A DNA stretch of 55,485 nt from Bacteroidales bacterium (GTDB lineage Bacteria > Bacteroidota > Bacteroidia > Bacteroidales > WCHB1-69). The position numbers and the translations under genes are program-made. The stretch covers positions 1-55,485 of the forward strand of contig JAIRVY010000066.1 in assembly GCA_031253655.1 (NCBI GenBank). The letters run 5' to 3'. This document shows, one piece after another, positions 1 through 55,485 of this stretch; within the stretch, counting starts at the first letter, position 1, and each line of letters begins with the position of its first letter. Under the pieces are notes generated by a model. The model made no database searches. It worked only from the letters and a program-made list of their open reading frames with translations, and was not told the DNA's origin.

Positions 1-855
1 ATGGCAGAAGTTTTGACTTACACCCCAATGACAATTATGGGGCTTGTATTTTTCTTTGCAGGATTAGGATTTAAAATATCCTTAGTGCCGTTCCATTTAT
101 GGACAGCCGACGTTTACGAGGGCGCACCAACAGGAGTAACCGCCTATTTATCAGCGATTTCAAAAGGCGCTGCCTGCTTTGCATTACTGTTTGCTTTATA
201 TCACGTTTTTGAAAATGTAAGCATCGTTTGGCACCATATTTTATGGGCATTATCAGTAATTACAATAGTAGTAGGGAACTTGTTCGCCATACGTCAAAAA
301 GAGATCAAACGCTTTTTTGCTTTTTCATCCATTTCGCAAGCCGGTTATATTATGATAGGCGTAATTAATGGAACTCCGGAGGGAATGGCGGCAACCGTAT
401 ATTATGTACTCGTTTATTTATTGGCTAACCTTGCCGTTTTCGGCGTTATCACTGCAGTAGAAAACATAACGGGACGTACAGATATTGCTGCATACAACGG
501 TTTTTACAAATCCAACCCAAAACTTGCCTTTGTGATGATGATTGCCGTTTTCTCGTTAGCAGGCATCCCGCCTTTTGCAGGATTTTTCAGCAAATTTTTT
601 ATCTTTGCCGCTGCTGCCGCAGAAGGCGAGTATTTGTTAGTATTCATAGCCTTGGTAAATACCGTTCTTGCACTCTATTATTATCTGCTCATTATTAAAG
701 CGATGTTTATTAATCAGGAAGAAGAACAGGGATTGGGGCTGCTCAAAACAGATATTTACAACAAACTCACGCTTCTATTCTGCTCTGCAGCAGTGATAAT
801 AATTGGATTTATAAGCTGTATTTATGAATTTGTTCTTTCAAAATCGCTATTTTAG
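1..855 (+). CDS. nuoN: NADH-quinone oxidoreductase subunit N (complex I NuoN/ND2 family), C-terminal ~284 aa; 5' end cut by the window edge
   Basis: Polytopic hydrophobic protein carrying the NuoN/ND2 signature '[34 protein letters not shown]'. Full-length NuoN is ~480 aa, so the ATG at nt 1 is probably internal. TAG stop at 853-855. Confidence 0.85.
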
Positions 856-3439
856 ATTCTGTATCTGCTTGTTTTTTGTACTCATTGGCAACAACTTGCT
901 CAGGTGCTCCTGCCACAAATTTTTTATTCGACAGTTTGTTAATTACTGATTGTAAAAAATCCTCAGCGTATATTAATTCTTCTCTCAATTTCTTCAATTC
1001 TTCTTCTGTATTCACTGCATTTGTCAACGGAATGCAATATTCTATTTGATTTTCAATGAAAGAAACACAGTTTGTGGGTTTTTCGGCTACAAATTCAATG
1101 GTTTCCAAATTGCACAGTTTTTGGATAATGGTTTGTAGGGGATGAAAATTTTCGACTTTTGCAAAAACCACTTGCAATCTCAATTCTACTTTTTGCGCAA
1201 TGTTCTTTTCTGTGCGAATTTTACGAATTTGTTCTACAATTCTTAATGTGTTTTCAAAAGATGTCAATAAGTTTTTATCCGGAACTTTAGCAAATCTTGG
1301 TATTTCAGAATACATAATGGTTTCCTTTTCACCCCGATTGGTTAAATTTTGCCATAATTCTTCCGTAATAAATGGCATAAAGGGATGCAATAACCTCATT
1401 AATTGGTCAAAAATACTTACTACTTGTGCAAAAGAACTTGTATCAATTGGTTGTTGGTATTGTGGTTTAACAATTTCCAAAAAAGTGGAACAGAAATTAT
1501 CCCAAATCAGTTTGTAAATGTTCATTAAGGCTTCGCTTAAGCGATATTTGGTAAAGTCATCATCCAATTTCTTTGTAACTTCGTTTAAGCGATTTGTAAA
1601 CCATTCGATGGCTATTTTACTATGTTCCGGTTGAGGAATATGGTCAACTACCTTCCAGCCTTTAACCAAACGAAACGCATTCCATATTTTGTTGCAAAAA
1701 TTTCTGCCCTGTTCGCACAAAGCCTCATCAAACATAAGGTCATTTCCGGCAGGAGAGCAGAATAGCATACCAATGCGCACGCTATCGGCACCATATTTAT
1801 CCATCAATTCAATCGGGTCGGGTGAGTTTCCGAGCGATTTCGACATTTTTCGGCGCAATTTATCACGTACCATACCGGTGTAATATACATCGTGAAAAGG
1901 GATCTCTTTGCGCCACTCCAAGCCAGCCATTATCATTCGCGCCACCCAAAAGAATATAATATCGGGAGCAGTTACTAATACATTTGTTGGGTAATAGTAT
2001 TTAATATCTTCATTATCAGGAGAACGAATTCCATCAAAAACCGAAATAGGCCACAGCCACGATGAAAACCAAGTGTCCATAACATCTTCATCTTGTCTCA
2101 AATCCTCAATTCGTAATTCGTAATTTGAAGTTCGTAATTGTTCAAAGGCTTTTTCCTTTGTTTTCGCCACTGCATACTCTCCATTTGGTGCGTAATAGGC
2201 AGGAATGCGGTGTCCCCACCACAACTGACGACTGATGCACCAATCTTTAACATTTTCCATCCAATGCGAATAGGTATTTTTCAATTTATCCGGAAAAAAA
2301 CGGATGGTATCGTTCATTACTACCTCTAATGCCGGTTTTGCCAACGCTGCCATATCACAGAACCACTGTTGAGATAACTTTGGTTCAATAATTTCATTTG
2401 TACGTTCTGAAAAACCGATTTTATTTGTGTAATCTTCTATTTTCACCAAATATTCCGCTGTTTCTAACAAAGGAATAATTTGTTCACGCGCTTCGAATCT
2501 GTCTGTTCCGGTTAATATTTCCGCATTTTCGTTCAACGTTCCATTATCACTAAAAATATTGATAGAGGGCAATTTATGCGTAATTCCTATATGATAGTCG
2601 TTGATATCGTGGGCAGGGGTAATTTTCAGAGCGCCTGTGCCAAACTCTCTATCCACATATTCATCAAAAATCAAAGGAATTGAGCGATTTATTAACGGAA
2701 CTAAACAACGTTTGCCTTTTAGATGTTTAAAACGGTCATCTTCGGGGTGCATACAAATAGCCACATCACCTAAAATGGTCTCGGGACGCGTAGTTGCGAT
2801 TGTCACATAGTCATTTTCCGTATTTTCAATTTTGTAGCGAATATAATAGAGCTTGGATTGTATTTCCTGATAAATTACCTCTTCGTCAGAAACGGCGGTA
2901 AGCGCTTTCGGATCCCAGTTTACCATACGCACTCCTTTGTAAATCAATCCCTTGTTGTACAAATCAATAAATGTATCAATTACCGAATCGTATAAATCTT
3001 CATCCATTGTAAATTTTGTGCGGTTCCAATCGCAGGATGCACCTAACTTTCTGAGTTGTTGTAAGATAATTCCGCCATGTTTCTCTTTCCATTCCCATGC
3101 ATATTTCATGAACTCCTCACGGGAAAGAGATCTCTTATCTATTCCTTTTTCTTTTAGGAGTGCCACAACTTTTGCTTCGGTGGCGATGGAGGCGTGGTCG
3201 GTTCCGGGCACCCACAGTGCATTGAAGCCCAACATCCTTGCACGACGAATTAATACATCTTGAATAGTATTGTTTAAGATGTGTCCCATGTGCAACACGC
3301 CGGTAACGTTGGGAGGTGGAATTACTATAGTGTAAGGAGGGCGTTTATCGGGGGTAGAAGCAAAAAAATGATTCTTTTCCCAGTAACTATACCACTTACT
3401 TTCAATCTCTTTCGGGTCGTACTTTGTTGATATTTCCAT
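809..3439 (-). CDS. valS: Valine--tRNA ligase (class I aminoacyl-tRNA synthetase)
   Basis: 876 aa. HIGH-type motif '[14 protein letters not shown]' and KMSKS motif 'RKMSKSLGN'. ValRS-typical N-terminus '[20 protein letters not shown]' and editing-domain '[12 protein letters not shown]'. C-terminal coiled-coil tail. Confidence 0.95.
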
Positions 3440-3466
3440 CGTTCACTGTTTTTTTTTATGAGAGCG

Positions 3467-3474
3467 CAAAAATA
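3467..3474 (-). promoter_or_regulatory. Candidate Bacteroidota -7 promoter box (TAnnTTTG) upstream of valS
   Basis: Minus strand reads TATTTTTG, 28 nt upstream of the valS ATG (3439). Motif match only. Confidence 0.35.
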
Positions 3475-3543
3475 ACAGAAAAATTTGGAACTCTTTTTAT
3501 CTCCGAAAAATAGAGTTACTTGAACTATTAATTTGTTACAGTT

Positions 3544-4065
3544 TTACCAAATACACGCATCCTCTTCCATCCATCTGTTTTGGACGCGTAATGTCTGTTC
3601 AATCACATCGCGCACACAGCCATAACCACCGTTAGCGTAAGAAATATACTCCGCAATCTCTTTAATTTCGGTACAGGCATCAGCCGGACAACATTTTAGC
3701 CCGCAGCGCTTCATTAACTCAAAATCGGGAATATCATCACCAACATAGAGAACTTCATCCGGATTGATGTTGTGTTTTTCTATATATGAATTAAAACATT
3801 CCACTTTATCGTGCACTTTAATAAATATTTCAATTCCATTAAAACTTTGATAGCGCAACCGCATTGATTCAGCAACTCCTCCCGAAATGATAGCAATTCT
3901 GTATCCTTTTCGTAGGGCGTATTGCATGGCATAACCGTCTTTTACGTTTGTAGCACGCATCTGCTCGCCATCAGGCAATACCCAAATTTTCCCATCTGAC
4001 AACACGCCATCGAAATCAAAAATAAAGGTGGAGATTTTTGCAAGTTTTTCTCTATAATTTTTCAT
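3544..4065 (-). CDS. kdsC: 3-deoxy-D-manno-octulosonate 8-phosphate phosphatase (HAD superfamily, subfamily IIIA)
   Basis: 173 aa. HAD motif I 'FIFDFDGVLSDG', then 'NVKDGYAM', 'IAIISGG' and 'VLYVGDDIPDFELM'. Colinear with E. coli KdsC as I remember it. Sits 58 nt downstream of murA on the same strand, so a likely operon. Confidence 0.8.
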   Translation of the reverse strand: MKNYREKLAKISTFIFDFDGVLSDGKIWVLPDGEQMRATNVKDGYAMQYALRKGYRIAIISGGVAESMRLRYQSFNGIEIFIKVHDKVECFNSYIEKHNINPDEVLYVGDDIPDFELMKRCGLKCCPADACTEIKEIAEYISYANGGYGCVRDVIEQTLRVQNRWMEEDACIW

Positions 4066-4123
4066 ACTCTTTAATTTTTCCTCAAAATTTAACTTCTTAA
4101 CTTCTTAACTTCATTTTAATAAA

Positions 4124-5428
4124 CTATTCTCTTACAATTTTCGCTCCCAGCGCATTCAAGCGTTCCACAATATTTTGATACCCTCTATCGATCTGCTCAA
4201 TATTTTGGATAACACTTGTGCCATTGGCAGATAGCGTTGCAATTAATAGTGCCACGCCCGCCCGAATATCCGGCGAGGACATATTGGTGGCGCGAAGTTG
4301 TTTTTTATGGTTTAAGCCGATAACAGTGGCGCGGTGCGGGTCGCACAGGATGATTTGTGCACCCATATTTTGCAGATGGTCCACAAAAAACAACCGGCTT
4401 TCAAACATTTTCTGGTGGATGAGCACGCTGCCTTTTGCCTGTACAGCGGTAACTAAGGCAATGCTGATTAAATCGGGGGTAAAGCCGGGCCATGGCGCAT
4501 CGCTGATAGTAAGAACCGAGTCATCTAATTCTCTGTCAATGCGATATTGTTCCAATTTTGGAATTACAATATCATCATTTACTTGTTGTAAAGGAATACC
4601 TAATTTTGAAAACGTATAGGGGATAATTCCCAAATGTTTACAGGCACAATTTTTAATAGTAATTGCAGAGCGGTTTAGAGCAGCCATCCCGATAAAACTC
4701 CCTATTTCAATCATATCGGGTAGAATAGTATGCTCGCAACCGTGCAAAATCTCCACGCCTTCAATAGTTAACAGGTTAGAGCCAATTCCGCTGATTATTG
4801 CACCCATTTTGTTGAGCATCGTGCAAAGTTGCAACAAATAGGGTTCGCAGGCAGCGTTAAAGATGGTGGTTTTACCTTTTGCCAGCACAGCAGCCATCAC
4901 AATATTTGCCGTACCGGTTACGGAGGCTTCGGGCAACAACATAGAGTTTCCGGTCAATTGTTTGGTAGAGATTTCATAGATTTTTTCTTTGGGCAGATGT
5001 TTTGTGGTTGCGCCTAATTTTTCAAATCCTTCAAAATGGGTTGTAAGTGGACGTCTTCCAATTTTGTCGCCTCCGGGGGTGGCGGCGTAAGCTTTTCCGA
5101 AACGCCCTAACAGAGGCCCGATTATCATAATGGAAGCCCGAAAGGCGCTTGCCAACTGCATAAATTTCTCAGATTTGATGAAATCGAAATGAATCTCTTT
5201 CGCTTGAAATTTGTACTCGTGTTCCGAAATCTGTGTAACTACCACGCCCATAGAAACAAGCACTTCAATCAACCGCATTACATCCAAAATATTCGGAATA
5301 TTTTTAATAATTACCGGTTCTTTGGTTAATAAAACGGCGCAAATTACCTGCAATGCTTCATTTTTGGCGCCTTGCGGAGTTATTTCACCTTTCAACTCGT
5401 GTCCGCCTTCAATAATAAATTTTCCCAT
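4124..5428 (-). CDS. murA: UDP-N-acetylglucosamine 1-carboxyvinyltransferase
   Basis: 434 aa. EPSP-synthase/MurA fold N-terminus 'FIIEGGHELKGEITPQGAKNEALQVICAVLLT'. 'PGGDKIGRRPL' occupies the position of the catalytic loop. C-terminal 'IEQIDRGYQNIVERLNALGAKI'. Confidence 0.95.
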   Translation of the reverse strand: MGKFIIEGGHELKGEITPQGAKNEALQVICAVLLTKEPVIIKNIPNILDVMRLIEVLVSMGVVVTQISEHEYKFQAKEIHFDFIKSEKFMQLASAFRASIMIIGPLLGRFGKAYAATPGGDKIGRRPLTTHFEGFEKLGATTKHLPKEKIYEISTKQLTGNSMLLPEASVTGTANIVMAAVLAKGKTTIFNAACEPYLLQLCTMLNKMGAIISGIGSNLLTIEGVEILHGCEHTILPDMIEIGSFIGMAALNRSAITIKNCACKHLGIIPYTFSKLGIPLQQVNDDIVIPKLEQYRIDRELDDSVLTISDAPWPGFTPDLISIALVTAVQAKGSVLIHQKMFESRLFFVDHLQNMGAQIILCDPHRATVIGLNHKKQLRATNMSSPDIRAGVALLIATLSANGTSVIQNIEQIDRGYQNIVERLNALGAKIVRE

Positions 5429-5465
5429 GATGTTATTCTTTGTAGCTTTTTTCTCTTTTGTTTCG

Positions 5466-5473
5466 CAAAAGTA
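5466..5473 (-). promoter_or_regulatory. Candidate Bacteroidota -7 promoter box (TAnnTTTG) upstream of murA
   Basis: Minus strand reads TACTTTTG, 38 nt upstream of the murA ATG (5428). Motif match only. Confidence 0.35.
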
Positions 5474-5592
5474 TATTTATTCTTTTTGGTTTATCGGAGT
5501 GTAAGAAAAATTAACATACAAACACTACTCCAAGTCAATTTGAAAATAATTATTAGATTTGAGTTTTTTGGGTAACTTTAGCACAAAATGCG

Positions 5593-5633
5593 AAAAAAGA
5601 GGCAAACTTAAATAGTAAGTAAGCCTCTTTTTT
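5593..5633 (-). terminator. Rho-independent terminator downstream of the metalloprotease gene
   Basis: Inverted repeat aaaaaagaggc (5593-5603) / gcctctttttt (5623-5633) with a 19-nt loop. On the minus strand the GAGGC/GCCTC stem is followed by a T-run. It lies 27 nt after the stop at 5660. Confidence 0.6.
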
Positions 5634-5659
5634 ATACCCTTAATGTTTGTTTACAATTG

Positions 5660-8600
5660 CTACTTTGTTATGGCAACTTTGGAAACGATAAAACTCTTAT
5701 CTGAATATAGTTTTACGAGATAGAATCCTTTGGCAACATCGAGAGCAATTACTGTTTCTCTATTAGTGATAGTTTCTTTGTAAATAACGCGTCCCATCAT
5801 ATCATATATTTCAACAAACCTTAGGTTTGTTTCGGCTTCGTTATTAATATAAATAAAATTTTCATAACTGTAAATACTCACATTTACCGATTCGTGGGTA
5901 AGAATTTCAGATAGAGGAGCTTTGGAGATTGTTGAGAATGATACATAAACGGTATGGTTTGCTTTAATATTTTTTAGTGTAACAAATCCGTCTTTGGCAG
6001 CTTTATTATCTTTTTTACCATCTACAAGCACTTCATAAATTACATATCCGGAATATGGAGTAAAAGTAAAAGTTTCAGTTCCACCTAGTTGAACATATAT
6101 TAGTCCTTCTGGGTTAATTGAACCGTTCATGCCTGCCGAGGCAAATATGTTGAGCCTGTTATCTTCAAAAGTAACGTGAACCGTGTGAGCGTCTTTAATA
6201 TTTTTGATAGTTATAAAGCCATTCTTGATAGCATTTTTATCTGTTTTACCATCTAAAAGAACATCTAAAATCTTGTATCCAAAATCGGGAGTAAAAGTAA
6301 AAGTTTCTGTTCCTCCTTTTTCAACCAGAATAACCCCTTGGGGTGTTATAGAACCATTTGGTCCGGCGGTAGCCGTGATAGTTATGCAGGAAAATGTTAC
6401 CGATATAGTGTGATTATCTCTCACATTGTTAAAAGTATAATTGTCGTTACTATAACTTTGGGCTTTTCCATCTACTAAAAGAGAAGCAACAAAATAACCG
6501 GGATCGGCAACAAAAGTAAAAGTAATTGACGCCCCATGCTGAACAACAACCATTCCATTGGGATTAATATTACCATTTGGGCCAGCGGTAGCAGTAATAG
6601 TAAATCCGGCTTGCAGTACGGATAGTGATAATCGAATAATACTGTCGCAGCCGTGAACAGAATGTAGGGTGTGGTTATAGACGCCGGCAACGGTAAGTAG
6701 ATTTCCATAGAAATCATAAGTTTCACCTTCAAAAATTGAGGCAGTAACCGGAATAATAAAGAGTGGGTGAAGAGTAAAAGTCAGTTCAACCTTGTTACAA
6801 TCGTCAATATCGTGGTAATAAATTCCTTGTTGTGTGAGCGTTTGTCCGTAAAATTCATAGGATTCTCCCGCACAAATAGACGCTTCATCGTAAATAGTTA
6901 CGGCGGCATTACGGATAACATCAATCGTATAACTCATAACTGTAACGTTGTCTTCGGCAGTAACAGTAATAGTAAAGAGGTTGCTACCAATATTAACAGG
7001 TGCATCAGAAACATTACCCGCAACAATAGCTTGAATATCTTCAGCGAATCCGGTTATGCTAATATCTGCTACTGTACAATCAACAGTAACCGAATAACTT
7101 GTAATAGCAGGGTCGAAAGATGGGGTTAAAGTACCGCTACTTACTAATATTTTTTCAAGATAAGCATTATTACTTGCCGTAGGGGTACAAGCCGGCAACG
7201 TAACACTAAGAACCTGAGATTCACTTTCAGGGCAAACAAAACTTACCCACCAGGTGTGCGGTTTCGTATAGTCAAAATCAGTATCTACGAAGAAAGGTTC
7301 ATGAATATTAAGTGCAATAATTTCACCATCTCTGTACACATTATAAAATTCTGTATTTTCTTCTTTTTTAACTCCATTAATTCTAAAGGGCATTTCAAAA
7401 TATGCATTATATGATGGTTCAAAAATACTCGACCATTCTCCGTAAGAATTTTGAATAGCATTTCCTTCTTGTGGAAATAAGTATCGTGTAACCGGTGGTA
7501 CCCACGGGCCTGAGAAATCAACGTCTCCGGTAAATGAAAATTCAATCCAATATGACCCGGCAGGTAATTCGTGATCAATGAGTGCAGTAACTTTAAATAT
7601 TTTTCTGTCGGAATTAGATATTGTAGTGGGCATTACCCTATTAGCATTTGAATAAATAGTTTCCGAAAGAAGATTCGTTACCATATCGCCCCAAATAATT
7701 GAACCTCCCGACATTGGATTGTCGTTCCAAATTCTTACGTAAACGCCTGTAATAGGCGACACTAATGAGACACCGGGCTGGTATGCATAAAAATCGATTG
7801 TGCCAATAAAAACATCTTCCAACAATGAGAAATTATCTGCAACAGACTGACCCGCTTCGTGGTTGGCAATAAAACCTAATGTATTAGTGTAAAAAGTATT
7901 CACAATGCTTACATCCGCCCCGTTTGCGCCGATACCAAAATGGGTAATAAAGGGTCCATTGTCGTAAACAAGAACAGTTGGCGAAGAATGATAATATCCT
8001 ATTCCTCCTCTCATAATCTCTTCCGGGGGCGCCGTCCACGTTAAAATGGCATGGCAATTTGGCGTGTAGTCGACAGAAAGATCAGAGACCGGAGGACAGT
8101 CCAAATTTTCAAAATGTGCTACTAATGTAATATCAATTGTAGCGGAAAAAGTATGATTAGGATATAAACTCACCACAGAACTTCCATTAAGCCAACTTGA
8201 AAATCTGTATCCAATAGATGGAATGGCGGAAACAGTAACAGACTCTCCGTAGAAGTATGTTCCGCCTCCAACAACCGAACCACCTTGTATAGGGTCAGCG
8301 CTAACTCGCACAGTGATTGGCGCTTGCTGTCCACCCATGAAATCAAATGAGATAGTTCTAGAGGTCGTATTATGAGTTATGTTCGTTATAGTTTTTCCTG
8401 TATTATTGCCAGCCCAAGATTTTGAATTGGGTATTGATGTATCCGTAAACGATGTATTATTTGTTGTGCCGGGGTAAGCTGTATAATTGTGCAGACAAGT
8501 ACTTGCTACACCGCAATTTGCCTGTTTTAAATAACAGCCTCTGTGACTCGGGTCACAATTTATGCAATTGTTGTTCCATCCTATGTAGTTTCTATCCACA

Positions 8601-9922
8601 TGATATATCAACATTCCATTAGCAGGGATATAATAATCCCAGCCAATTCTTTGGCGGTTCTCTACTAAAAAATATTCGCCGTTGGTAGTTGTATTAATCT
8701 TGTAGATAACTCCGGCCTCTTGTGGATTGGGTAAAGTAATTGTCGTAGGCGCTGAAATGGTTTGTGCCATAATCCAACCGGCATTATCTCTGCACCACGC
8801 AGAAGGTAATGAGGGGGTACGTCCATTATCGTTCCAAGATCCACTAGCCATAAGACACCATACGTCGAGATGTACTGAATTTCCACCTGAAGCGCCGTAA
8901 TCGGTATCATAAAAGTCGGGAAATCCGAATACGTGTCCTAATTCGTGTGCTATAACACCGATATGGGAAATATTATTTCCTGAAATACCTCTTAGTTCAG
9001 GAGAACAGGAATATTTTGACAGGTATTTTCCATTGAGAAAAAGAGGGGTAAAACTCCATGCGTGAGACCAAATAGAATTGCAAACTGCGGTTCCTGTTTC
9101 TTGTCCGTAACCGGCAAAAATAATGTGAATTCCATCTACATATCCGTCATTATCATTATCGTATAGAGAAAAATCGCATCCGTCATCATAAGCAAGTTGA
9201 GCAGCCTGTCTTGCCATATTTCTGGGATTTCCATATCCGTAGCCGGGAATGAAGCACGCATCATCGTAATAATTGATGGTATTGGATAAGGTGTAAGGTC
9301 CATAAACATCGCATGTAAAATCTAAAGCCCCGTAGGAAGCATCTAACCAGTAGTCTCGTAAACTACCGGGTGCATTGGATACGTTGTAACCGGGTTGGTT
9401 CAGTAATGCTTCAAATTCAGCTTTTGTTTTGGTGAATGGTTTTCCTTGAAAATCTACTAAAATAACAGGAAAATTCTTGGAACCACTAAAAGTTCTTACG
9501 CCGGAACCTCCCTCATCTCGTAATTGACTTTCCATAGTTTTAATCCAACTGTTTCGATTTTGGTAAATCTGTTGCTTCAAAGATACTTGAGAATCGCTAT
9601 AACGCAAATCTTTAGGAGTGGAATTTAAAAAAGAAATATCAAACGCAGAACGTTCATTGATATTCTTTGCGAGGATACCTGAAAAAAAGAGGTCGCCCTC
9701 TCCATCAAGAATAGCATACTCATAAAAGCCATCTTTGTTGACTAATAAAGTGTAACCGTCTTCCGACGTTGCCCAGTTCACATTCTCATCACCCTTGAGG
9801 AGAATGGTTATTTTCGTCCCATCCGGTTGTTCAATTTCAATCGGATATGGATAAGCACTTACTGCGAAAATCCTAACGGTAATCACAGCAGAAAAAAGAA
9901 TGAAAGTAAGGATTTTTTTCAT
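5660..9922 (-). CDS. Secreted multidomain M6-family (immune inhibitor A-like) zinc metalloprotease with T9SS type-A C-terminal sorting domain
   Basis: I start it at the ATG at 9920-9922 ('MKKILTFILFSAVITVRIFAVSA', a signal peptide), not at the track's 10273. That gives 1,420 aa. Features read from the translation:
- zinc motif 'HELGHVFGFPDFYD' (HExxH at 8933-8947);
- InlB-B-repeat-like unit 'VSADPIQGGSVVGGGTYFYGESVTVSAIPSIGYRFSSW';
- cadherin-like beta-sandwich 'LTPSFDPAITSYSVTVD';
- two 'C.GE.Y.FYG..L...G.Y......GCDS' units;
- three ~74-aa tandem repeats 'TATAGPNG.I.P.G...V..G...TFTF.P..GY' (~5946-6612);
- C-terminal 'VEIYDMMGRVIYKE...GFYLVKLYSDKSFIVSKVAITK'. Confidence 0.85.
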   Translation of the reverse strand: MKKILTFILFSAVITVRIFAVSAYPYPIEIEQPDGTKITILLKGDENVNWATSEDGYTLLVNKDGFYEYAILDGEGDLFFSGILAKNINERSAFDISFLNSTPKDLRYSDSQVSLKQQIYQNRNSWIKTMESQLRDEGGSGVRTFSGSKNFPVILVDFQGKPFTKTKAEFEALLNQPGYNVSNAPGSLRDYWLDASYGALDFTCDVYGPYTLSNTINYYDDACFIPGYGYGNPRNMARQAAQLAYDDGCDFSLYDNDNDGYVDGIHIIFAGYGQETGTAVCNSIWSHAWSFTPLFLNGKYLSKYSCSPELRGISGNNISHIGVIAHELGHVFGFPDFYDTDYGASGGNSVHLDVWCLMASGSWNDNGRTPSLPSAWCRDNAGWIMAQTISAPTTITLPNPQEAGVIYKINTTTNGEYFLVENRQRIGWDYYIPANGMLIYHVDRNYIGWNNNCINCDPSHRGCYLKQANCGVASTCLHNYTAYPGTTNNTSFTDTSIPNSKSWAGNNTGKTITNITHNTTSRTISFDFMGGQQAPITVRVSADPIQGGSVVGGGTYFYGESVTVSAIPSIGYRFSSWLNGSSVVSLYPNHTFSATIDITLVAHFENLDCPPVSDLSVDYTPNCHAILTWTAPPEEIMRGGIGYYHSSPTVLVYDNGPFITHFGIGANGADVSIVNTFYTNTLGFIANHEAGQSVADNFSLLEDVFIGTIDFYAYQPGVSLVSPITGVYVRIWNDNPMSGGSIIWGDMVTNLLSETIYSNANRVMPTTISNSDRKIFKVTALIDHELPAGSYWIEFSFTGDVDFSGPWVPPVTRYLFPQEGNAIQNSYGEWSSIFEPSYNAYFEMPFRINGVKKEENTEFYNVYRDGEIIALNIHEPFFVDTDFDYTKPHTWWVSFVCPESESQVLSVTLPACTPTASNNAYLEKILVSSGTLTPSFDPAITSYSVTVDCTVADISITGFAEDIQAIVAGNVSDAPVNIGSNLFTITVTAEDNVTVMSYTIDVIRNAAVTIYDEASICAGESYEFYGQTLTQQGIYYHDIDDCNKVELTFTLHPLFIIPVTASIFEGETYDFYGNLLTVAGVYNHTLHSVHGCDSIIRLSLSVLQAGFTITATAGPNGNINPNGMVVVQHGASITFTFVADPGYFVASLLVDGKAQSYSNDNYTFNNVRDNHTISVTFSCITITATAGPNGSITPQGVILVEKGGTETFTFTPDFGYKILDVLLDGKTDKNAIKNGFITIKNIKDAHTVHVTFEDNRLNIFASAGMNGSINPEGLIYVQLGGTETFTFTPYSGYVIYEVLVDGKKDNKAAKDGFVTLKNIKANHTVYVSFSTISKAPLSEILTHESVNVSIYSYENFIYINNEAETNLRFVEIYDMMGRVIYKETITNRETVIALDVAKGFYLVKLYSDKSFIVSKVAITK

Positions 9923-9980
9923 AAAAAAAATTGTTAAAAATTTGGTAAATTTAAAATTAGAAACTGCCATATTTCTGCCG

Positions 9981-9988
9981 CAAATATA
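9981..9988 (-). promoter_or_regulatory. Candidate Bacteroidota -7 promoter box (TAnnTTTG) upstream of the metalloprotease gene
   Basis: Minus strand reads TATATTTG, 59 nt upstream of the ATG at 9922. Motif match only. Confidence 0.35.
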
Positions 9989-10334
9989 ATATTTTTTTAA
10001 TATGCAACATTTCCCTATAAAATAAATGCAAATACCTTTCCTATAATACTTTAAAATTTCATTAAGGGAAACTTCCCTTTTAAGATACTCCTTTTTTGTC
10101 ACGATATATAACAAATCTTGCCATGAAAAGGTTATAAAATCTTGAATAAGAACTACGAAAGTTAGCAAAAATTTATAAATTTCTAAGTAATAAAATATCT
10201 TTTCGTTGGAAAAAAAAACACTCATAAACCTAAGAAATTTCTCGTATAACATTGATATATTGAATATTAACAATAAAATTTTTATTAATAGAATAAATAA
10301 AGATAAAAAAGGAGTATCAGTTTAAAAAAAAGTA

Positions 10335-10342
10335 TATTTTTG
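10335..10342 (+). promoter_or_regulatory. Candidate Bacteroidota -7 promoter box (TAnnTTTG) upstream of ORF 10424, possibly driving the giant gene as well
   Basis: Plus strand reads TATTTTTG within 'agtatatttttgcaac', 82 nt upstream of the ATG at 10424. I find no perfect TAnnTTTG between 11009 and 11173. Confidence 0.35.
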
Positions 10343-10423
10343 CAACTTTATAAGCGCTATAGCCATAAGTTTGTTGCAGGATAAGAGTTTCTAAATGTAA
10401 TATCAACCAAAATAGTTTAAAAA

Positions 10424-11008
10424 ATGAATAAATTAGTATCCTTTTTAAAAGTCAAAGCAGAATTAATAAAGTTTTTTGAAGCATTTCTTCGGGTTAGTAA
10501 AAGAGGCATCGCGCTCTACTTTCTTCTTACTATTTTTCTTTTTCTTCCCTCATCTACTCGCGCAAATCAGGCGCCCCCGCCCGAAAACATTATCGTAAAA
10601 TCGCTCTATTCTGCTGTGGAAAACAACCAACCCCTCTACCATCTCATTTTTGGAATCCACCCAAACGTGATGATTGAGGCAGATTCGAAACCATACATCT
10701 TCAAAAATGTTGGAGAGCCGGTGCAGGCTTTCTGCGATATAAACGAAATAAATTCTCTGTATGCCGATACTACTATGTTTCAAGCCGTGCGGATACTACA
10801 TCTCTACAACGTAAAAAACGGAAATATTCCCACACTCGACCTTACTCAAATGACCGCCTTTGAAAACCTGGAATATATTTATATCGCATTTAATTACAAT
10901 GCTTGCGAAGATATGAGCGAAAACTGTCTCCCAAATATTATCAGAAATTTTATCATCCCGAATAATAAAAAGATTACAGTATTGTATAAATTAGACCTTG
11001 CTCACTAA
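10424..11008 (+). CDS. Hypothetical small membrane-anchored or secreted protein (194 aa), orphan
   Basis: ORF from the track. One hydrophobic segment, 'GIALYFLLTIFLFLPSS', follows a 27-aa charged N-terminus. The C-terminal half has weak leucine-rich-repeat-like spacing ('IPTLDLTQMTAFENLEYIYIAF'). I recognise no family. Same strand as the giant gene and 165 nt upstream of it. Confidence 0.5.
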   Translation: MNKLVSFLKVKAELIKFFEAFLRVSKRGIALYFLLTIFLFLPSSTRANQAPPPENIIVKSLYSAVENNQPLYHLIFGIHPNVMIEADSKPYIFKNVGEPVQAFCDINEINSLYADTTMFQAVRILHLYNVKNGNIPTLDLTQMTAFENLEYIYIAFNYNACEDMSENCLPNIIRNFIIPNNKKITVLYKLDLAH

Positions 11009-11173
11009 ATTTTTTTATAGTTAATAGTCAACACTCTTTTTTTTTATATTTTGTTGAAAACGAAAAAATATAAAGTTGAGGTTGAATTTTTTTTACAATA
11101 AAGCACACACAAGAGATAAAATAAAATAACACCAAATTGAAAGAAGAAAATAATTAATTACAAAATAAAAAAA

Positions 11174-11272
11174 ATGAAAGATTTTTACAATTCTTTACGC
11201 AAAACAAAGGCTGCGATTTTTACACTTTTTTTAGCTATCGGATTCAGTATTCTTCCGGTATGCGTTGAAGCG
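11174..11272 (+). other. Sec signal peptide of the giant protein
   Basis: 'MKDFYNSLRKTKAAIFTLFLAIGFSILPVCVEA|QP': basic n-region, hydrophobic core, and an A-x-A-like cleavage site VEA. Confidence 0.75.
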
Positions 11273-14200
11273 CAGCCGATTAACCAGCAACCAAACCCAC
11301 CGAATAGTGTTCAGGTGCCCTTCAAACCCAGGGTGTCGAATACTGTTTCGGCGCAAAACCGTGCGGTTTACAGCATTAAAGGCGATTTTACCGCCATAGG
11401 AAATACCAACCTGATGCTGAACAGGACCGACAATAACCCGAACTTTCCCATTGACAATGCGGATCCGACTAAGCTGAAGTATGTGTGTATAGACTCGCTC
11501 AGACGAGATACCATCTTCAATGCCTCTGCCGCCAAGTTGGATTTGCCCGACGCATGCCACGGCATTGTGTATGCAGGCTTGTACTGGGGCGCACGCCCCT
11601 CGGATGCACCCGGACGAACAGACTCGCTGTGTGCCACCAAATTTGTGGAATGGCTGCACGACCACAAATTCTTCTGCGGAGATAATTTGCCCATCCCGCC
11701 CGGTGCTGACCCAAACCTGTATAAAATAACTTGTGATTATGTGCCGCTTTGCGGACCTCAGGGAAATAGTGGACAAGGGGTAAGATATTCAATTTATCTT
11801 GGTAGTCTCGTACCCCACTTATATGTACAGTTTGTAAGAATTCATTCCAATCAACCCAAAAATGTTCAATACATCTTTCGAATTGGTAACACTATTCATC
11901 AGACTAATGGAGACAATTATCAATACCCGATGTGGATAAATAATGTAGTACTTTACCCGGGATATGATACGTACGATAATATGACTATTGAGAATCATTC
12001 TTACTTAAATCCGGGTGAGCCGTGTCCTTCGGGCGGAGTTCCCACCACAACATTTACTTTACCTGTACCTCTCGTAATTAGGCAAGCCGGTTGTGAATTT
12101 ACCATAAGGTCTATTACCCGCCCATTTGACGATGTAACTCAAAGCATAGTAGAAAGTTGCAGTTGGTTTGATGGCAAATTCTATATCTATGATAATGTTA
12201 CCAAATGTATGCCAAAGGCGCAGGTAAAACTCAAACATGAAAGCGATGCCAACTATACTTTGATTAATGCTGTGCACAACAATTTTAGGCAGAATATTTT
12301 CTATCCGCCCAATACAAATGTTGCTACCATGCACAACCAATACATGTATGCGGCTTATGCCGATGTTACCAATTTTGTTCGTGCTTCGGGCAGAGGCGCG
12401 GGTTGGTACACCGTAGCAGATATTGCCACAAATGAAGGCTTAGGTGGAATAATTGGTTTACATGCCGGATGGGCAATGATTGTGGTGTACGAAAACAGCG
12501 AAATGCCCTGGAAAGATATTATTGTGCAAGACGGCTTTGTGAACTTCCTGTCTCAGAACAGCTCGGAGATTTTGGTGCAAGGATTTAATGCCAAAGAGCG
12601 TGATGATGTAGGAGTTAAGATTTGTGTGGTGGGAGGTGAAGGAGATATGGGTCAGGACGGAGACTATTTTCAGGCGTTTGTGCACAATAATGTGGTTCCT
12701 TCTTACAACAGCTTCCAGTTTATTAACAGAGACGGTCAAATATACACCGAATCTTCAGCCGTACCCTCTAACTTTATGCGTTGCCACATACAAGTTCCCA
12801 TGGCACCGAGTACGGAAATATGCAGAATGCCAAACCTCACCAACAACCCCGGTTTTGATATAGCCCAATTTATGCTTAACAATACCGACAGACGTTTTAT
12901 TGGCTACGGACAAAATTCGGCAAGATTTCGTTTGGGTACCAACTACGACAACTTCAACTACTTCGCTTTTGCCATGTCGGTGGATGCTTATATGCCTAAA
13001 CCGGAAGCCATTAATATAGTGCAAAATGTGGATGTTGCTACCCCGATTTTTGATCCCGAAACAGGTGAACCTTTACTCAGTCCGGGCGATATCATAGATT
13101 ACTCTGTGGATATCAGACTAAGAGGAGACGAACCCGTGGACAGCCTCATCCTCCGAATCCCTATCCCTTATACCACTAAATATCTTTCCAATATGTCGCA
13201 CGCAACATATAATTGGAATTGCGCTCGACTACAAGGACCGGAAAACAGAAATTCGATAATAGGTAATGTGCCGCCTTGTGATAACAATTCGGCAATCCGC
13301 TTCGATGAATCGGTAGCTCCTAACGGGATGATTGAATGGTATGTAGGAGACTTTATCTACTTGTCGGACTCAACGTTTTATACCGATTTAAGCAACCCCA
13401 ATCCTGCCCTTCACGATTCTACCATTACCTATACTTCTACACTCTGGTTTGCGGGATTTGAAATATTGGCAACGCTTTACTTTTCGTTGGAGATTACCGA
13501 TGACTGTAAGGCATTGGCAAGCGGCGATGACCCATGTAAGGCAGGTGTGGTGGTATGGGGTTCTTCTTCGGGAAGAGGACATATTACGCATACTTACTTT
13601 AGCGACTGGCCTATGGTTTATGGTATGCAAGAATCCCCTTGCGAATCGGAATATGAGATTACACCGCCGAGATTTTTGATAGATATTCCTATTGATTGTC
13701 AAGGCGACGAAGTCGAAATTCTTGATATTCAATTGTGTAATAATTTAACAGGAAGCGATATTTACTATTATGTAAGGTCGTTCTTTCCGATAGGAACGCG
13801 ATTTTATGATTTTGATGATATTGACGCTAACTATTTTCCTAGTATAACAGCGTTGGAATATGATGAAAATCATCCATTTATACCCAATAACCCGAGCGAT
13901 CCCAAGCCTTGGAAACTATTTGTAGGACTTCCGGGCGATAATAGCGGAGGAGATTGTATCTTTATGTTCAACATAGTGGAAGCTCATGTGCCGAATTTAG
14001 AATTAACAATAGAGAATCCTTTTATTCTTTGCGAAGATGAAGAAATTAATTTAACCGAATTAATTGATATTACAGACGACTCAGGGGTTAGTTATACTGT
14101 GCAATTTTACAGAAATCCAACAGGAACGGTTCCCTATTTTAGTTACACCCCTCCACCGGTTCCGGATAAGTTTATTACTCCTCTAGTTGACACCACTTAT

Positions 14201-17200
14201 TACGTGAGATTGCGGGTGGACGGTACCATGTGTTATACAAATTTAACCCCTATTGTTATTCAGGTAATACCCAAGATGGATATCAGTGCCGAAGAAATTA
14301 CTATTAACACTTGCAGTGATGTTACATTCAGTGTTGATCCTACAGTCATTTTCGGTAGTAATATTATTCCTGAGGTTACCGTTTACAGCTGGGCTGCTCC
14401 TTCCGCTCCTGACGGCGTTTCCGGTATGGCAAGCGGTAATGGAGAGTCAACCATTACCGGAAAACTTACGAATACTACCAATAATATTCAAAAGGTTACT
14501 TATATAGTAACTCCTTTTGTGCCCAGAGACAACGGCTTGCCCTGCGAAGGAGAAGATTTTGAGGTTGATGTATGGGTATATCCGGTAGTTCCCGTGCCCG
14601 TAACTACCTCTCTGAATGTATGTAGAGGCAGCAGTATCTCTTTAACAGATGCAGTGCAGGGATACAATTCTACGGATTTTAGTATATACAACAGTTCTAC
14701 AAGCGACAGTCCGTTAACAAATCTTACTATTACAGACATTCAATCAAACCATACTTATTGGGTTTCACGAATAGTAACCTATACCGACATGGTTTGTGAA
14801 AGTTTTAGAGAAGAGATTCAAATATTTGTACAAGAGCCGGAAGTGCCCATTGTGGCAACTATTCCGGGTATCTATTGCGAAGGGACGCAGGTTACGCTTA
14901 CAGTTACCGGTCTCACCCACTATAATTTAGCAAACGCCACCATAAACTGGTACAACCAGGCAGGAACGCTTTTAGGCTCCGGAACCTCACTGGCAATTTA
15001 TTTGCCATCCACAAACCCGATGGCAACTCTTACCTATTATGCCGAAGCAGTGTTTTCTCCAAACCTTCCCACCGGACTTGGATGTAATACTGTTGTGAGA
15101 ACACCGGTTACGATTACAGTTAGACCTTATGCTTCTACTTCGCAGGTGGCTTCAACAACCGGCGCAACAATATGTACCGGCAATACGGCAACTATTTCAG
15201 CCACAGCAGCTATAACCGGCGCTAATGCCGTAACTAATCCGGTAATCCGGTGGTACGACAGTCCAACGTCCACAACTGTGCTTCCCAGCACACAAGTGGG
15301 CGCTACGAGCAGTTTTACTACTCCAACACTTTACAATCCGCCTTCGGGAACTTACACCTATTATGTTTCGGTATCCGGAGATAATTTTTGTGAAAACCTT
15401 ACGGCAAATCGTGTTCCGGTAACAGTAACCGTACGCGAGCAGCCCATACTAACTCTTAAAACTCAAGATGAAATTTATTCAAAATGTTATAATCAATCTT
15501 TTGTTATTGTTCCCACACTAACGAATAATACTTACAATCCTGCCATCAATCAGTGGTATATAAGGGAACAGGGTAGTGGCACTTGGCTACTAGCCGCTAC
15601 AAGTATTTACTCTACGTGGTTCTCTCCGGGACCGAGTGGAAACTCTCTGGTTAATACTATTTTTACCCCTACCAACAGCTTGATAAATAACTTTGAATTA
15701 CGATTAGTAGTTAATACAGAGTATTGCGGGCAGGTGGAGGATTTCATATCCTTGACCATTCTTCCTAATCCTACTAATTATACTCTCCAATTGGTTGAAC
15801 AACCCTTATTAGCCCAGGATATTTGCGAAGATACCGTTTATACGGTTAAAATTAAATCTACCGACATCGGTTTAATTAACAATATTACAGTTAGTTTTTT
15901 AGATGACGACAATACCTTGCTTGGAGTAAAAGATGCCTATTACAGTACAGATATCAATGCACCGGATGGAAATTGGTTACAATTGACTGAAATATGGCGA
16001 AACGACCCCACCGAGAACTCGTCTACAGGATGGGCATTCCCTCCCAATTACGAATTGGAAATAAGTGATTCGGTGTATGTTAAAATTTTTGTATATATTG
16101 GATGCGATTTTTATTCCGGCAGCCCTTATGCCATTCGAGTAAACGCAAAAGATTATTGTGGTTACGATATTACACCGGCTCGAACTGTACCCACCGATAT
16201 TTTCAGAGCAAAATTCAGTGAAGATGGCTTTGGTTTTACATACGATGTGTTGTGGAGATTTGACCCTCCTGCCTTATACAGTTCACCGCCTACACAATAC
16301 TGGTTCACAGATGCAACCCCGCAAATACCGTTAGCACAAAACTATACCGGAGATATTATTACATGGAGAATTGCCTTTGTTCCCCATTCAGACGATATTG
16401 TCAGCAACCCATACACCTCCGATTCGGACAGGGAATCCTATTGGTTTTTGATTCCAAATGGATTTGAAATACTCGGCTATCAAAATATTAAAAATGCTCC
16501 TACCGACTGGGAAGATTTTGATATTTTGGGAGATATTTTCTATTTGCCCGCAGGAATTGAATTCGGACATCCGATACCTTCCGGATTATCAGACGGTGAC
16601 AGTATCATTTTTGAATTTACTTTATCGACTTATAATGCCGAATGTAAACTATTTGAAACATACGCTTCTACTTGGTTCACGCTGGAAGATATTTACTGTG
16701 GCGGTGAACTTTGTGAAGGTATTAATGATAAAACCGGAGAATCTTATCCGAAAATTGAAGTAACCGGTTCTGCTTTCCATCTGTTAGACCCGCAGGTTAC
16801 TACTGCGGCTCAAAGAATTATTACTCAAAATAGTTGGGGTGGTAAAGTGGATTTCGAGGTAGATAAGCCATTCCAGACAGGCGGCAGAATATATGCCGAT
16901 TTCTATATTGATAGCGATAAAAATAATAGATTGGATATTCTTACAGACACTAAAATTGCCTCCCAGATTATTCCCACGGGCAATTGGGCATCAGGTACTT
17001 TTACCCTCGATTTCTCTAACGTTCCTTTTGGTAAAGACGACCAACTTTTTGTACGCCTGTATAGCGACTCCATTATTTGTAACGAAGTAGTTTTTCCAAT
17101 TGCTACATTATGGGGCAAAGATACCATTTGCGAAGGCGACACGCTGTTGCTTACTGCTCCCGAAAGAGGAACTTTGTATAGTTTTATTCCTTCCGATCCC

Positions 17201-20200
17201 GTTAGGATGCTTCGCCAACCTGCTCCGGGAGATTTTGATTACACCCAGAAACCCTGGATATACAACGTATATTGCCCGGAAAAAGGTAATTATTATGTTG
17301 ACTTTACCTATTCTATAAACCTTGAGAGTACCACAACACAGCTTATCGCTGCCCGTTACCCGATTACAGTACTTGAGATACCAAAACTGGTACTTACCGG
17401 ACCTGATTCAACGCGAATTTGCCAAGATGCCTGTGTGGACTTGATGCCATTTATTGCAGAAACTACCGGATTACCCGGTATCATCATTTCTGTTTTCGAC
17501 AACGGAACAAAGGTAGGAGATGATAGCACAGACGGAACTATTATTGTTTGCCCCGATAAAACTACAATCTATACTTTTAAGGCAAAAGTAGGTACGGATG
17601 GCTGCGACGAAGAAGTTGAAATCCCATTCAAAGTGTATGTAGATGAGATGGTAAATATTTGGTCTATCGGAGCGCTTACCTATCCGGGGTGCAAAGATAC
17701 CGAGGGTTCGGTATGGTTCTCCGTGTGGGATATCAATAACTATAGTAATGAATACGAATACAGTATTAATAATATTGCGGGACCTTTTTTTCCTTTGGAT
17801 GTAGATCCCCTCTCCGGTATTGCCATTGTGGACGATTTGGCGTCGGGAACTTACATATTTTACGTGCAAAACACAACAGCATTTGCCTGTTCTCCCTCGC
17901 AAAGTTTGCCTATAACATTGCCTCCAATAAATTCCGATATTACAGTGTCCGCCGAAATATTAACCCATCCCTCCGATTGTGATGCCACAGACGGAGTGGT
18001 GCAGATAGTAGTGAGCGGAGGTACTTCCCCATACAAATACAGAATTGGAATAGAGGGAAGTTGGGAAGAGTTGCCTTTAGACGGATTGTTAAATGATTTT
18101 AGTTCAGGAAAATACTACATTTATATTATGGATGACAACGAGTGTGTACATCCGGTGGAAGAGATTTTTATGAAACCCATTTCCGGAATGACATTGAGTT
18201 ATGTAATTGACTCTCATTCCGATTGTGAAGAATATGGACAGGCTACCATTACCGTTAACGGCGGTACGCCACCTTTCCAATACCGATTAAACAGCCAAGG
18301 ATGGAAGCCCATAACGGGTAATACCGTTACTGTGGATGCTTACACCGGCTATAATTCAGTTACTGTAGTTGATTCAGAAGATTGTACGCAAGATGTGGAG
18401 TTTACAATTGATTTAGAAAATGCTGAATTTGAGATTCTCCCATTTGCGAAAACTGATGCCACCTGTTTCAACGATATGGGAGGTACAATTACGGTTACCG
18501 TTAAAAGCATAAGCGCTTTACTTCAAAATGTTACAATCAGTTATGGAGTTGGGACTCCGGTTACTTTACCCCTTCCCGCTAATGGTACTATTACTCATAC
18601 TATTACAGGATTGGGTGTGGGCACCTATGAAATAGAGATTAGAAATGATAACGATTGCTACATTAGGTATCCGGGAGTTACTATTGAATTAGATAAATTA
18701 GCGTTTATCAATATTGGTTCAATTAGCGTAGTTACGCAACCCACCTGCACCGACAGCGGCGGCAGTATTCACTTAGTAGTATTTGGCGGCATAGGCGAGA
18801 CGCCTGAATATGAATACAATTTCGATAATGGATATACTTTCTACCCCCTTCCTCCCGACGGAATTATTTCCGGATTAAAAGTGGGATTGCACTACTTATA
18901 TATAAGAGACAAAAATGCGCCCTCATGTGCCATCTCTATCGGTGGTCCCATACGAATTACCCCTAACTCCAGCAATCTTTTTGTTGAGTTGTTAGGAGTT
19001 GCCGACGCCACCGATTGTGAAACCCCCAACGGAACAATCTTCTTTGCGGCTTCCGGCGGAGAACCCCCTTACAAATATTTCCTTGACGGTGTTGAACTTA
19101 CGACTCCTAAGCCAACCGGTGGCGTAATTTCGGGAGTTGCTTCAGGCTACCACGAACTTTATATTTCCGATGCTACCGGATGCAAAGCATTCGCAGAGAA
19201 AATATTTATTAACGCTACAAACTTTGAAATAGAATGGGAACTGATAAAAAATGCCGACTGTTTTGAAGATGGCCAGGTTGAGATTACGATTTCAGGCGGT
19301 CAGCCTAACTATTCTTATCAGGTATCGCTTCACGATAACTTTGTTTCTTTTGCAGGAAATACCGCTACCATTGACTTTCATGCAGGGCATTATTATATTG
19401 TAGTAAAAGATGCTAACGGTTGTGTAAAACGAGAAGAATTTCAAATAGGATTATCAAACGATGAAATTGTATTACAAATAGTTGCGGTAACACATGCCGA
19501 TTGTGAAGGCACCGATGGAGGTACCATTACTTTCGATTTACAAGGCAGCACAGGCGCCAATTTTGAATTTAGAATATTTGAAGAATGGGAACCCGTTACC
19601 CAACTACCATTCACTATTACCGGTTTGGCAGAGGGTATATATGCCTTTTATATCAGAGATGACAATGAATGTGCCCTCATATTTACGGAAGTTCCGGTTA
19701 CCTTGGAGAGAGTTCCCAACATAACGATAAGTTCTATTTCAGTGGTTTCGCAGCCCGATTGCGGCACTAATACCGGTTCCATTCAATTAGTAGTTACAGG
19801 CGGAAGCGGAAATTATCAATATCAAATAAACGGAGCTGGAAGTTTTTTCAATCTACCCTCATCGGGTATTATCAATAGTTTCCCGGCCGGAGTTTACTAT
19901 TTTCTTGTTCGGGAAGTTGGAAACACTGCTTGTCCTTATGCCATCACCGATAAAATTACTTTATATCCTACAAACGGCAGTATTGTGGTAAGTTCTAAAA
20001 TAGTTAACGCTTCTTCCTGCACATCTTCCAATGGTGGGGTGCAGTTGTATATTAGCGGCGGAACGCCATTTTTAGATGGTATGGGCTATTATTACAATTA
20101 TATTATTGAAAACCAAACAACACTGAATCCTACTTATGATGGAAGAATTACATCCTTGGCGCCCGGCGACTATGTGATACACATTTTTGACGCTACCGGT

Positions 20201-23200
20201 TGTAAAGTGAGTACGCTGGTTACTATTGGTGTGAACCCCGATAACAATATCGGGCTTGATTTCACCTCTATCGTGGCAGCAGGATGTAACACTCCCGGCT
20301 CATTTACTTTGATAGCAAGCAATGGTGTACCTGTATATCAATACAGTATCAACAGAGGAGGATATATTCCTTTCATGGGTAGTACAGTAATAGTTACAAT
20401 TGGCGCAGGCACCCATTTTGTAGAATTGATAGACGGGAACGGCTGCTATACTTCAGACTACGTAACCGTTAACCCAAATACAGGTTTTACGGCTTTTGTG
20501 AGCTCTGTTGTGGATGCACATTGTGATGGGACAAACGGGGGAGAAGTAGTAATTACTTTTACAGGCTCTCCTACAAAATATATTGTTAACAACATTGAAT
20601 ATCAACTTTCAGGTTTAACAGGAGACAGTTTCACCATTCCGGACTTAGCTCAGGGAACCTATACCATAGATATTGTATATGGAAGCAATTGTGTTTATAC
20701 TATTGATAATGTGAAGATAAACCACGATTCAAACTCACCCGTAAAGATAGGCTCGGTATATGTGGTTCGACAACCGGAGTGTCAGGGAAGTGGAGGAAGA
20801 GTGCAGGTAGTAGTTACCGGTGGAAGTGGAGAGTATTACTACAACATTGAAAACGTTTGGAGAGATTTTACTCTGCCCGACGACGGCATTATCTTTCTTG
20901 GAGTAGGAAACTATCATATTTATATTTGGGATAAAAATAATAGAAATTGCCCTGTTGTAGTTAGCAATCCGGTTATTCTTACCCCGAATACCAGCGACCT
21001 TAAAGTGTTGGCAACCACTGCGGATGCAACAGGGTGTTATCCGGCAACAGGTTCCATAATTGCAGAAACCTGGGGTGGCTCAGGCACTATCACTTACAGT
21101 ATCAACGGAGAGGATAAAGGTGTATTTCCGCCAACAGGTAATTTGGGAAGTAACTTCCGTTCGGGAGTATATTCTATTATGGTGTATGATGAAGAGGGTT
21201 GCAGCGCAGGTACGGAAGTATTTGTACTTGCGAATCCTTTCAATATTAACTTCCGCTTAGAAGCGTTACAAGAAGCAAATTGCAATGGAAAGGGACTTTT
21301 GGCTATTGAAATTATCAGAGACCCCATAGATGAAACTAATTGGCGTTATCAGTTAGATGGCGAAAACTGGAAAATCTTCCCGTCAAACTATGTGACAGAA
21401 CCGGTTACAGCCGGATGGCATACCGTTATTGCTATGAATGATGCCGGATGTTATTCACAAAATGTTATTGAAATTCTAAACACTTCAGGAATAAGATTAT
21501 CAATACCTGTAACAACAGATGCTTTTTGTCAGGGTATAGCTGTTCCTCCCTCATCGGGAGGCACTATTACATTTGATATTGATGGCGGAACTGCCCCTTT
21601 TACCATCACAAATAATAGTAATATCCTTGAAACAAATGTTCCGGAGGGCTCTTATACCATTTACGGATTGCCGGTGGGTGTTTATGAAATCACTATTACC
21701 GATGCCAACGGTTGTATAGCAACGCTCGAAAAAATATCTATCAAGCGTTCCGACGACTACTACTTTGCAGTAAACGACTACAACTATACCTATTCCGGCG
21801 TGTTGGTAGGCGGTAATATTTTTGATAATGACATTACGCTAAATAACGCAACCATTTTATTTGACCTCGATTATTATGCAAGTACTGTAGTAACATTAAA
21901 CGGTACTTTTACTTTTTCTGTAAATGGGGATTATACGTATTTACCCCATTCCGGTTTTTGCGGTGTAGATTCAATACGTTACTACGCTTTGAATGATTGT
22001 GGATTGAAAAGCAACGCCTGGTTATACATTACCGTATTCGACCAGAATGTTCCTAATTCGCCGTTGCCTCCAATTGCAGTTGCCGACTTCTATTCTACTA
22101 CCCGCGGAATTTGTATTAACCAAATGGATGTGAGGGCAAACGATGCTGAACGAAACGGCAGCACATTAACATTGCCTCAGGTTGTCTCCGGAAAAGAAGT
22201 ACAACATGGTATATTGACATCAAATGGTGATGGCACTTTTGAGTATTGTCCCCATCCGAACTTCTTCGGAGAAGATGGTTTCGACTACGTGGTTTGCAGC
22301 AATGCTGCCGGTACATACTTCAATTATTGCACCGGTGTAGAGCAACCCCTTTGCGATACCACACACGTTACTATTCTGGTACTCAGAAATGACTTTACCG
22401 TATTTGCATTCCCCGATTACTATACTACCGACCAGGAAACCATGCTGTTTGGCGGAAATATTTTACACAACGACATCTACCCGGCCGGTTCTACTCCGCA
22501 AATAACCTTGGTTCCGGGTTCAGGAACTAGCAACGGTTTATTAAATCTGAAGGAAGATGGCACCTTTGAATATCTGCCTAACCCCGGATTCTTTGGTACT
22601 GATAAGTTTGAGTATGAGTTGTGTGTAGAGATAAACAACGAAATAAAATGCGACATTACAACAGTTTATATATTGGTAGTTAAAAAAGATTGTCCAATTG
22701 TGACTGCACCCAACGTGAGCAACCCGCAGACATTCTGTTTGCCGGCGTATGTTAAAGATTTGATAGCCTACGGACAAGAGGTGAAATGGTACTTATCTGC
22801 AGAACCGGAAGAGGAGGAAGAACCATTAGATCCGGAAGAGACTTTATTAGTTGCCGGACAAGTCTATTATGCTTCTCAAACGGTGAATGGATGTGAAAGC
22901 AAAAAACGCTCGTTTGTGAAAGTATTGGAATCTGAAGATTATATGATTGCTGCGCCCAATATTTTAACACCGCAATTCTTCTGTGAGGATGCAACCCTTG
23001 ACGATTTAGTTACCGACGGGTTGCCGGTGAAGTGGTACAACGCTACCGGTACGGAATTGCAGGGAACTACAAATCTTGTGAATGGTGCTACGTATTATGC
23101 AGCCCGTTTGGCAGGAGATTGCGAAAGCGCTAAACGCACTCCGGTACAAGTTATAGAAACCAACACTTCTATTTCCTACCCTGTTGCTCCTCAAAGATTC

Positions 23201-26200
23201 TGTGAAGGAGCAACTATAGGAGATATTTTGTTAACTTATTACGGAGAAGTAAAATGGTATCCAACCCTCACTTCTACTCTTGAATTATATCCGGGTACAC
23301 GATTAACCACCGGCATCTACTATGTAGAGTATCAGGTGGGCAGTTGCCAAACTACGAGCCGCATTCCTGTATCCATCACTATAGATACATACGGACCCCC
23401 TGTTGCAAATGCTCTTCAGGATATGTGTCCCGGTGCAAAAGTGGGCGATATTATAATTGCCGGCGCCGGTATTGTGTGGTACGATACCCCGACAAATGGC
23501 AATGTTGTAGATTTGGGCGACCCGGTGGTGCATGGTAAAACCTATTATGCAGTGCAAACCAACGGCAATGAAGATTGTGCGGGTGCAAGATTGGCTGTAA
23601 TAACCAACATCTTTATTCTCAATCCACCCATAGTAACTACACCGCAGGAGTTTTGCGGAGCCACTACCATAGACCAATTGTATGCAAGAGGTTTGAATAT
23701 ATTGTGGTACGATGAAAACATGATTCAAGTTCCTGCAGGAACATTTCTTCAAAACGATAAATTATATTGGGCAACACAAAACAACGGACTTTGCGAAAGT
23801 GAACCTTCTTACGTGAAAGTGAATATTACGGATGATATAACTTTGGATAAACCGGTTGTGCCCTCTCCTCAAAATTTCTGTGCTGCAGACCCGGCTACCG
23901 TTGCTAATTTAAAGTCGAACGGAGAATATGAAATAGTTTGGTATTCTCAAGCTACAGACGGTAGTCCATTGCCATTAAACCAAAACTTAACAGCCGGCAC
24001 CTACTACGCGGCAAGAAAAGCAGGTACCTGCGAAAGCGCTGAGCGTACCCCGGTGGTGGTTAACCGTGCGTTCCCTGATCCGCCTAATACTTCTGTACAG
24101 CAGTTCTGCGAGGGAGCGATTATCGCAAATATTCAAACACCACATCCCAATTTTATTTTCTATGAAACATTAATATCTGAAATTCCGCTTCCTCCTTCTA
24201 CGGTTCTTAGGTCGGGCGTCTATTATGCGCATCAAACAGACGGGATAAATCCCGCTTGTATCAGCACGGGGAGAGGAATGTTTGTGATAACTATTTCGCA
24301 ACCAACTGCTCCTATAGTGAAGGCTGAGCAGCATTTCTGCGGGAATCCCAAAGTTTACGACCTGGCTGCCACAGGACACGCATTGAAGTGGTACGACAGC
24401 AGATGGCCCAATGCGCTGCTTAACCTGGACTCTCCTTTGGATAGCGGCGCTACTTATTATGTAGAACAAACCAATGGCGATTGTAAGAGCCCCAGAGAAT
24501 CGGTGAAAGTACATATTTACAACTACGACGCTCCCGATATAGAATCCCCGCAAGGATTCTGTCCGGGTACTTATCTGTCGGCGGTGAATATGCCAAATCC
24601 TGTTCCGGGAACCTACTTTGTATGGCACGATGAAAATGGAAACGTGATAGATCCGGCCACTACACTTCTACTCGGCGGAGACCAATATTTCTTAGTGTTC
24701 CAAAGAAACCCACACTGCGAAGGTCCCGAAGCAAAATTAGAAATCATTATTTGGGAAACTGCAACCGAGGCGAATATCATTGCCCATCCGGTAAACGTAT
24801 GCACCGGAAATAGCGGCGTATTAACCGCTTCAACTCCGGCACCTCCATCTCCTTTCAATGTTATTAGCCCTACCTATTATTGGTATGATTCAGACGGTTC
24901 TTTCTTAGGCAATGGCGCTACTTATACCGAGTCGCGCACGGAAAGAATAAACGTTACCCAAACTACTACCTACACCTATTATGTGGCCGTAAAAGGTTTT
25001 GAAATTTGCGAAAACGAAGTGAATGCAAGAAAAGAGGTAACGCTTACAGTGCGCCAGGTACCGGAACTTTCAATTACACCTTTAATTGCAGGAATCTGCT
25101 ACAACCCCTCGGGCGGAAATAACTTTACTTTATACGCTCATATAGAGAATTATGATATTGACAGTGTTAACGGATATCAATGGTATCTGATAAGAGGAGG
25201 AGAGAAAATACCATTTAATACTTATGGAATAGGAACCATACCGGCATACGGTTCGGGACCTCTTCATTTGCCATTTATGACAATTCCTTTCGCTTATATA
25301 CCTTTATTTACGGACGCTGTAAACTATAAGATAAACTTATTATTAGAAGTGAATGTGTTGTATTGCGGTATGATAAGCGCCACGGTTGAACTTACTCTGT
25401 GGCCATTGGCTATCGACGGCGATATCACATTGATAAACGAGCCTACTGACCCGGTTACGCTTTGCGATGAGTTCGAATATGAACTTGAAATTGAATCTAC
25501 GGGAGAAGGGGCGCTTGCTGATATAATTATTGCATTAGATGACTATAAGAGTACAGGTATTCATGTAGTAGGAGGTGAATATCTATGGGTTCACCCCATT
25601 ACCGGTGAATCAGAATGGATGCCTATGATTGTAACGAAACCGACACTAGAGTATTATGAACTTGTAATACCGAACGAAGACTGGTCGGAGTTTGAAGGAT
25701 ATGAAAATGGCTTTGTATTGATACCCGGTAACAAATTACAGGTAAAAGTAATAGTAAGAACAGAATGCGAATTTTTTGCAAATTCCGACATTCGTTTTGT
25801 GCTCAATGCTACGGATGCTTGTTATGCTTTTACTTTAGACAAGAAAGAAGCCTATACATCTCCCATACAAGTAGAAGGATTTGACGCCGTGAACACCATT
25901 ACTTCCGATTTTAAAACGGAATTAATTGCTGAAAAGTTAGAAGGAGGAACATACGATTTTGGAACTTTCTCATCATGGCAAAACAGAGAATATCATCTGT
26001 ATAGTGATGCCGAAAAAATAGTTACTTGGAAAGCATTCTTTAATATTGATATCAGCCTACCTAACCTTAATACCGACTCTATCTTTTTCTTAATACCGGA
26101 TGGTATTCTCTTGATGCCGGGCCCTATTACATCAAACATTCCGGGATATAACCCAATACCGGTAATTACGTATGATGATGAAAACGGGATAGAATATGTT

Positions 26201-29200
26201 ATTCCGTTCCCTCCCGGATTAACTGTACCGACCTATATAGAATTTGAATTACAATTCGATATCAGCAATACAATCTGCGACGACTATTTCTTCTATATGG
26301 AGATTATAAGAACAGCAGAGCTCTACTGTGAATTGGAAGGTGAAAATTGCCCTGCCCATTATACATTGGCTGCAAGCTATTTCGACCTGTTTATAGACTG
26401 GTACTCTATGATTGCTTTAGATAACGATATCAATTCTTATGCAGAGATGGACGGAGATGTGTGGACAGGCAAACTTGTAGTACAAAATATTACAGACTTT
26501 TACGATGGTTCTAGCATTGAATTTGCTTTCTGGAAAGATATAAACAACAATTCAATATTTGAACCTAATAATCCCGATATATTGGTTGGTGAGTATGAAC
26601 ATCTTGTTCAAGCAGGATTGGCCGGAGATAAATTTACATGGGAGCTAACAGACGAAATTTGGGATATTTACGACCAAGAACAAATTCATGCCGAAGAAGG
26701 CGTTCAATTGCTATTGGTAGTAACCGGCGGTATGTGCGATGAGATGATAGTTCCACTCCCCACTCTCTTTGGACCTCAAATATTATGTCAAGGTGAAATA
26801 GGAATTTATGTTGCTCCTAAAGGTATGTCTATGTACGACTTCAATGTAACTGTCTTAGAGGGTGGTGGCGTTAATCCATACACTCGACTAAATCACAGCA
26901 ACTACAATAGTAATTTATGGGAGGTGGCTGATTCTGTAGCAGTATGGCGTTTTAACTTACCCGGAATTTACGATGTTACTTTGAGTTATTATGTAAAAAA
27001 TCCTAATGGCTCTGTGGGACCCCGTACTATGACCGTTCACCGTAAAGTTATAGTAAATGAAAGGCCCATACTAACACTTAATCCCTCAAATCCTTCTGCC
27101 ATTTGCAGGGGAACTACAATAGACCTAATAGATTTTGTGAACATTTCAAATGCAAACTTGAATAAAGAGGATATTTTGTTCACTTTTTATGAAGTGGATA
27201 GTAGTAACGATACTATTTCGCCTCCTGTTGGAATAATTGCAGGAGATGGAAACTTGGTGGTTATGCCTATGCAAACCACAAAATACAGAGTATATGCTTC
27301 TTATGAAGGCTGTATGGTATCTAATCCTATTGAGTTTACCGTAAACGTGAACAACCCTGTTTATATTACCGATGCCTTTGTTGTATCGCAACCTACCTGT
27401 ACATTAACTATAGGCGAAATACAGATTGTGGTAACCGGCGGAAGTGGTCTCTACGACTATTCCATAAACGGTGAAGTAAGTTATAGTCAGTTACAGGCAA
27501 CAGGAATTATCTCCGAACTGTCAGCAGATACTTATATTGTATATATTAAAGATAGGCAACCCAATTCGTGTGGGGCAGCACAAAGTTTTCCCATAACGCT
27601 CAATCCGTATAACACCGACTTAACTTTAAGTTTGGAATCTTTCGGTGCCAGCGAGTGCGGCATAAACGATGGCTCTATCAAAATGTATTATGGTGGCGGA
27701 AAAGCTCCGTATCAATATTTGATTACTACGCCGGGTACACCCACCACCTATACCTCTACCTTCCCATTGAATAACACCATTATCGATTTACTGCCGGGTA
27801 ATTATACCGTAAGACTAAGAGATGCTGATGGTTGCGTTGCTACCAAAGCTGCAAATATTGAAGTATTAGATGGAATTGAATTCGACTTTGAGATTAAAAC
27901 CTTAGCCACTTGTACCGCAGAAGGAACCGTTGAGGTGAATATTACAGGAGGCACAGGCACCGCGCCCTATTCCTATTCTTTAAACAATGGCTCTCGAATT
28001 CCTATCGAGGGTGATTTTGTTACCATTTACGTAGGCGCAGGCAATAATCATTTGTTAACTATTTACGATGATGCCGGATGTTTTGAAATATATGAATTTA
28101 ATATGGGATTAACCGGAAGTTACTATGCTGCATTAGATGATATTCAAAATGCGCTTTGCGACGGAACCGGTGGCGGCGAATTTACTATATTGCTGGAAAC
28201 GACAAACCGACCCATTACCTATTTATTTAATGGTACGATAACCAATGTGCCTATTACAGGAAATCTCGTATTTACCAACCTCAGTACAGGCTACTATAGC
28301 GTTACATTGTACTTTGGAGCTGATCAAACTTGTCCTTTCACATTTAATGACATTCCTGTTGATATTGACCCCGGTGCGGTGATTGAGGCAAAATCGATTT
28401 ATATTGCCACACACCCCACATGTAGCGATGCAACAGGAAGTTTTGTGCTTGAAGTAACCGGCGGAAGCGGAAATTATGAGTATAATTTCACCGGCGGAAC
28501 GAGCAGATTGCCCTTCCCCGCAGGTGGTATATTTACAGAAAGAGAAGCAGGAACATATACTGTGTATATTTGGGATACTGATTACAGTAACTGTGCACCT
28601 GCTATCAGCAACCCCATTACCTTGAATCCTTCCAATAGCGATATAAGAGTAGAGGCTATTGCCACTCCGACAACCGATTGCGCCACCGCAAACGGTACTA
28701 TTAAACTGAACTCCTACGGAGGTTTCGGAAATGTGCAGTATTCGATTGATGGTAGTGCGTTTGCCAATATCCCTACCGGAGGAATTATTGGAGATGATTT
28801 TGTTTCAGGTACCTATCTTATTAAAGTAAAAGATGCAAACAATTGTATAGCCACTACCCAAGTAACGGTAGGGGTTGCAAAATCATACCTGAACCTTACT
28901 GCCACCGCTCTAACCACTGCTTCTTGCGATGGAACGATGGGTACGGCTCAGATTTCCATCACTCCCCCAGCCGGTTCAGGTACATGGAGATACAAAATAA
29001 ACACCGGCGGTTTAGTTCCTTTCTTGAATAATACCGCAACTGTTGAATTACCGGCAGGCGAACATTACATATTTGTAGAGAACGAAAACGGCTGTATCGA
29101 CAGTACCAAAGTTACCATTGGCTCGCAAAACAATTTTGCAGCAACCGTAACAGGAAGCGAAGTGGATTGTAAAGGCGCCATCGGAAGAATTAACTTCACA

Positions 29201-32200
29201 ATAAGTGGTGGAACAGTACCTTACACAGTACATGTGGCTGAGGCAAATTCACCATTTACTTTCACAAACATTTATAATACTGCTGGAAGTTATAATTTGC
29301 CCAACCTCCCGCTTGGAAATTATTCTGTAAAAATTACAGATGCCTTAGGTTGTGAACTCAATTATAGCAATATCGTGGTGAAAGAAAAACTGAACTATAT
29401 TATTGCGGTGGATGATTACATTACTACATTTCTAAATAAAGAAGTTTCTGCCAATGTATTAGACAACGATTTTGAGTATCTGTTGCGTAGCGGAAAATTG
29501 GAAGTGATTGCCAATACATCGGCTAAATACGGAACTATCGGCACCATTGTGCCCGATGGTTCATATACCTATATGCCCAATTATAACTATGCCGGTTACG
29601 ACACAGTGATGTACACCGTTCGTCATAAAGAGTGCGGTTATTCAACATTTGCTTATCTCTATATCAAAATTATTGAGGAAGCGGTTACTCCCAGACCTCC
29701 TGTAGCTGTTCCCGACCTCTATACAACCATTAAAGATGTTCCAATTTCCGGTATGTGTGTAATGGACAACGACATTGATGTAGACGGCGGAGAACTGTTC
29801 TTTAATAGCGTTTTATCCGGAGTTTCTAACGGAACACTAACAGGACCAGATGTTAACGGATGTTTCACTTATACCCCGAATCCGGGTTATGTAGGAGATG
29901 ATTATTTCTATTACAAAATATGTAGTGATAACGGAAAATGCGATTCTGCTTGGGTAACAATCATTGTGTTGCCCACTCCTGAACTGTGCTTCGTGGGTGC
30001 ATTTCCAGATTATTATGCAACAGGACAGGATGTAAAACTTGAAGTTGCTGAATCATACGGAATATTTAAAAACGATATCTACCCATCTACTCCCGTAATA
30101 CGTATCCTAACGCAACCCCTCGGCGCTGTTTCATTAGTAGGATTACTCGGCGCTTTTGAATATATGCCTGAATCAGGGTTTGTAGGAACTGATAAATTCC
30201 GGTATGAGATATGTGTTGGAGGTTGCGGATGCGATACCACTTGGGTTTACATAGTGGTAGTTGCCAACGACTGTCCACACATAATGCCTCCACGCGTAAC
30301 CTCTCCACAAACTTTCTGTGAACCGGCAACCATTGCCGACCTGCAAGCAGATGGAGTGATTATTAAGTGGTTTGAATATCCCGATACAGGTGAACCATTA
30401 GGACCAACAGTTCCATTAGAGAACGGAAAAATTTATTATGCCTCTCAAACCGATAACGGCGATTGTGAAAGTGAACTTCGCTCGCCCGTTAAAGTTATTA
30501 TTAATAACTCGTTAGTATTAGGCGCTCCCGATATTGACAACCAGCAATTCTGCGAAGGCGCCGAACTGCATGACCTCATTACTCTTAATCCGAATGTGGT
30601 TTGGTATCAGTTCCCAGAAGGGGATCCGGAACTCCCGGGCGATACTAAATTGGAAGATGGTAAAACCTATTATGCTGCTTTGCGAGCAGGAGGATGTGAA
30701 AGTGCCATCAGAAAACCGGTTACAGTTACTGAGACTATTCAAATTACAGTTCTACCAAAAATCCCGGCGCAAACCTTCTGTTTGGGAGCTATGGTAAGTG
30801 ATATTGTTACCGGCGTATATGCCAACATTGCCTGGTATTATACCCAAACCAATGGAACCCCGCTTTCGCCTGATACTAAACTCTCAACCAGAACCTATTG
30901 GGCTGAAATTCAAGTGGGAGATTGTGAAAATACAACGAGAATTGCAGTACCCATTACCATATCTGTATTTAATGTGCCGATTGTGGAAGGAACTATTAAC
31001 TTTTGCTATGGTATGACCCTTGCCGATATTCCGATTACCGGTGCAGGTGTTATCTGGTACAATGCAGCTAATAATGAATTGCCTTTGAATACGATAATTA
31101 CAGACGGCAGCACTTACTACGCTGTACAATCTAACGGAGAATGCGAAAGCGCCAAGGTTACGGTTACAACTTACCAAAATATTGTACTTCCGCCTACGGT
31201 TACCTCTCCGCAAGATTTCTGTATTACCGATAATGCTACCATTGCAGACCTAAAACCGCAAAGGCCAAATATTACTTGGTATGCTGACGAAACAGATATC
31301 GTTCCGCTTGAATCTACTCATTTATTAGAACATAACTCAATCTATTGGGCTACTCAGCGCAACGAATTCTGTGAAAGCATTACACGTTCCGCAGTAAAAG
31401 TGTATATTGTTGATGAAACCAAACTGTTGCCGCCCGATATAAAGGATACAGTTGTGATGTGTGGGGTTGGTAGCCAATACTTATCACAAGTGCCTACCAA
31501 TGGATATATTGTGAAGTGGTATGATGTGAATGGCAATCTATTGCCAAACAATACTTTACTTGTAGATGGAACTACCTATTATGCTGCTAGAGTTACAGGT
31601 TTGTGCGAAACAACCCAACGTACTCCGGTTACAATTAATTATCAACCTTCTGTAGATTTAGATATTGCCGACCAATCTTTCTGTGTTGGAGCTACTATTG
31701 CCGATATTATTGTCCCTCAGGGATTTATAATTACATGGCAGGATAATTTTGCTCCCACCAATTTACTTCCTACTACTGTTCTTGAAACAGGTGTTTATTA
31801 TGCACAAACTGAAATAGGTAATTGTAATGCAAGAAAAACAGTTAATATTACTATTGGTACTCCTACCGTACCGGTGGTTGAAACTGTTCAATATTTCTGC
31901 GCCACTACATCCAATCCGCTTACCCTTAGCGATATTAAGGTTACCGGCTCCGGTATTAAATGGTACACAGCGCCGGTTAATGGTACACTATTACCGATGG
32001 ACAAGCAATTAGAACATGGAAAAACCTATTACGCTGCGCAAACCAACAACGGCTGTATCGGAGATATGGCTGAGGTTACGGTGTGGTTATACAAGAATGT
32101 GAATCCGCCAACGATAACCTCTCCACAAACTTTCTGCGTTCAAGATTTAGAAGATGTTCAATTAACAGTAAATAATATTACTGTTTTAGGTATTGGTATT

Positions 32201-35200
32201 ATATGGTATGATGCAGAGTTTGACGGAAATATTATTCCGGATACTGAATCCTTAGAAGACGGCAAAACTTACTGGGCATCACAAACGCTAGGCGTGTGTG
32301 AAAGCGAAGGACGTACACCGGTGAAGATTAATCTGGTAGAGAATCTATTTATCCCAGCGCCATACATTCCTACCCCACAAAGAAGATGCACCGGAGGTAC
32401 TGTTGCCGACCTGTTCACCAACGGATATCAAGTAAAATGGTACACTTCTGCAACAGGCAATGAACTGTGGGATGACAACGAATTGTTGGCAGGAGGAGCA
32501 ACTACCTATTATGCAGCTTTAGTAGTGGGAGAATGTGAAAGCAGTGAAAGAACTCCGGTTAGGGTTACCACAGGCACAGATTTTGTAGTACCGAAAATTG
32601 TCCCGCAATCTTTCTGCGAAGGAGCAATTCTTGCACAAGTGATAGTGCCCAATGACCAGATAAAATGGTATGCAGATGCTACCGGCGACACGCCGCTTTC
32701 GGACATTACACTCTTGGAAAGCAAAACTTACTATGCTGCACAAACTCAGGGCGGCTGCGAAAATACAGTACGAGTACCGGTGGTAATTACGATAAATAAA
32801 CCGAATGAACCGATTGTGATTGAAGAACAAAGTTTCTGCGACACGGCTACAATAGCCGATTTGGTAGTAACAGGACACGGTATTCATTGGTATGCTACGG
32901 CTCTTAGTACCGAACCGCTACCCCTTACTACCGAGTTGGTTGATAATACAACCTATTGGGCAGCAAGTAGCGCAGGAAATAACTGCGAAGGTTTAAGGGT
33001 TGGAGTGCTAGCTCACGTATATAACCTGCTACCACCGCCAACTGTTACATCTCCACTCTTGCTTTGTACGGACGGAACCGGAGTGCTCAGAGTTTCTGAT
33101 TTACAAGCAGATGGATATAACATACAATGGTATTACACCCAAACCGGTGGAACTCCACTGGCGCCGAATACTCCGTTGCACCCCGACTCGCTCTACTGGG
33201 CATCACAAAAATTAGCCCATTGCGAAAGCGAACGCTCTTATGTGAGATATTCACTAATCAGTGAAAGTGAAATACCTCCACCCGATATCCCAACAGCAAT
33301 ATCGTTCTGTTACGACTTGCGTTATCCAAGCAATAATCTGTTTGTTAGCGATTTGCCTACTTACGGGCTCAATATTAAATGGTATATGGACGCAGATGCA
33401 CTCTTTGAAGTATTCCCTGAAGATAGGCTTAACTATACAACTTACTATGCAAGGCTGATTATTGGAGAGTGCCAAAGTACAACTCTTACAAGAGTAGATA
33501 TTACTTTCCCACCGGTTATTATTACCCAGCCCATTATTGAAGCACCGCAGTACTTCTGCGAAGGCGCAATGCTTAGCAATATTGTGGGACACGATAATGT
33601 AAATTGGTATGCTACCAACGACTTATCTCAACCTTTATCTCTGCAGCATATTATGGAAACCGGCATCTATTACGCAAGAGTAGTTATAGGCGCTTCCGGT
33701 ACCTGTATCAGCGATGTGCCTAAGGCTGTTCAAATCTATATTAACACACCGAATCCAAATTATGTAAAAGATACCATACAGTTCTGTGGTTTTGCCACAT
33801 TATTAGAACTTGCTGTGAGCGGTTATGGTATTACATGGTATGATACCGAAGCATTGGATGAAGAACCGCTACCGCTGAATACGGAATTACTTCACGGTAC
33901 TACTTATTATGCAGCAAGCACCAACGGCGAGTGTGCCATTATTAGCAAATCAGTGTTGGTGAACATTTACGACCAAATTATTCCGCCCACCGTTACTACA
34001 CCTGTAGAATTGTGTGTGATTGGCGACACATATACTTTTGCCTATATTGATAATATGCAAGGTGAAAACTTTACCTGGTACAGAAGCGAATTTGGTAGTG
34101 ATAAAATTGCTCTAAGCGCTCCTTTGGAAGAGGGAATCTTCTGGGTATCTCAAAAAGTAGGAGAGTGCGAAAGTGCGCGTTCTTATGTGAAGGTGGTATT
34201 TCTAGATGAAAAGATTTTGAATGCGCCAAAGGTTCTTACTCCACAAGAGTTCTGTATCACAAATCCTAATCCATACACCTTTGCAGACATTCTTTTGGAA
34301 AGAGGTGTGCACGTAGTTTGGTATGATGCTCCTGTTGAGGGCAACACCATTGAACCTTGGGAAGAATTAGTTGCTGGAACCTATTATGCTGCTTTAGTTG
34401 CCGGAGACTGCGAAAGCGAACAACGCACCGCAGTGGAGATTTCTTTCAAAAATGAAATTGAAATATTACCCAACTTCGTTGATGAACAATCTTTCTGTGA
34501 AGGAGCGATGATAAGCACTATTGTGGCACCGCCTTATGTGGTATGGTTTGCAGATGAAACAGACGATACCCCATTGTTGCCTACGATGAAATTGCAAACC
34601 GGTTATTACTGGGGAGCCATTTCCGTTAGTGACGATTGCACTAGCACGACTCGTAAGAGACTATGGGTAGAAATTACCGATGAAGTTCAGCAGATTGTTC
34701 CACTTAGAGAAGCATTCTGTTATGATGTTACACTTGCCGACCTATCACTCACCGGATACGGTATTAAGTGGTATTCTGAAGAAACATTAGAAAATGAAGT
34801 GTCGATAACCAAACCATTGAAGCACGGCGATACTTATTATGCTGCAAATACAAACGGCGAATGTGCCATAATTATTTATGCCGTAACGGCAGAAATTTAC
34901 GACAATATTATTCCACCCACCGTGAAAACTCCATACCAGTTGTGTGGCGTAAAAGGCGATTATACCTTAGAAGATATTTTAGTATCAGGGTATGAGATTC
35001 AGTGGTATAGAAGCGAGTTTGGAGACGACAAACTTGGCTTTAATCATATTATTGATAACGACTCAATATATTGGGTGGCTCAAAAAGTGAGCAAGTGCTG
35101 GAGTAAACGCTCTTATGTAAAGGTTATACTTCATCCTGATGTTCTTATTCCGGCGCCTAATGTTCCACAAAAAATTCAGTTTTGCGAGAACATGCCACCA

Positions 35201-38200
35201 ACGAGACTGCGCAATGTTATCGTATCAGGGTATAATTTAGTTTGGTACGACAATGATTCACAGGAATTCCCCTTAGATCCAGATGAAACAATTCTTGCTG
35301 CCAAAACATACTATGTTGGCCAAGTTGTGGGCAGTTGTCAAAGTACCGAACTTTCCAAATTAGAAATAGAATTTGTTCCTGAAATTAATTATATGCCGGT
35401 AATACCGCCACAGGCCTTCTGCGAGGGTGCTTTAATTGGCTCTATTGAAACACTTTCCGATGTTTATTGGTATGAGTCGGCAACCTCAAATATTATTTTA
35501 TGGCCTACCGAAAAACTAGAAACTAAGAGTTACTGGGCAGAACTGATTGTTCCATTTACCCCCGGTTGTACAAATTCAACCCGCACGGAAGTATCTATTT
35601 CCATTCAAACTACTGAAATAGCACGCAAATTTGCAACTCAAACTTTCTGTTTTGAACCGGAAATTCACCATTTGAGCGTATCGGGATATGGCATTAAATG
35701 GTATTCAGATGCTGCTTTAACAATACCGATAGGTTTATACACAAAACTAGAGCACGATTCTACATATTATGCGGCTAACACCAACGGTACTTGTGCTATA
35801 AGTATTAACGAAATTACGGTAAAAATTCATGAGGATTTGTTGCCGCCAAGAGTTACTACTCCATACGTACTGTGCGGTGAAGACAAAACGTTGACTTTTG
35901 CAGATATATATGTTCAAGGCGATAATATTCAATGGTATGAAACTGAATTTGGAGATGACCCCATTGCAATGGATGAACATCCCGAAAGTGAAAAAATCTA
36001 CTGGGTATCACAGACTGTGGGCATTTGTGAAAGCGAACGTTCTTATGTGAAAGTGATTTACGATCCAGAAATGATTGTTTCTGCCCCGAAAGTACCATCC
36101 CCACAACAGTTCTGTCTCGACAAAATCTACTACTTGAGCGATGTTTCCCTTCCTGACGGTGTCAACATAATATGGTATGCCGATGCAACTACTACCACCC
36201 CAATTGATAATCCTTCTACGGTGATATTGGCAAATGGAGCAACTTATTATGCTGCACAACAGGTGGGCAACTGTCAAATTTCGGCGCGTACCTCCGTGGA
36301 GATTATTTTAACTTCTGTAATCAATACCGCTCCGGTAATTGTTTCGCCGCAAGTATTCTGCTATGGCGCTATGATTTCTAACATTCAGGTGCCTTCTAAC
36401 AACATTATTTGGTATGCCCCTGATGGAAGCGGCCCATTAGATGAAATTGAAATATTAGAAACCGGTATCTATCAAGCAACTATTGCTGTAAGCGGAATCT
36501 GTATTAGTACAACAAGAGTACCGGTATCCATTATGATTGACCCACAAAATCACGTTTGGGCAAAAGATACTCAAGAATTCTGCAACGCTTCTACTATTGC
36601 CCATTTAAGAGCAAACGGTTACGGAATTACATGGTATTCCGATCAATCGTTAGACGTACAGTACAAAATGGAATTAGATGACCAGATTGAACACTTGAAA
36701 ACGTACTATGCTGCTAACACCAATGGTAGCTGTGCATTGATTGGACTTGAAGTTAGGGTTGAATTATTTGAACAAGTGCCTCCTCCAACAGTTAAAACAC
36801 CTGTAGAGTGGTGCGTGAGAGATATTGAAAATCACACATTCACATTAGACGATTTAGCGCCTTATGTTAATGGATATGGTATTAAGTGGTATAAGAATAA
36901 TTCTACTTTGGATGAGTTATTACTCACGCACGGCTTAGAAAACGACTCTATCTACTGGGTATCTCAAACGTTGGCAATCTGCGAGAGTGAACGTTCCTAT
37001 ATCAAAGTAAAACTCGTTGAAGATATGTTTGTTCCGAAACCTGACATTGACCCCATTGAAATTTGCGACGACTTGAAGGGGATTCTTGTAAAAGATTTAC
37101 CCATAGATTTACCCAATATTAAGTGGTATTATTCCCCTTCCGGAACTAATAATCAAGCACATTCTGACAATCCAATCAATGCTAATACTATTCTGTATGC
37201 TGAGCAAATTATTGGCGATTGTCAAAGTACGGAACGTACAGCTGTGTCGATTAGCTTTGTTCCCAAAATCAGTACGCTTCCGGATATTAAAACACCGCAG
37301 TATTACTGTGAAGGAGCGATTATGGCTACTGTAGATGCCCCTGACTATGTAGTGTGGTATGAAAATGAAAACGATGATATTCCAATAGACCGTTTCCATT
37401 TCATTTTACATACGGGAAAATATTGGGCCGCAGTTTACTTGGGTGAAGATTGTGAAAGCACTGAGCGTTTGCCTGTTGATATATTTATTGACGATGGAGA
37501 TGGTCGTAAAACTTTAACACAGTGGTTCTGCTACGATGCCGAAATTGCTGATATTAAGGTAACAGGATATGGATTGCAATGGTATGATACCGAAGATTTC
37601 GAAAATGCTGAGCCGCTGCCTTTAGTCCATAAGTTAGAAAATGGAAAAACCTACTACGCTACCAATCACAATGGCAATTGTGAACTGATGGCGTATGAAA
37701 TGACGGTAAGAGTATATCCCGAACTCCTTCCGCCCGTGGTTACAACCCCTGTTGAGTTATGTATAATTGATGATGAACATACTTTAACTCTTGCCGATTT
37801 AGAACTCTATGTTTCCGGCAGTGACTTGGTATGGTATGCAAGCGAAACGTCAACAACCCCACTCACCCCGGCTTCTCCGCTATGGAAATTAGATAACAAC
37901 GTTACGTACTGGGTAGCACAAAGTTATGGTATCTGCGAAGGCGCTCGTTCATCAATAGTAGTGAAACTTAGCAACTTCATAAATATTCCGGCACCAATTA
38001 TCGATTCATTCGAAATTTGTGATGACGGAGGCGACTACTATTTAAGCGATATTCCAACACCTGTTGGAGTAAATATTATTTGGTATGATGCCGCAGTTGA
38101 CGGAAACATCATTCCCGATCCTTCTTCGGTGAAGCTATATGATGACGACCAATACTGGGCTGCCCAAGATATAGGAGCGTGTCAAGGAACAGAAACTACA

Positions 38201-41200
38201 GAGGTAACCATTACTTTTGTGGAAACTCCAAGAATGCCCGACATTGAATCGCCGCAATATTTCTGTGGTACACCTACTTTCTATAGCGTGCTTGTGCCTA
38301 CAACCAACATTAAGTGGTATGCCACGTCAACTTCTACGGAAGAATTGCTGATGAGTACCGTATTGAAATCCGCTTCCTACTGGGCTTCCTTATGGATAGG
38401 AGATTGCGAAAGCGAAAGAAAAGAAGTGGTAATTGTGATTGAAGGGGACAATGCTGAATTTGACACAGGAACACAAGACTTCTGCACCGATGAAACTTAT
38501 ATTAAAGATTTAATCGTTACAGGTTGGGGTATTAAATGGTATTCCGACCCGGGTATGGATGACGTCGACGAATTATCGCCTTCCCAACCACTTGAACACA
38601 ACGTAACCTATTATGCCGCAAACACATTGGGAGACTGCAAAGTTCCCAACATAGCTATCACCGTACGTATTTTCGATGCAGTACTTCCACCTGTAATTCC
38701 GCAAACTCCTGTTGTGTTGTGTAACAATATGGGTACTTTGATGTTGAGTTATCTTGAAAGTTATGTTCAGGGGTCCGATTTGATTTGGTACGCCGATGCA
38801 GCGAAGACCAACACGTTGAACCCTGCTGTTACGGCATTAGATCCAACACAGGAGAAGACCTACTGGGTGTCTCACAAGATTGGCGAGTGCGAGAGTGGTT
38901 TGTCTTACATTACGGTAATTTTTATTGACGAGACCGAATTGGCGGCGCCGGTAATACCACCTCACCAATTCTGCGAAGGTGAGGATTATTACCTTACCGA
39001 CGTATTGTTGCCATTAGGCACAACAGTAATCTGGTATGAAGATGAAGGGTTGACCACACTTGTTACCCATCCTGAGTCATTGGTTAATGATGCTGAATAT
39101 TGGGCAACTTTATCTGTTGGTGATTGTGAGAGTGCCGAAGCCACGAAGTTCACTGTAGTAATAGTTCCAATACCTTCTGCCCCTGAAATTACTGCCAACA
39201 AGCAGCAGTTCTGTGAAGGTGCGATGGTGATGAGCCTCAGTACAGCTCCTTATAATTATGAAGATATTCTATGGTACACTTCCCTCACGGACGGTGAGCC
39301 ATTAGATGATGATTATATTCTAACCGGTGGCAACTACTACGCAGCGTTTAAGATAAATGAAGAGTGCGATGATGCCAGAATGTTGGTAACTGTTGAAATT
39401 GTAACCAATGGAGATATGCCGATTGTAGATGAGAAGCAGTTCTGTTTTGAGGCTAAAATCAAGCATTTGGAAGTTGGTGGTTACGGTTTGCGGTGGTTTA
39501 CCGATGCCGCCTTAACCACCACTAAAGAGGTTGGTTTAGAATACCTTTTAGAGAATGATTCTATTTACTATGCAGCGAACACCAACGGACTTTGCAAACT
39601 TATCAGTTATGCGATAAAGGCTAAGATTTACGCTGCTACTCCGGCTCCGTTTGTAACCGTTTCTCCTGTTGAGTTGTGTGAGACGGGCGGTCCTTACTAC
39701 ATTGCTTCTCTTGTACCGTTTGTTCAAGGTTCTAACCTCACGTGGTATAAAGATGCCGCGTTGAGTGAGTTGTTGCCTGCTGACTATGAGTTGCAAGACG
39801 GCGAGATCTACTGGGTAACTCAAACCATTGGCGATTGTGAGAGTGAAGATGCCTCTTTCATTACGGTTAAATTTATTGAAGAGACAGAGATTGCGGCACC
39901 CATTATTCCTGCCCAGCAGTTCTGTCAAGATGAGACTTTCTACCTGTCCGATGTATTGTTGCCTGCGGGAGTAACTGTGGTATGGTATTCCGATGCGGCA
40001 CTGAGCATACCGGTAGATCACCCGGTAGTTTTGGTACATGAAGCCAAATACTGGGCAGTTCGCTCTATTGGTACTTGCGAAAGCACTACGGCTACTGAGT
40101 TCACAGTGATATTTAGCCCGAACCCTGCAGCCCCTGTGTTACTCACTCCTCAACAGTTCTGCGAAGGCGCTATGGTAAGCAGTATCAACACTGCACCTTA
40201 CAACTATGCCGATGTGGTATGGTATGCAACTTCTACAAGCACCACTGCGCTTTCACCCAACCAAATCTTAACCACCGACACCTATTATGCCGCGTTGAAG
40301 ATGAGCGATGATTGCAAAAGCCAAAGAAGAGCTATCATTATTGAGATTGACCCCATAACTACTACCCATACTCCTTATGTTCAAAACTTCTGTGTTCCTG
40401 CAACGATTGCCGATTTGGATATTTACGGTTACGGTGTGAGGTGGTACTCTCACGTAAGTATGGGCGACAGTTATGAATTGCCTTTAATCCATCCATTACG
40501 GCACGATTCCACCTATTATGCTGCCAGCACCAATGGCAATTGCAAGATAGCCACCCGTTCGGTGAAGGTTCATATCTACAAGGATGTTCCCCCGCCAACT
40601 GTGAAATCGGTGGTAGAACTTTGCGACAGAGGAAACTATACGTACACCTTAGAAGATTTGTTGGAATATGTAGTGGAAGATAATGTTACCTGGTATGCTG
40701 AGTTTGACTCGGATGAACCGTTAGATATTACTACGGAATTAGAAAACAATAAAATTTACTGGCTCTCTCAAACCATTACGAAGTGTGAAAGTGGTCGCTC
40801 ATACATTAAAGTGATTTTCAGTGAATACATGATTGTTCCACCGCCGGTAATACAGTCGCCATATCAAGTTTGTTCAAATCTGCTAAATGTGATTAAAGTA
40901 AGCGAAATACCTGTAAATGGTCAAAATATTGTATGGTACAATGCTGCTACAGACGGCAGTGAGATACATCCGGATATGCCGATTTGGCAAAATCCAACTA
41001 CACTTTATGCAGCACGTATGATTGGCGAATGTGAAAGTTCAACCCGTACCCAAGTAATTATTCAATTTACTGCGAATGTTACAATGGTCCCGACGCTTCC
41101 CGATACGCTTTACTTCTGCGAAGGAGCAATGATTAACTCAATTCCAACTAGCGAAGACCTTATTTGGTATGATGAAATGACAGATGGTAATCAGTTGTCG

Positions 41201-44200
41201 GCAAATCATATCTTAGAAAATGAAAAACGCTATTATGCAGCACTCCATATTTATGGAAATTGTATAAGCACAGTAAGAAAAGAGATACTTGTTTACATCA
41301 ATCCTACAGATTATAAATATCCAGAAATTGACCAAATGTTCTGCGATGAAGAGCGGTTTGTGAGCGACTTGGTTGCTACCGGATACGGATTAGAATGGTA
41401 TCTTGTTCCTAATAATTTTGGAACAGCATCACTTGCTTTAGATGTGAAATTGATACACGGAACTACCTATTACGGTGCCAACACAAATGGAAACTGTGCA
41501 TTTACTACTGTGGCAGTGAATGTATCAATTTATAATGGTGTACCTCCGCCAACGATTGCTTCTCCACAAGAATTCTGTATTCTATCGAATAACCACAGTT
41601 TAACATTGGAAGATATTCAGGTAGTTGCGGGCGACAACGTGAAGTGGTACACTTCAATAGATGCTACAGCTCCTCTTGCACCAAATACTATTTTAGAAAA
41701 CAACACACTCTATTGGGCTTCTCAAACTATTGGAACAAGTTGCGAAAGCGAGCGTACTTATGTAAAAATAATCCTCATTCTAAACAAGGTGATTCAACCT
41801 CCGGTAATTGATGATATTTATCTCTGTGAAGATATAAAAGGCGAAATTTCTGTAGGTGATTTACCCACAAACGGAATGAATATCAACTGGTATTATTCTC
41901 AATCTACGGACAATCCGGCATTACCGGACGACAAGATAGATGATGATATTACTCTATATGCTGCGTTAGTGGAAGGCGAGTGTCAAAGCGCAGGTTTAAC
42001 CAAAGTTGAAGTAATTTTTGAAACTACAATTTCTACGAAACCTGAAATTAGAGATACACTTTACTTCTGCGAAGGCGCGATGATTAGCACTATAATTGTT
42101 GACCACAACTTTATTAAGTTGTTCGCAACCGAAACTTCCACTACACCGCTACCGCTGAATACTATATTGGTTAATGATAGGGTGTACTGGGCTGCGTTTG
42201 TGGTTGGTGAAGATTGTATCAGTACTGAAAGAGTACCTGTAAGAATCATTATTGAACCCACAGGCCACTACTACGATGACCTCGTAGAAAACTTCTGCGC
42301 CGGAACTACAATTAGCGACATACATGTAACCGGATATGGCGTAAGGTGGTATCTTGATGCAGATTTGACCAGACCGGTGACAGATGATTACGGACTTTAC
42401 AAGTTAGAACACGATTCTACCTATTATGCTGCCAATACGCATGGCGAGTGTTCTATCATTATCTATGCTGTTAAAGTAACTATTTTCAGCGAAGTACAAC
42501 CACCAACAGTGAAAACACCTACGGAATTGTGCGTAGATGATTTAGAAGCGCCCCACGGACTCACTTTAGCCGATATTTGGGTACAAGGCAACAATATTCA
42601 GTGGTATGCTTCCGAAGAAGGAAATGATGCACTTGACTTAAATGAACCGTTAGTGGATGGTGAAATATATTGGGTAACTCAAACAATTATTGCCTGCGAA
42701 AGCAAACGTTCTTATGTAAAAATAAAATTGTTCGAAAGTACCGATATACCCGCTCCGGAAATCCCAACTGAACAAGAGTTCTGCGATGGTGGTATTTATA
42801 CTATTGCTAACCTGACCGTTCCAACAGGAATGAGAATTGAATGGCGTGATGAAAGTGGTGTTATCTATGCAGACAACACCCCACTTGTTGATGGAGAAAC
42901 TTATTATGCCTACCAAATTGTGGGAGAATGTGAAAGCACAGAACCTACATCGGTTACAGTTACCTTTGTGCCGACAATTACCAATACACTAAATATTGAC
43001 ACCGTACAGGTATTCTGCAAAGGCGCAATGATAAGCAGTATAGTAGTGCCATCGAACAATATTGTTTGGTATGCTGACCAAACCGGTGGATTACCATTGC
43101 CCGATAATACGATTTTGATTGACGGAAAAAAATACTACGCCGAGCTAAAAGTGGGTGGTAGCTGCGTAAGCAACGAAAGAAAAGCAGTTACCATCAAGAT
43201 TAACCCTGAAGATTACCAGTGGTTAGAAGAGATTCAATCCTTCTGCTGGGATGCCTTAGTGGGAGACCTCACAGTGATGGGATGGGGCGTGAAATGGTAT
43301 GAAGATGAAGAATTAACGGTAGGTCCATTAGAATTAACTATCAAGTTGGCACACGATAAAGTATATTATGCAGGAAATACCAACGGCGATTGTAAAATTA
43401 TTGCCGCTGCTGTTACTGCGAAAATATTTACAAATATTATGCCACCAACAGTTCAAACTCCGGTTGAATTGTGTACTACCGGAGGATACCTGTATTCATC
43501 CGATTTAATGTACAACGTGAACGGTATAAACCTCAAATGGTATAAAGATGCATACGGCACTATTCCGTTGGGCAACGACCATTTAGAAGACGGTGAAACC
43601 TACTGGGTATCTCAAACCTACGGCAATAATTGCGAAAGCGGTTTATCTCCAATTATGGTTATCATTAAAGAAAATGTAAATTATCCTGCTCCCGACATTT
43701 CAAGCCCGCAGTATTTCTGCGAAGATGGAGAATATACCTTAGAGGAGATGACCGTGCCGTCGGGTATGAATATTATTTGGTACGATGCTTTTGACAACAT
43801 CTTGCCAGAGACTACAATCTTAGAAGATGGTCAAACTTACTATGCAAGTAGAATTGTGGGCTCTTGCGAAAGCACGCAACGCACTGCTGTGAAAGTAGAA
43901 TTCCAACCTGTAATTGATGTTACACCTCATTTTGATGTGGATGAACTCTTCTTCTGCTACGGCGCTATGATTAGCGATATTGTAACTCCGGTAAATAACG
44001 TGGTGTGGTACTATAATCAGTTTGATAAAGTACCATTGGCAGGCGATCACCTGCTTGAAACACACAAATACTGGGCGACAATCCTTATAGGCGAAGATTG
44101 CGAAAGCACAAGTCGTGTTCCTATGGATATAGTAATTGATCCGGTTGATGATAGCTATCCAACATACGAACAAGAGTTCTGCTCCGGTGCAACTGTTAGC

Positions 44201-47200
44201 CACATCAGTGTTCAAGCGTATGGCGTTCAGTGGTATTTAGACAAAGACCTCATTATTCCTGTACCATTAACCAATGATTTGATTCACAATGCTACCTATT
44301 ATGCAGTGAATGTTAACGGTGACTGTGAAATAATCGGCGTAGCAGTCAAGGTTTATGTATATGATAATGTACTCCCCCCAACTACCCCAACAGTAATTGA
44401 ATTGTGTGTAAATGACATAGAAAACCATACGCTAACTTTGACAAGTTTGCTTAATTATGTTCACGGTACAAATATCAAATGGTATGATTCTGAGGAAGGT
44501 GGCAATGAGTTGCCGTTGAATACTCCTGTTAAAGATGGAACTATTTACTGGCTATCTCAAACATACGGAGCAGAATGTGAAAGTTTTGAACGTTCCTACA
44601 TCAAAGTTCTTCTAAATGAAAATATGAATATTCCTAAACCGGAAATTATCTCCCCAATTGAACTTTGTGCTACATTAAAATATAGTATCAAATTAAGCGA
44701 CTTGCCTGTAAATGGACAGGAATTGCTATGGTTTTTAGATGCTGCCGGAGATATCCCGTTGCTGCCATCGATGATATTAACCAACGACAATAACACATTC
44801 TATGCCAAATTGAAAGTAGGAACGTGCCAAAGCACAGAACTTACTCAAGTGTTAATCAACTTTGTACCGGTAAGTCATTACAAACCGATTGTAGTTACTC
44901 CGCAAAGTTTCTGCCACGGAGCAATGTTGAGCGATATTGTGCTAAAAGATAATGTGATTTGGTATGCTACCCAAACTTCCACAACACCGTTGCCAAGCAA
45001 CACACTGTTAAGTTCGGATACTTATTGGGCAGCCTTACATCTCGGAGGTACTTGCATAAGTACGGAAAGAGTGCCGGTAATAATCAAAATTAATCCTACT
45101 GATTTAACTGTTGATATCAGAGAACAACAGTTCTGCCTCGACGCACTTGTAAGCGACCTTATTACTTCCGGCTATGCCGTTAAATGGTATAAAGAAGTTG
45201 ATTTAATAAATGAAGTGGGTTTGGATGTAAAGTTGAAACACGATTCGGTTTACTATGCTGCCAGCACGAATGGTGAAGATTGCAAACTATTGGTAGATGC
45301 AATCAGAGCAAAGATTTACGACCACGTGCCTCCTCCAACAGTAGAAACACCTTACGAATTGTGCGAACAACAAGGCAATTTAACATTAGCTGATATTAAA
45401 GTACAAGGACAAAATATTAAGTGGTATGATGCCGAAGTGGATGGAAATCTACTACCAATAAATACCTTAGTTGAAGATGGAAAAATCTACTGGGTATCGC
45501 AAACCGTAGGCGTAGGCTGCGAAGGTGGTCGAACGTATGTGAAAGTGAAAATCACAAATATCAACAATGTTCCTGCTCCGGAATTGGAGGATATTGAACT
45601 ATGTGAAAACTTGAAAGGAATCACATTAGGTGAGGTACCTGTGAACGGACTCAATATCGTATGGTATGAAAATGTCGCCGGTACGATTCCGCTATTGGCA
45701 AGCAAAGTAATTAGCACTGACGTTACCTACTATGCGGCATTGAAAGTAGGGGAGTGTGAAAGTACCGAACTTGTTCCTGTGAACATCACTTTTGAGAGTG
45801 AAATTACCAAAACACCTCAAATTGATGACCAAATCTTCTGCTATGGCGCAATGATAAGTGATATTATAGCCCCAACCAACGTGGCGTGGTATTTAGATGA
45901 ATTTGTCGGAGCAAAATTGGAAAGCCACACTATCTTAGAATCTACTACTTATTGGGTTGCTTACGCTTATAGCGCTAATTGCGAAAACAATAATCGCGTT
46001 CCTGTAGAAATTACTGTTGGCATATCCAATGATAATTATTTGTATGAAGAACAAGAGTTCTGCTATGGAGCAGTGGTGGGTGATATAAAAGTGCACGGGT
46101 GGGGTATCAAGTGGTACACCAACCCCGAATTAACAGGCAACCCGTTAGCATTAACCGACCTGTTAATCCACAAAAATACTTACTATGCTGTAAATTCAAA
46201 TGGTGATTGTCAACTGATTCTTGCTGAAATTAAAGTATTTGTATATGAAGACGTGTTACCACCAACAGTTACCAGTCCCTACGAGTTATGCTCATTGGGC
46301 GGCGAACTAACACTGGGACACATCTATGTGCAAGGAACCAATATTCAGTGGTATGCAAGCCAATTTGGAGAAGTTCCGTTGCCGCTCTCTACAGTTATTG
46401 CAGATGGAGTTACCTATTGGGTATCTCAAACTCAGGGCAAAGCCTGCGAAGGTGGACGTTCACCGGTAAAAGTGAAGATTATAGAAAATATGATTCTTCC
46501 CGCGCCGAATGTACCAAATCCACAGCAGTTCTGTAATAACAAAACCTATCACTTATCCGATATTACATTACCTTTGGGAATGGAAATAAAGTGGTATAAC
46601 GCTGCAGGTGCAGAACTGCCGCTGAGTACGGAGCTAACAAACAACACTATCTATTATGCGTCTCAAGTAAACGGCGAATGCGAAAGTGCAGAAAGAACGC
46701 CAGTGCTCATACAATTAGTAACTGTGGTTACCAATAATCCTGATGTAATATCACCGCAGAATTTCTGCAACGGCGCGTTAATAAGTGACATTAAGGTAGG
46801 CACAAACAACATTCTCTGGTACCTCGAACCATCAGGTGGACAACCACTTGACCAGGATACACAGTTAAAAACCGGCATCTATTATGCATCGCTTATAACT
46901 GCCGAAGAGTGCGCAAGCACAGCACGCAAATCTATTCATATCTATATTAACCCCGAAATCCAACTCTTCGATACTACTCATCAGGTGTTCTGCTACGGAG
47001 CTTATGTCAACGACCTGAAAGCAACCGGTTATAATGTGAACTGGTACACAGACAGGAATTTGACCGAAGAATCGAAAGTGAGTCTTGGTGACCTCATACA
47101 ACACGGAACCATTTACTATGCCGCCAGCACAAATGGCGATTGCAGAGTTATTGAAGTAGCCGTGAGGGTAAGCGTGTATGAACATGTTTCTCCGCCAAAT

Positions 47201-50200
47201 GTAAGCAGCCCGTATGAATTATGCTCGATGGGAGGTCAATTTATTCTGGCAGATATATTTGTACAAGGCGAAAATATCACATGGTACTTAACCGAAGACT
47301 CAGAAGAACCACTACCGCTCAACACACAAATTTTCGATGGAGACGTGTTCTGGGTATCTCAAATGTTTGCTACCTGCGAAGGAGGACGTTCTTATGTGAA
47401 AGTAATAATCAAAAATAACCTGATTATTCCTGCTCCCGAAGTAATAACTCTACAATATTTCTGCGAAACAGGTACATACCACATCCACGATCTGATTGTG
47501 CCAATCGGAAAGAACATTGTGTGGTATAACGAAACAGGAGACTTATTGTCTGCTGATACAGAATTAGCAGAAGGCGTAACTTATTACGCTGCCGAAAGGG
47601 TAGGAGAGTGCGAAAGCGCAGAACGTACCCCCGTTACCGTAACATTCGACGAACTTCTCAAGATTGTATTGACAATTCCCGACCAGGGATTCTGCGACGG
47701 CGCAGTAATTGGTGATATTATCGTTCCTTACGAAAACATCAAGTGGTATTACAACTTTGAAGATATTACTCCTTTGAGCAAAATTGAAAGATTGTTGTCC
47801 CATACTTTCTTTGCAGAAATAGATTGTGATGACAACTGTGCAGTTACAGAACGTGTTCCGGTGGTAATTACTATCGGACAACCGAGTGTGGTTGCTACTG
47901 ATGCCGAACAAAACTTCTGTGAAGGTCAGTTTCTTATTGAAGACCTGAAAGTATTTGGCTTCGGTGTTACCTGGTATCCAACACCAAATTCAAACGTACC
48001 GTTGGATATCAAGACGCAGTTAGTACACGGAAATACCTACTATGCCGTAAATAAAAACGGGAATTGCGAAAGCGAAGAGCGCGTTGCAGTAACGGTATTT
48101 ATTTACGAACATATTGCTCCGCCAACTGTAGAATCACCGTTGAAATACTGTGTATCTACTAATCCCGGACTAACAGTAGAAGACTTGAAAGTATTATCAG
48201 GTGTGAATATCAGGTGGTATGATCAGGAGTTTGAAGGCAACGAACTGCCTCTCAACCACAAATTGATTGACGGTGGTATCTATTGGGCATCTCAAACGAT
48301 GGCGTACTGTGAAGGTCCCCGCTCATTTGTGAAAGTTGAGTTTGATCCCGATATGGTAGTGCCCGCGCCAAATATTCCTTCTCCACAACTATTCTGCAAC
48401 TTGGGAGGAACAACCTTAGGCGACCTTGTGAATATGAATCAAGACCTGTTGTGGTATTTCAATGAAAACGACATCATCCCAATGTCGCCCTCAATACCTG
48501 TAATCAACGGGCACATTTACTATGTATCCCAAAAAGTAGGCGAGTGCGAAAGTACTGAGCGTACCCCCGTGTTAGCTATATTCAGCAACGTTATTAGCAT
48601 TACTGTTGAAATACCGCCACAGGCTTTCTGCTACGGCGCATTGTTGAGCGACATCGTTACTCCGTACCAAAACATTGTTTGGTACGAAACAATGACCTCT
48701 ACACAGCCATTGCCGATAAACACGCAGCTCAAAACCAAGATCTATTACGCTGCAATGAAAGTAGGCGAGTGCATCAGCACCATTAGAATACCTGTACCGG
48801 TTACAATCGGAATACCTTCCAACGTGATTACTGATGAATATCAAAACTTCTGTGGAAGCGCAATTATTGCCGACCTGTTTGCCATAGGATTTGGTGTGAA
48901 ATGGTACGAGTCTCTTGAGGCTACCGAACAATTGCCATTAGACCACCCGTTAGTTGACGGTGGTACGTACTGGGCAGTGCAAAGCAACGAAGATTGCGAA
49001 AGCAACCGCGTGGCAGTTCTTGTAACCATCTATTCTGTACCCGAACCACCCGAAATGTTGGATGATGTTGCGGCTGCTAAGTGCGAAGGTGAGACCATTA
49101 CAGTTGAGTATCTGCTCGGTTTGATTAATAATGAAGGATACGATTATGTAATCTATGTGGATGAGGCGTGCAAAATGAAACTCACATGGGATATTATTAC
49201 GGATCTATCGGTAGCATCTTCCCATACTTTCTATGTAATGGCTTACCATCAGGGAACTAACTGCTCGCACAGCGTAGAAGACGCCTTGAAGATAGTGGTA
49301 GTAGTGAATCCGCGTCCAGAACCACCGGTTATTATTACAGGTTCTCTGCTTAGCGTTTGCGATGGCGAAGTGATTACCCAAGAATGGTTAGAAACTTTCA
49401 TTTCTTATAACAATGCAGAAGTAATCGTTGAGTTCTATCTCGATCCGGCTTGCACGATTCCGTTTGCTAATATCACTACAAATTATGCCATTGCAACTTA
49501 TCATCAAATCTATGTAATTGCAAGAAACATAACTACCGGCTGCGCTACCAATGCAGAAGACGCATTAGTAATGACCGTGATTGTAAATCCACGTCCAAAT
49601 GCTCCTATTGAAATACCCTACGCAAACGCAAGCGTTTGCTCCGGCGAATGGATTACCGAAGCCAAACTATACAGCTTAATCTATTATGATCCTTTACAAG
49701 TTAATGTAGAGTTTTATTTGGATCCGGAGTGCACCATTCCTTTCGAACCAATCCTTACCGACTATGCCGAGGCAATATCGCACAAAGTGTATGTAATTGC
49801 CAGAAGTATGGCTACCGGCTGTGTTACCTTTGCAAAAGATGCCTTAGAATTGACCATCACTGTGAATCCGCTACCGGAAGCACCCGAAATTGAGGATAAT
49901 GCCATCCCTGCAGTTTGCGATGGCGATATCATTACGATAGGAACCTTGCTTACATTCATCAAATACAACCCCGCTTTAGTAACCGTAGAGTTTTATTTAG
50001 ATAAAAATCTGAATATTCCGTTTACTAATATCCAAACCAACTATGCTGTGGCTACCTACCACACTATCTATGTAGTTGCAAAAGACAAAATTACGGGCTG
50101 TGTAACCGCTACTGAAGATGCATTGGAATTGATAGTGCAGGTTGACCCGCTACCGGTAATGGAAATGCACAACCTCATCTATTGCGATGGAGAAGATGTG

Positions 50201-53200
50201 CCGGCATATTATTTTGCTAAAGTAGCAGGTAATGAAGAGGTACATACATTTGTTTGGGAAAGAGTTTACGGATACGACTTCGGACTGAACGAAATATCAG
50301 GTGTTGATTCGATACCTGCATTTAAAGCTGAAAACTACGGATTCCAGTATGTGAGCGCATTGTATAAAGTTACCCCGATGAACGAGCATGGATGTATGGG
50401 AACACCGGCATACTTCCTGATAACAGTGAATCCGAGACCTATTACCAGCCCAATACCTCCAATGGTTTACTGCAACGGTACCACGGTCCCGAAATTTGAT
50501 TTCGCTGCTAATATGCCCGATGTATTCTTCGAATGGGAATTTGTGAGCGGTGATAACATCTTCGGTGTAACTGCCGGTCAGAACTACTTGCCGGGATTCC
50601 TTGCTGTAAACACTACCAATGTGCCATTGATAGGAACATACAAGGTGCTGGCAAGCTATTCATTCGACAACTTAACCTGTTCTGAATATGAATGGAACGA
50701 GTTCTCGATAGTAATACTACCTACTCCGGAAATCCCAACAGTATCTGAGCCGGTGGATCAAAACATTTGCTCAGGAACGGCCTTCCAAGATATTATCTTT
50801 AGTGGTAATGTGGAAGATGTATTGTACAAATGGGAAAGAATTGAAGGATTGATTTCAGCACTACCCGCAGTTGGCGAAGGAAATATTACAGGATTTGTGT
50901 TAAATAACCCCGACATCTTCCCGATGTATGCAGTTTACAAAGTGCATGCTGAGTTGAATTACGAGGATTATCCAGGATACGCCTGTACAGGACCCGCAAC
51001 ACAATTCAGTATTACTGTTCAACCCGATATTTCTGCTCAAGATGTTCCCAACTTTGTATATTGCAATGGCGAGACCACGCCGCCATACACATTTACGGGC
51101 ATCAATCCGCTGGCTACATACACTTGGGAATATGTTTCGGGTGCTCAGTTTGGACTACCGAACAGCGGCGTGAATATCTTCCCATCATTCAATGCAACCA
51201 ATGCTACGAATGCACCACTAACGGGCAGCTTCCGAGTGAGAGCAACCTACAACGGATGCTCCGGAAGCCAGTGGATGAACTTTACCGTAACGGTATTGCC
51301 AACGCCTACAGTTACAACTGCACCAAATCAGCAAACTGTTTGCCACGGCGGAAATTCGCAACAAGTTGTGTTTTCAGGCAATGTGGCAACTGCTACCTAC
51401 CAATGGACAAGAATTTCAGGTACCGACCCGCAATTCCCAATCAACGGAACCGGAAACTTTGCAAGTATCACAAATCTGCAAAATAACGGCTCATCACCAA
51501 TTGTTGTAGAGTATGAAGTTACACCGATGTTGAACTATCCTCAGTATCCTGCCTATACATGCCCCGGAACCCCCGTTCAGTTCTCCATCACTGTGATGCC
51601 GAAACCGCACATCAATACGATACCCAACTTTGTTTTTTGTAACGGTGAAAAGACGCCTGCATTCGAATTTGGAAATACTTCGGGAGTTACCTATTCTTGG
51701 TCTCTTACCAATGGTGTAAATGTTGGACTTGCCGCAAACGGCACGGGAAATCTCCCAAGCTTTACCGCGGTGAATACATCCAATAGCCAAGCATTGACTG
51801 CTATTTACGAAGTTACGGCATCCTTCAGCATCAACGGACAAACATGTACCAATTCGGTTACTTTCACGATTAAAGTGAACCCGACCCCGTCGGTGGCTTT
51901 GAATATAGGGCAGTATGAGTACTGTCACGGCGAAGAAACTCCTGCTATTGATTTAGTTGCAGCGTTTGCAAGTTTGAATAATATTTTAGGAACAACTTAC
52001 GAATGGATGTTTGTAACCGGTAGTAATGTAGGATTAACACAATTGTCGGGTACCGACATCATCCCGTCTTTCACAGCTACAAACAGTAGCGACCAGCAAA
52101 TTACTGCAACTTTCAAAGTGATTGCTAAGTTTGAGAGTTGTTCCGATGGTACGGAAAGATTCTTTATGATTGTAGTGAACCCGAAACCTGTTATTACGAG
52201 CGCAACCCACGCCGGTATGATATGTTCCGGAAGTATGTTCAACTACACTATTACATCTAAACCCGTAAGTGAATTATCTTGGACGAGAGTGCCGCATCCG
52301 GATATTAGCCCACAAGGTGGTATCTTGACACAAGGTGCATTTATCAGCGAAAGACTCTATAATACAAGTGAATCGGACGTGTTGGTTACTTACATAATCA
52401 GTGCTAAAACCGGAAATTGTGAATACGACAATATCGGTGCGATTACGCTGATTGTAGCGCCGGAATTGGCACTTACCATCGAGCCTGTTACTGTTGCTTG
52501 TAAAGCAGAGCAAACGATTGCCCTCGAATACGAAGTAAATGTACCCGGAACAGAATACATCCTAGTATTTACACCAGACGGAACAGCAAACGGATGGATA
52601 AGCGTAAACGACTTCATCTCGCTACCCGAATCGCCAATGCTGATTAACATTCCGACAGGAGCTAAACTAGGAAACTATCCCGCTACAATAACTATACGTT
52701 TTGGAGACTGTGTTAAAGTGTACAATATCGTGATAGCATTGAAAGATGTGCCGGTGGCTACCAACAAGTCGGAAGAAGAGATATCTCTTTGTGCCGGCGA
52801 ACCGTTGTATCTATTCGTAGAAACGATAGGTAATGATAATTATCAATGGTTTTTTGATGGAGAATTGATACCGGGTGCTACCGGAAACGTTTACCAAACT
52901 CTCTTCGAAGATGCAATGGCAGGTATTTATACTATTGAAATTTCAAACGAGTGTGGAATGATAACCTATTCATTCAAAGTACATTTGAATCCGCTTATCA
53001 TTAAGAGAAAGTGGGACGATGTATTGTATGTTGATAACTTCGGTGATAAGTATGTAAGATACCAGTGGTATAAGAACGGACAACCCATTGCGAAAGACGG
53101 AGATGCTCAGTATTATACCGAGTACGACAACAACGGTTGTTTCACTCCGCACGCTGAGTACAATGTAAAAGCATACAAGGCAGACGGTACTTTCGACGAA

Positions 53201-53494: not shown

Positions 53495-53507
53495 CCACGT
53501 TTTCTGA

Positions 53508-53536
53508 CCGGCAGGGAGTAAACAACTCCCTGCCGG
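53508..53536 (+). terminator. GC-rich hairpin between the giant gene and the OmpA-family gene (terminator, attenuator or RNA-stabilising element)
   Basis: Perfect 11-bp inverted repeat ccggcagggag (53508-53518) / ctccctgccgg (53526-53536) with the 7-nt loop taaacaa, starting 14 nt after the stop. No T-run follows on the plus strand, so termination may be partial. Confidence 0.45.
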
Positions 53537-53579
53537 AAGGTAAAACGAAAAAAGATGATTATTTAATAAAAACAAAAAT

Positions 53580-55193
53580 ATGAAAAAACACATTTTATTT
53601 TCGCTGTTAATCTTTTTTAGTATCCAATTAATTGCTCAGGAAAAAGGAGCCTACCTTACCATTTCGGGCGGAATGGGACCTTCAGGGATTACCTACAAAA
53701 TGACCGATGTTATTTTTGCTGACCCTAAGTGCCATCTCAAACTAGGCGGCCAAGCAGGATTTGGATTTAGCTACTATTTTACCAAATACCTTGGGCTTTC
53801 CCTCGGCGTAGACGTAGCACACTACCGAACACACGGAAAACTGATTGGAGAATTTATGAAGGGGAGGGGAGACGCATTTTATCTAGGTAGTTATACAGAT
53901 AACGACTATCCCTTTGGAACTCCGGAGACCGGATACATTAGGGAGTACGACCTGTTGGTAAGAACACGAAATTGGGTGGAGTGCCAATCGGTGCACCTCT
54001 TGGAAATTCCACTTATTGTCAATTTACAGAAGAAATTTGGAAAAAGCGAAGGTTTTGGACTCTATTTGGGACTTGGTGCAAAATTCCAACTCCCTATCCA
54101 ATCGAAATACTCGATACTTGATGGCAATAGTAAGGAGGATAAAAGATTGATGGTCTCAGGATATTATGCCGAAGGCAATTTGGAACTGCCTTATTTCAAA
54201 CCGGACGGAGAAATAAGTCCGGACATATCCACACACGGGTATGGCACAATCCACAATCCAAGCGAAAGGCTAACATTAGTAAACGACGGAAAATTAGATC
54301 TCAAATTTAATGTGTCATTAGTTGGCGAGGCAGGTATCATAGTCTCATTAAGCCGTAGAGTTGACCTCACCTTAGGCGGCTTTATTGACTATGGTTTGTT
54401 AAATATGAGAAATAATAATGAAAACCAAGCCCTCTTTACAGGGCCTGAAACCGACTATGTTTCCGGTGCAGAAAGAAATAATGTAGGAAAAGGAATTACT
54501 TATGGTTCTATTACGCAAAGTGAATATGTGAATAGAGTGAGCTCTATTTCCTATGGAGGCAAGGTAGGAGTGAGGATTAAACTCGGAAAACTTTCACAAA
54601 AACAACAGCAAGAAAGACAACGCGACACCGTTTATCTCGGTGGACAAGAATTCCCGATAGACTCTCTCTTGAAAGCGATTGAAGATTTGAAACAAAATCA
54701 ACCGCAACCCCTACCGTTACCAGTTGATTTTGACTCCATTTTGAAACCATACATAGATGCGTTAGATGACGCTATTAAGAAGATTCCCGCTTACTTACCG
54801 GATGAACACCTTGACTACTATCCTAATGTGTACCCCGATGAAGAAATGAGATTTTTGTTCGAACCCATCTATTTCGACCTCGATAAATCATTCTTGAAAA
54901 GTGAAGCCATTGAGATATTGAATAGGAAAGTTCAAATATTGAATAATTACAAGGATATTAGATTGATTATTTTCGGAAATACTTGCGATTTAGGAAACGA
55001 CCCGTACAACTTTAAATTGGGACTAAGAAGAGCAGAAGCAGCAAGAGATTATCTTGTAAATAATGGTATAGATGAAGGTAGAATACAAATAAGTACACTC
55101 TCAAGGTTCGAGCCTGAAAGACCTAACGTGGATGAATTTAACCGCACACATAACAGAAGAGACGACTTTAAACCCATATTTCCACGAAAATAG
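53580..55193 (+). CDS. OmpA-family outer-membrane protein: N-terminal beta-barrel-like domain, Q/P-rich linker, C-terminal OmpA/peptidoglycan-binding domain
   Basis: 537 aa. Signal peptide 'MKKHILFSLLIFFSIQLIAQE'. Alternating-hydrophobic beta-strand region ('LKLGGQAGFGFSYYFTKYLGLSLGVDVAHY', 'GLYLGLGAKFQLPI'). Linker 'QKQQQERQRD...QNQPQPLPLP'. OmpA-like C-terminus 'IYFDLDKSFLKSEAIEILN...IRLIIFGNTCDLGNDPYNFKLGLRRAEAARDYLVNNGIDEGRI'. Confidence 0.85.
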   Translation: MKKHILFSLLIFFSIQLIAQEKGAYLTISGGMGPSGITYKMTDVIFADPKCHLKLGGQAGFGFSYYFTKYLGLSLGVDVAHYRTHGKLIGEFMKGRGDAFYLGSYTDNDYPFGTPETGYIREYDLLVRTRNWVECQSVHLLEIPLIVNLQKKFGKSEGFGLYLGLGAKFQLPIQSKYSILDGNSKEDKRLMVSGYYAEGNLELPYFKPDGEISPDISTHGYGTIHNPSERLTLVNDGKLDLKFNVSLVGEAGIIVSLSRRVDLTLGGFIDYGLLNMRNNNENQALFTGPETDYVSGAERNNVGKGITYGSITQSEYVNRVSSISYGGKVGVRIKLGKLSQKQQQERQRDTVYLGGQEFPIDSLLKAIEDLKQNQPQPLPLPVDFDSILKPYIDALDDAIKKIPAYLPDEHLDYYPNVYPDEEMRFLFEPIYFDLDKSFLKSEAIEILNRKVQILNNYKDIRLIIFGNTCDLGNDPYNFKLGLRRAEAARDYLVNNGIDEGRIQISTLSRFEPERPNVDEFNRTHNRRDDFKPIFPRK

Positions 55194-55201
55194 GAACAAG
55201 C

Positions 55202-55232
55202 AAAGGGGCTGTCTTTAAACCACAGCCCCTTT
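55202..55232 (+). terminator. Rho-independent terminator after the OmpA-family gene
   Basis: Stem aaaggggctgt (55202-55212) / acagccccttt (55222-55232) with a 9-nt loop, followed by further T residues. It starts 9 nt after the stop at 55193. Confidence 0.7.
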
Positions 55233-55356
55233 TTCATGACTTTGTCAATGCGTATCCCAAATCACCTGTTTTGTGCGGTTTTTTTTGACAAAAAAATAAT
55301 TTATTGATATTCATATAATTAATGTTTTTCATTGTGCGTAATTGGGTGCCTCGGTG

Positions 55357-55364
55357 TATCTTTG
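55357..55364 (+). promoter_or_regulatory. Candidate Bacteroidota -7 promoter box (TAnnTTTG) just upstream of the edge ORF
   Basis: TATCTTTG ends 4 nt before the ATG at 55369. That would give a leaderless or near-leaderless transcript. Motif match only. Confidence 0.3.
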
Positions 55365-55368
55365 CAGC

Positions 55369-55485
55369 ATGTTTGTAAGATTAAAAGTTAATAGAAGTGG
55401 CAGTACGAGTGTTCTAATCGTTCAAAAGGTAGGGCGAGTTAATAAAGTGTTAAAAGTTATTGGTTGCTCTTTTGATGAATCAGAA
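55369..55485 (+). CDS. Partial ORF (first 39 codons, runs off the window): possible IS1634-like (IS4-superfamily) transposase N-terminus
   Basis: My own translation, since the ORF is too short for the track: 'MFVRLKVNRSGSTSVLIVQKVGRVNKVLKVIGCSFDESE'. The 'MF(V/I)R.K.N.SG..SV.(I/V)..K..G....(L/V)K.IG.S.D' opening matches my memory of Bacteroidota IS1634-family transposases. Only 39 aa are visible. Confidence 0.4.
   Translation, partial: MFVRLKVNRSGSTSVLIVQKVGRVNKVLKVIGCSFDESE

Follow-up and report, generated by a model that had tools for sequence, protein, structure and literature searches.

A Bacteroidales gene of 14,106 codons probably encodes a T9SS-exported cell-surface fibre

SprB of Flavobacterium johnsoniae is a 6,497-aa protein (PMC9870892) that is exported through Sec and the T9SS and forms a filament of ~150 nm for ~6,500 aa (PMC13104615). 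Many phyla are known to contain proteins of 10,000 aa or more, and in the accessible portion of the preprint that describes them Bacteroidota are not named among the phyla of high incidence (bioRxiv 10.1101/2023.11.21.568195). Type A T9SS cargo is anchored to A-LPS by PorU (PMC9143113). In Porphyromonas gingivalis such cargo (gingipains; PorU/PorV/PorQ/PorZ, A-LPS) consists of enzymes and adhesins of 30–200 kDa in a dense surface layer. Outside the Bacteroidota, giant T1SS/RTX adhesins such as Marinomonas MpIBP (~1.5 MDa), LapA and SiiE are held at their N terminus and carry ~100 tandem Ig-like extender modules, with ligand-binding domains near the C terminus, far from the cell. Super-repeats are known from titin, as is low identity between adjacent domains in multidomain proteins.

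Here we describe a gene that exceeds SprB in length more than twofold, as the earlier note on this DNA had claimed (14,106 versus 6,497 aa; PMC9870892). It lies in a stretch of 55,485 nucleotides from a Bacteroidales genome, which we analysed whole and call the window (Table 1). The ORF reported in that note was recovered both in the ORF listing and in our own translation, which starts at an ATG and contains a lone stop at the end and zero N bases. An earlier start is impossible because an in-frame stop lies upstream at 11138. The computed mass of the product is 1,557,027 Da, matching the ~1.5 MDa estimated before, and its pI is 4.26. Over the same DNA, the other frames contain just four ORFs of 150 aa or more (181, 152, 163 and 207 aa), the longest being the one already reported. 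Chance cannot account for 14,106 codons in a row without a stop at 42% GC. Recognisable modules tile most of the ORF past the N-terminal head, and coding is supported elsewhere by homologs of the head and by mutual paralogy of two spacers; parts of the ~350 aa preceding the sorting domain have weak matches only. Alignments to an ortholog described below cover aa 1–7669, 9886–12996 and 11621–14106. The concern that repeats might be collapsed or chimeric has mostly lost its force, given how far the repeats have diverged in DNA sequence: TRF found no tandem repeats in the gene, the best DNA repeats are 30–84 nt long at 60–90% identity, and amino-acid identity between modules is 27–60%. The giant ORF is a real, intact single gene and not an assembly artefact.

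Table 1. Features of the giant gene and its flanks; nucleotide positions refer to the window and residues to the giant protein.
Feature	Position	Strand	Residues	Remarks
Small secreted-protein gene	10424..11008	+		194 aa; directly upstream of giant gene
Giant ORF	11174..53494	+		14,106 codons + stop; ORF listing and own translation
Sec-type signal peptide	11174..11272	+	1-33	Predicted cleavage between VEA and QP; read from sequence
N-terminal head	11273..14005	+	34-944
Four divergent Ig_7-like modules and one PKD_5-like module	14006..15436	+	945-1421
Spacer copy 1	15437..17626	+	1422-2151	Matches no known family; paralogous to spacer copy 2
16 SprB-type modules	17627..21718	+	2152-3515	~80 aa each
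3 Big_9/cadherin-like modules	21764..22627	+	3531-3818
9 Ig_7 modules	22706..24754	+	3845-4527
Spacer copy 2	24755..27334	+	4528-5387	Collinear paralog of spacer copy 1
8 SprB-type modules	27335..29356	+	5388-6061
3 Big_9/cadherin-like modules	29402..30217	+	6077-6348
80 consecutive Ig_7 modules	30287..49033	+	6372-12620	20 super-repeats of four
4 modules of 96-aa Ig-like family	49028..50149	+	12619-12992
7 PKD_5-like modules	50180..52195	+	13003-13674	~96 aa
Region preceding sorting domain	52196..53254	+	13675-14027	Weak Ig-like matches
Type A T9SS C-terminal sorting domain	53255..53491	+	14028-14106
Perfect 11-bp GC-rich hairpin	53508..53536	+		14 nt past stop of giant gene
Beta-barrel + OmpA-domain protein gene	53580..55193	+		537 aa; 85 nt downstream of giant gene

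Both export signals proposed for the protein were confirmed. The predicted signal peptide consists of a positive n-region (MKDFYNSLRKTK), a hydrophobic core of 19–20 residues and the cleavage site, and homologs of the head carry a signal peptide at the equivalent place. A lipoprotein was rejected: the context of Cys29 (LPVC) is no lipobox, and this cysteine is absent from the homologs. At the other end, the sorting domain scored above cutoff with TIGR04183 (47.2 bits, cutoff 23; profile positions 1–72 of 72, aa 14028–14105) and with Pfam Por_Secre_tail (PF18962; 28.3 bits, cutoff 27). Neither the last 506 aa nor the protein as a whole matched the type B models (TIGR04131, PF13585 CHU_C), which score 89 bits in relatives with a type B domain. 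The adjacent gene for an M6 metalloprotease (5660–10273, minus strand) also encodes a type A sorting domain, which indirectly supports the use of a T9SS by this organism; the 55-kb window itself contains none of the T9SS core genes (PorK/L/M/N, Sov/SprA, PorV, PorU).

Compared with SprB (669 kDa), the giant protein is likewise a very large, acidic and repetitive Bacteroidota protein with predicted export by Sec and T9SS to the cell surface, and both contain SprB repeats (PF13573) and Ig-like modules. It differs from SprB in being 2.2 times longer, in having a type A rather than a type B sorting domain, in the absence of an adjacent PorP/SprF gene and in the dominance of Ig_7 super-repeats over SprB repeats. 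With P. gingivalis type A cargo it shares TIGR04183 at the extreme C terminus, although the predicted product here is a 1.56-MDa fibre.

Between its two ends the protein is built of small modules, whose families (Ig_7, SprB, Big_9/cadherin and PKD_5) are typical of Bacteroidota surface proteins. The signal peptide and the head of 910 aa are followed by a duplicated block, 11 PKD-like modules and the sorting domain. Each copy of the block opens with a spacer of 830–860 aa, which is followed by SprB-type modules (16 in the first copy, 8 in the second), three Big_9 modules and Ig_7 modules (9 and then 80). Profiles built on the protein's own sequence counted 93 Ig_7, 25 SprB-type, 6 Big_9/cadherin-like, 4 of the 96-aa family and 9 PKD_5-like modules. 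One SprB-type module (aa 13886–13963) lies in the region preceding the sorting domain. The total is about 137–143 modules without the contents of the spacers, and the earlier note's estimate of ~140 modules from at least six families agrees with these profiles. The matches it had foretold (Por_Secre_tail/TIGR04183, SprB repeat, PKD-like and cadherin-like) were all obtained; PF13573 scored 75 and 58 bits in two large chunks of the protein and matched 14 of the 25 SprB-type modules scanned singly. Two of the three regions that had been called non-repetitive do not deserve the name: they are the spacers (aa 1319–2152 and 4528–5388), which are collinear with each other (24% identity, E = 1e-29) and part of the block duplication.

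The dominant module is Ig_7 (PF19081), which was matched by 63 of the 93 modules scanned singly. The earlier, approximate account of the module families stands; the organization of Ig_7 into super-repeats of four had been overlooked. Each super-repeat spans ~315 aa (~945 nt), with a DNA motif spacing of 930–957 nt, and modules four apart are 41% identical versus 27.5% for neighbours. Two cysteine columns are invariant in the main array (80/80) and in the Ig_7 modules overall (93/93); the paired cysteines probably form one disulfide per module.

This arrangement resembles that of titin, in which modules one super-repeat apart are also more alike than neighbours; the giant protein differs in being bacterial and presumably extracellular, with a four-module unit of ~78-aa Ig_7 domains that contain the conserved cysteine pair. 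It also resembles the RTX adhesins in its tandem Ig-like modules and proposed distal ligand-binding domain, and its mass is similar to that of MpIBP. However, the repeats of MpIBP are near-identical, unlike the diverged modules here, and the polarity that we propose is the reverse of that in RTX adhesins. An RTX/T1SS adhesin was rejected, as no HemolysinCabind or RTX family appeared among the whole-protein Pfam matches. With the giants of Omnitrophota and other phyla the protein shares the ‘large protein’ class of more than 10,000 aa and a proposed role in adhesion to other surfaces or cells; those giants contain numerous transmembrane segments together with SecA-like domains and are encoded near T2SS genes, whereas the protein described here has one signal peptide, Ig-like modules and a T9SS sorting domain (bioRxiv 10.1101/2023.11.21.568195). 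A giant of the Omnitrophota type was rejected: the sole hydrophobic segment in all 14,106 aa is aa 11–33, inside the predicted signal peptide, and there was no match to SecA.

The conserved core of the head (~650 aa; aa ~46–150 and ~345–900) contains a variable insert at aa 150–345. We found 177 homologs (~30% identity, E values down to 3e-73), in every case with the head at the N terminus, and at least 566 head loci by tblastn of GTDB species representatives. T9SS cargo proteins with this head occur Bacteroidota-wide and range in length from 1.1 to more than 7.5 kaa. Relatives have a type A or type B sorting domain; one 6,499-aa relative ends in Fib_succ_major instead, and a sorting domain is thus not universal. 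In draft genomes, relatives of the giant gene are mostly broken off at contig ends. The head sequence had no match in the PDB, either as a single sequence or as a 72-sequence profile, none in NCBIfam and none in Pfam even at E <= 5. An AlphaFold2 model of the head is all-beta (pLDDT 72, pTM 0.69), and with this model Foldseek returned nothing more specific than multi-beta-sandwich proteins (complement C3/C5, PrgB, integrin legs and Sgo0707; TM ~0.1), from which no functional conclusion follows.

Directly upstream, the small secreted protein had no match in Pfam or NCBIfam. In 59 of 72 loci, and additionally in L081 and L082, a homolog of this putative partner is encoded 9–115 bp ahead of the head-domain gene, and the reverse search from partner homologs reproduced the pairing. 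A word-indexed search with the protein found only itself and a profile search added four homologs; an AlphaFold2 model from the five sequences was unusable (pLDDT 49). Pieces of an ortholog in GenBank and proteins of at least 10,000 aa in many phyla are already known. What is new, as judged from sequence, is that the head defines a T9SS cargo family across the Bacteroidota with a conserved small secreted partner upstream, and the giant gene is the extreme-length member of this family.

On the other side, the product of the downstream gene has an OmpA match and a weak one to OMP_b-brl_2. It has no match to PorP/SprF (PF11751), nor is there an adjacent PorP/SprF gene. Many head-family relatives in Flavobacteriia and Cytophagia have a type B sorting domain, and next to these a PorP/SprF gene (246–310 bits with PF11751) is followed by a PorE-like OmpA gene. 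An OmpA-type neighbour as a universal partner was rejected, as the beta-barrel/OmpA gene is common to the true ortholog only. The hairpin between the two genes (CCGGCAGGGAG-TAAACAA-CTCCCTGCCGG) is without a T-run and possibly acts as a terminator, attenuator or mRNA-stabilizing element. Two copies of the Bacteroidetes -7 motif (TAnnTTTG) are located upstream of the small ORF and none between it and the giant gene, a placement that lends weak support to co-transcription of the two. Compared by ValRS, the nearest genomes are MAGs of Bacteroidales from gut and rumen; none of the 80 ValRS loci (72% identity at best) shared neighbour genes with the window, and they are informative for taxonomy only.

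We found the ortholog on a 492,815-bp contig of another Bacteroidales MAG, where it is annotated as two proteins, P0127 and P0126 (MDR2083734.1 and MDR2083733.1 in GenBank, labelled ‘tandem-95 repeat protein’ and ‘T9SS type A sorting domain-containing protein’). Overall identity is 41–48%. P0127 (7,540 aa) is collinear with aa 1–7669 of the giant protein (41.5% identity), and P0126 (4,330 aa), which has a sorting domain at its end, aligns with aa 9886–12996 (45% identity). The two are in the same frame, split by a lone TAA, and amount to ~11,880 codons together. Module order is the same, and the gene that follows is again of the OmpA type, its product 52.5% identical to that of the gene at 53580..55193. 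The ortholog has 66 Ig_7 modules versus 93 in the giant protein, and the other module counts are near-equal. P0126 has no signal peptide of its own, and the second half is therefore not exportable after a true stop. The in-frame stop could mean that such genes decay, or that they yield two products.

Together, these observations lead us to propose that the giant gene encodes a cell-surface fibre of 1.56 MDa, most probably an adhesin, that is anchored at its C terminus and has the head at its distal tip, a reading to which we assign a probability of roughly 0.6. The ORF, its signals, the modules and their super-repeat, the orthology and the cassette are established by the sequence analysis; export, anchoring, adhesion and fibre length are all aspects that we infer from it. 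The precursor would pass the inner membrane via Sec, guided by the signal peptide, and its ~145 small beta-sandwich modules would fold in the periplasm, where a single disulfide probably staples each Ig_7 module. The type A domain would then lead the protein through the T9SS translocon. On the P. gingivalis paradigm, the PorU sortase would cut off this domain and join the new C terminus to anionic LPS; given such a linkage, the fibre would be held at its C-terminal end. The array of modules would serve as a stalk or extender, placing the conserved ~910-aa head 0.3–0.6 µm from the cell as a candidate ligand-binding tip. The extended length of ~0.5 µm suggested before is an estimate in the upper range, as scaling from SprB (~150 nm per ~6,500 aa) gives ~0.33 µm. 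The term ‘adhesin tip’ reflects an architectural argument only, because the head has no recognizable ligand-binding fold or family match. Small secreted partner upstream, head cargo and, in this lineage, OmpA-type outer-membrane protein downstream form a cassette. Gain and loss of Ig_7 super-repeats of four would change the length of the fibre, and the low identity of adjacent modules, together with low identity at the DNA level, would keep the gene stable and should reduce misfolding between neighbours.

An alternative that we consider unlikely is that the protein is released or cut into several products after export, to serve as a biofilm or matrix scaffold or as a carrier of the two spacer domains. 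Some Bacteroidota release their type A cargo instead of anchoring it, the two paralogous non-Ig regions of 830–860 aa inside the stalk might be functional units, and the neighbouring gene is that of a T9SS-secreted M6 protease. The stop in the ortholog would give two products, but the second would lack a signal peptide. We found no protease site or other evidence of processing, and a link to the cell envelope is suggested by the conserved OmpA-type gene beside the giant gene.

An SprB-type gliding adhesin, loaded on the gliding track and propelled over the cell surface, is less probable still. The 25 SprB-type modules, 14 of them matching PF13573 singly, fit this idea, as do the many head-family relatives with an SprB-like layout (type B domain, PorP/SprF and PorE-like OmpA gene). 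However, the sorting domain of the giant protein is type A, and the downstream gene is a generic beta-barrel/OmpA gene without a PorP_SprF match; for these reasons the ‘motility track cargo’ analogy raised earlier is weaker than a plain anchored fibre. The closest ValRS genomes are, moreover, those of gut and rumen Bacteroidales, which are largely non-gliding. SprB itself requires SprF and is independent of PorU/PorV (PMC9143113). Finally, we give almost no credence to the idea that the repeats were collapsed, expanded or wrongly joined in assembly, or that the gene is a decaying pseudogene still open. The gene is indeed highly modular, and its relatives in draft genomes mostly stop at the end of a contig, but neither tandem DNA repeats nor long near-identical repeats were found, both cysteines are kept in 93/93 Ig_7 modules, architecture and neighbour recur in an independent ortholog, and 14,106 codons would not remain open in a pseudogene.

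A broader but tentative reading, which we would not yet favour, is that the protein is the longest intact T9SS substrate so far and the extreme of a phylum-wide, three-part fibre system of small secreted partner, cargo with a new beta-rich head of ~650 aa and an anchor linked to outer membrane and peptidoglycan, with a stalk tuned by gain and loss of disulfide-stapled Ig_7 super-repeats of four and a new ligand-recognition unit formed by head and partner. The anchor may be OmpA-type here, its place in type B relatives being taken by PorP/SprF and a PorE-like protein, and the stalks that bear the same head may range from ~0.4 to ~13 kaa.

If expressed, the protein would set a new upper bound for the T9SS translocon and for PorU attachment (~1.5 MDa versus 669 kDa for SprB), and the T9SS would probably have to handle more than 100 folded modules containing disulfides. 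In draft genomes, genes of this kind mostly appear in fragments or are interrupted by one stop, so that their size is systematically underestimated. The same head on stalks ~30-fold apart in length provides a natural length series with which to probe adhesin reach in gut Bacteroidales. The head and its upstream partner occur without family annotation in hundreds of Bacteroidota species, and one characterized member would annotate many.

Translation bore out the single uninterrupted frame described in the earlier note: the ORF of the giant protein begins at an ATG and runs for 14,106 codons, with no ambiguous bases and its only stop at the end, and an in-frame TGA at 11138 fixes its start. The other frames are broken, as claimed: overlapping ORFs that reach 150 aa or more measure 152-207 aa; a stop-free run of such length cannot arise by chance at 42% GC. 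The computed mass (1,557,027 Da; pI 4.26) agrees with the ~1.5 MDa estimated before, and the protein is 2.2 times longer than SprB, the giant T9SS-exported Flavobacterium johnsoniae adhesin, where more than twice had been stated. Both proposed export signals were confirmed. The N terminus (MKDFYNSLRKTK-AAIFTLFLAIGFSILPVCV-EA/QP, with predicted cleavage between EA and QP) shows the n, h and c regions typical of a Sec signal peptide, the sole hydrophobic stretch of the protein is aa 11-33, and the homologs have their signal peptides in the corresponding place. The last 78 residues matched TIGR04183, the profile for type A T9SS sorting domains, along its full length (47.2 bits; curated cutoff 23) and Pfam Por_Secre_tail (28.3; cutoff 27); a type B domain (TIGR04131, CHU_C) was sought in the protein and was absent. 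Judged from sequence, these signals strongly imply export through Sec and T9SS. The neighbouring M6 metalloprotease gene, divergent to the pair formed by the small partner ORF and the giant gene, encodes a protein likewise ending in a type A domain, indicating that the organism uses T9SS.

The best-supported reading is that the giant protein is a surface fibre, made by way of Sec, periplasmic folding and T9SS. Sec would export the precursor, its modules would fold and form disulfides in the periplasm, and the type A domain would direct T9SS translocation. PorU would then cleave the sorting domain and join the protein to anionic LPS, following the paradigm of P. gingivalis type A cargo (PMC9143113). 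Such C-terminal attachment would set the polarity, placing the conserved N-terminal head at the far end of the fibre and making the module array its extender. We infer anchoring and adhesion, as well as roles in the fibre system for the partner and the OmpA-type protein encoded downstream. A mobile gliding adhesin like SprB is disfavoured, given that the sorting domain is of type A and that a PorP/SprF gene is absent beside the giant gene. Release of the protein from the cell, or its processing, is a less likely possibility than an anchored fibre. For a surface fibre, ~145 modules at 3.5-4 nm would give a length of 0.5-0.6 um, whereas an estimate based on SprB, which measures ~150 nm with ~6,500 aa (PMC13104615), would give ~0.33 um; the ~0.5 um proposed earlier falls inside our adopted range of 0.3-0.6 um, with the SprB scaling pointing lower.

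Features of the window and of the giant protein (nucleotide positions are those of the window; aa positions count from the ATG of the giant ORF)
Feature	Position	Strand	Remarks
NuoN/Mrp-antiporter-like ORF	1-855	+	enters from window edge
Valyl-tRNA synthetase gene	809-3439	-	convergent with NuoN-like ORF; 3' ends overlap 47 nt
M6 (InhA-like) metalloprotease, 1,537 aa	5660-10273	-	Flg_new_2, cadherin-like domains, C-terminal type A T9SS sorting domain
Partner gene, 194 aa	10424-11008	+	signal peptide; directly upstream of giant gene
Giant ORF	11174-53494	+	
Paralogous stalk regions	15128-17629 and 24755-27337		no family match; ~830-860 aa each
Perfect 11-bp GC-rich hairpin, 7-nt loop	53508-53536		no T-run; 14 nt past giant-gene stop, 44 nt ahead of OmpA-type gene
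Signal peptide	aa 1-33		
Head	aa 34-944		
Four divergent Ig_7 modules, one PKD_5-like module	aa 945-1421		
Spacer copy 1	aa 1422-2151		
SprB-type modules x16	aa 2152-3515		
Big_9 modules x3	aa 3531-3818		
Ig_7 modules x9	aa 3845-4527		
Spacer copy 2	aa 4528-5387		
SprB-type modules x8	aa 5388-6061		
Big_9 modules x3	aa 6077-6348		
Ig_7 modules x80	aa 6372-12620		
96-aa family modules x4	aa 12619-12992		
PKD_5-like modules x7	aa 13003-13674		
Weak Ig-like matches, one further SprB-type module	aa 13675-14027		~350 aa
Sorting domain	aa 14028-14106		

Modules were mapped with profiles built on the giant protein itself, and the map upheld the earlier count of some 140 modules, drawn from six or more families. 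The hmmscan check proposed in the earlier note returned, besides the C-terminal matches, Ig_7 (PF19081), SprB repeat, Big_9/Cadherin_4/5 (cadherin-type) and PKD_5. When modules were scanned singly, PF19081 and no other family was matched by 63 of the 93 Ig_7 modules, PF13573 by 14 of the 25 SprB-type modules and PKD_5 by 4 of the 13 tail modules. Three non-repetitive regions had been proposed; the head is indeed unique, but the other two are copies of one spacer, collinear paralogs with 24% identity (E = 1e-29). This paralogy, together with the modules after each copy, points to a large internal duplication of a block of spacer, SprB-type modules, three Big_9 modules and Ig_7 modules. Within the 80-module Ig_7 run, identity was 41% at four-module spacing and ~27.5% for neighbours and all other spacings, a periodicity that is visible at least as far as lag 24. 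The array thus consists of 20 super-repeats of four modules, ~315 aa each, and DNA motifs recur at the same period (930-957 nt). Two cysteines are invariant in all 93 Ig_7 modules, which suggests one disulfide per module, probably formed in the periplasm ahead of T9SS export.

When one super-repeat was searched with HMMER against a set of 1.84 billion representative proteins, 2,209 relatives emerged; within the top 150, the longest protein was 7,571 aa. Two neighbouring proteins on a 492,815-bp contig of another Bacteroidales MAG are collinear with the giant protein: P0127 (7,540 aa; MDR2083734.1, annotated 'tandem-95 repeat protein') corresponds to aa 1-7669 (41.5% identity), and P0126 (4,330 aa; MDR2083733.1, annotated 'T9SS type A sorting domain-containing protein'), whose C terminus is the sorting domain, to aa 9886-12996 (45% identity). 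They share a frame and are separated by a lone TAA ('CESER*YVKV' versus CESERSYVKV in giant modules), located within an Ig_7 module at L162:5971-5973 (contig Ga0466709_014514, JGI 3300042648). They therefore represent one ortholog of ~11,880 codons with a single stop, which accounts for its annotation as two proteins; the TAA may reflect a sequencing error, a genuine nonsense mutation or a site of readthrough. Ortholog and giant protein agree in their counts of Big_9 modules and of 96-aa tail modules, and differ in SprB-type (24 versus 25) and Ig_7 (66 versus 93) modules. Beta-barrel/OmpA genes, 52.5% identical, follow 98 nt after the ortholog and 85 nt after the giant gene. More N- and C-terminal fragments came from OttesenSCG-928 Bacteroidales and Odoribacter assemblies, in which the gene fills or overruns contigs. 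The ValRS of the window has its best match (72% identity) in gut, rumen and faecal MAGs, placing the organism in uncultured Bacteroidales. Another head-family relative, P0258 (6,499 aa; the identical protein occurs in six or more samples, on contigs up to 508 kb), is collinear with aa 1-4296 at 33% identity; its C terminus is Fib_succ_major (PF09603, 83 bits), with no T9SS sorting domain there.

Tandem Repeats Finder reported zero repeats over the giant ORF, the top direct DNA repeats were 30-84 nt at 60-90% identity, and protein identity between modules tops out at 40-60%. Because collapse or chimerism requires near-identical repeats, of which there are none, we judge an assembly artefact very unlikely, and the architecture common to the independent ortholog likewise argues against an artefact or pseudogene. 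The divergence of the repeats also explains how the giant gene can stay intact against recombination.

The conserved core of the head (aa ~46-150 and ~345-900) is split by a variable insert. The head had no match in Pfam, NCBIfam or PDB sequences; its AlphaFold2 model was all-beta (pLDDT 72, pTM 0.69), and Foldseek returned only generic beta-sandwich matches (TM ~0.1). In the 177 homologs detected (~30% identity), the head always directly follows the signal peptide, in Bacteroidota proteins ending with a type A or B sorting domain. Pattern scanning across the GTDB species genomes verified at least 566 head loci, covering Bacteroidales, Flavobacteriales, Cytophagales and Sphingobacteriales. Complete members span 1,075-3,824 aa, and several of more than 4,000 aa overrun the available sequence. 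Type B members are followed by PorP/SprF and then a PorE-like TPR/PD40/OmpA protein, whereas in the giant protein and its ortholog the domain is of type A and the next gene encodes a beta-barrel/OmpA protein. The order small partner, cargo (type B, CHU_C), PorP/SprF and PorE-like TPR/PD40/CarboxypepD_reg/OmpA was seen at loci L092, L097, L105, L114, L125, L129, L134, L137, L141, L146 and L158.

A partner homolog (jackhmmer E from 1e-16 to 1e-54) ends 9-115 bp before the head gene in 59 of the 72 loci with enough upstream sequence (set L081-L161, across Bacteroidota), and starting in reverse from these homologs, the next gene was again a large T9SS protein. The mature partner (~130 aa after the signal peptide) matched no known family and structure prediction gave no confident model; its homologs conserve a C-terminal '(I/V)xVLYx(L/V)' motif. 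The Bacteroidetes -7 motif TAnnTTTG has two matches upstream of the partner ORF (10335 and 10366) and none in the 165-nt gap before the giant gene, an arrangement compatible with co-transcription of the two genes. Both the head family and its partner gene are newly described in the present analysis.

As a class, giant repetitive adhesins are already well known, and the pieces of the ortholog had already been deposited under generic names; we therefore rate the giant protein as an extreme case of a known kind. One preprint documents proteins of 10,000 aa or more across many phyla; its available text does not name Bacteroidota among those in which they are common (bioRxiv 10.1101/2023.11.21.568195). 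The giant protein may set a size record for T9SS cargo, which is one point of interest. Its clean four-module super-repeat with invariant cysteines is a second point of interest, and the third is the uncharacterised cassette of head and partner, present in hundreds of species.

Follow-up and report, generated by a model that had tools for sequence, protein, structure and literature searches.

How did a single bacterial gene come to hold the same ordered series of different protein modules twice? The window considered here (the whole stretch of DNA analyzed, 55,485 bp) contains one uninterrupted open reading frame (ORF) on the forward strand (11174–53494) that encodes 14,106 aa and remains stop-free for 42.3 kb, and an earlier note had proposed that a five-part module series occurs in it twice. 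The source is an uncultured Bacteroidales bacterium, and the nearest valyl-tRNA synthetases bearing a taxon name are from Lentimicrobiaceae and Bacteroidales MAGs. We consider it very probable that the product is a giant secreted surface protein in which a cassette, extending from an Ig_7 unit to a two-Cys array, was block-duplicated long ago inside the gene, with the copies then diverging.

Modular layout of the giant protein

The coordinates of the earlier note proved right and in frame: 15128 corresponds to codon 1319, 24758 corresponds to codon 4529, and 49039 closes codon 12622 of the single ORF. Copy A comprises aa 1319–4528 and copy B comprises aa 4529–12622. Both have the same module order, namely an Ig unit, a D module of ~750 aa, an array of SprB-like units, three cadherin-like units, and an array of two-Cys units. 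While this order was borne out, the five module classes that had been recognized represent four families, since Pfam Ig_7 (PF19081) takes in both the two-Cys units and the Ig unit, the latter as a distinct subtype. The unit counts in A and B (16 and 8 SprB-like, 3 and 3 cadherin-like, and 9 and 80 two-Cys units) were reproduced with profile HMMs built from the protein itself, and the quoted junction motifs are all readable in the translation (TVTVRE and TLTVRQ; AVNDY and AVDDY; DCPIVTAPNVSNPQTFC and DCPHIMPPRVTSPQTFC).

All parts of the giant protein listed here are encoded on the forward strand. Copy A begins with the Ig unit (aa 1319–1421; 15128–15436), an Ig_7 subtype that ends in TVTVRE, followed by the D1 module (aa 1422–2165; 15437–17668), which is predicted to be all-beta and is cysteine-rich and without a Pfam family. 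These are followed by 16 SprB-like units in a 4 × 4 organization (aa 2168–3531; 17675–21766), three cadherin-like units of the Big_9 and Cadherin_5 type with a borderline NF012211 (tandem-95) match (aa 3532–3848; 21767–22717), and nine two-Cys units of Pfam Ig_7 (aa 3849–4528; 22718–24757) that comprise two 4-unit super-repeats and one degenerate unit. Copy B comprises an Ig unit ending in TLTVRQ (aa 4529–4627; 24758–25054), the D1 homolog D2 (aa 4628–5395; 25055–27358), eight SprB-like units (aa 5404–6079; 27383–29410) and three cadherin-like units (aa 6078–6375; 29405–30298), both identified by in-house HMMs, and 80 two-Cys (Ig_7) units (aa 6376–12628; 30299–49057) that form 20 super-repeats of four units each. 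The HMM limits of the cadherin-like triplets are aa 3532–3851 (A) and 6078–6377 (B), and those of the copy A two-Cys array are aa 3849–4536.

The two-Cys and Ig units matched Ig_7 with 116–164 bits (gathering cut-off 27.3), and in copy A the strongest Ig_7 match falls on the Ig unit (aa 1328–1420). Pfam SprB repeats (PF13573) were detected in both copies (A, E = 7e-26; B, E = 4e-18), with 24 units identified by the in-house HMM. The cadherin-like units clearly match Pfam Big_9 and Cadherin_5; against NF012211 (cut-off 90 bits), the copy A triplet scored 90.3, just at the cut-off, and the copy B triplet scored 79.4, below it. The ~750-aa D module had no match in Pfam, NCBIfam, or PDB. Its core is predicted to be all-beta (pLDDT 78.7), and structure matches of the core model were to generic multi-sandwich structures only. 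Judging from the Pfam matches and the D model, the giant protein appears to be built of beta-sandwich modules and exported by T9SS.

The N-terminus resembles a signal peptide (MKDFYNSLRKTKAAIFTLFLAIGFSILPVCVEA/Q), in which a basic n-region, the hydrophobic stretch AAIFTLFLAIGFSILPV, and then VEA/Q can be read off the translation. The N-terminal region (aa 1–1045; 11174–14308) occurs once within the protein, has no sequence match in Pfam, NCBIfam, or PDB, and is ~32% conserved in an ortholog (MDR2083734.1; here P0001). A PKD_5-like unit and two Ig_7 units (aa 1046–1318; 14309–15127) directly precede copy A. Beyond the duplicated blocks, the C-terminal region (49058–53254) comprises about four ~95-aa repeats (aa 12629–13010), PKD_5-like repeats (aa 13011–13700), and more beta-rich sequence, and the protein ends in a T9SS type A C-terminal sorting domain (CTD; 53255–53491) identified over the last ~78 residues by TIGR04183 (43.4 bits; cut-off 23) and by PF18962 (31.4 bits; cut-off 27). 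The gene downstream encodes an OmpA-family beta-barrel protein with no PorP_SprF match, and the divergent neighbor encodes an M6 peptidase with a sub-threshold Por_Secre_tail match (24.2 vs. 27 bits).

Homology between the copies and nested repetition

The colinearity of A and B is far above chance, as indicated by two colinear HSPs in a BLASTP comparison of the copies. One pairs aa 1333–2842 with 4542–6069 (26% identity, E = 3e-95) and the other pairs aa 2850–4506 with 5396–7034 (36% identity, E = 0). The earlier note had let its proposal depend on similarity between D1 and D2, and these modules align end to end (749 columns, 22% identity, E = 5e-23), with a score of 298 vs. 48 ± 7 for 200 shuffles (z = 36). 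The D core without the terminal Ig-like pair gave z = 26, with each half significant, and neither D module matched the N-terminal or the C-terminal part of the giant protein (z about 0–1).

Individual units also correspond by position. IgA and IgB are reciprocal best matches (score of 121 vs. at most 85 for any other unit), and the start and end of the macro-block, which are weakly defined within the Ig_7 arrays, rest on this match. Among the cadherin-like units, A1 pairs with B1 (137) and A3 pairs with B3 (212); among the SprB-like units, A9–16 pair with B1–8 (A9-B1 161, A14-B6 122, A16-B8 121); and among the two-Cys units, A1–4 correspond to B1–4 and A8 corresponds to B80. This correspondence of the end units indicates that the extra length of the copy B two-Cys array is internal.

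The phase pattern of array B, together with the homology of A and B, indicates that the three nested levels of duplication described earlier (unit, 4-unit super-repeat, and macro-block) genuinely exist. Units four positions apart in array B have a mean pairwise score of 141, vs. about 65 at other lags, and each of the 80 units has its best match in the same phase; the super-repeats are 301–320 aa in length, with a mutual identity of 28–48%. The first eight two-Cys units of copy A have the same phase as array B. A 4-unit period was also identified in the SprB-like arrays, where the 16 units of copy A represent two 8-unit sets and copy B holds one.

Self-comparison of the gene at the DNA level yielded only 16 weak matches (at most 75% identity over 101 bp), and TRF identified no tandem repeats in the gene DNA. 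These observations indicate that the gene has undergone neither duplication nor conversion recently and that its assembly is unambiguous. All three levels of duplication are sufficiently old to be frozen at the DNA level, and the gene therefore assembles cleanly.

Relatives and age of the duplication

The D module, described as unique in the earlier note, is not: a D profile identified 27 cluster representatives at E < 1e-30, and the module defines a family of giant Bacteroidales proteins with the cassette present one, two, or three times. D-module proteins have so far been found only under the names Bacteroidales, Odoribacter, Lentimicrobiaceae, or Bacteroidota, and several are from single-cell genomes labeled OttesenSCG, which we take to be insect-gut samples. 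MDR2083734.1, MDL2296571.1, and MDL2314665.1, which are ‘tandem-95 repeat’ or ‘Ig-like domain-containing’ proteins from Bacteroidales MAGs and single-cell genomes, are true homologs. Such entries share the N-terminal region, D modules, and cassette architecture with the giant protein; they are uncharacterized, many are flagged as partial, and their architecture has not been described. Unlike the giant protein, some have three cassettes or a FISUMP end. The D module and the conserved supra-domain cassette could improve the annotation of giant Bacteroidales proteins bearing these names.

Two orthologs are informative with respect to the number of macro-blocks. P0001 aligns in a single HSP to aa 1–7669 of the giant protein (41.6% identity), and L006 (Odoribacter sp. 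OttesenSCG-928-L07) aligns to aa 1758–7594 (41.1% identity). Both have two macro-blocks (1–3 in the wider family) and share, in independent assemblies, the D-16-3-9-D-8-3 layout of the giant protein; both end inside array B, and the comparison of counts covers 16/3/9/8/3. For every module, the identity between paralogs (28–44%) is lower than the identity to the ortholog P0001 (41–55%). In distance-based trees of the very divergent D sequences (1–2.4 substitutions per site), D1-type modules form a clade with bootstrap support of 96–99 out of 100, and a D2-type core clade from several genomes has support of 100 out of 100. The placement of D1-type and D2-type modules in separate, well-supported clades suggests that the duplication predates those lineages. 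Collectively, the homology of D1 and D2, the positional orthologs, the lower identity of paralogs than of orthologs, and the separate D clades support the earlier suggestion that the duplication is old.

Other family members have one, two, or three cassettes with differing boundaries (D-Spr4 three times; two-Cys-D three times). The D copies of these members group by lineage, indicating recurrent intragenic duplication. In some relatives, a C-terminal FISUMP domain is present in place of the T9SS CTD, suggesting that the route of export or anchoring is not uniform across the family.

Origin and possible role of the cassette

The composite cassette, in which the SprB-like units come in multiples of four, would have been copied as one block within the gene, most likely by unequal recombination between the Ig_7 units flanking it, and before this lineage parted from relatives whose present identity is about 41%. 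By then, the 4-unit super-repeats would already have been in place. Following duplication, the copies would have diverged to their present 28–44% identity, and the arrays would have come to differ, with two 8-unit SprB sets in A vs. one in B and 20 two-Cys super-repeats in B vs. 2 in A.

It is unlikely that block B was instead brought in from outside, through recombination or fusion of this gene with a giant paralog or a tandem copy. Several paralogs are present per genome (one Odoribacter single-cell genome has both L004 and L006), and D2-type modules also occur in other contexts, as in P0002 and L004, which have two-Cys-D repeats and no SprB arrays. Moreover, after such divergence, the pattern left by unequal crossover in the gene is the same as that left when a paralogous gene fuses or recombines with it. 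However, no trace of an N-terminal domain or signal peptide remains in block B, and both junctions fall in Ig_7 arrays, the places most prone to unequal crossover; duplication within the gene is the simpler explanation. Because the two-block layout and identical counts are common to the orthologs, any event involving an outside source would be equally ancient.

Readings that dispense with a duplicated block altogether fare worse. Repeat families that expanded separately in two places, with their order set by assembly rules or convergence, could account for flanking modules that all derive from easily expanding families and for unit numbers that differ between copies (16 vs. 8 and 9 vs. 80). 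This is nevertheless extremely improbable, since the D modules, which are not part of a repeat array, show homology over their whole length, single units are positional orthologs, and the junction sequences match; the homology of D1 and D2 and the positional orthology of units refute it. Long repeat genes are notoriously prone to mis-assembly, one complete metagenomic contig makes up the window, and the orthologs at about 41% identity end within array B, such that the repeats might have been joined or inflated and the blocks or the 80-unit array might not exist in one molecule. We regard this as highly improbable, given that the gene has no DNA repeat of >75% identity over 100 bp to confuse an assembler, that its 42.3-kb reading frame stays open, and that the A-to-B junction and unit counts recur in two independent assemblies.

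With ancient duplication inside the gene as the preferred explanation, the locus shows growth of a giant surface protein at three levels: units, 4-unit super-repeats, and a whole heterogeneous cassette. It is a well-documented case of the growth of an adhesin-like giant and reveals no new mechanism or system. Cargo with a type A CTD is cleaved and then attached to the cell surface, and the domain content suggests that the protein is probably a long fibril, tethered C-terminally after CTD processing, with an adhesin function. The 80-unit array would form a cell-proximal stalk, and, farther from the cell, both cassettes and the N-terminal domain would serve as binding elements. Unit counts kept across orthologs at about 41% identity suggest that array length may be under selection. 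A more tentative and somewhat doubtful possibility is that the cassette (D module, SprB-like units in multiples of four, and three tandem-95 units) is a discrete binding ‘head’, such that the presence of one, two, or three copies sets fibril valency, that the arrays are length-selected rulers rather than repeats that expand freely, and that D is a new multi-sandwich family of ligand-binding modules. The ruler reading draws on the exact counts (16/3/9/8/3) in orthologs ~41% identical and on an 80-unit array without DNA-level homogenization. The cassette offers defined pieces to express for structural and adhesion studies.

SprB, the gliding-motility adhesin of Flavobacterium johnsoniae (6,497 aa), is filamentous and located at the cell surface. 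Like the protein described here, it is a giant T9SS-secreted Bacteroidota surface protein of beta-rich repeats; both SprB-like arrays of the giant protein contain Pfam SprB repeats (PF13573), as do other SprB-repeat proteins. Unlike SprB, the giant protein has a type A CTD (TIGR04183) rather than type B: when the C-terminal 1,484 aa were scanned against NCBIfam, no type B CTD (TIGR04131) was found, and TIGR04183 was the sole domain match. Furthermore, no PorP/SprF-like gene adjoins the ORF, the downstream gene being of the OmpA family; SprB repeats account for only some 14% of the protein, which additionally contains Ig_7, tandem-95, and D modules; and its length is more than twice that of SprB. 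In titin, as in other giant modular proteins, Ig-like domains are organized in super-repeats. As here, same-position domains of successive super-repeats are closer than neighbors, with low identity and no DNA homogenization; titin is unrelated, being from another kingdom and with another function, and the giant protein adds duplication of a heterogeneous, multi-family cassette. The RTX/Bap-type proteins LapA, LapF, BapA, and SiiE also combine a long beta-sandwich repeat stalk with distinct non-repeat modules. However, these are type I secretion substrates with RTX C-termini, whereas the giant protein combines a Sec signal-like N-terminus with a T9SS CTD. The repeats of RTX/Bap-type proteins mostly belong to a single type and are frequently almost identical, unlike those of the giant protein. 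The cadherin-like units have a weak NCBIfam match to BapA/Bap/LapF adhesins (E about 1e-7, below cut-off).

Two colinear cassettes in a single giant gene

One open reading frame at positions 11174-53494 of the forward strand (14,106 codons without a stop) contains both cassette copies proposed in the earlier note, the coordinates of which are in frame: position 15128 is codon 1319, the start of copy A (aa 1319-4528), position 24758 is codon 4529, the start of copy B (aa 4529-12622), and position 49039 closes codon 12622. As read from the translation, the N-terminus is signal peptide-like, with basic residues and a hydrophobic stretch followed by VEA|Q. The C-terminus comprises a type IX secretion system (T9SS) type A sorting domain (TIGR04183, 43.4 bits, cut-off 23; PF18962, 31.4 bits, cut-off 27). 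The gene is intact and its product bears the hallmarks of a T9SS type A cargo.

Profile HMMs built from units of the giant protein itself reproduced, in place, the unit counts claimed for copies A and B (16 and 8 SprB-like, 3 and 3 cadherin-like, and 9 and 80 two-Cys units, respectively). The quoted junction motifs are legible in the translation, and the shared module order (Ig unit, D module of ~750 aa, SprB-like array, three cadherin-like units, two-Cys array) was recovered by BLASTP of copy A against copy B as two long colinear alignments, the first pairing aa 1333-2842 with 4542-6069 (26% identity, E = 3e-95) and the second aa 2850-4506 with 5396-7034 (36% identity, E = 0). While the order of the five proposed module classes stands, their number is reduced to four families, since Pfam assigned both Ig units and two-Cys units to Ig_7 (PF19081). 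SprB (PF13573) was also among the repeat classes, the cadherin-like triplets matched Big_9, Cadherin_5, and Cadherin_4 (tandem-95 repeats in NCBIfam), and PKD_5 was detected near either end of the protein. The modules so identified belong to Ig-like, cadherin-like, or PKD-like families, and an all-beta fold is predicted for the D core.

Repeat families on either side could by themselves produce colinearity of this kind, and the earlier note regarded comparison of the D modules of copies A and B (D1 and D2) alone as decisive. D1 and D2 can be aligned along their full length (749 columns; 22% identity, E = 5e-23), and their Smith-Waterman score is 298 versus 48 ± 7 in 200 shuffles (z = 36). Removal of the terminal Ig-like pair leaves a core with z = 26, and either half is significant. 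Neither D1 nor D2 resembles the N- and C-terminal regions of the giant protein. Together, the homology of D1 and D2 and their dissimilarity to the terminal regions indicate that the colinearity is not a by-product of flanking repeats.

Individual units also correspond by position. The Ig units of the two copies are mutually best (121 versus ≤85 with any other unit), and the first and third cadherin-like units of copy A are reciprocal best hits of their counterparts in copy B, with the second a near-tie (A3, 145; B2, 138). SprB-like units comprise four types with a period of 4; the claim of 16 versus 8 units is accordingly retained but amended, in that these arrays are super-repeated as well. 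Units B1-8 match A9-16 (A9-B1, 161; A12-B4, 92; A14-B6, 122; A16-B8, 121), so that the array of copy A comprises two eight-unit sets and that of copy B only one. Mean pairwise scores in the two-Cys array of copy B are 141 at lag 4, 128-132 at lags 8, 12, and 16, and about 60-68 elsewhere. The four-unit super-repeat reported previously is strict, with a same-phase best match for each of the 80 units (phase lengths of 82.8, 79.1, 75.0, and 75.8 aa). Units 1-8 of the array in copy A share its 0-1-2-3 phase, and best matches link A1 to B1, A3 to B3, A4 to B4, and A8 to B80, the final unit of copy B. The shared phase and corresponding end units indicate that the four-unit super-repeat predates the block duplication and that the difference in array length resides in the interior. 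As judged from unit-to-unit similarity, positional orthology between copies A and B shows that the block was copied. Unequal recombination between Ig_7 units flanking the cassette is the simplest account of how the duplication arose.

A third, partial cassette was rejected. D, SprB, and cadherin modules were sought in the N-terminal 1,045 aa and C-terminal 1,480 aa, and the sole match was a weak SprB-like one at aa 13879-13944 in the C-terminal part. Positions 49058-50203 (aa 12629-13010) encode about four repeats of ~95 aa that share 36-44% identity and represent another two-Cys type (C.GE.IT...EFYLD..C...). In the relative P0002, this unit type directly follows the D module, replacing the SprB array.

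Distribution of the cassette and age of its duplication

A word-index homologue search with D1 returned no matches at E ≤ 1e-3, and an exhaustive HMMER search with a D1 and D2 profile was needed to reach homologues. This identified 72 cluster representatives at E ≤ 1e-3, including 27 at E < 1e-30 that are mostly 1,500-7,600 aa in length (the remainder are shorter, some ~300 aa). Named relatives are from Bacteroidales, Odoribacter, and Bacteroidota and are annotated as 'tandem-95 repeat protein', 'Ig-like domain-containing protein', or 'DUF11 domain-containing protein'. The D module, described as unique in the earlier note, is therefore a family module. An initial genome scan based on a two-sequence alignment used patterns from weakly conserved columns and confirmed nothing; a second scan, based on an 11-sequence alignment, yielded six loci, although its pattern fits neither D module of the window.

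Screening of relatives with the four module HMMs revealed that the macro-block, which does occur twice in the giant gene, is better described as a family-wide cassette present in one to three copies. Module orders were D-16-3-9-D-8-3-17+ in the orthologue P0001 (MDR2083734.1), ...D-16-3-9-D-8-3-16+ at locus L006 (Odoribacter sp. OttesenSCG-928-L07), D-15-3-5-D-12-3 in P0003, and D-16-3-6-D-12-3 in P0004. Three cassettes were identified in P0007, D-Spr4 x3 in P0005, P0006, and P0009, [two-Cys-D] repeats without SprB arrays in P0002 and L004, and a single cassette in P0013, P0014, P0015, P0020, P0027, and P0032. P0001 aligns with aa 1-7669 of the giant protein as one HSP (41.6% identity) and L006 with aa 1758-7594 (41.1% identity), and the A/B junction and the counts 16/3/9/8/3 thus recur in two independent assemblies. 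The cassette is an evolutionary unit. Collectively, the observation made in the earlier note is confirmed and its interpretation as a duplication is supported, with four amendments.

Neighbour-joining reconstruction of 31 D modules (100 bootstraps) recovered a D1-type clade (96-99/100) comprising D1-type copies from six two- or three-cassette proteins and seven single-cassette proteins (P0013, P0014, P0015, P0011, P0023, P0018, and P0026). A D2-type core clade (giant, P0001, P0002, and P0003) was supported in 100/100 replicates. These separate clades indicate that the D1/D2 duplication is ancestral to these lineages. The D modules of P0005 and P0006, three in each protein, form a group of their own, and cassette duplication has recurred elsewhere in the family with differing breakpoints.

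The C-termini of P0004 and P0005 carry a FISUMP domain (TIGR02145; E = 8.5e-25 and 3.9e-22) in place of the T9SS C-terminal domain (CTD), as is probable, judging by eye, for P0007 and P0008. Members with this ending keep the N-terminal region and cassettes of the family, and the replacement indicates that the C-terminal targeting or anchoring module was swapped within it.

The duplication was proposed to be old, and for every module the identity between copies A and B is indeed below that between the giant protein and P0001: 28% versus 41-42% for D, 31-33% versus 48% for SprB, 44% versus 50-55% for cadherin-like, and 43% versus 52% for two-Cys modules. The 20 super-repeats of the copy B array are mutually just 28-48% identical. 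Recent expansion, gene conversion, and contingency-locus behavior were rejected because DNA-level repeats are missing: Tandem Repeats Finder detected none, and blastn of the gene against itself returned 16 weak matches (≤75% identity over 101 bp), none linking copy A to copy B beyond the two-Cys arrays. The lack of such repeats also leaves nothing able to mislead an assembler.

The D module and putative surface display

D sequences had no significant match in Pfam, NCBIfam, or PDB, and the best match (galectin-13, E = 0.03) was taken as noise. An AlphaFold2 model of D1 from an alignment of D1 and D2 only was discarded (pLDDT 32.7); with the 11-sequence alignment, the D core (aa 1507-2085; mean pLDDT 78.7) is predicted to form a chain of beta-sandwich domains. 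Foldseek returned only generic multi-sandwich matches (TM ≤0.23), including alpha-2-macroglobulin MG domains, integrin legs, Gram-positive pilins, and SdrD, and we therefore assign D no specific function. Ten cysteines are invariant in the family alignment, and a DFYIDxNNNGxxD motif is conserved; the motif resembles the calcium-binding loops of SdrD-B-type domains, which we regard as a lead only. Nothing suggests an enzymatic role for D.

By analogy with type A cargo and SprB, the protein would be exported, its CTD removed, and its C-terminal end attached at the cell surface. In this arrangement, the 80-unit Ig_7 array would form a cell-proximal stalk, with the two cassettes, separated by a nine-unit spacer, and the N-terminal domain displayed distally. 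Scaling from the SprB filament, which measures about 150 nm for its 6,497 aa, would put the length of the fibril at a few hundred nanometres. Relative to P0001, conservation among long segments is lowest in the N-terminal region (32%) and in the D modules (39-40%), the short Ig unit of copy B is also low (34%), and the arrays are most conserved (38-54%). This pattern is compatible with binding parts that vary while the scaffold is conserved. In a more speculative reading, the cassette might act as a binding head, with the arrays as length-selected rulers.

The giant protein, known here from sequence, is likened in function to SprB-type and Bap/Lap-type giant adhesins by analogy. Strictly speaking, it falls outside the SprB family, because its CTD is type A rather than type B and the gene downstream encodes an OmpA-family beta-barrel protein instead of a PorP/SprF homologue. 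Its nearest relatives are uncharacterised database entries. Titin similarly combines a strict super-repeat with low identity, an analogy only. Literature searches found no papers on this cassette or architecture; proteins >10,000 aa are reported to be rare (10.1101/2023.11.21.568195). The giant adds an unusually large and cleanly documented member to a kind already known, the giant T9SS beta-sandwich surface proteins, and is not a new system.

Genomic neighbourhood

The window is an entire metagenomic contig of 55,485 bp. The closest named relatives of its valyl-tRNA synthetase (ValRS) (79%) are from Lentimicrobiaceae and Bacteroidales MAGs. The giant gene was not found in the relative whose ValRS is most similar (86% identity; contigs L007-L009); the NADH dehydrogenase/antiporter side is kept there, and TonB-dependent receptor genes occupy the side of the giant gene. 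The locus is thus non-syntenic even between fairly close relatives.

Immediately upstream, a 194-aa ORF (positions 10424-11008, forward strand) has no Pfam or NCBIfam match. Downstream, a gene beginning 86 bp past the giant gene stop (positions 53580-55193, forward strand) encodes a 537-aa protein that combines an OMP beta-barrel with an OmpA-like peptidoglycan-binding domain. The two genes might share a transcript, with this protein serving as an anchor or partner of the giant; a conserved downstream partnership was rejected, as no equivalent ORF was seen downstream in the distant relatives L002 and L003. On the reverse strand, positions 5660-10273 encode a divergently oriented 1,537-aa protein with M6 (immune inhibitor A) peptidase, InlB B-repeat-like, and cadherin-like domains. 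Its match to a T9SS sorting domain is below threshold (24.2 versus 27 bits), and it may be a second T9SS cargo beside the giant gene.

What the first reader, a model, noticed from the sequence alone, without database searches (positions are those of the whole stretch)
30287..49039. An 18.8-kb array of 80 two-cysteine ~78-aa modules is organised as 20 super-repeats of four fixed subtypes
Reading the translation, I count 80 back-to-back units (6,251 aa). Each fits this pattern: P-x-(I/V)-x(2-4)-Q-x-F-C, then (T/M)(I/V)-x-D-(L/I), then (I/V)-x-W-Y, then (T)-Y-Y-A or Y-W-A, then C-E-S-x-x-R-x-x-V-x-(V/I).

The units are not interchangeable. They cycle strictly through four subtypes:
- a: 'PPTV.SP.ELC..IYWVSQT.G.CES.RSYVKV';
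- b: 'PQ.FC..YL.D...P.G.NI.WY..TYYAA..GECES.ERT.V';
- c: 'PQ.FCEGAMIS.I..P.N.I.WY..YWAA...C.ST.R.PV.I.I';
- d: 'Q.FC..TIADL.VTGYGI.WY..LEH..TYYAANTNG.C....V.V.IY..PP'.

The true period is therefore ~313 aa, or ~938 nt (18,753 nt / 20).

Two invariant Cys per unit suggest one disulfide staple per module. The general layout resembles the Ig-like modules of Cytophaga/Flavobacterium adhesins, but I cannot assign this unit to a named family.

A conserved four-domain super-repeat kept over 20 cycles implies selection on a higher-order structure, such as a four-module helical or zig-zag repeat or a periodic binding register. That resembles titin-type super-repeats and is unusual for bacterial adhesins, which mostly amplify a single unit.
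Basis: seen in the sequence. Interest (0 to 1): 0.88.

Follow-up and report, generated by a model that had tools for sequence, protein, structure and literature searches.

The report
Four-type Ig-domain super-repeat stalk
An 18.8-kb stretch of one 14,106-residue secreted surface protein of an uncultured Bacteroidales bacterium is built from 80 Ig-like domains that cycle strictly through four conserved subtypes, a titin-like layout that recurs in a small family of related giant proteins but that I found described in no paper.

Summary
Nt 30287-49045 lie in frame inside one ORF (11174-53494, 14,106 aa) and encode 80 two-cysteine ~78-aa units. Identity is 0.36-0.39 at unit lags 4, 8, 12, 16 and 20, against about 0.25 at other lags (z=39). 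The mean period is 312.8 aa.

The unit does belong to a named family, Pfam Ig_7 (PF19081). The protein is type IX secretion (T9SS) cargo: it has a signal peptide, a type A C-terminal sorting domain, SprB and tandem-95 repeats, and a conserved OmpA-type gene downstream.

The a-b-c-d cycle is not private to this gene:
- Two more cycles lie upstream (aa 3845-4452).
- Related Bacteroidales proteins and nine metagenome loci carry the same cycle with 3 to at least 16 copies.
- 530 of 532 adjacent domain pairs follow the cyclic order.
- Relatives show recent four-domain block duplications, up to 95% identity at lag 4.

My reading is a rigid stalk that grows by tandem duplication of a four-domain block, with each subtype kept by purifying selection. 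Selection for a higher-order four-domain structure is possible (AlphaFold pTM 0.84 and 0.72) but is not shown. The cysteine pairing could not be tested.

Verdict: a new variant of a known kind, of moderate interest.

The parts
11174..53494 (+). Single giant ORF (14,106 aa plus stop) encoding the whole protein
   Evidence: It is colinear with the ortholog P0004+P0003: head 31% identical, middle 40%, C-terminus 48%.
11174..11272 (+). Predicted Sec signal peptide (aa 1-33), with cleavage ...VEA|Q leaving an N-terminal Gln
   Evidence: Read from the sequence (hydrophobic core AAIFTLFLAIGFSILPV, then VEA-Q). The ortholog has ...INA|Q. This fits the Bacteroidetes Q-rule named in the title of PMC5837995. 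No signal-peptide predictor was run.
11273..14293 (+). N-terminal ~1,000-aa head of unknown family (candidate adhesive or distal module)
   Evidence: No Pfam, NCBIfam or PDB sequence match. It is 31% identical to the N-terminus of P0004, the least conserved part of the protein.
17771..21763 (+). SprB-repeat region organised in ~340-350-aa super-repeats (aa ~2200-3530). A second copy lies at aa ~5400-6070.
   Evidence: Pfam SprB PF13573, 77.7 and 69.2 bits. Self-matches at offsets 334-351 and 678-686. Lag peaks at 340.
22706..24529 (+). Two additional a-b-c-d super-repeats (aa 3845-4452) upstream of the main array
   Evidence: Subtype-HMM classification gives bBCD ABCD. They are colinear with P0004 3754-4352. 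The first unit is a weak 'b' call sitting in an 'a' position.
29396..30286 (+). Tandem-95 / Big_9 / cadherin-like units directly before the main array (approximate bounds). A paralogous block lies at aa ~3530-3844.
   Evidence: Pfam Big_9 160 bits, Cadherin_5, Cadherin_4. NCBIfam tand_rpt_95 132 bits. Self-match 3608-3873 to 6153-6400.
30287..49045 (+). Main array: 80 Ig_7 domains forming 20 a-b-c-d super-repeats (aa 6372-12624)
49046..50158 (+). Four ~93-aa units with three (the last with two) conserved Cys, directly after the array (approximate bounds)
   Evidence: Cys spacing ~30. Lag peaks at 93 and 186. Sequence seen. Conserved in P0003, P0006 and P0025.
50159..53254 (+). C-terminal PKD_5-like domains with ~192-aa (two-type) periodicity, plus further beta domains
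   Evidence: Pfam PKD_5 50.9 bits. Lag peaks at 192. 36-49% identical to family members over the main alignments.
53255..53491 (+). T9SS type A C-terminal sorting domain
   Evidence: TIGR04183, 43.4 bits against a cut-off of 23. Pfam Por_Secre_tail, 31.6 bits against 27.
53580..55193 (+). Conserved downstream gene: 537-aa outer-membrane beta-barrel plus OmpA-like peptidoglycan-binding protein (candidate anchor)
   Evidence: Pfam OmpA 48.3 bits, with a weak OMP_b-brl_2 hit. Weak PorE and CHU_0125 hits below cut-off. 47% identical to the gene in the same position in L081. An OmpA gene sits in the same position in L082.

Best explanation
**What it is.**
- The region is the main stalk of a ~1.5-MDa cell-surface fibrillar protein of an uncultured Bacteroidales bacterium.
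- The stalk is made of Pfam Ig_7 domains. These are of four anciently diverged subtypes (a, b, c, d) that always occur in the order a-b-c-d.

**How it arises.**
- The array grows and shrinks by tandem duplication or deletion of whole four-domain blocks, through unequal exchange between same-subtype domains.
- This mechanism automatically keeps order and phase.
- Expansion happens mainly in the interior of the array, while the end cycles stay orthologous between species.

**How it is maintained.**
- Each subtype is held by purifying selection on its own set of residues and on very constant inter-domain spacing.
- Neighbouring domains stay only ~25-28% identical.
- Inferred: such dissimilarity lowers inter-domain misfolding and DNA slippage.
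- Inferred: the short conserved junctions make a stiff rod. At about 4 nm per domain the 80-domain rod would be roughly 300 nm long. It would hold the poorly conserved N-terminal head away from the cell.
- Inferred: the downstream OmpA-type barrel protein is a plausible anchor.

**Status of each step.**
- Shown: domain family, secretion signals, periodicity, family-wide conservation of the order, block duplications in relatives.
- Inferred: rod function, length, anchoring, and the selective benefit of unlike neighbours.
For: **Identity of the protein.**
- Ig_7 scores 486 and 468 bits on the two halves of the array.
- The type A sorting domain passes its cut-offs.
- SprB, Big_9, cadherin and tandem-95 repeats are present.
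- A signal peptide is visible in the sequence.
- The OmpA-barrel neighbour is conserved in three loci.

**Periodicity.**

**The same four subtypes and order elsewhere.**
- Subtype HMMs built from the window classify other proteins as follows:
  - P0003: BCD(ABCD)x8
  - P0004: ...ABCDaBCDABCDABCDA
  - P0006: (ABCD)x5
  - P0025: D(ABCD)x3
  - P0036: (ABCD)x3
  - P0082: DABCDABCD
- Nine metagenome loci carry (ABCD)x5 to x16.
- 530 of 532 adjacent pairs are in cyclic order.
- Complete arrays start with A and end with D.
- 207 of 209 best hits in a different protein are of the same subtype.

**Block duplication.**
- Lag-4 identity reaches 0.95 in P0003, 0.88 in P0082 and 0.77 in P0006, while lags 1-3 stay at 0.26-0.35.
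- Identity matrices of the subtypes across the 20 positions correlate: a-b r=0.39 (p=5e-4), a-d r=0.26 (p=0.004), b-c r=0.23 (p=0.014).

**Conserved ends, expanding middle.** The two upstream cycles, cycles 1-4 and the last 1.5 cycles are colinear with the ortholog. Cycles 5-18 are not.

**Age and constraint.**
- DNA identity between cycles is 0.41-0.57.
- At identical residues the same codon is used 0.444 of the time, against 0.392 expected.
- Subtype-specific conserved columns number a 7, b 1, c 3 and d 5.
- C2-to-next-C1 spacing is 27-29 residues, with ranges of 6 or less.

**Rigidity.** AF2 gives pTM 0.84 for four domains and 0.72 for eight, with no confidence dip at the d-to-a junction.

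**Precedents.**
- GhpA has a stem of 52 Ig-like repeats, a T9SS sorting domain and PorP/PorE-type neighbours.
- The argument that unlike modules reduce misfolding and slippage is made for A. baumannii Bap (PMC4647330).
Against: - There are no expression, localisation or structural data for this protein. All functional steps are inferred.
- The ortholog in the 492,815-bp (~0.49-Mb) MAG contig carries an in-frame TAA inside the array. At least one family member may therefore be a pseudogene, or the stop may be a sequencing error.
- The Mantel correlations are weak, and not significant for b-d and c-d. Co-duplication of all four domains in the window's own array is therefore only partly visible after saturation.
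- High AF2 pTM came from a shallow alignment of paralogous repeats (20 and 10 rows) and could be over-confident.
- No coordinates were available to check whether the model is a rod at all. Fold-search TM-scores over the four domains are only 0.16-0.24.
- No PorP/SprF-type gene is present in the window.
- The benefit of unlike neighbours is a general argument and was not tested here.
Confidence: 0.62

Rival explanations
1. The four-domain period is selected because it encodes a higher-order structural register. One possibility is that one turn of a helically twisted rod equals four domains. Another is a lateral stagger in a multi-stranded filament, like the seven-stranded GhpA stem. In this reading only whole four-domain steps are tolerated, and the protein acts as a length-defined, periodic scaffold.
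For: - The a-b-c-d order and the A-start/D-end phase are strict over about 560 domains in many proteins.
- Each subtype has its own conserved residues, including junction residues such as '..IY..PPTV.(S/T)P' at the d-to-a junction.
- Inter-domain spacing is very constant.
- AF2 pTM is 0.84 for four domains and 0.72 for eight, which suggests fixed inter-domain geometry.
- The only solved relative, GhpA, is a rigid heptameric bundle of Ig-like strands held by inter-domain disulfides and hydrogen bonds.
Against: - Order and phase are preserved by block duplication alone. Relatives show such duplications at up to 95% identity.
- Copy number varies freely (3, 5, 9, 10, 13, at least 16, 20), so no fixed length is kept.
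- No multimer prediction or model geometry could be examined.
- GhpA matches only weakly, about 45 bits per four domains, and it does not show the four subtypes.
- Other Ig_7 arrays have block periods of 2, 3, 5 or 6. This fits accidental block sizes better than a special four-fold geometry.
Confidence: 0.18
2. The pattern is a neutral historical accident. An ancestral stretch of four already diverged Ig_7 domains happened to be the unit of a tandem amplification. Subtype identity persists only through shared ancestry and generic Ig-fold constraint, with no subtype-specific selection.
For: - Recent block duplications occur in relatives.
- Other Ig_7 proteins carry block repeats of other sizes, for example P0080 with 98% identity at lag 3.
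- The pairwise identities among the 20 cycles look star-like, at 25-45%.
Against: - Synonymous sites are nearly saturated, and same-subtype identity is only about 0.36-0.40.
- Even so, 16 columns stay conserved in one subtype only.
- Subtype HMMs from this gene classify domains of proteins only 31-48% identical overall with median margins of 23-47 bits in most family members.
- 207 of 209 cross-protein best hits keep the subtype.
Confidence: 0.12
3. The four subtypes are four different binding modules, so that the array presents a periodic multivalent binding register for a repetitive ligand such as a polysaccharide, host glycan or another filament.
For: - Subtype-specific residues exist.
- Fibrillar-adhesin stalk domains can also bind ligands (general knowledge; PMC8286594 discusses the blurred boundary between stalk and adhesive domains).
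Against: - No binding-site-like feature or known binding family was found in the units. Only Ig_7 was detected.
- Many subtype-specific residues lie at the domain ends and junctions or in the core motif.
- The N-terminal head is the least conserved part (31% against about 50-60% for positionally orthologous stalk domains). That is the pattern expected if the head, not the stalk, carries specificity.
Confidence: 0.06

Closest known systems
GhpA grappling-hook protein of Aureispira sp. CCB-QB1 (PDB 9flp and related entries; bioRxiv 10.1101/2024.01.29.577165)
   Same: - It is the only solved structure with sequence similarity to the array (299 bits, 14 stretches), and GhpA fragments include the top fold matches.
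- It is also a giant T9SS substrate, 5,898 aa.
[quoted passage not shown]
- It has outer-membrane/OmpA-type genes downstream.
   Different: - Similarity is weak, about 45 bits per four domains, and the four subtypes are not recognisable.
- The N-terminal head is unrelated by sequence.
- GhpA is followed by both PorP and PorE homologues. Here only one barrel-plus-OmpA gene is seen.
- Heptamer formation is unknown here.
- The stalk here is 1.5 times longer in domain count, and the organism is a Bacteroidales bacterium whose relatives are gut-derived (gut, rumen and faecal MAGs), not a marine predator.
SprB gliding-motility adhesin of Flavobacterium johnsoniae, and SprB-like giant T9SS proteins
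   Same: - It is a giant repetitive T9SS-secreted surface filament.
- SprB repeats (PF13573) are present in the N-terminal half of this protein.
- The comparison between GhpA and SprB is drawn.
   Different: - The sorting domain here is type A (TIGR04183), not the type B domain that I recall, from general knowledge, for SprB.
- No sprC/sprD/sprF-type neighbours were seen.
- Bacteroidales of gut origin are not known gliders (general knowledge).
- I know of no description of a four-subtype Ig_7 cycle in SprB (not tested).
Titin A-band super-repeats (7- and 11-domain Ig/Fn3 patterns)
   Same: Unlike domains in a fixed order are repeated in tandem. Domains at equivalent positions of different super-repeats are more alike than neighbours are (general knowledge; PMC10665226 listed).
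   Different: - There is no homology.
- Titin mixes two folds, and its period matches a known partner lattice, the thick filament. No periodic partner is known here.
- The copy number of the bacterial array varies widely between relatives.
Acinetobacter baumannii Bap and other multi-type module adhesins (also SasG/Aap G5-E and Ebh/Embp FIVAR-GA, from general knowledge)
   Same: These are bacterial giant surface proteins whose stalk contains several distinct Ig-like module types rather than one amplified unit. The same rationale has been proposed for them: unlike neighbours reduce slippage and misfolding (PMC4647330).
   Different: - The domain families and the secretion route differ.
- The Bap module arrangement varies between strains.
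- Here one fixed four-type cycle is kept over 560 domains in many proteins.
Homogeneous Ig_7 arrays (for example P0009, P0013, P0015) and MpIBP-type adhesins with ~120 identical repeats (PMC4083281)
   Same: The Ig_7 arrays share the same domain family and the same class of T9SS or CHU_C surface protein. Both kinds have long tandem arrays that serve as extenders.
   Different: In those arrays neighbours are near-identical: the median neighbour identity is 0.60 in 102 arrays. Here neighbours are ~0.28 identical, and only every fourth domain is related.

Membership tests
Pfam Ig_7 (PF19081, Ig-like domain CHU_C associated) | Match to the family HMM above the gathering score | tested here: met
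   486.4 and 468.4 bits against a cut-off of 27.3 for the two halves of the array. No other family is detected there. Only 25 of the 80 units pass E<=0.01 on their own, so many units are divergent members.
Pfam Ig_7 (PF19081) | Ig-like beta-sandwich fold | tested here: met
   The AF2 model is all-beta with pLDDT 91.5. The best Foldseek matches are GhpA Ig-like fragments and multi-Ig receptors.
T9SS cargo with type A C-terminal domain | C-terminal sorting domain (TIGR04183 / PF18962) at the extreme C-terminus | tested here: met
   43.4 bits against 23 and 31.6 bits against 27, at aa 14028-14105 of 14,106.
T9SS cargo with type A C-terminal domain | N-terminal Sec signal peptide | tested here: inconclusive
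   A typical n-h-c region and a VEA|Q site are visible in the sequence and conserved in the ortholog. No predictor was available.
T9SS cargo with type A C-terminal domain | T9SS machinery genes (porK/L/M/N, sov, porU/V) in the same genome | not testable with these tools
   Only a 55-kb window is available. A second T9SS cargo (M6 protease with a sorting domain, 5660-10273) lies next door, which makes a T9SS likely.
Fibrillar adhesin (sense of PMC8286594) | Repeated stalk domains plus a cell-anchor domain | tested here: met
   88 Ig_7 domains plus SprB, Big_9 and PKD_5 repeats. Por_Secre_tail is listed as an anchor domain in that study.
Fibrillar adhesin (sense of PMC8286594) | A recognised adhesive domain | tested here: not met
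   The ~1,000-aa N-terminal head has no Pfam, NCBIfam or PDB match. An adhesive role is inferred from position only.
GhpA-type grappling hook | Stem of Ig-like repeats homologous to GhpA | tested here: met
   hmmsearch of the super-repeat profile against PDB sequences: 9flp_A, E=2.4e-88, 14 stretches. The similarity is weak per domain.
GhpA-type grappling hook | N-terminal hook module homologous to GhpA residues 26-1402 | tested here: not met
   phmmer of aa 1-1100 against all PDB chain sequences, which include full-length GhpA, found nothing relevant.
GhpA-type grappling hook | Heptameric parallel assembly with a hollow lumen | not testable with these tools
   No multimer prediction or imaging was possible.
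GhpA-type grappling hook | Downstream PorP-like and PorE-like genes | tested here: inconclusive
   One conserved barrel-plus-OmpA gene lies downstream. Its PorE hit is 41.5 bits against a cut-off of 600. No PorP/SprF family hit was found.
SprB gliding adhesin | SprB repeats (PF13573) | tested here: met
   77.7 and 69.2 bits against a cut-off of 28, in aa ~2200-3530 and 5400-6070.
SprB gliding adhesin | Type B sorting domain with a cognate SprF/PorP partner and sprC/sprD neighbours (general knowledge) | tested here: not met
   The sorting domain is type A. Neighbours are an M6 protease, murA, kdsC, valS and an OmpA-type gene.
Titin-type super-repeat (architectural class, not a homologous family) | Fixed-order pattern of unlike domains repeated in tandem, with position-equivalent domains more alike than neighbours | tested here: met
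Titin-type super-repeat (architectural class) | Period matched to a periodic binding partner or lattice | not testable with these tools
   No partner is known. Variable copy number argues against a ruler of fixed length.

The most novel reading that the evidence does not exclude
The a-b-c-d cycle may be a true structural register, not just a duplication unit. Four unlike Ig_7 domains, stapled by inter-domain disulfides as in GhpA, would form one repeat of a helically twisted or multi-stranded filament. Only whole four-domain steps would then be compatible with assembly. That would make this a bacterial, extracellular counterpart of titin-type super-repeats, with a defined axial period of roughly 15 nm.
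Probability: 0.15. Interest if true: 0.75.

Novelty: new variant of a known kind. Interest (0 to 1): 0.46.

Why it matters
- **A natural experiment in repeat-protein evolution.** Long bacterial surface fibres are mostly described as one domain amplified many times. Here a family of giant T9SS proteins uses a fixed four-subtype cycle, kept over hundreds of domains and across proteins that are only 31-48% identical overall. The unit of duplication (four domains), the conserved ends and the expanding middle can all be read directly from sequence.
- **A testable structural question.** The system allows a test of whether unlike neighbours are kept to avoid misfolding and recombination, or because four domains form a structural unit.
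- **Relevance to solved relatives.** Structures of T9SS giants have just begun to appear (GhpA). A rigid, disulfide-containing ~300-nm stalk with a defined period would be of interest for understanding how such fibres are exported and anchored, and as a modular nanoscale spacer.
- **A practical point for annotation.** The copies are so diverged at DNA level that the gene assembles reliably. Current annotation, however, only names these proteins 'T9SS type A sorting domain-containing' or 'tandem-95 repeat' proteins.

Tried and rejected
1. **Tandem Repeats Finder on the window** found nothing. The repeats are too diverged at DNA level, so the protein was analysed instead.
2. **The word-indexed protein search** with the super-repeat profile at E<=1e-10 gave only two weak single-domain hits. 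That wrongly suggested there were no relatives. The exhaustive representative search found the family.
The best hit is 72% identical, among uncultured Bacteroidales from gut, rumen and faeces. None of the 80 loci holds a relative of the giant gene or of the other neighbours, so there is no synteny information.
4. **An alignment of overlapping pairs of super-repeats (A2)** came out staggered at 1,020 columns. It was discarded in favour of ten non-overlapping pairs (A3).
5. **Model shape could not be judged from Foldseek.** RMSDs were 44 Å to extended GhpA fragments and 18 Å to horseshoe Ig1-4 receptors, with TM-scores of only 0.16-0.24. I rejected any conclusion from these numbers, because they may reflect superposition of a single domain.
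6. **Model coordinates are not exposed**, so the Cys-Cys distance test could not be done.
7. **A literature search for 'PF19081/CHU_C/Ig_7'** matched unrelated words.
A d-subtype alignment worked.
9. **An assembly artefact was considered and rejected.** There is no exact repeat of 24 nt or more.
10. **An enrichment of the Bacteroidetes O-glycosylation motif D(S/T)(A/I/L/V/M/T) was checked.** It is not enriched: 15 observed against about 23 expected.

Full report
**1.

The window contains one ORF of 14,106 codons, at 11174-53494 on the + strand. The reported stretch, nt 30287-49039, is in frame with it and covers aa 6372-12622.

Cysteines in this stretch follow a strict alternation of 44-58 and 25-31 residues. 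There are 161 Cys, that is 80 pairs plus one extra. Cutting ten residues before each first Cys gives 80 units of 72-87 aa.

In a MAFFT alignment of the units, mean identity is 0.39, 0.38, 0.36, 0.37 and 0.36 at unit lags 4, 8, 12, 16 and 20. It is 0.25-0.265 at all other lags. 77 of 80 nearest neighbours share the subtype, and average linkage isolates d and c completely and a and b nearly so. Against 5,000 shuffles of unit order the same-phase excess is z=39, and period 4 beats periods 2, 3, 5, 6 and 8.

- Protein: 309-318 aa and its multiples, with a weaker ~77-aa ridge.
- In-frame DNA: 930-954 nt at z 5-6, and 228 nt at z 3.5.

The mean super-repeat is 312.8 aa.

The DNA copies are only 41-57% identical, with no exact repeat of 24 nt or more. 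Tandem Repeats Finder finds nothing. The count of 20 is therefore not an assembly artefact.

**2. What the units and the protein are**

The unit is a member of Pfam Ig_7 (PF19081, 'Ig-like domain CHU_C associated'). The two halves of the array score 486 and 468 bits, and nothing else is detected there. Only 25 units pass on their own, so many are divergent members.

The rest of the protein shows the following features:
- A visible signal peptide ending VEA|Q.
- A ~1,000-aa head with no known family.
- SprB repeats, PKD_5, Big_9, cadherin-like and tandem-95 repeats.
- A type A T9SS sorting domain at the very end.

The neighbours are housekeeping genes (nuoN, valS, kdsC, murA), a second T9SS cargo (an M6 metalloprotease), and, directly downstream, a 537-aa barrel-plus-OmpA protein.

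ValRS is at most 72% identical to any species-representative genome. The best hits are uncultured Bacteroidales from gut, rumen and faeces.

**3. The cycle is a family trait, not a peculiarity of this gene**

An exhaustive HMMER search of 1.84 billion representative proteins with the four-domain profile found 12,320 proteins. Most are ordinary Ig_7 arrays.

I built one HMM per subtype from the window's own units and classified every domain of the 150 best proteins. Seven of them show the same cycle with large score margins:

| Protein | Classification |
|---|---|
| P0003 | BCD(ABCD)x8 |
| P0004 | ...ABCDaBCDABCDABCDA |
| P0006 | (ABCD)x5 |
| P0025 | D(ABCD)x3 |
| P0036 | (ABCD)x3 |
| P0082 | DABCDABCD |
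| P0123 | aBCD...aBCD |

The window protein itself reads A - bBCD ABCD - (ABCD)x20. This reveals two more cycles at aa 3845-4452.

The sources name these proteins 'T9SS type A sorting domain-containing protein' or 'tandem-95 repeat protein'. They come from Bacteroidales MAGs and from the OttesenSCG-928 genomes. By their name the latter probably belong to the cockroach-hindgut single-cell set of PMC10266427. I did not verify that link.

P0004 and P0003 are adjacent on one 492,815-bp contig. They are separated only by an in-frame TAA at '...CESER*YVKV'. Together they form one ~11.9k-aa ortholog that is colinear with the window protein: head 31% identical, middle 40%, C-terminus 48%.

A metagenome scan with the d-subtype motif YYAA[NS]TNG brought nine further loci. 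All carry strict ABCD arrays of 5 to at least 16 cycles.
- Over all members, 530 of 532 adjacent domain pairs follow the cyclic order. The two exceptions are weak calls.
- Complete arrays start with A and end with D.
- The best hit of a domain in a different protein has the same subtype in 207 of 209 cases.

**4. How the array evolves**

In relatives, lag-4 identity reaches 0.95 (P0003), 0.88 (P0082) and 0.77 (P0006), while lags 1-3 stay at 0.26-0.35. These are recent duplications of exactly four domains.

In the window the copies are old. Same-codon use at identical residues is 0.444 against 0.392 expected, and all pairs of cycles are 25-45% identical. Traces of joint history remain: the identity matrices of subtypes a/b, a/d, b/c and a/c across the 20 positions correlate (r=0.21-0.39, p=0.0005-0.045), whereas b/d and c/d do not.

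Against the ortholog, the two upstream cycles, cycles 1-4 and the last one and a half cycles are colinear at 42-63% identity. Cycles 5-18 have no positional counterpart. The ends are therefore old and the interior expands.

Block duplication and unequal exchange between like domains keep order and phase without any selection on order. Removing a single domain would need recombination between subtypes that share no DNA similarity.

**5. Evidence for constraint**

Sixteen alignment columns are conserved in one subtype only: a 7, b 1, c 3, d 5. Five more (C, W, Y, Y, C) are universal. Several of the subtype-specific columns sit at the domain ends. The d-to-a junction reads '..IY....PPTV.(S/T)P'.

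The spacing from the second Cys to the next first Cys is 28.9, 28.4, 26.9 and 27.1 residues for a, b, c and d, with ranges of 6 or less.

Positionally orthologous stalk domains are more conserved (about 50-60%) than the head (31%).

AlphaFold2, run with the 20 cycles as the alignment, gives an all-beta four-domain model with pLDDT 91.5 and pTM 0.84. With ten non-overlapping pairs of cycles, the eight-domain model has pLDDT 87.5 and pTM 0.72, with no confidence dip at the d-to-a junction. This suggests fixed junctions. However, the alignments are shallow and paralogous, and no coordinates were available.

**6. Comparison with known systems**

The only solved structure with sequence similarity is GhpA, the grappling-hook protein of Aureispira (E=2.4e-88 over 14 stretches). 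GhpA fragments also include the top fold matches.

According to its paper, GhpA has these features:
- It is a 5,898-aa T9SS substrate.
- The stem forms a rigid seven-stranded tube.
- It has disulfides between neighbouring Ig-like domains.
- It has downstream PorP- and PorE-like genes.

The window protein shares the general plan and a conserved OmpA-type downstream gene, which is 47% identical between loci. The similarity per domain is weak, the head is unrelated, and bundling cannot be tested.

SprB repeats are present, but the sorting domain is type A and the gene context is not SprB-like.

Among 118 Ig_7 arrays surveyed, 102 are homogeneous, with a median neighbour identity of 0.60. Sixteen have block periods of 2-6, including a second, apparently different period-4 type (P0124) and a 98%-identical three-domain block (P0080).

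Multi-type module arrays, and the argument that unlike neighbours reduce slippage and misfolding, are on record for A. baumannii Bap (PMC4647330). I found no paper that describes a four-subtype Ig_7 cycle.

**7. Verdict**

- Order alone is explained by the duplication mechanism.
- Subtype-specific conservation and the confident inter-domain predictions leave room for a structural register.
- The 'one disulfide per module' idea is untested. The GhpA precedent points to inter-domain bonds as a serious alternative.

I file the region as the stalk of a T9SS-secreted fibrillar surface protein. It is a new variant of a known kind, and its distinctive feature is a titin-like four-domain super-repeat.

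Noticed in passing
window 22706-24529 (aa 3845-4452): Two further a-b-c-d super-repeats lie upstream of the reported array. They are colinear with P0004 aa 3754-4352. The first unit is atypical: a weak 'b' call sitting in an 'a' position.
   Followed up: yes
window ~14771-22792 versus ~24461-30373 (aa ~1200-3873 vs ~4430-6400): The N-terminal half contains a large internal duplication, with offsets of ~3230 and ~2545 aa at 23-41% identity. Each copy runs: unknown region, SprB-repeat super-repeats, tandem-95 units, then an ABCD array. The first ABCD array has 2 cycles and the second has 20.
   Followed up: partly
window 17771-21763 and ~27371-29383 (aa ~2200-3530 and ~5400-6070): The SprB-repeat regions have their own ~340-350-aa super-repeat, about four ~85-aa units, at 27-35% identity between copies. 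Multi-domain block repeats are therefore a recurring theme in this protein.
   Followed up: partly
window ~49046-50158 and ~50159-53254: After the array come four ~93-aa units with three conserved Cys each (the last has two). An odd Cys number hints at inter-domain or free cysteines. Then come PKD_5-like domains with a two-type ~192-aa period.
   Followed up: no
window 53580-55193 (+); L081 12306-13976; L082 23092-24555: A barrel-plus-OmpA gene directly follows the giant gene in all three loci examined. The window and L081 copies are 47% identical. This resembles the PorE-like GhpC downstream of ghpA, but the PorE model scores far below its cut-off.
   Followed up: partly
window 5660-10273 (-): A divergently oriented 1,537-aa M6-family metalloprotease carries InlB-B-repeat-like and cadherin-like domains and its own T9SS sorting domain. 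It is a second T9SS cargo next to the giant gene.
   Followed up: no
window 10424-11008 (+): A 194-aa ORF between the protease and the giant gene has no Pfam or NCBIfam match. Whether it is a real gene is unknown.
   Followed up: no
L082 9970-9972: The ortholog on a 492,815-bp Bacteroidales MAG contig is split into two annotated proteins (MDR2083734.1 and MDR2083733.1). The cause is a single in-frame TAA at the position where the family has Ser ('CESERSYVKV'). It could be a sequencing error, a pseudogene, or a readthrough or recoding site.
   Followed up: partly
L089 (Ga0209628_10000329), ORFs at +0|1 and +1|4160; also L081 1-2883: In this locus an ORF ending in ABCDABCD lies directly upstream of the (ABCD)x5 gene (P0006/P0153). 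Some genomes therefore carry two family members in tandem.
   Followed up: no
proteins P0080, P0058, P0104, P0116, P0124, P0086: Other Ig_7 array proteins have block periods of three domains (P0080: 98% at lag 3 against 70% between neighbours). There is also a different-looking period-4 type (P0124: 0.60 against 0.32). Multi-domain duplication units have arisen several times in this domain family.
   Followed up: partly
window 30287-49045 compared with 11273-14293: Positionally orthologous stalk domains are more conserved between the window protein and its ortholog (about 50-60%) than the N-terminal head (31%). This fits a diversifying distal module on a constrained stalk.
   Followed up: partly
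method note: The word-indexed homology search returned only two weak hits for the four-domain profile. The exhaustive search found thousands, including near-orthologs scoring over 3,000 bits. A negative result from the indexed search should not be trusted for this kind of repetitive giant protein.
   Followed up: yes
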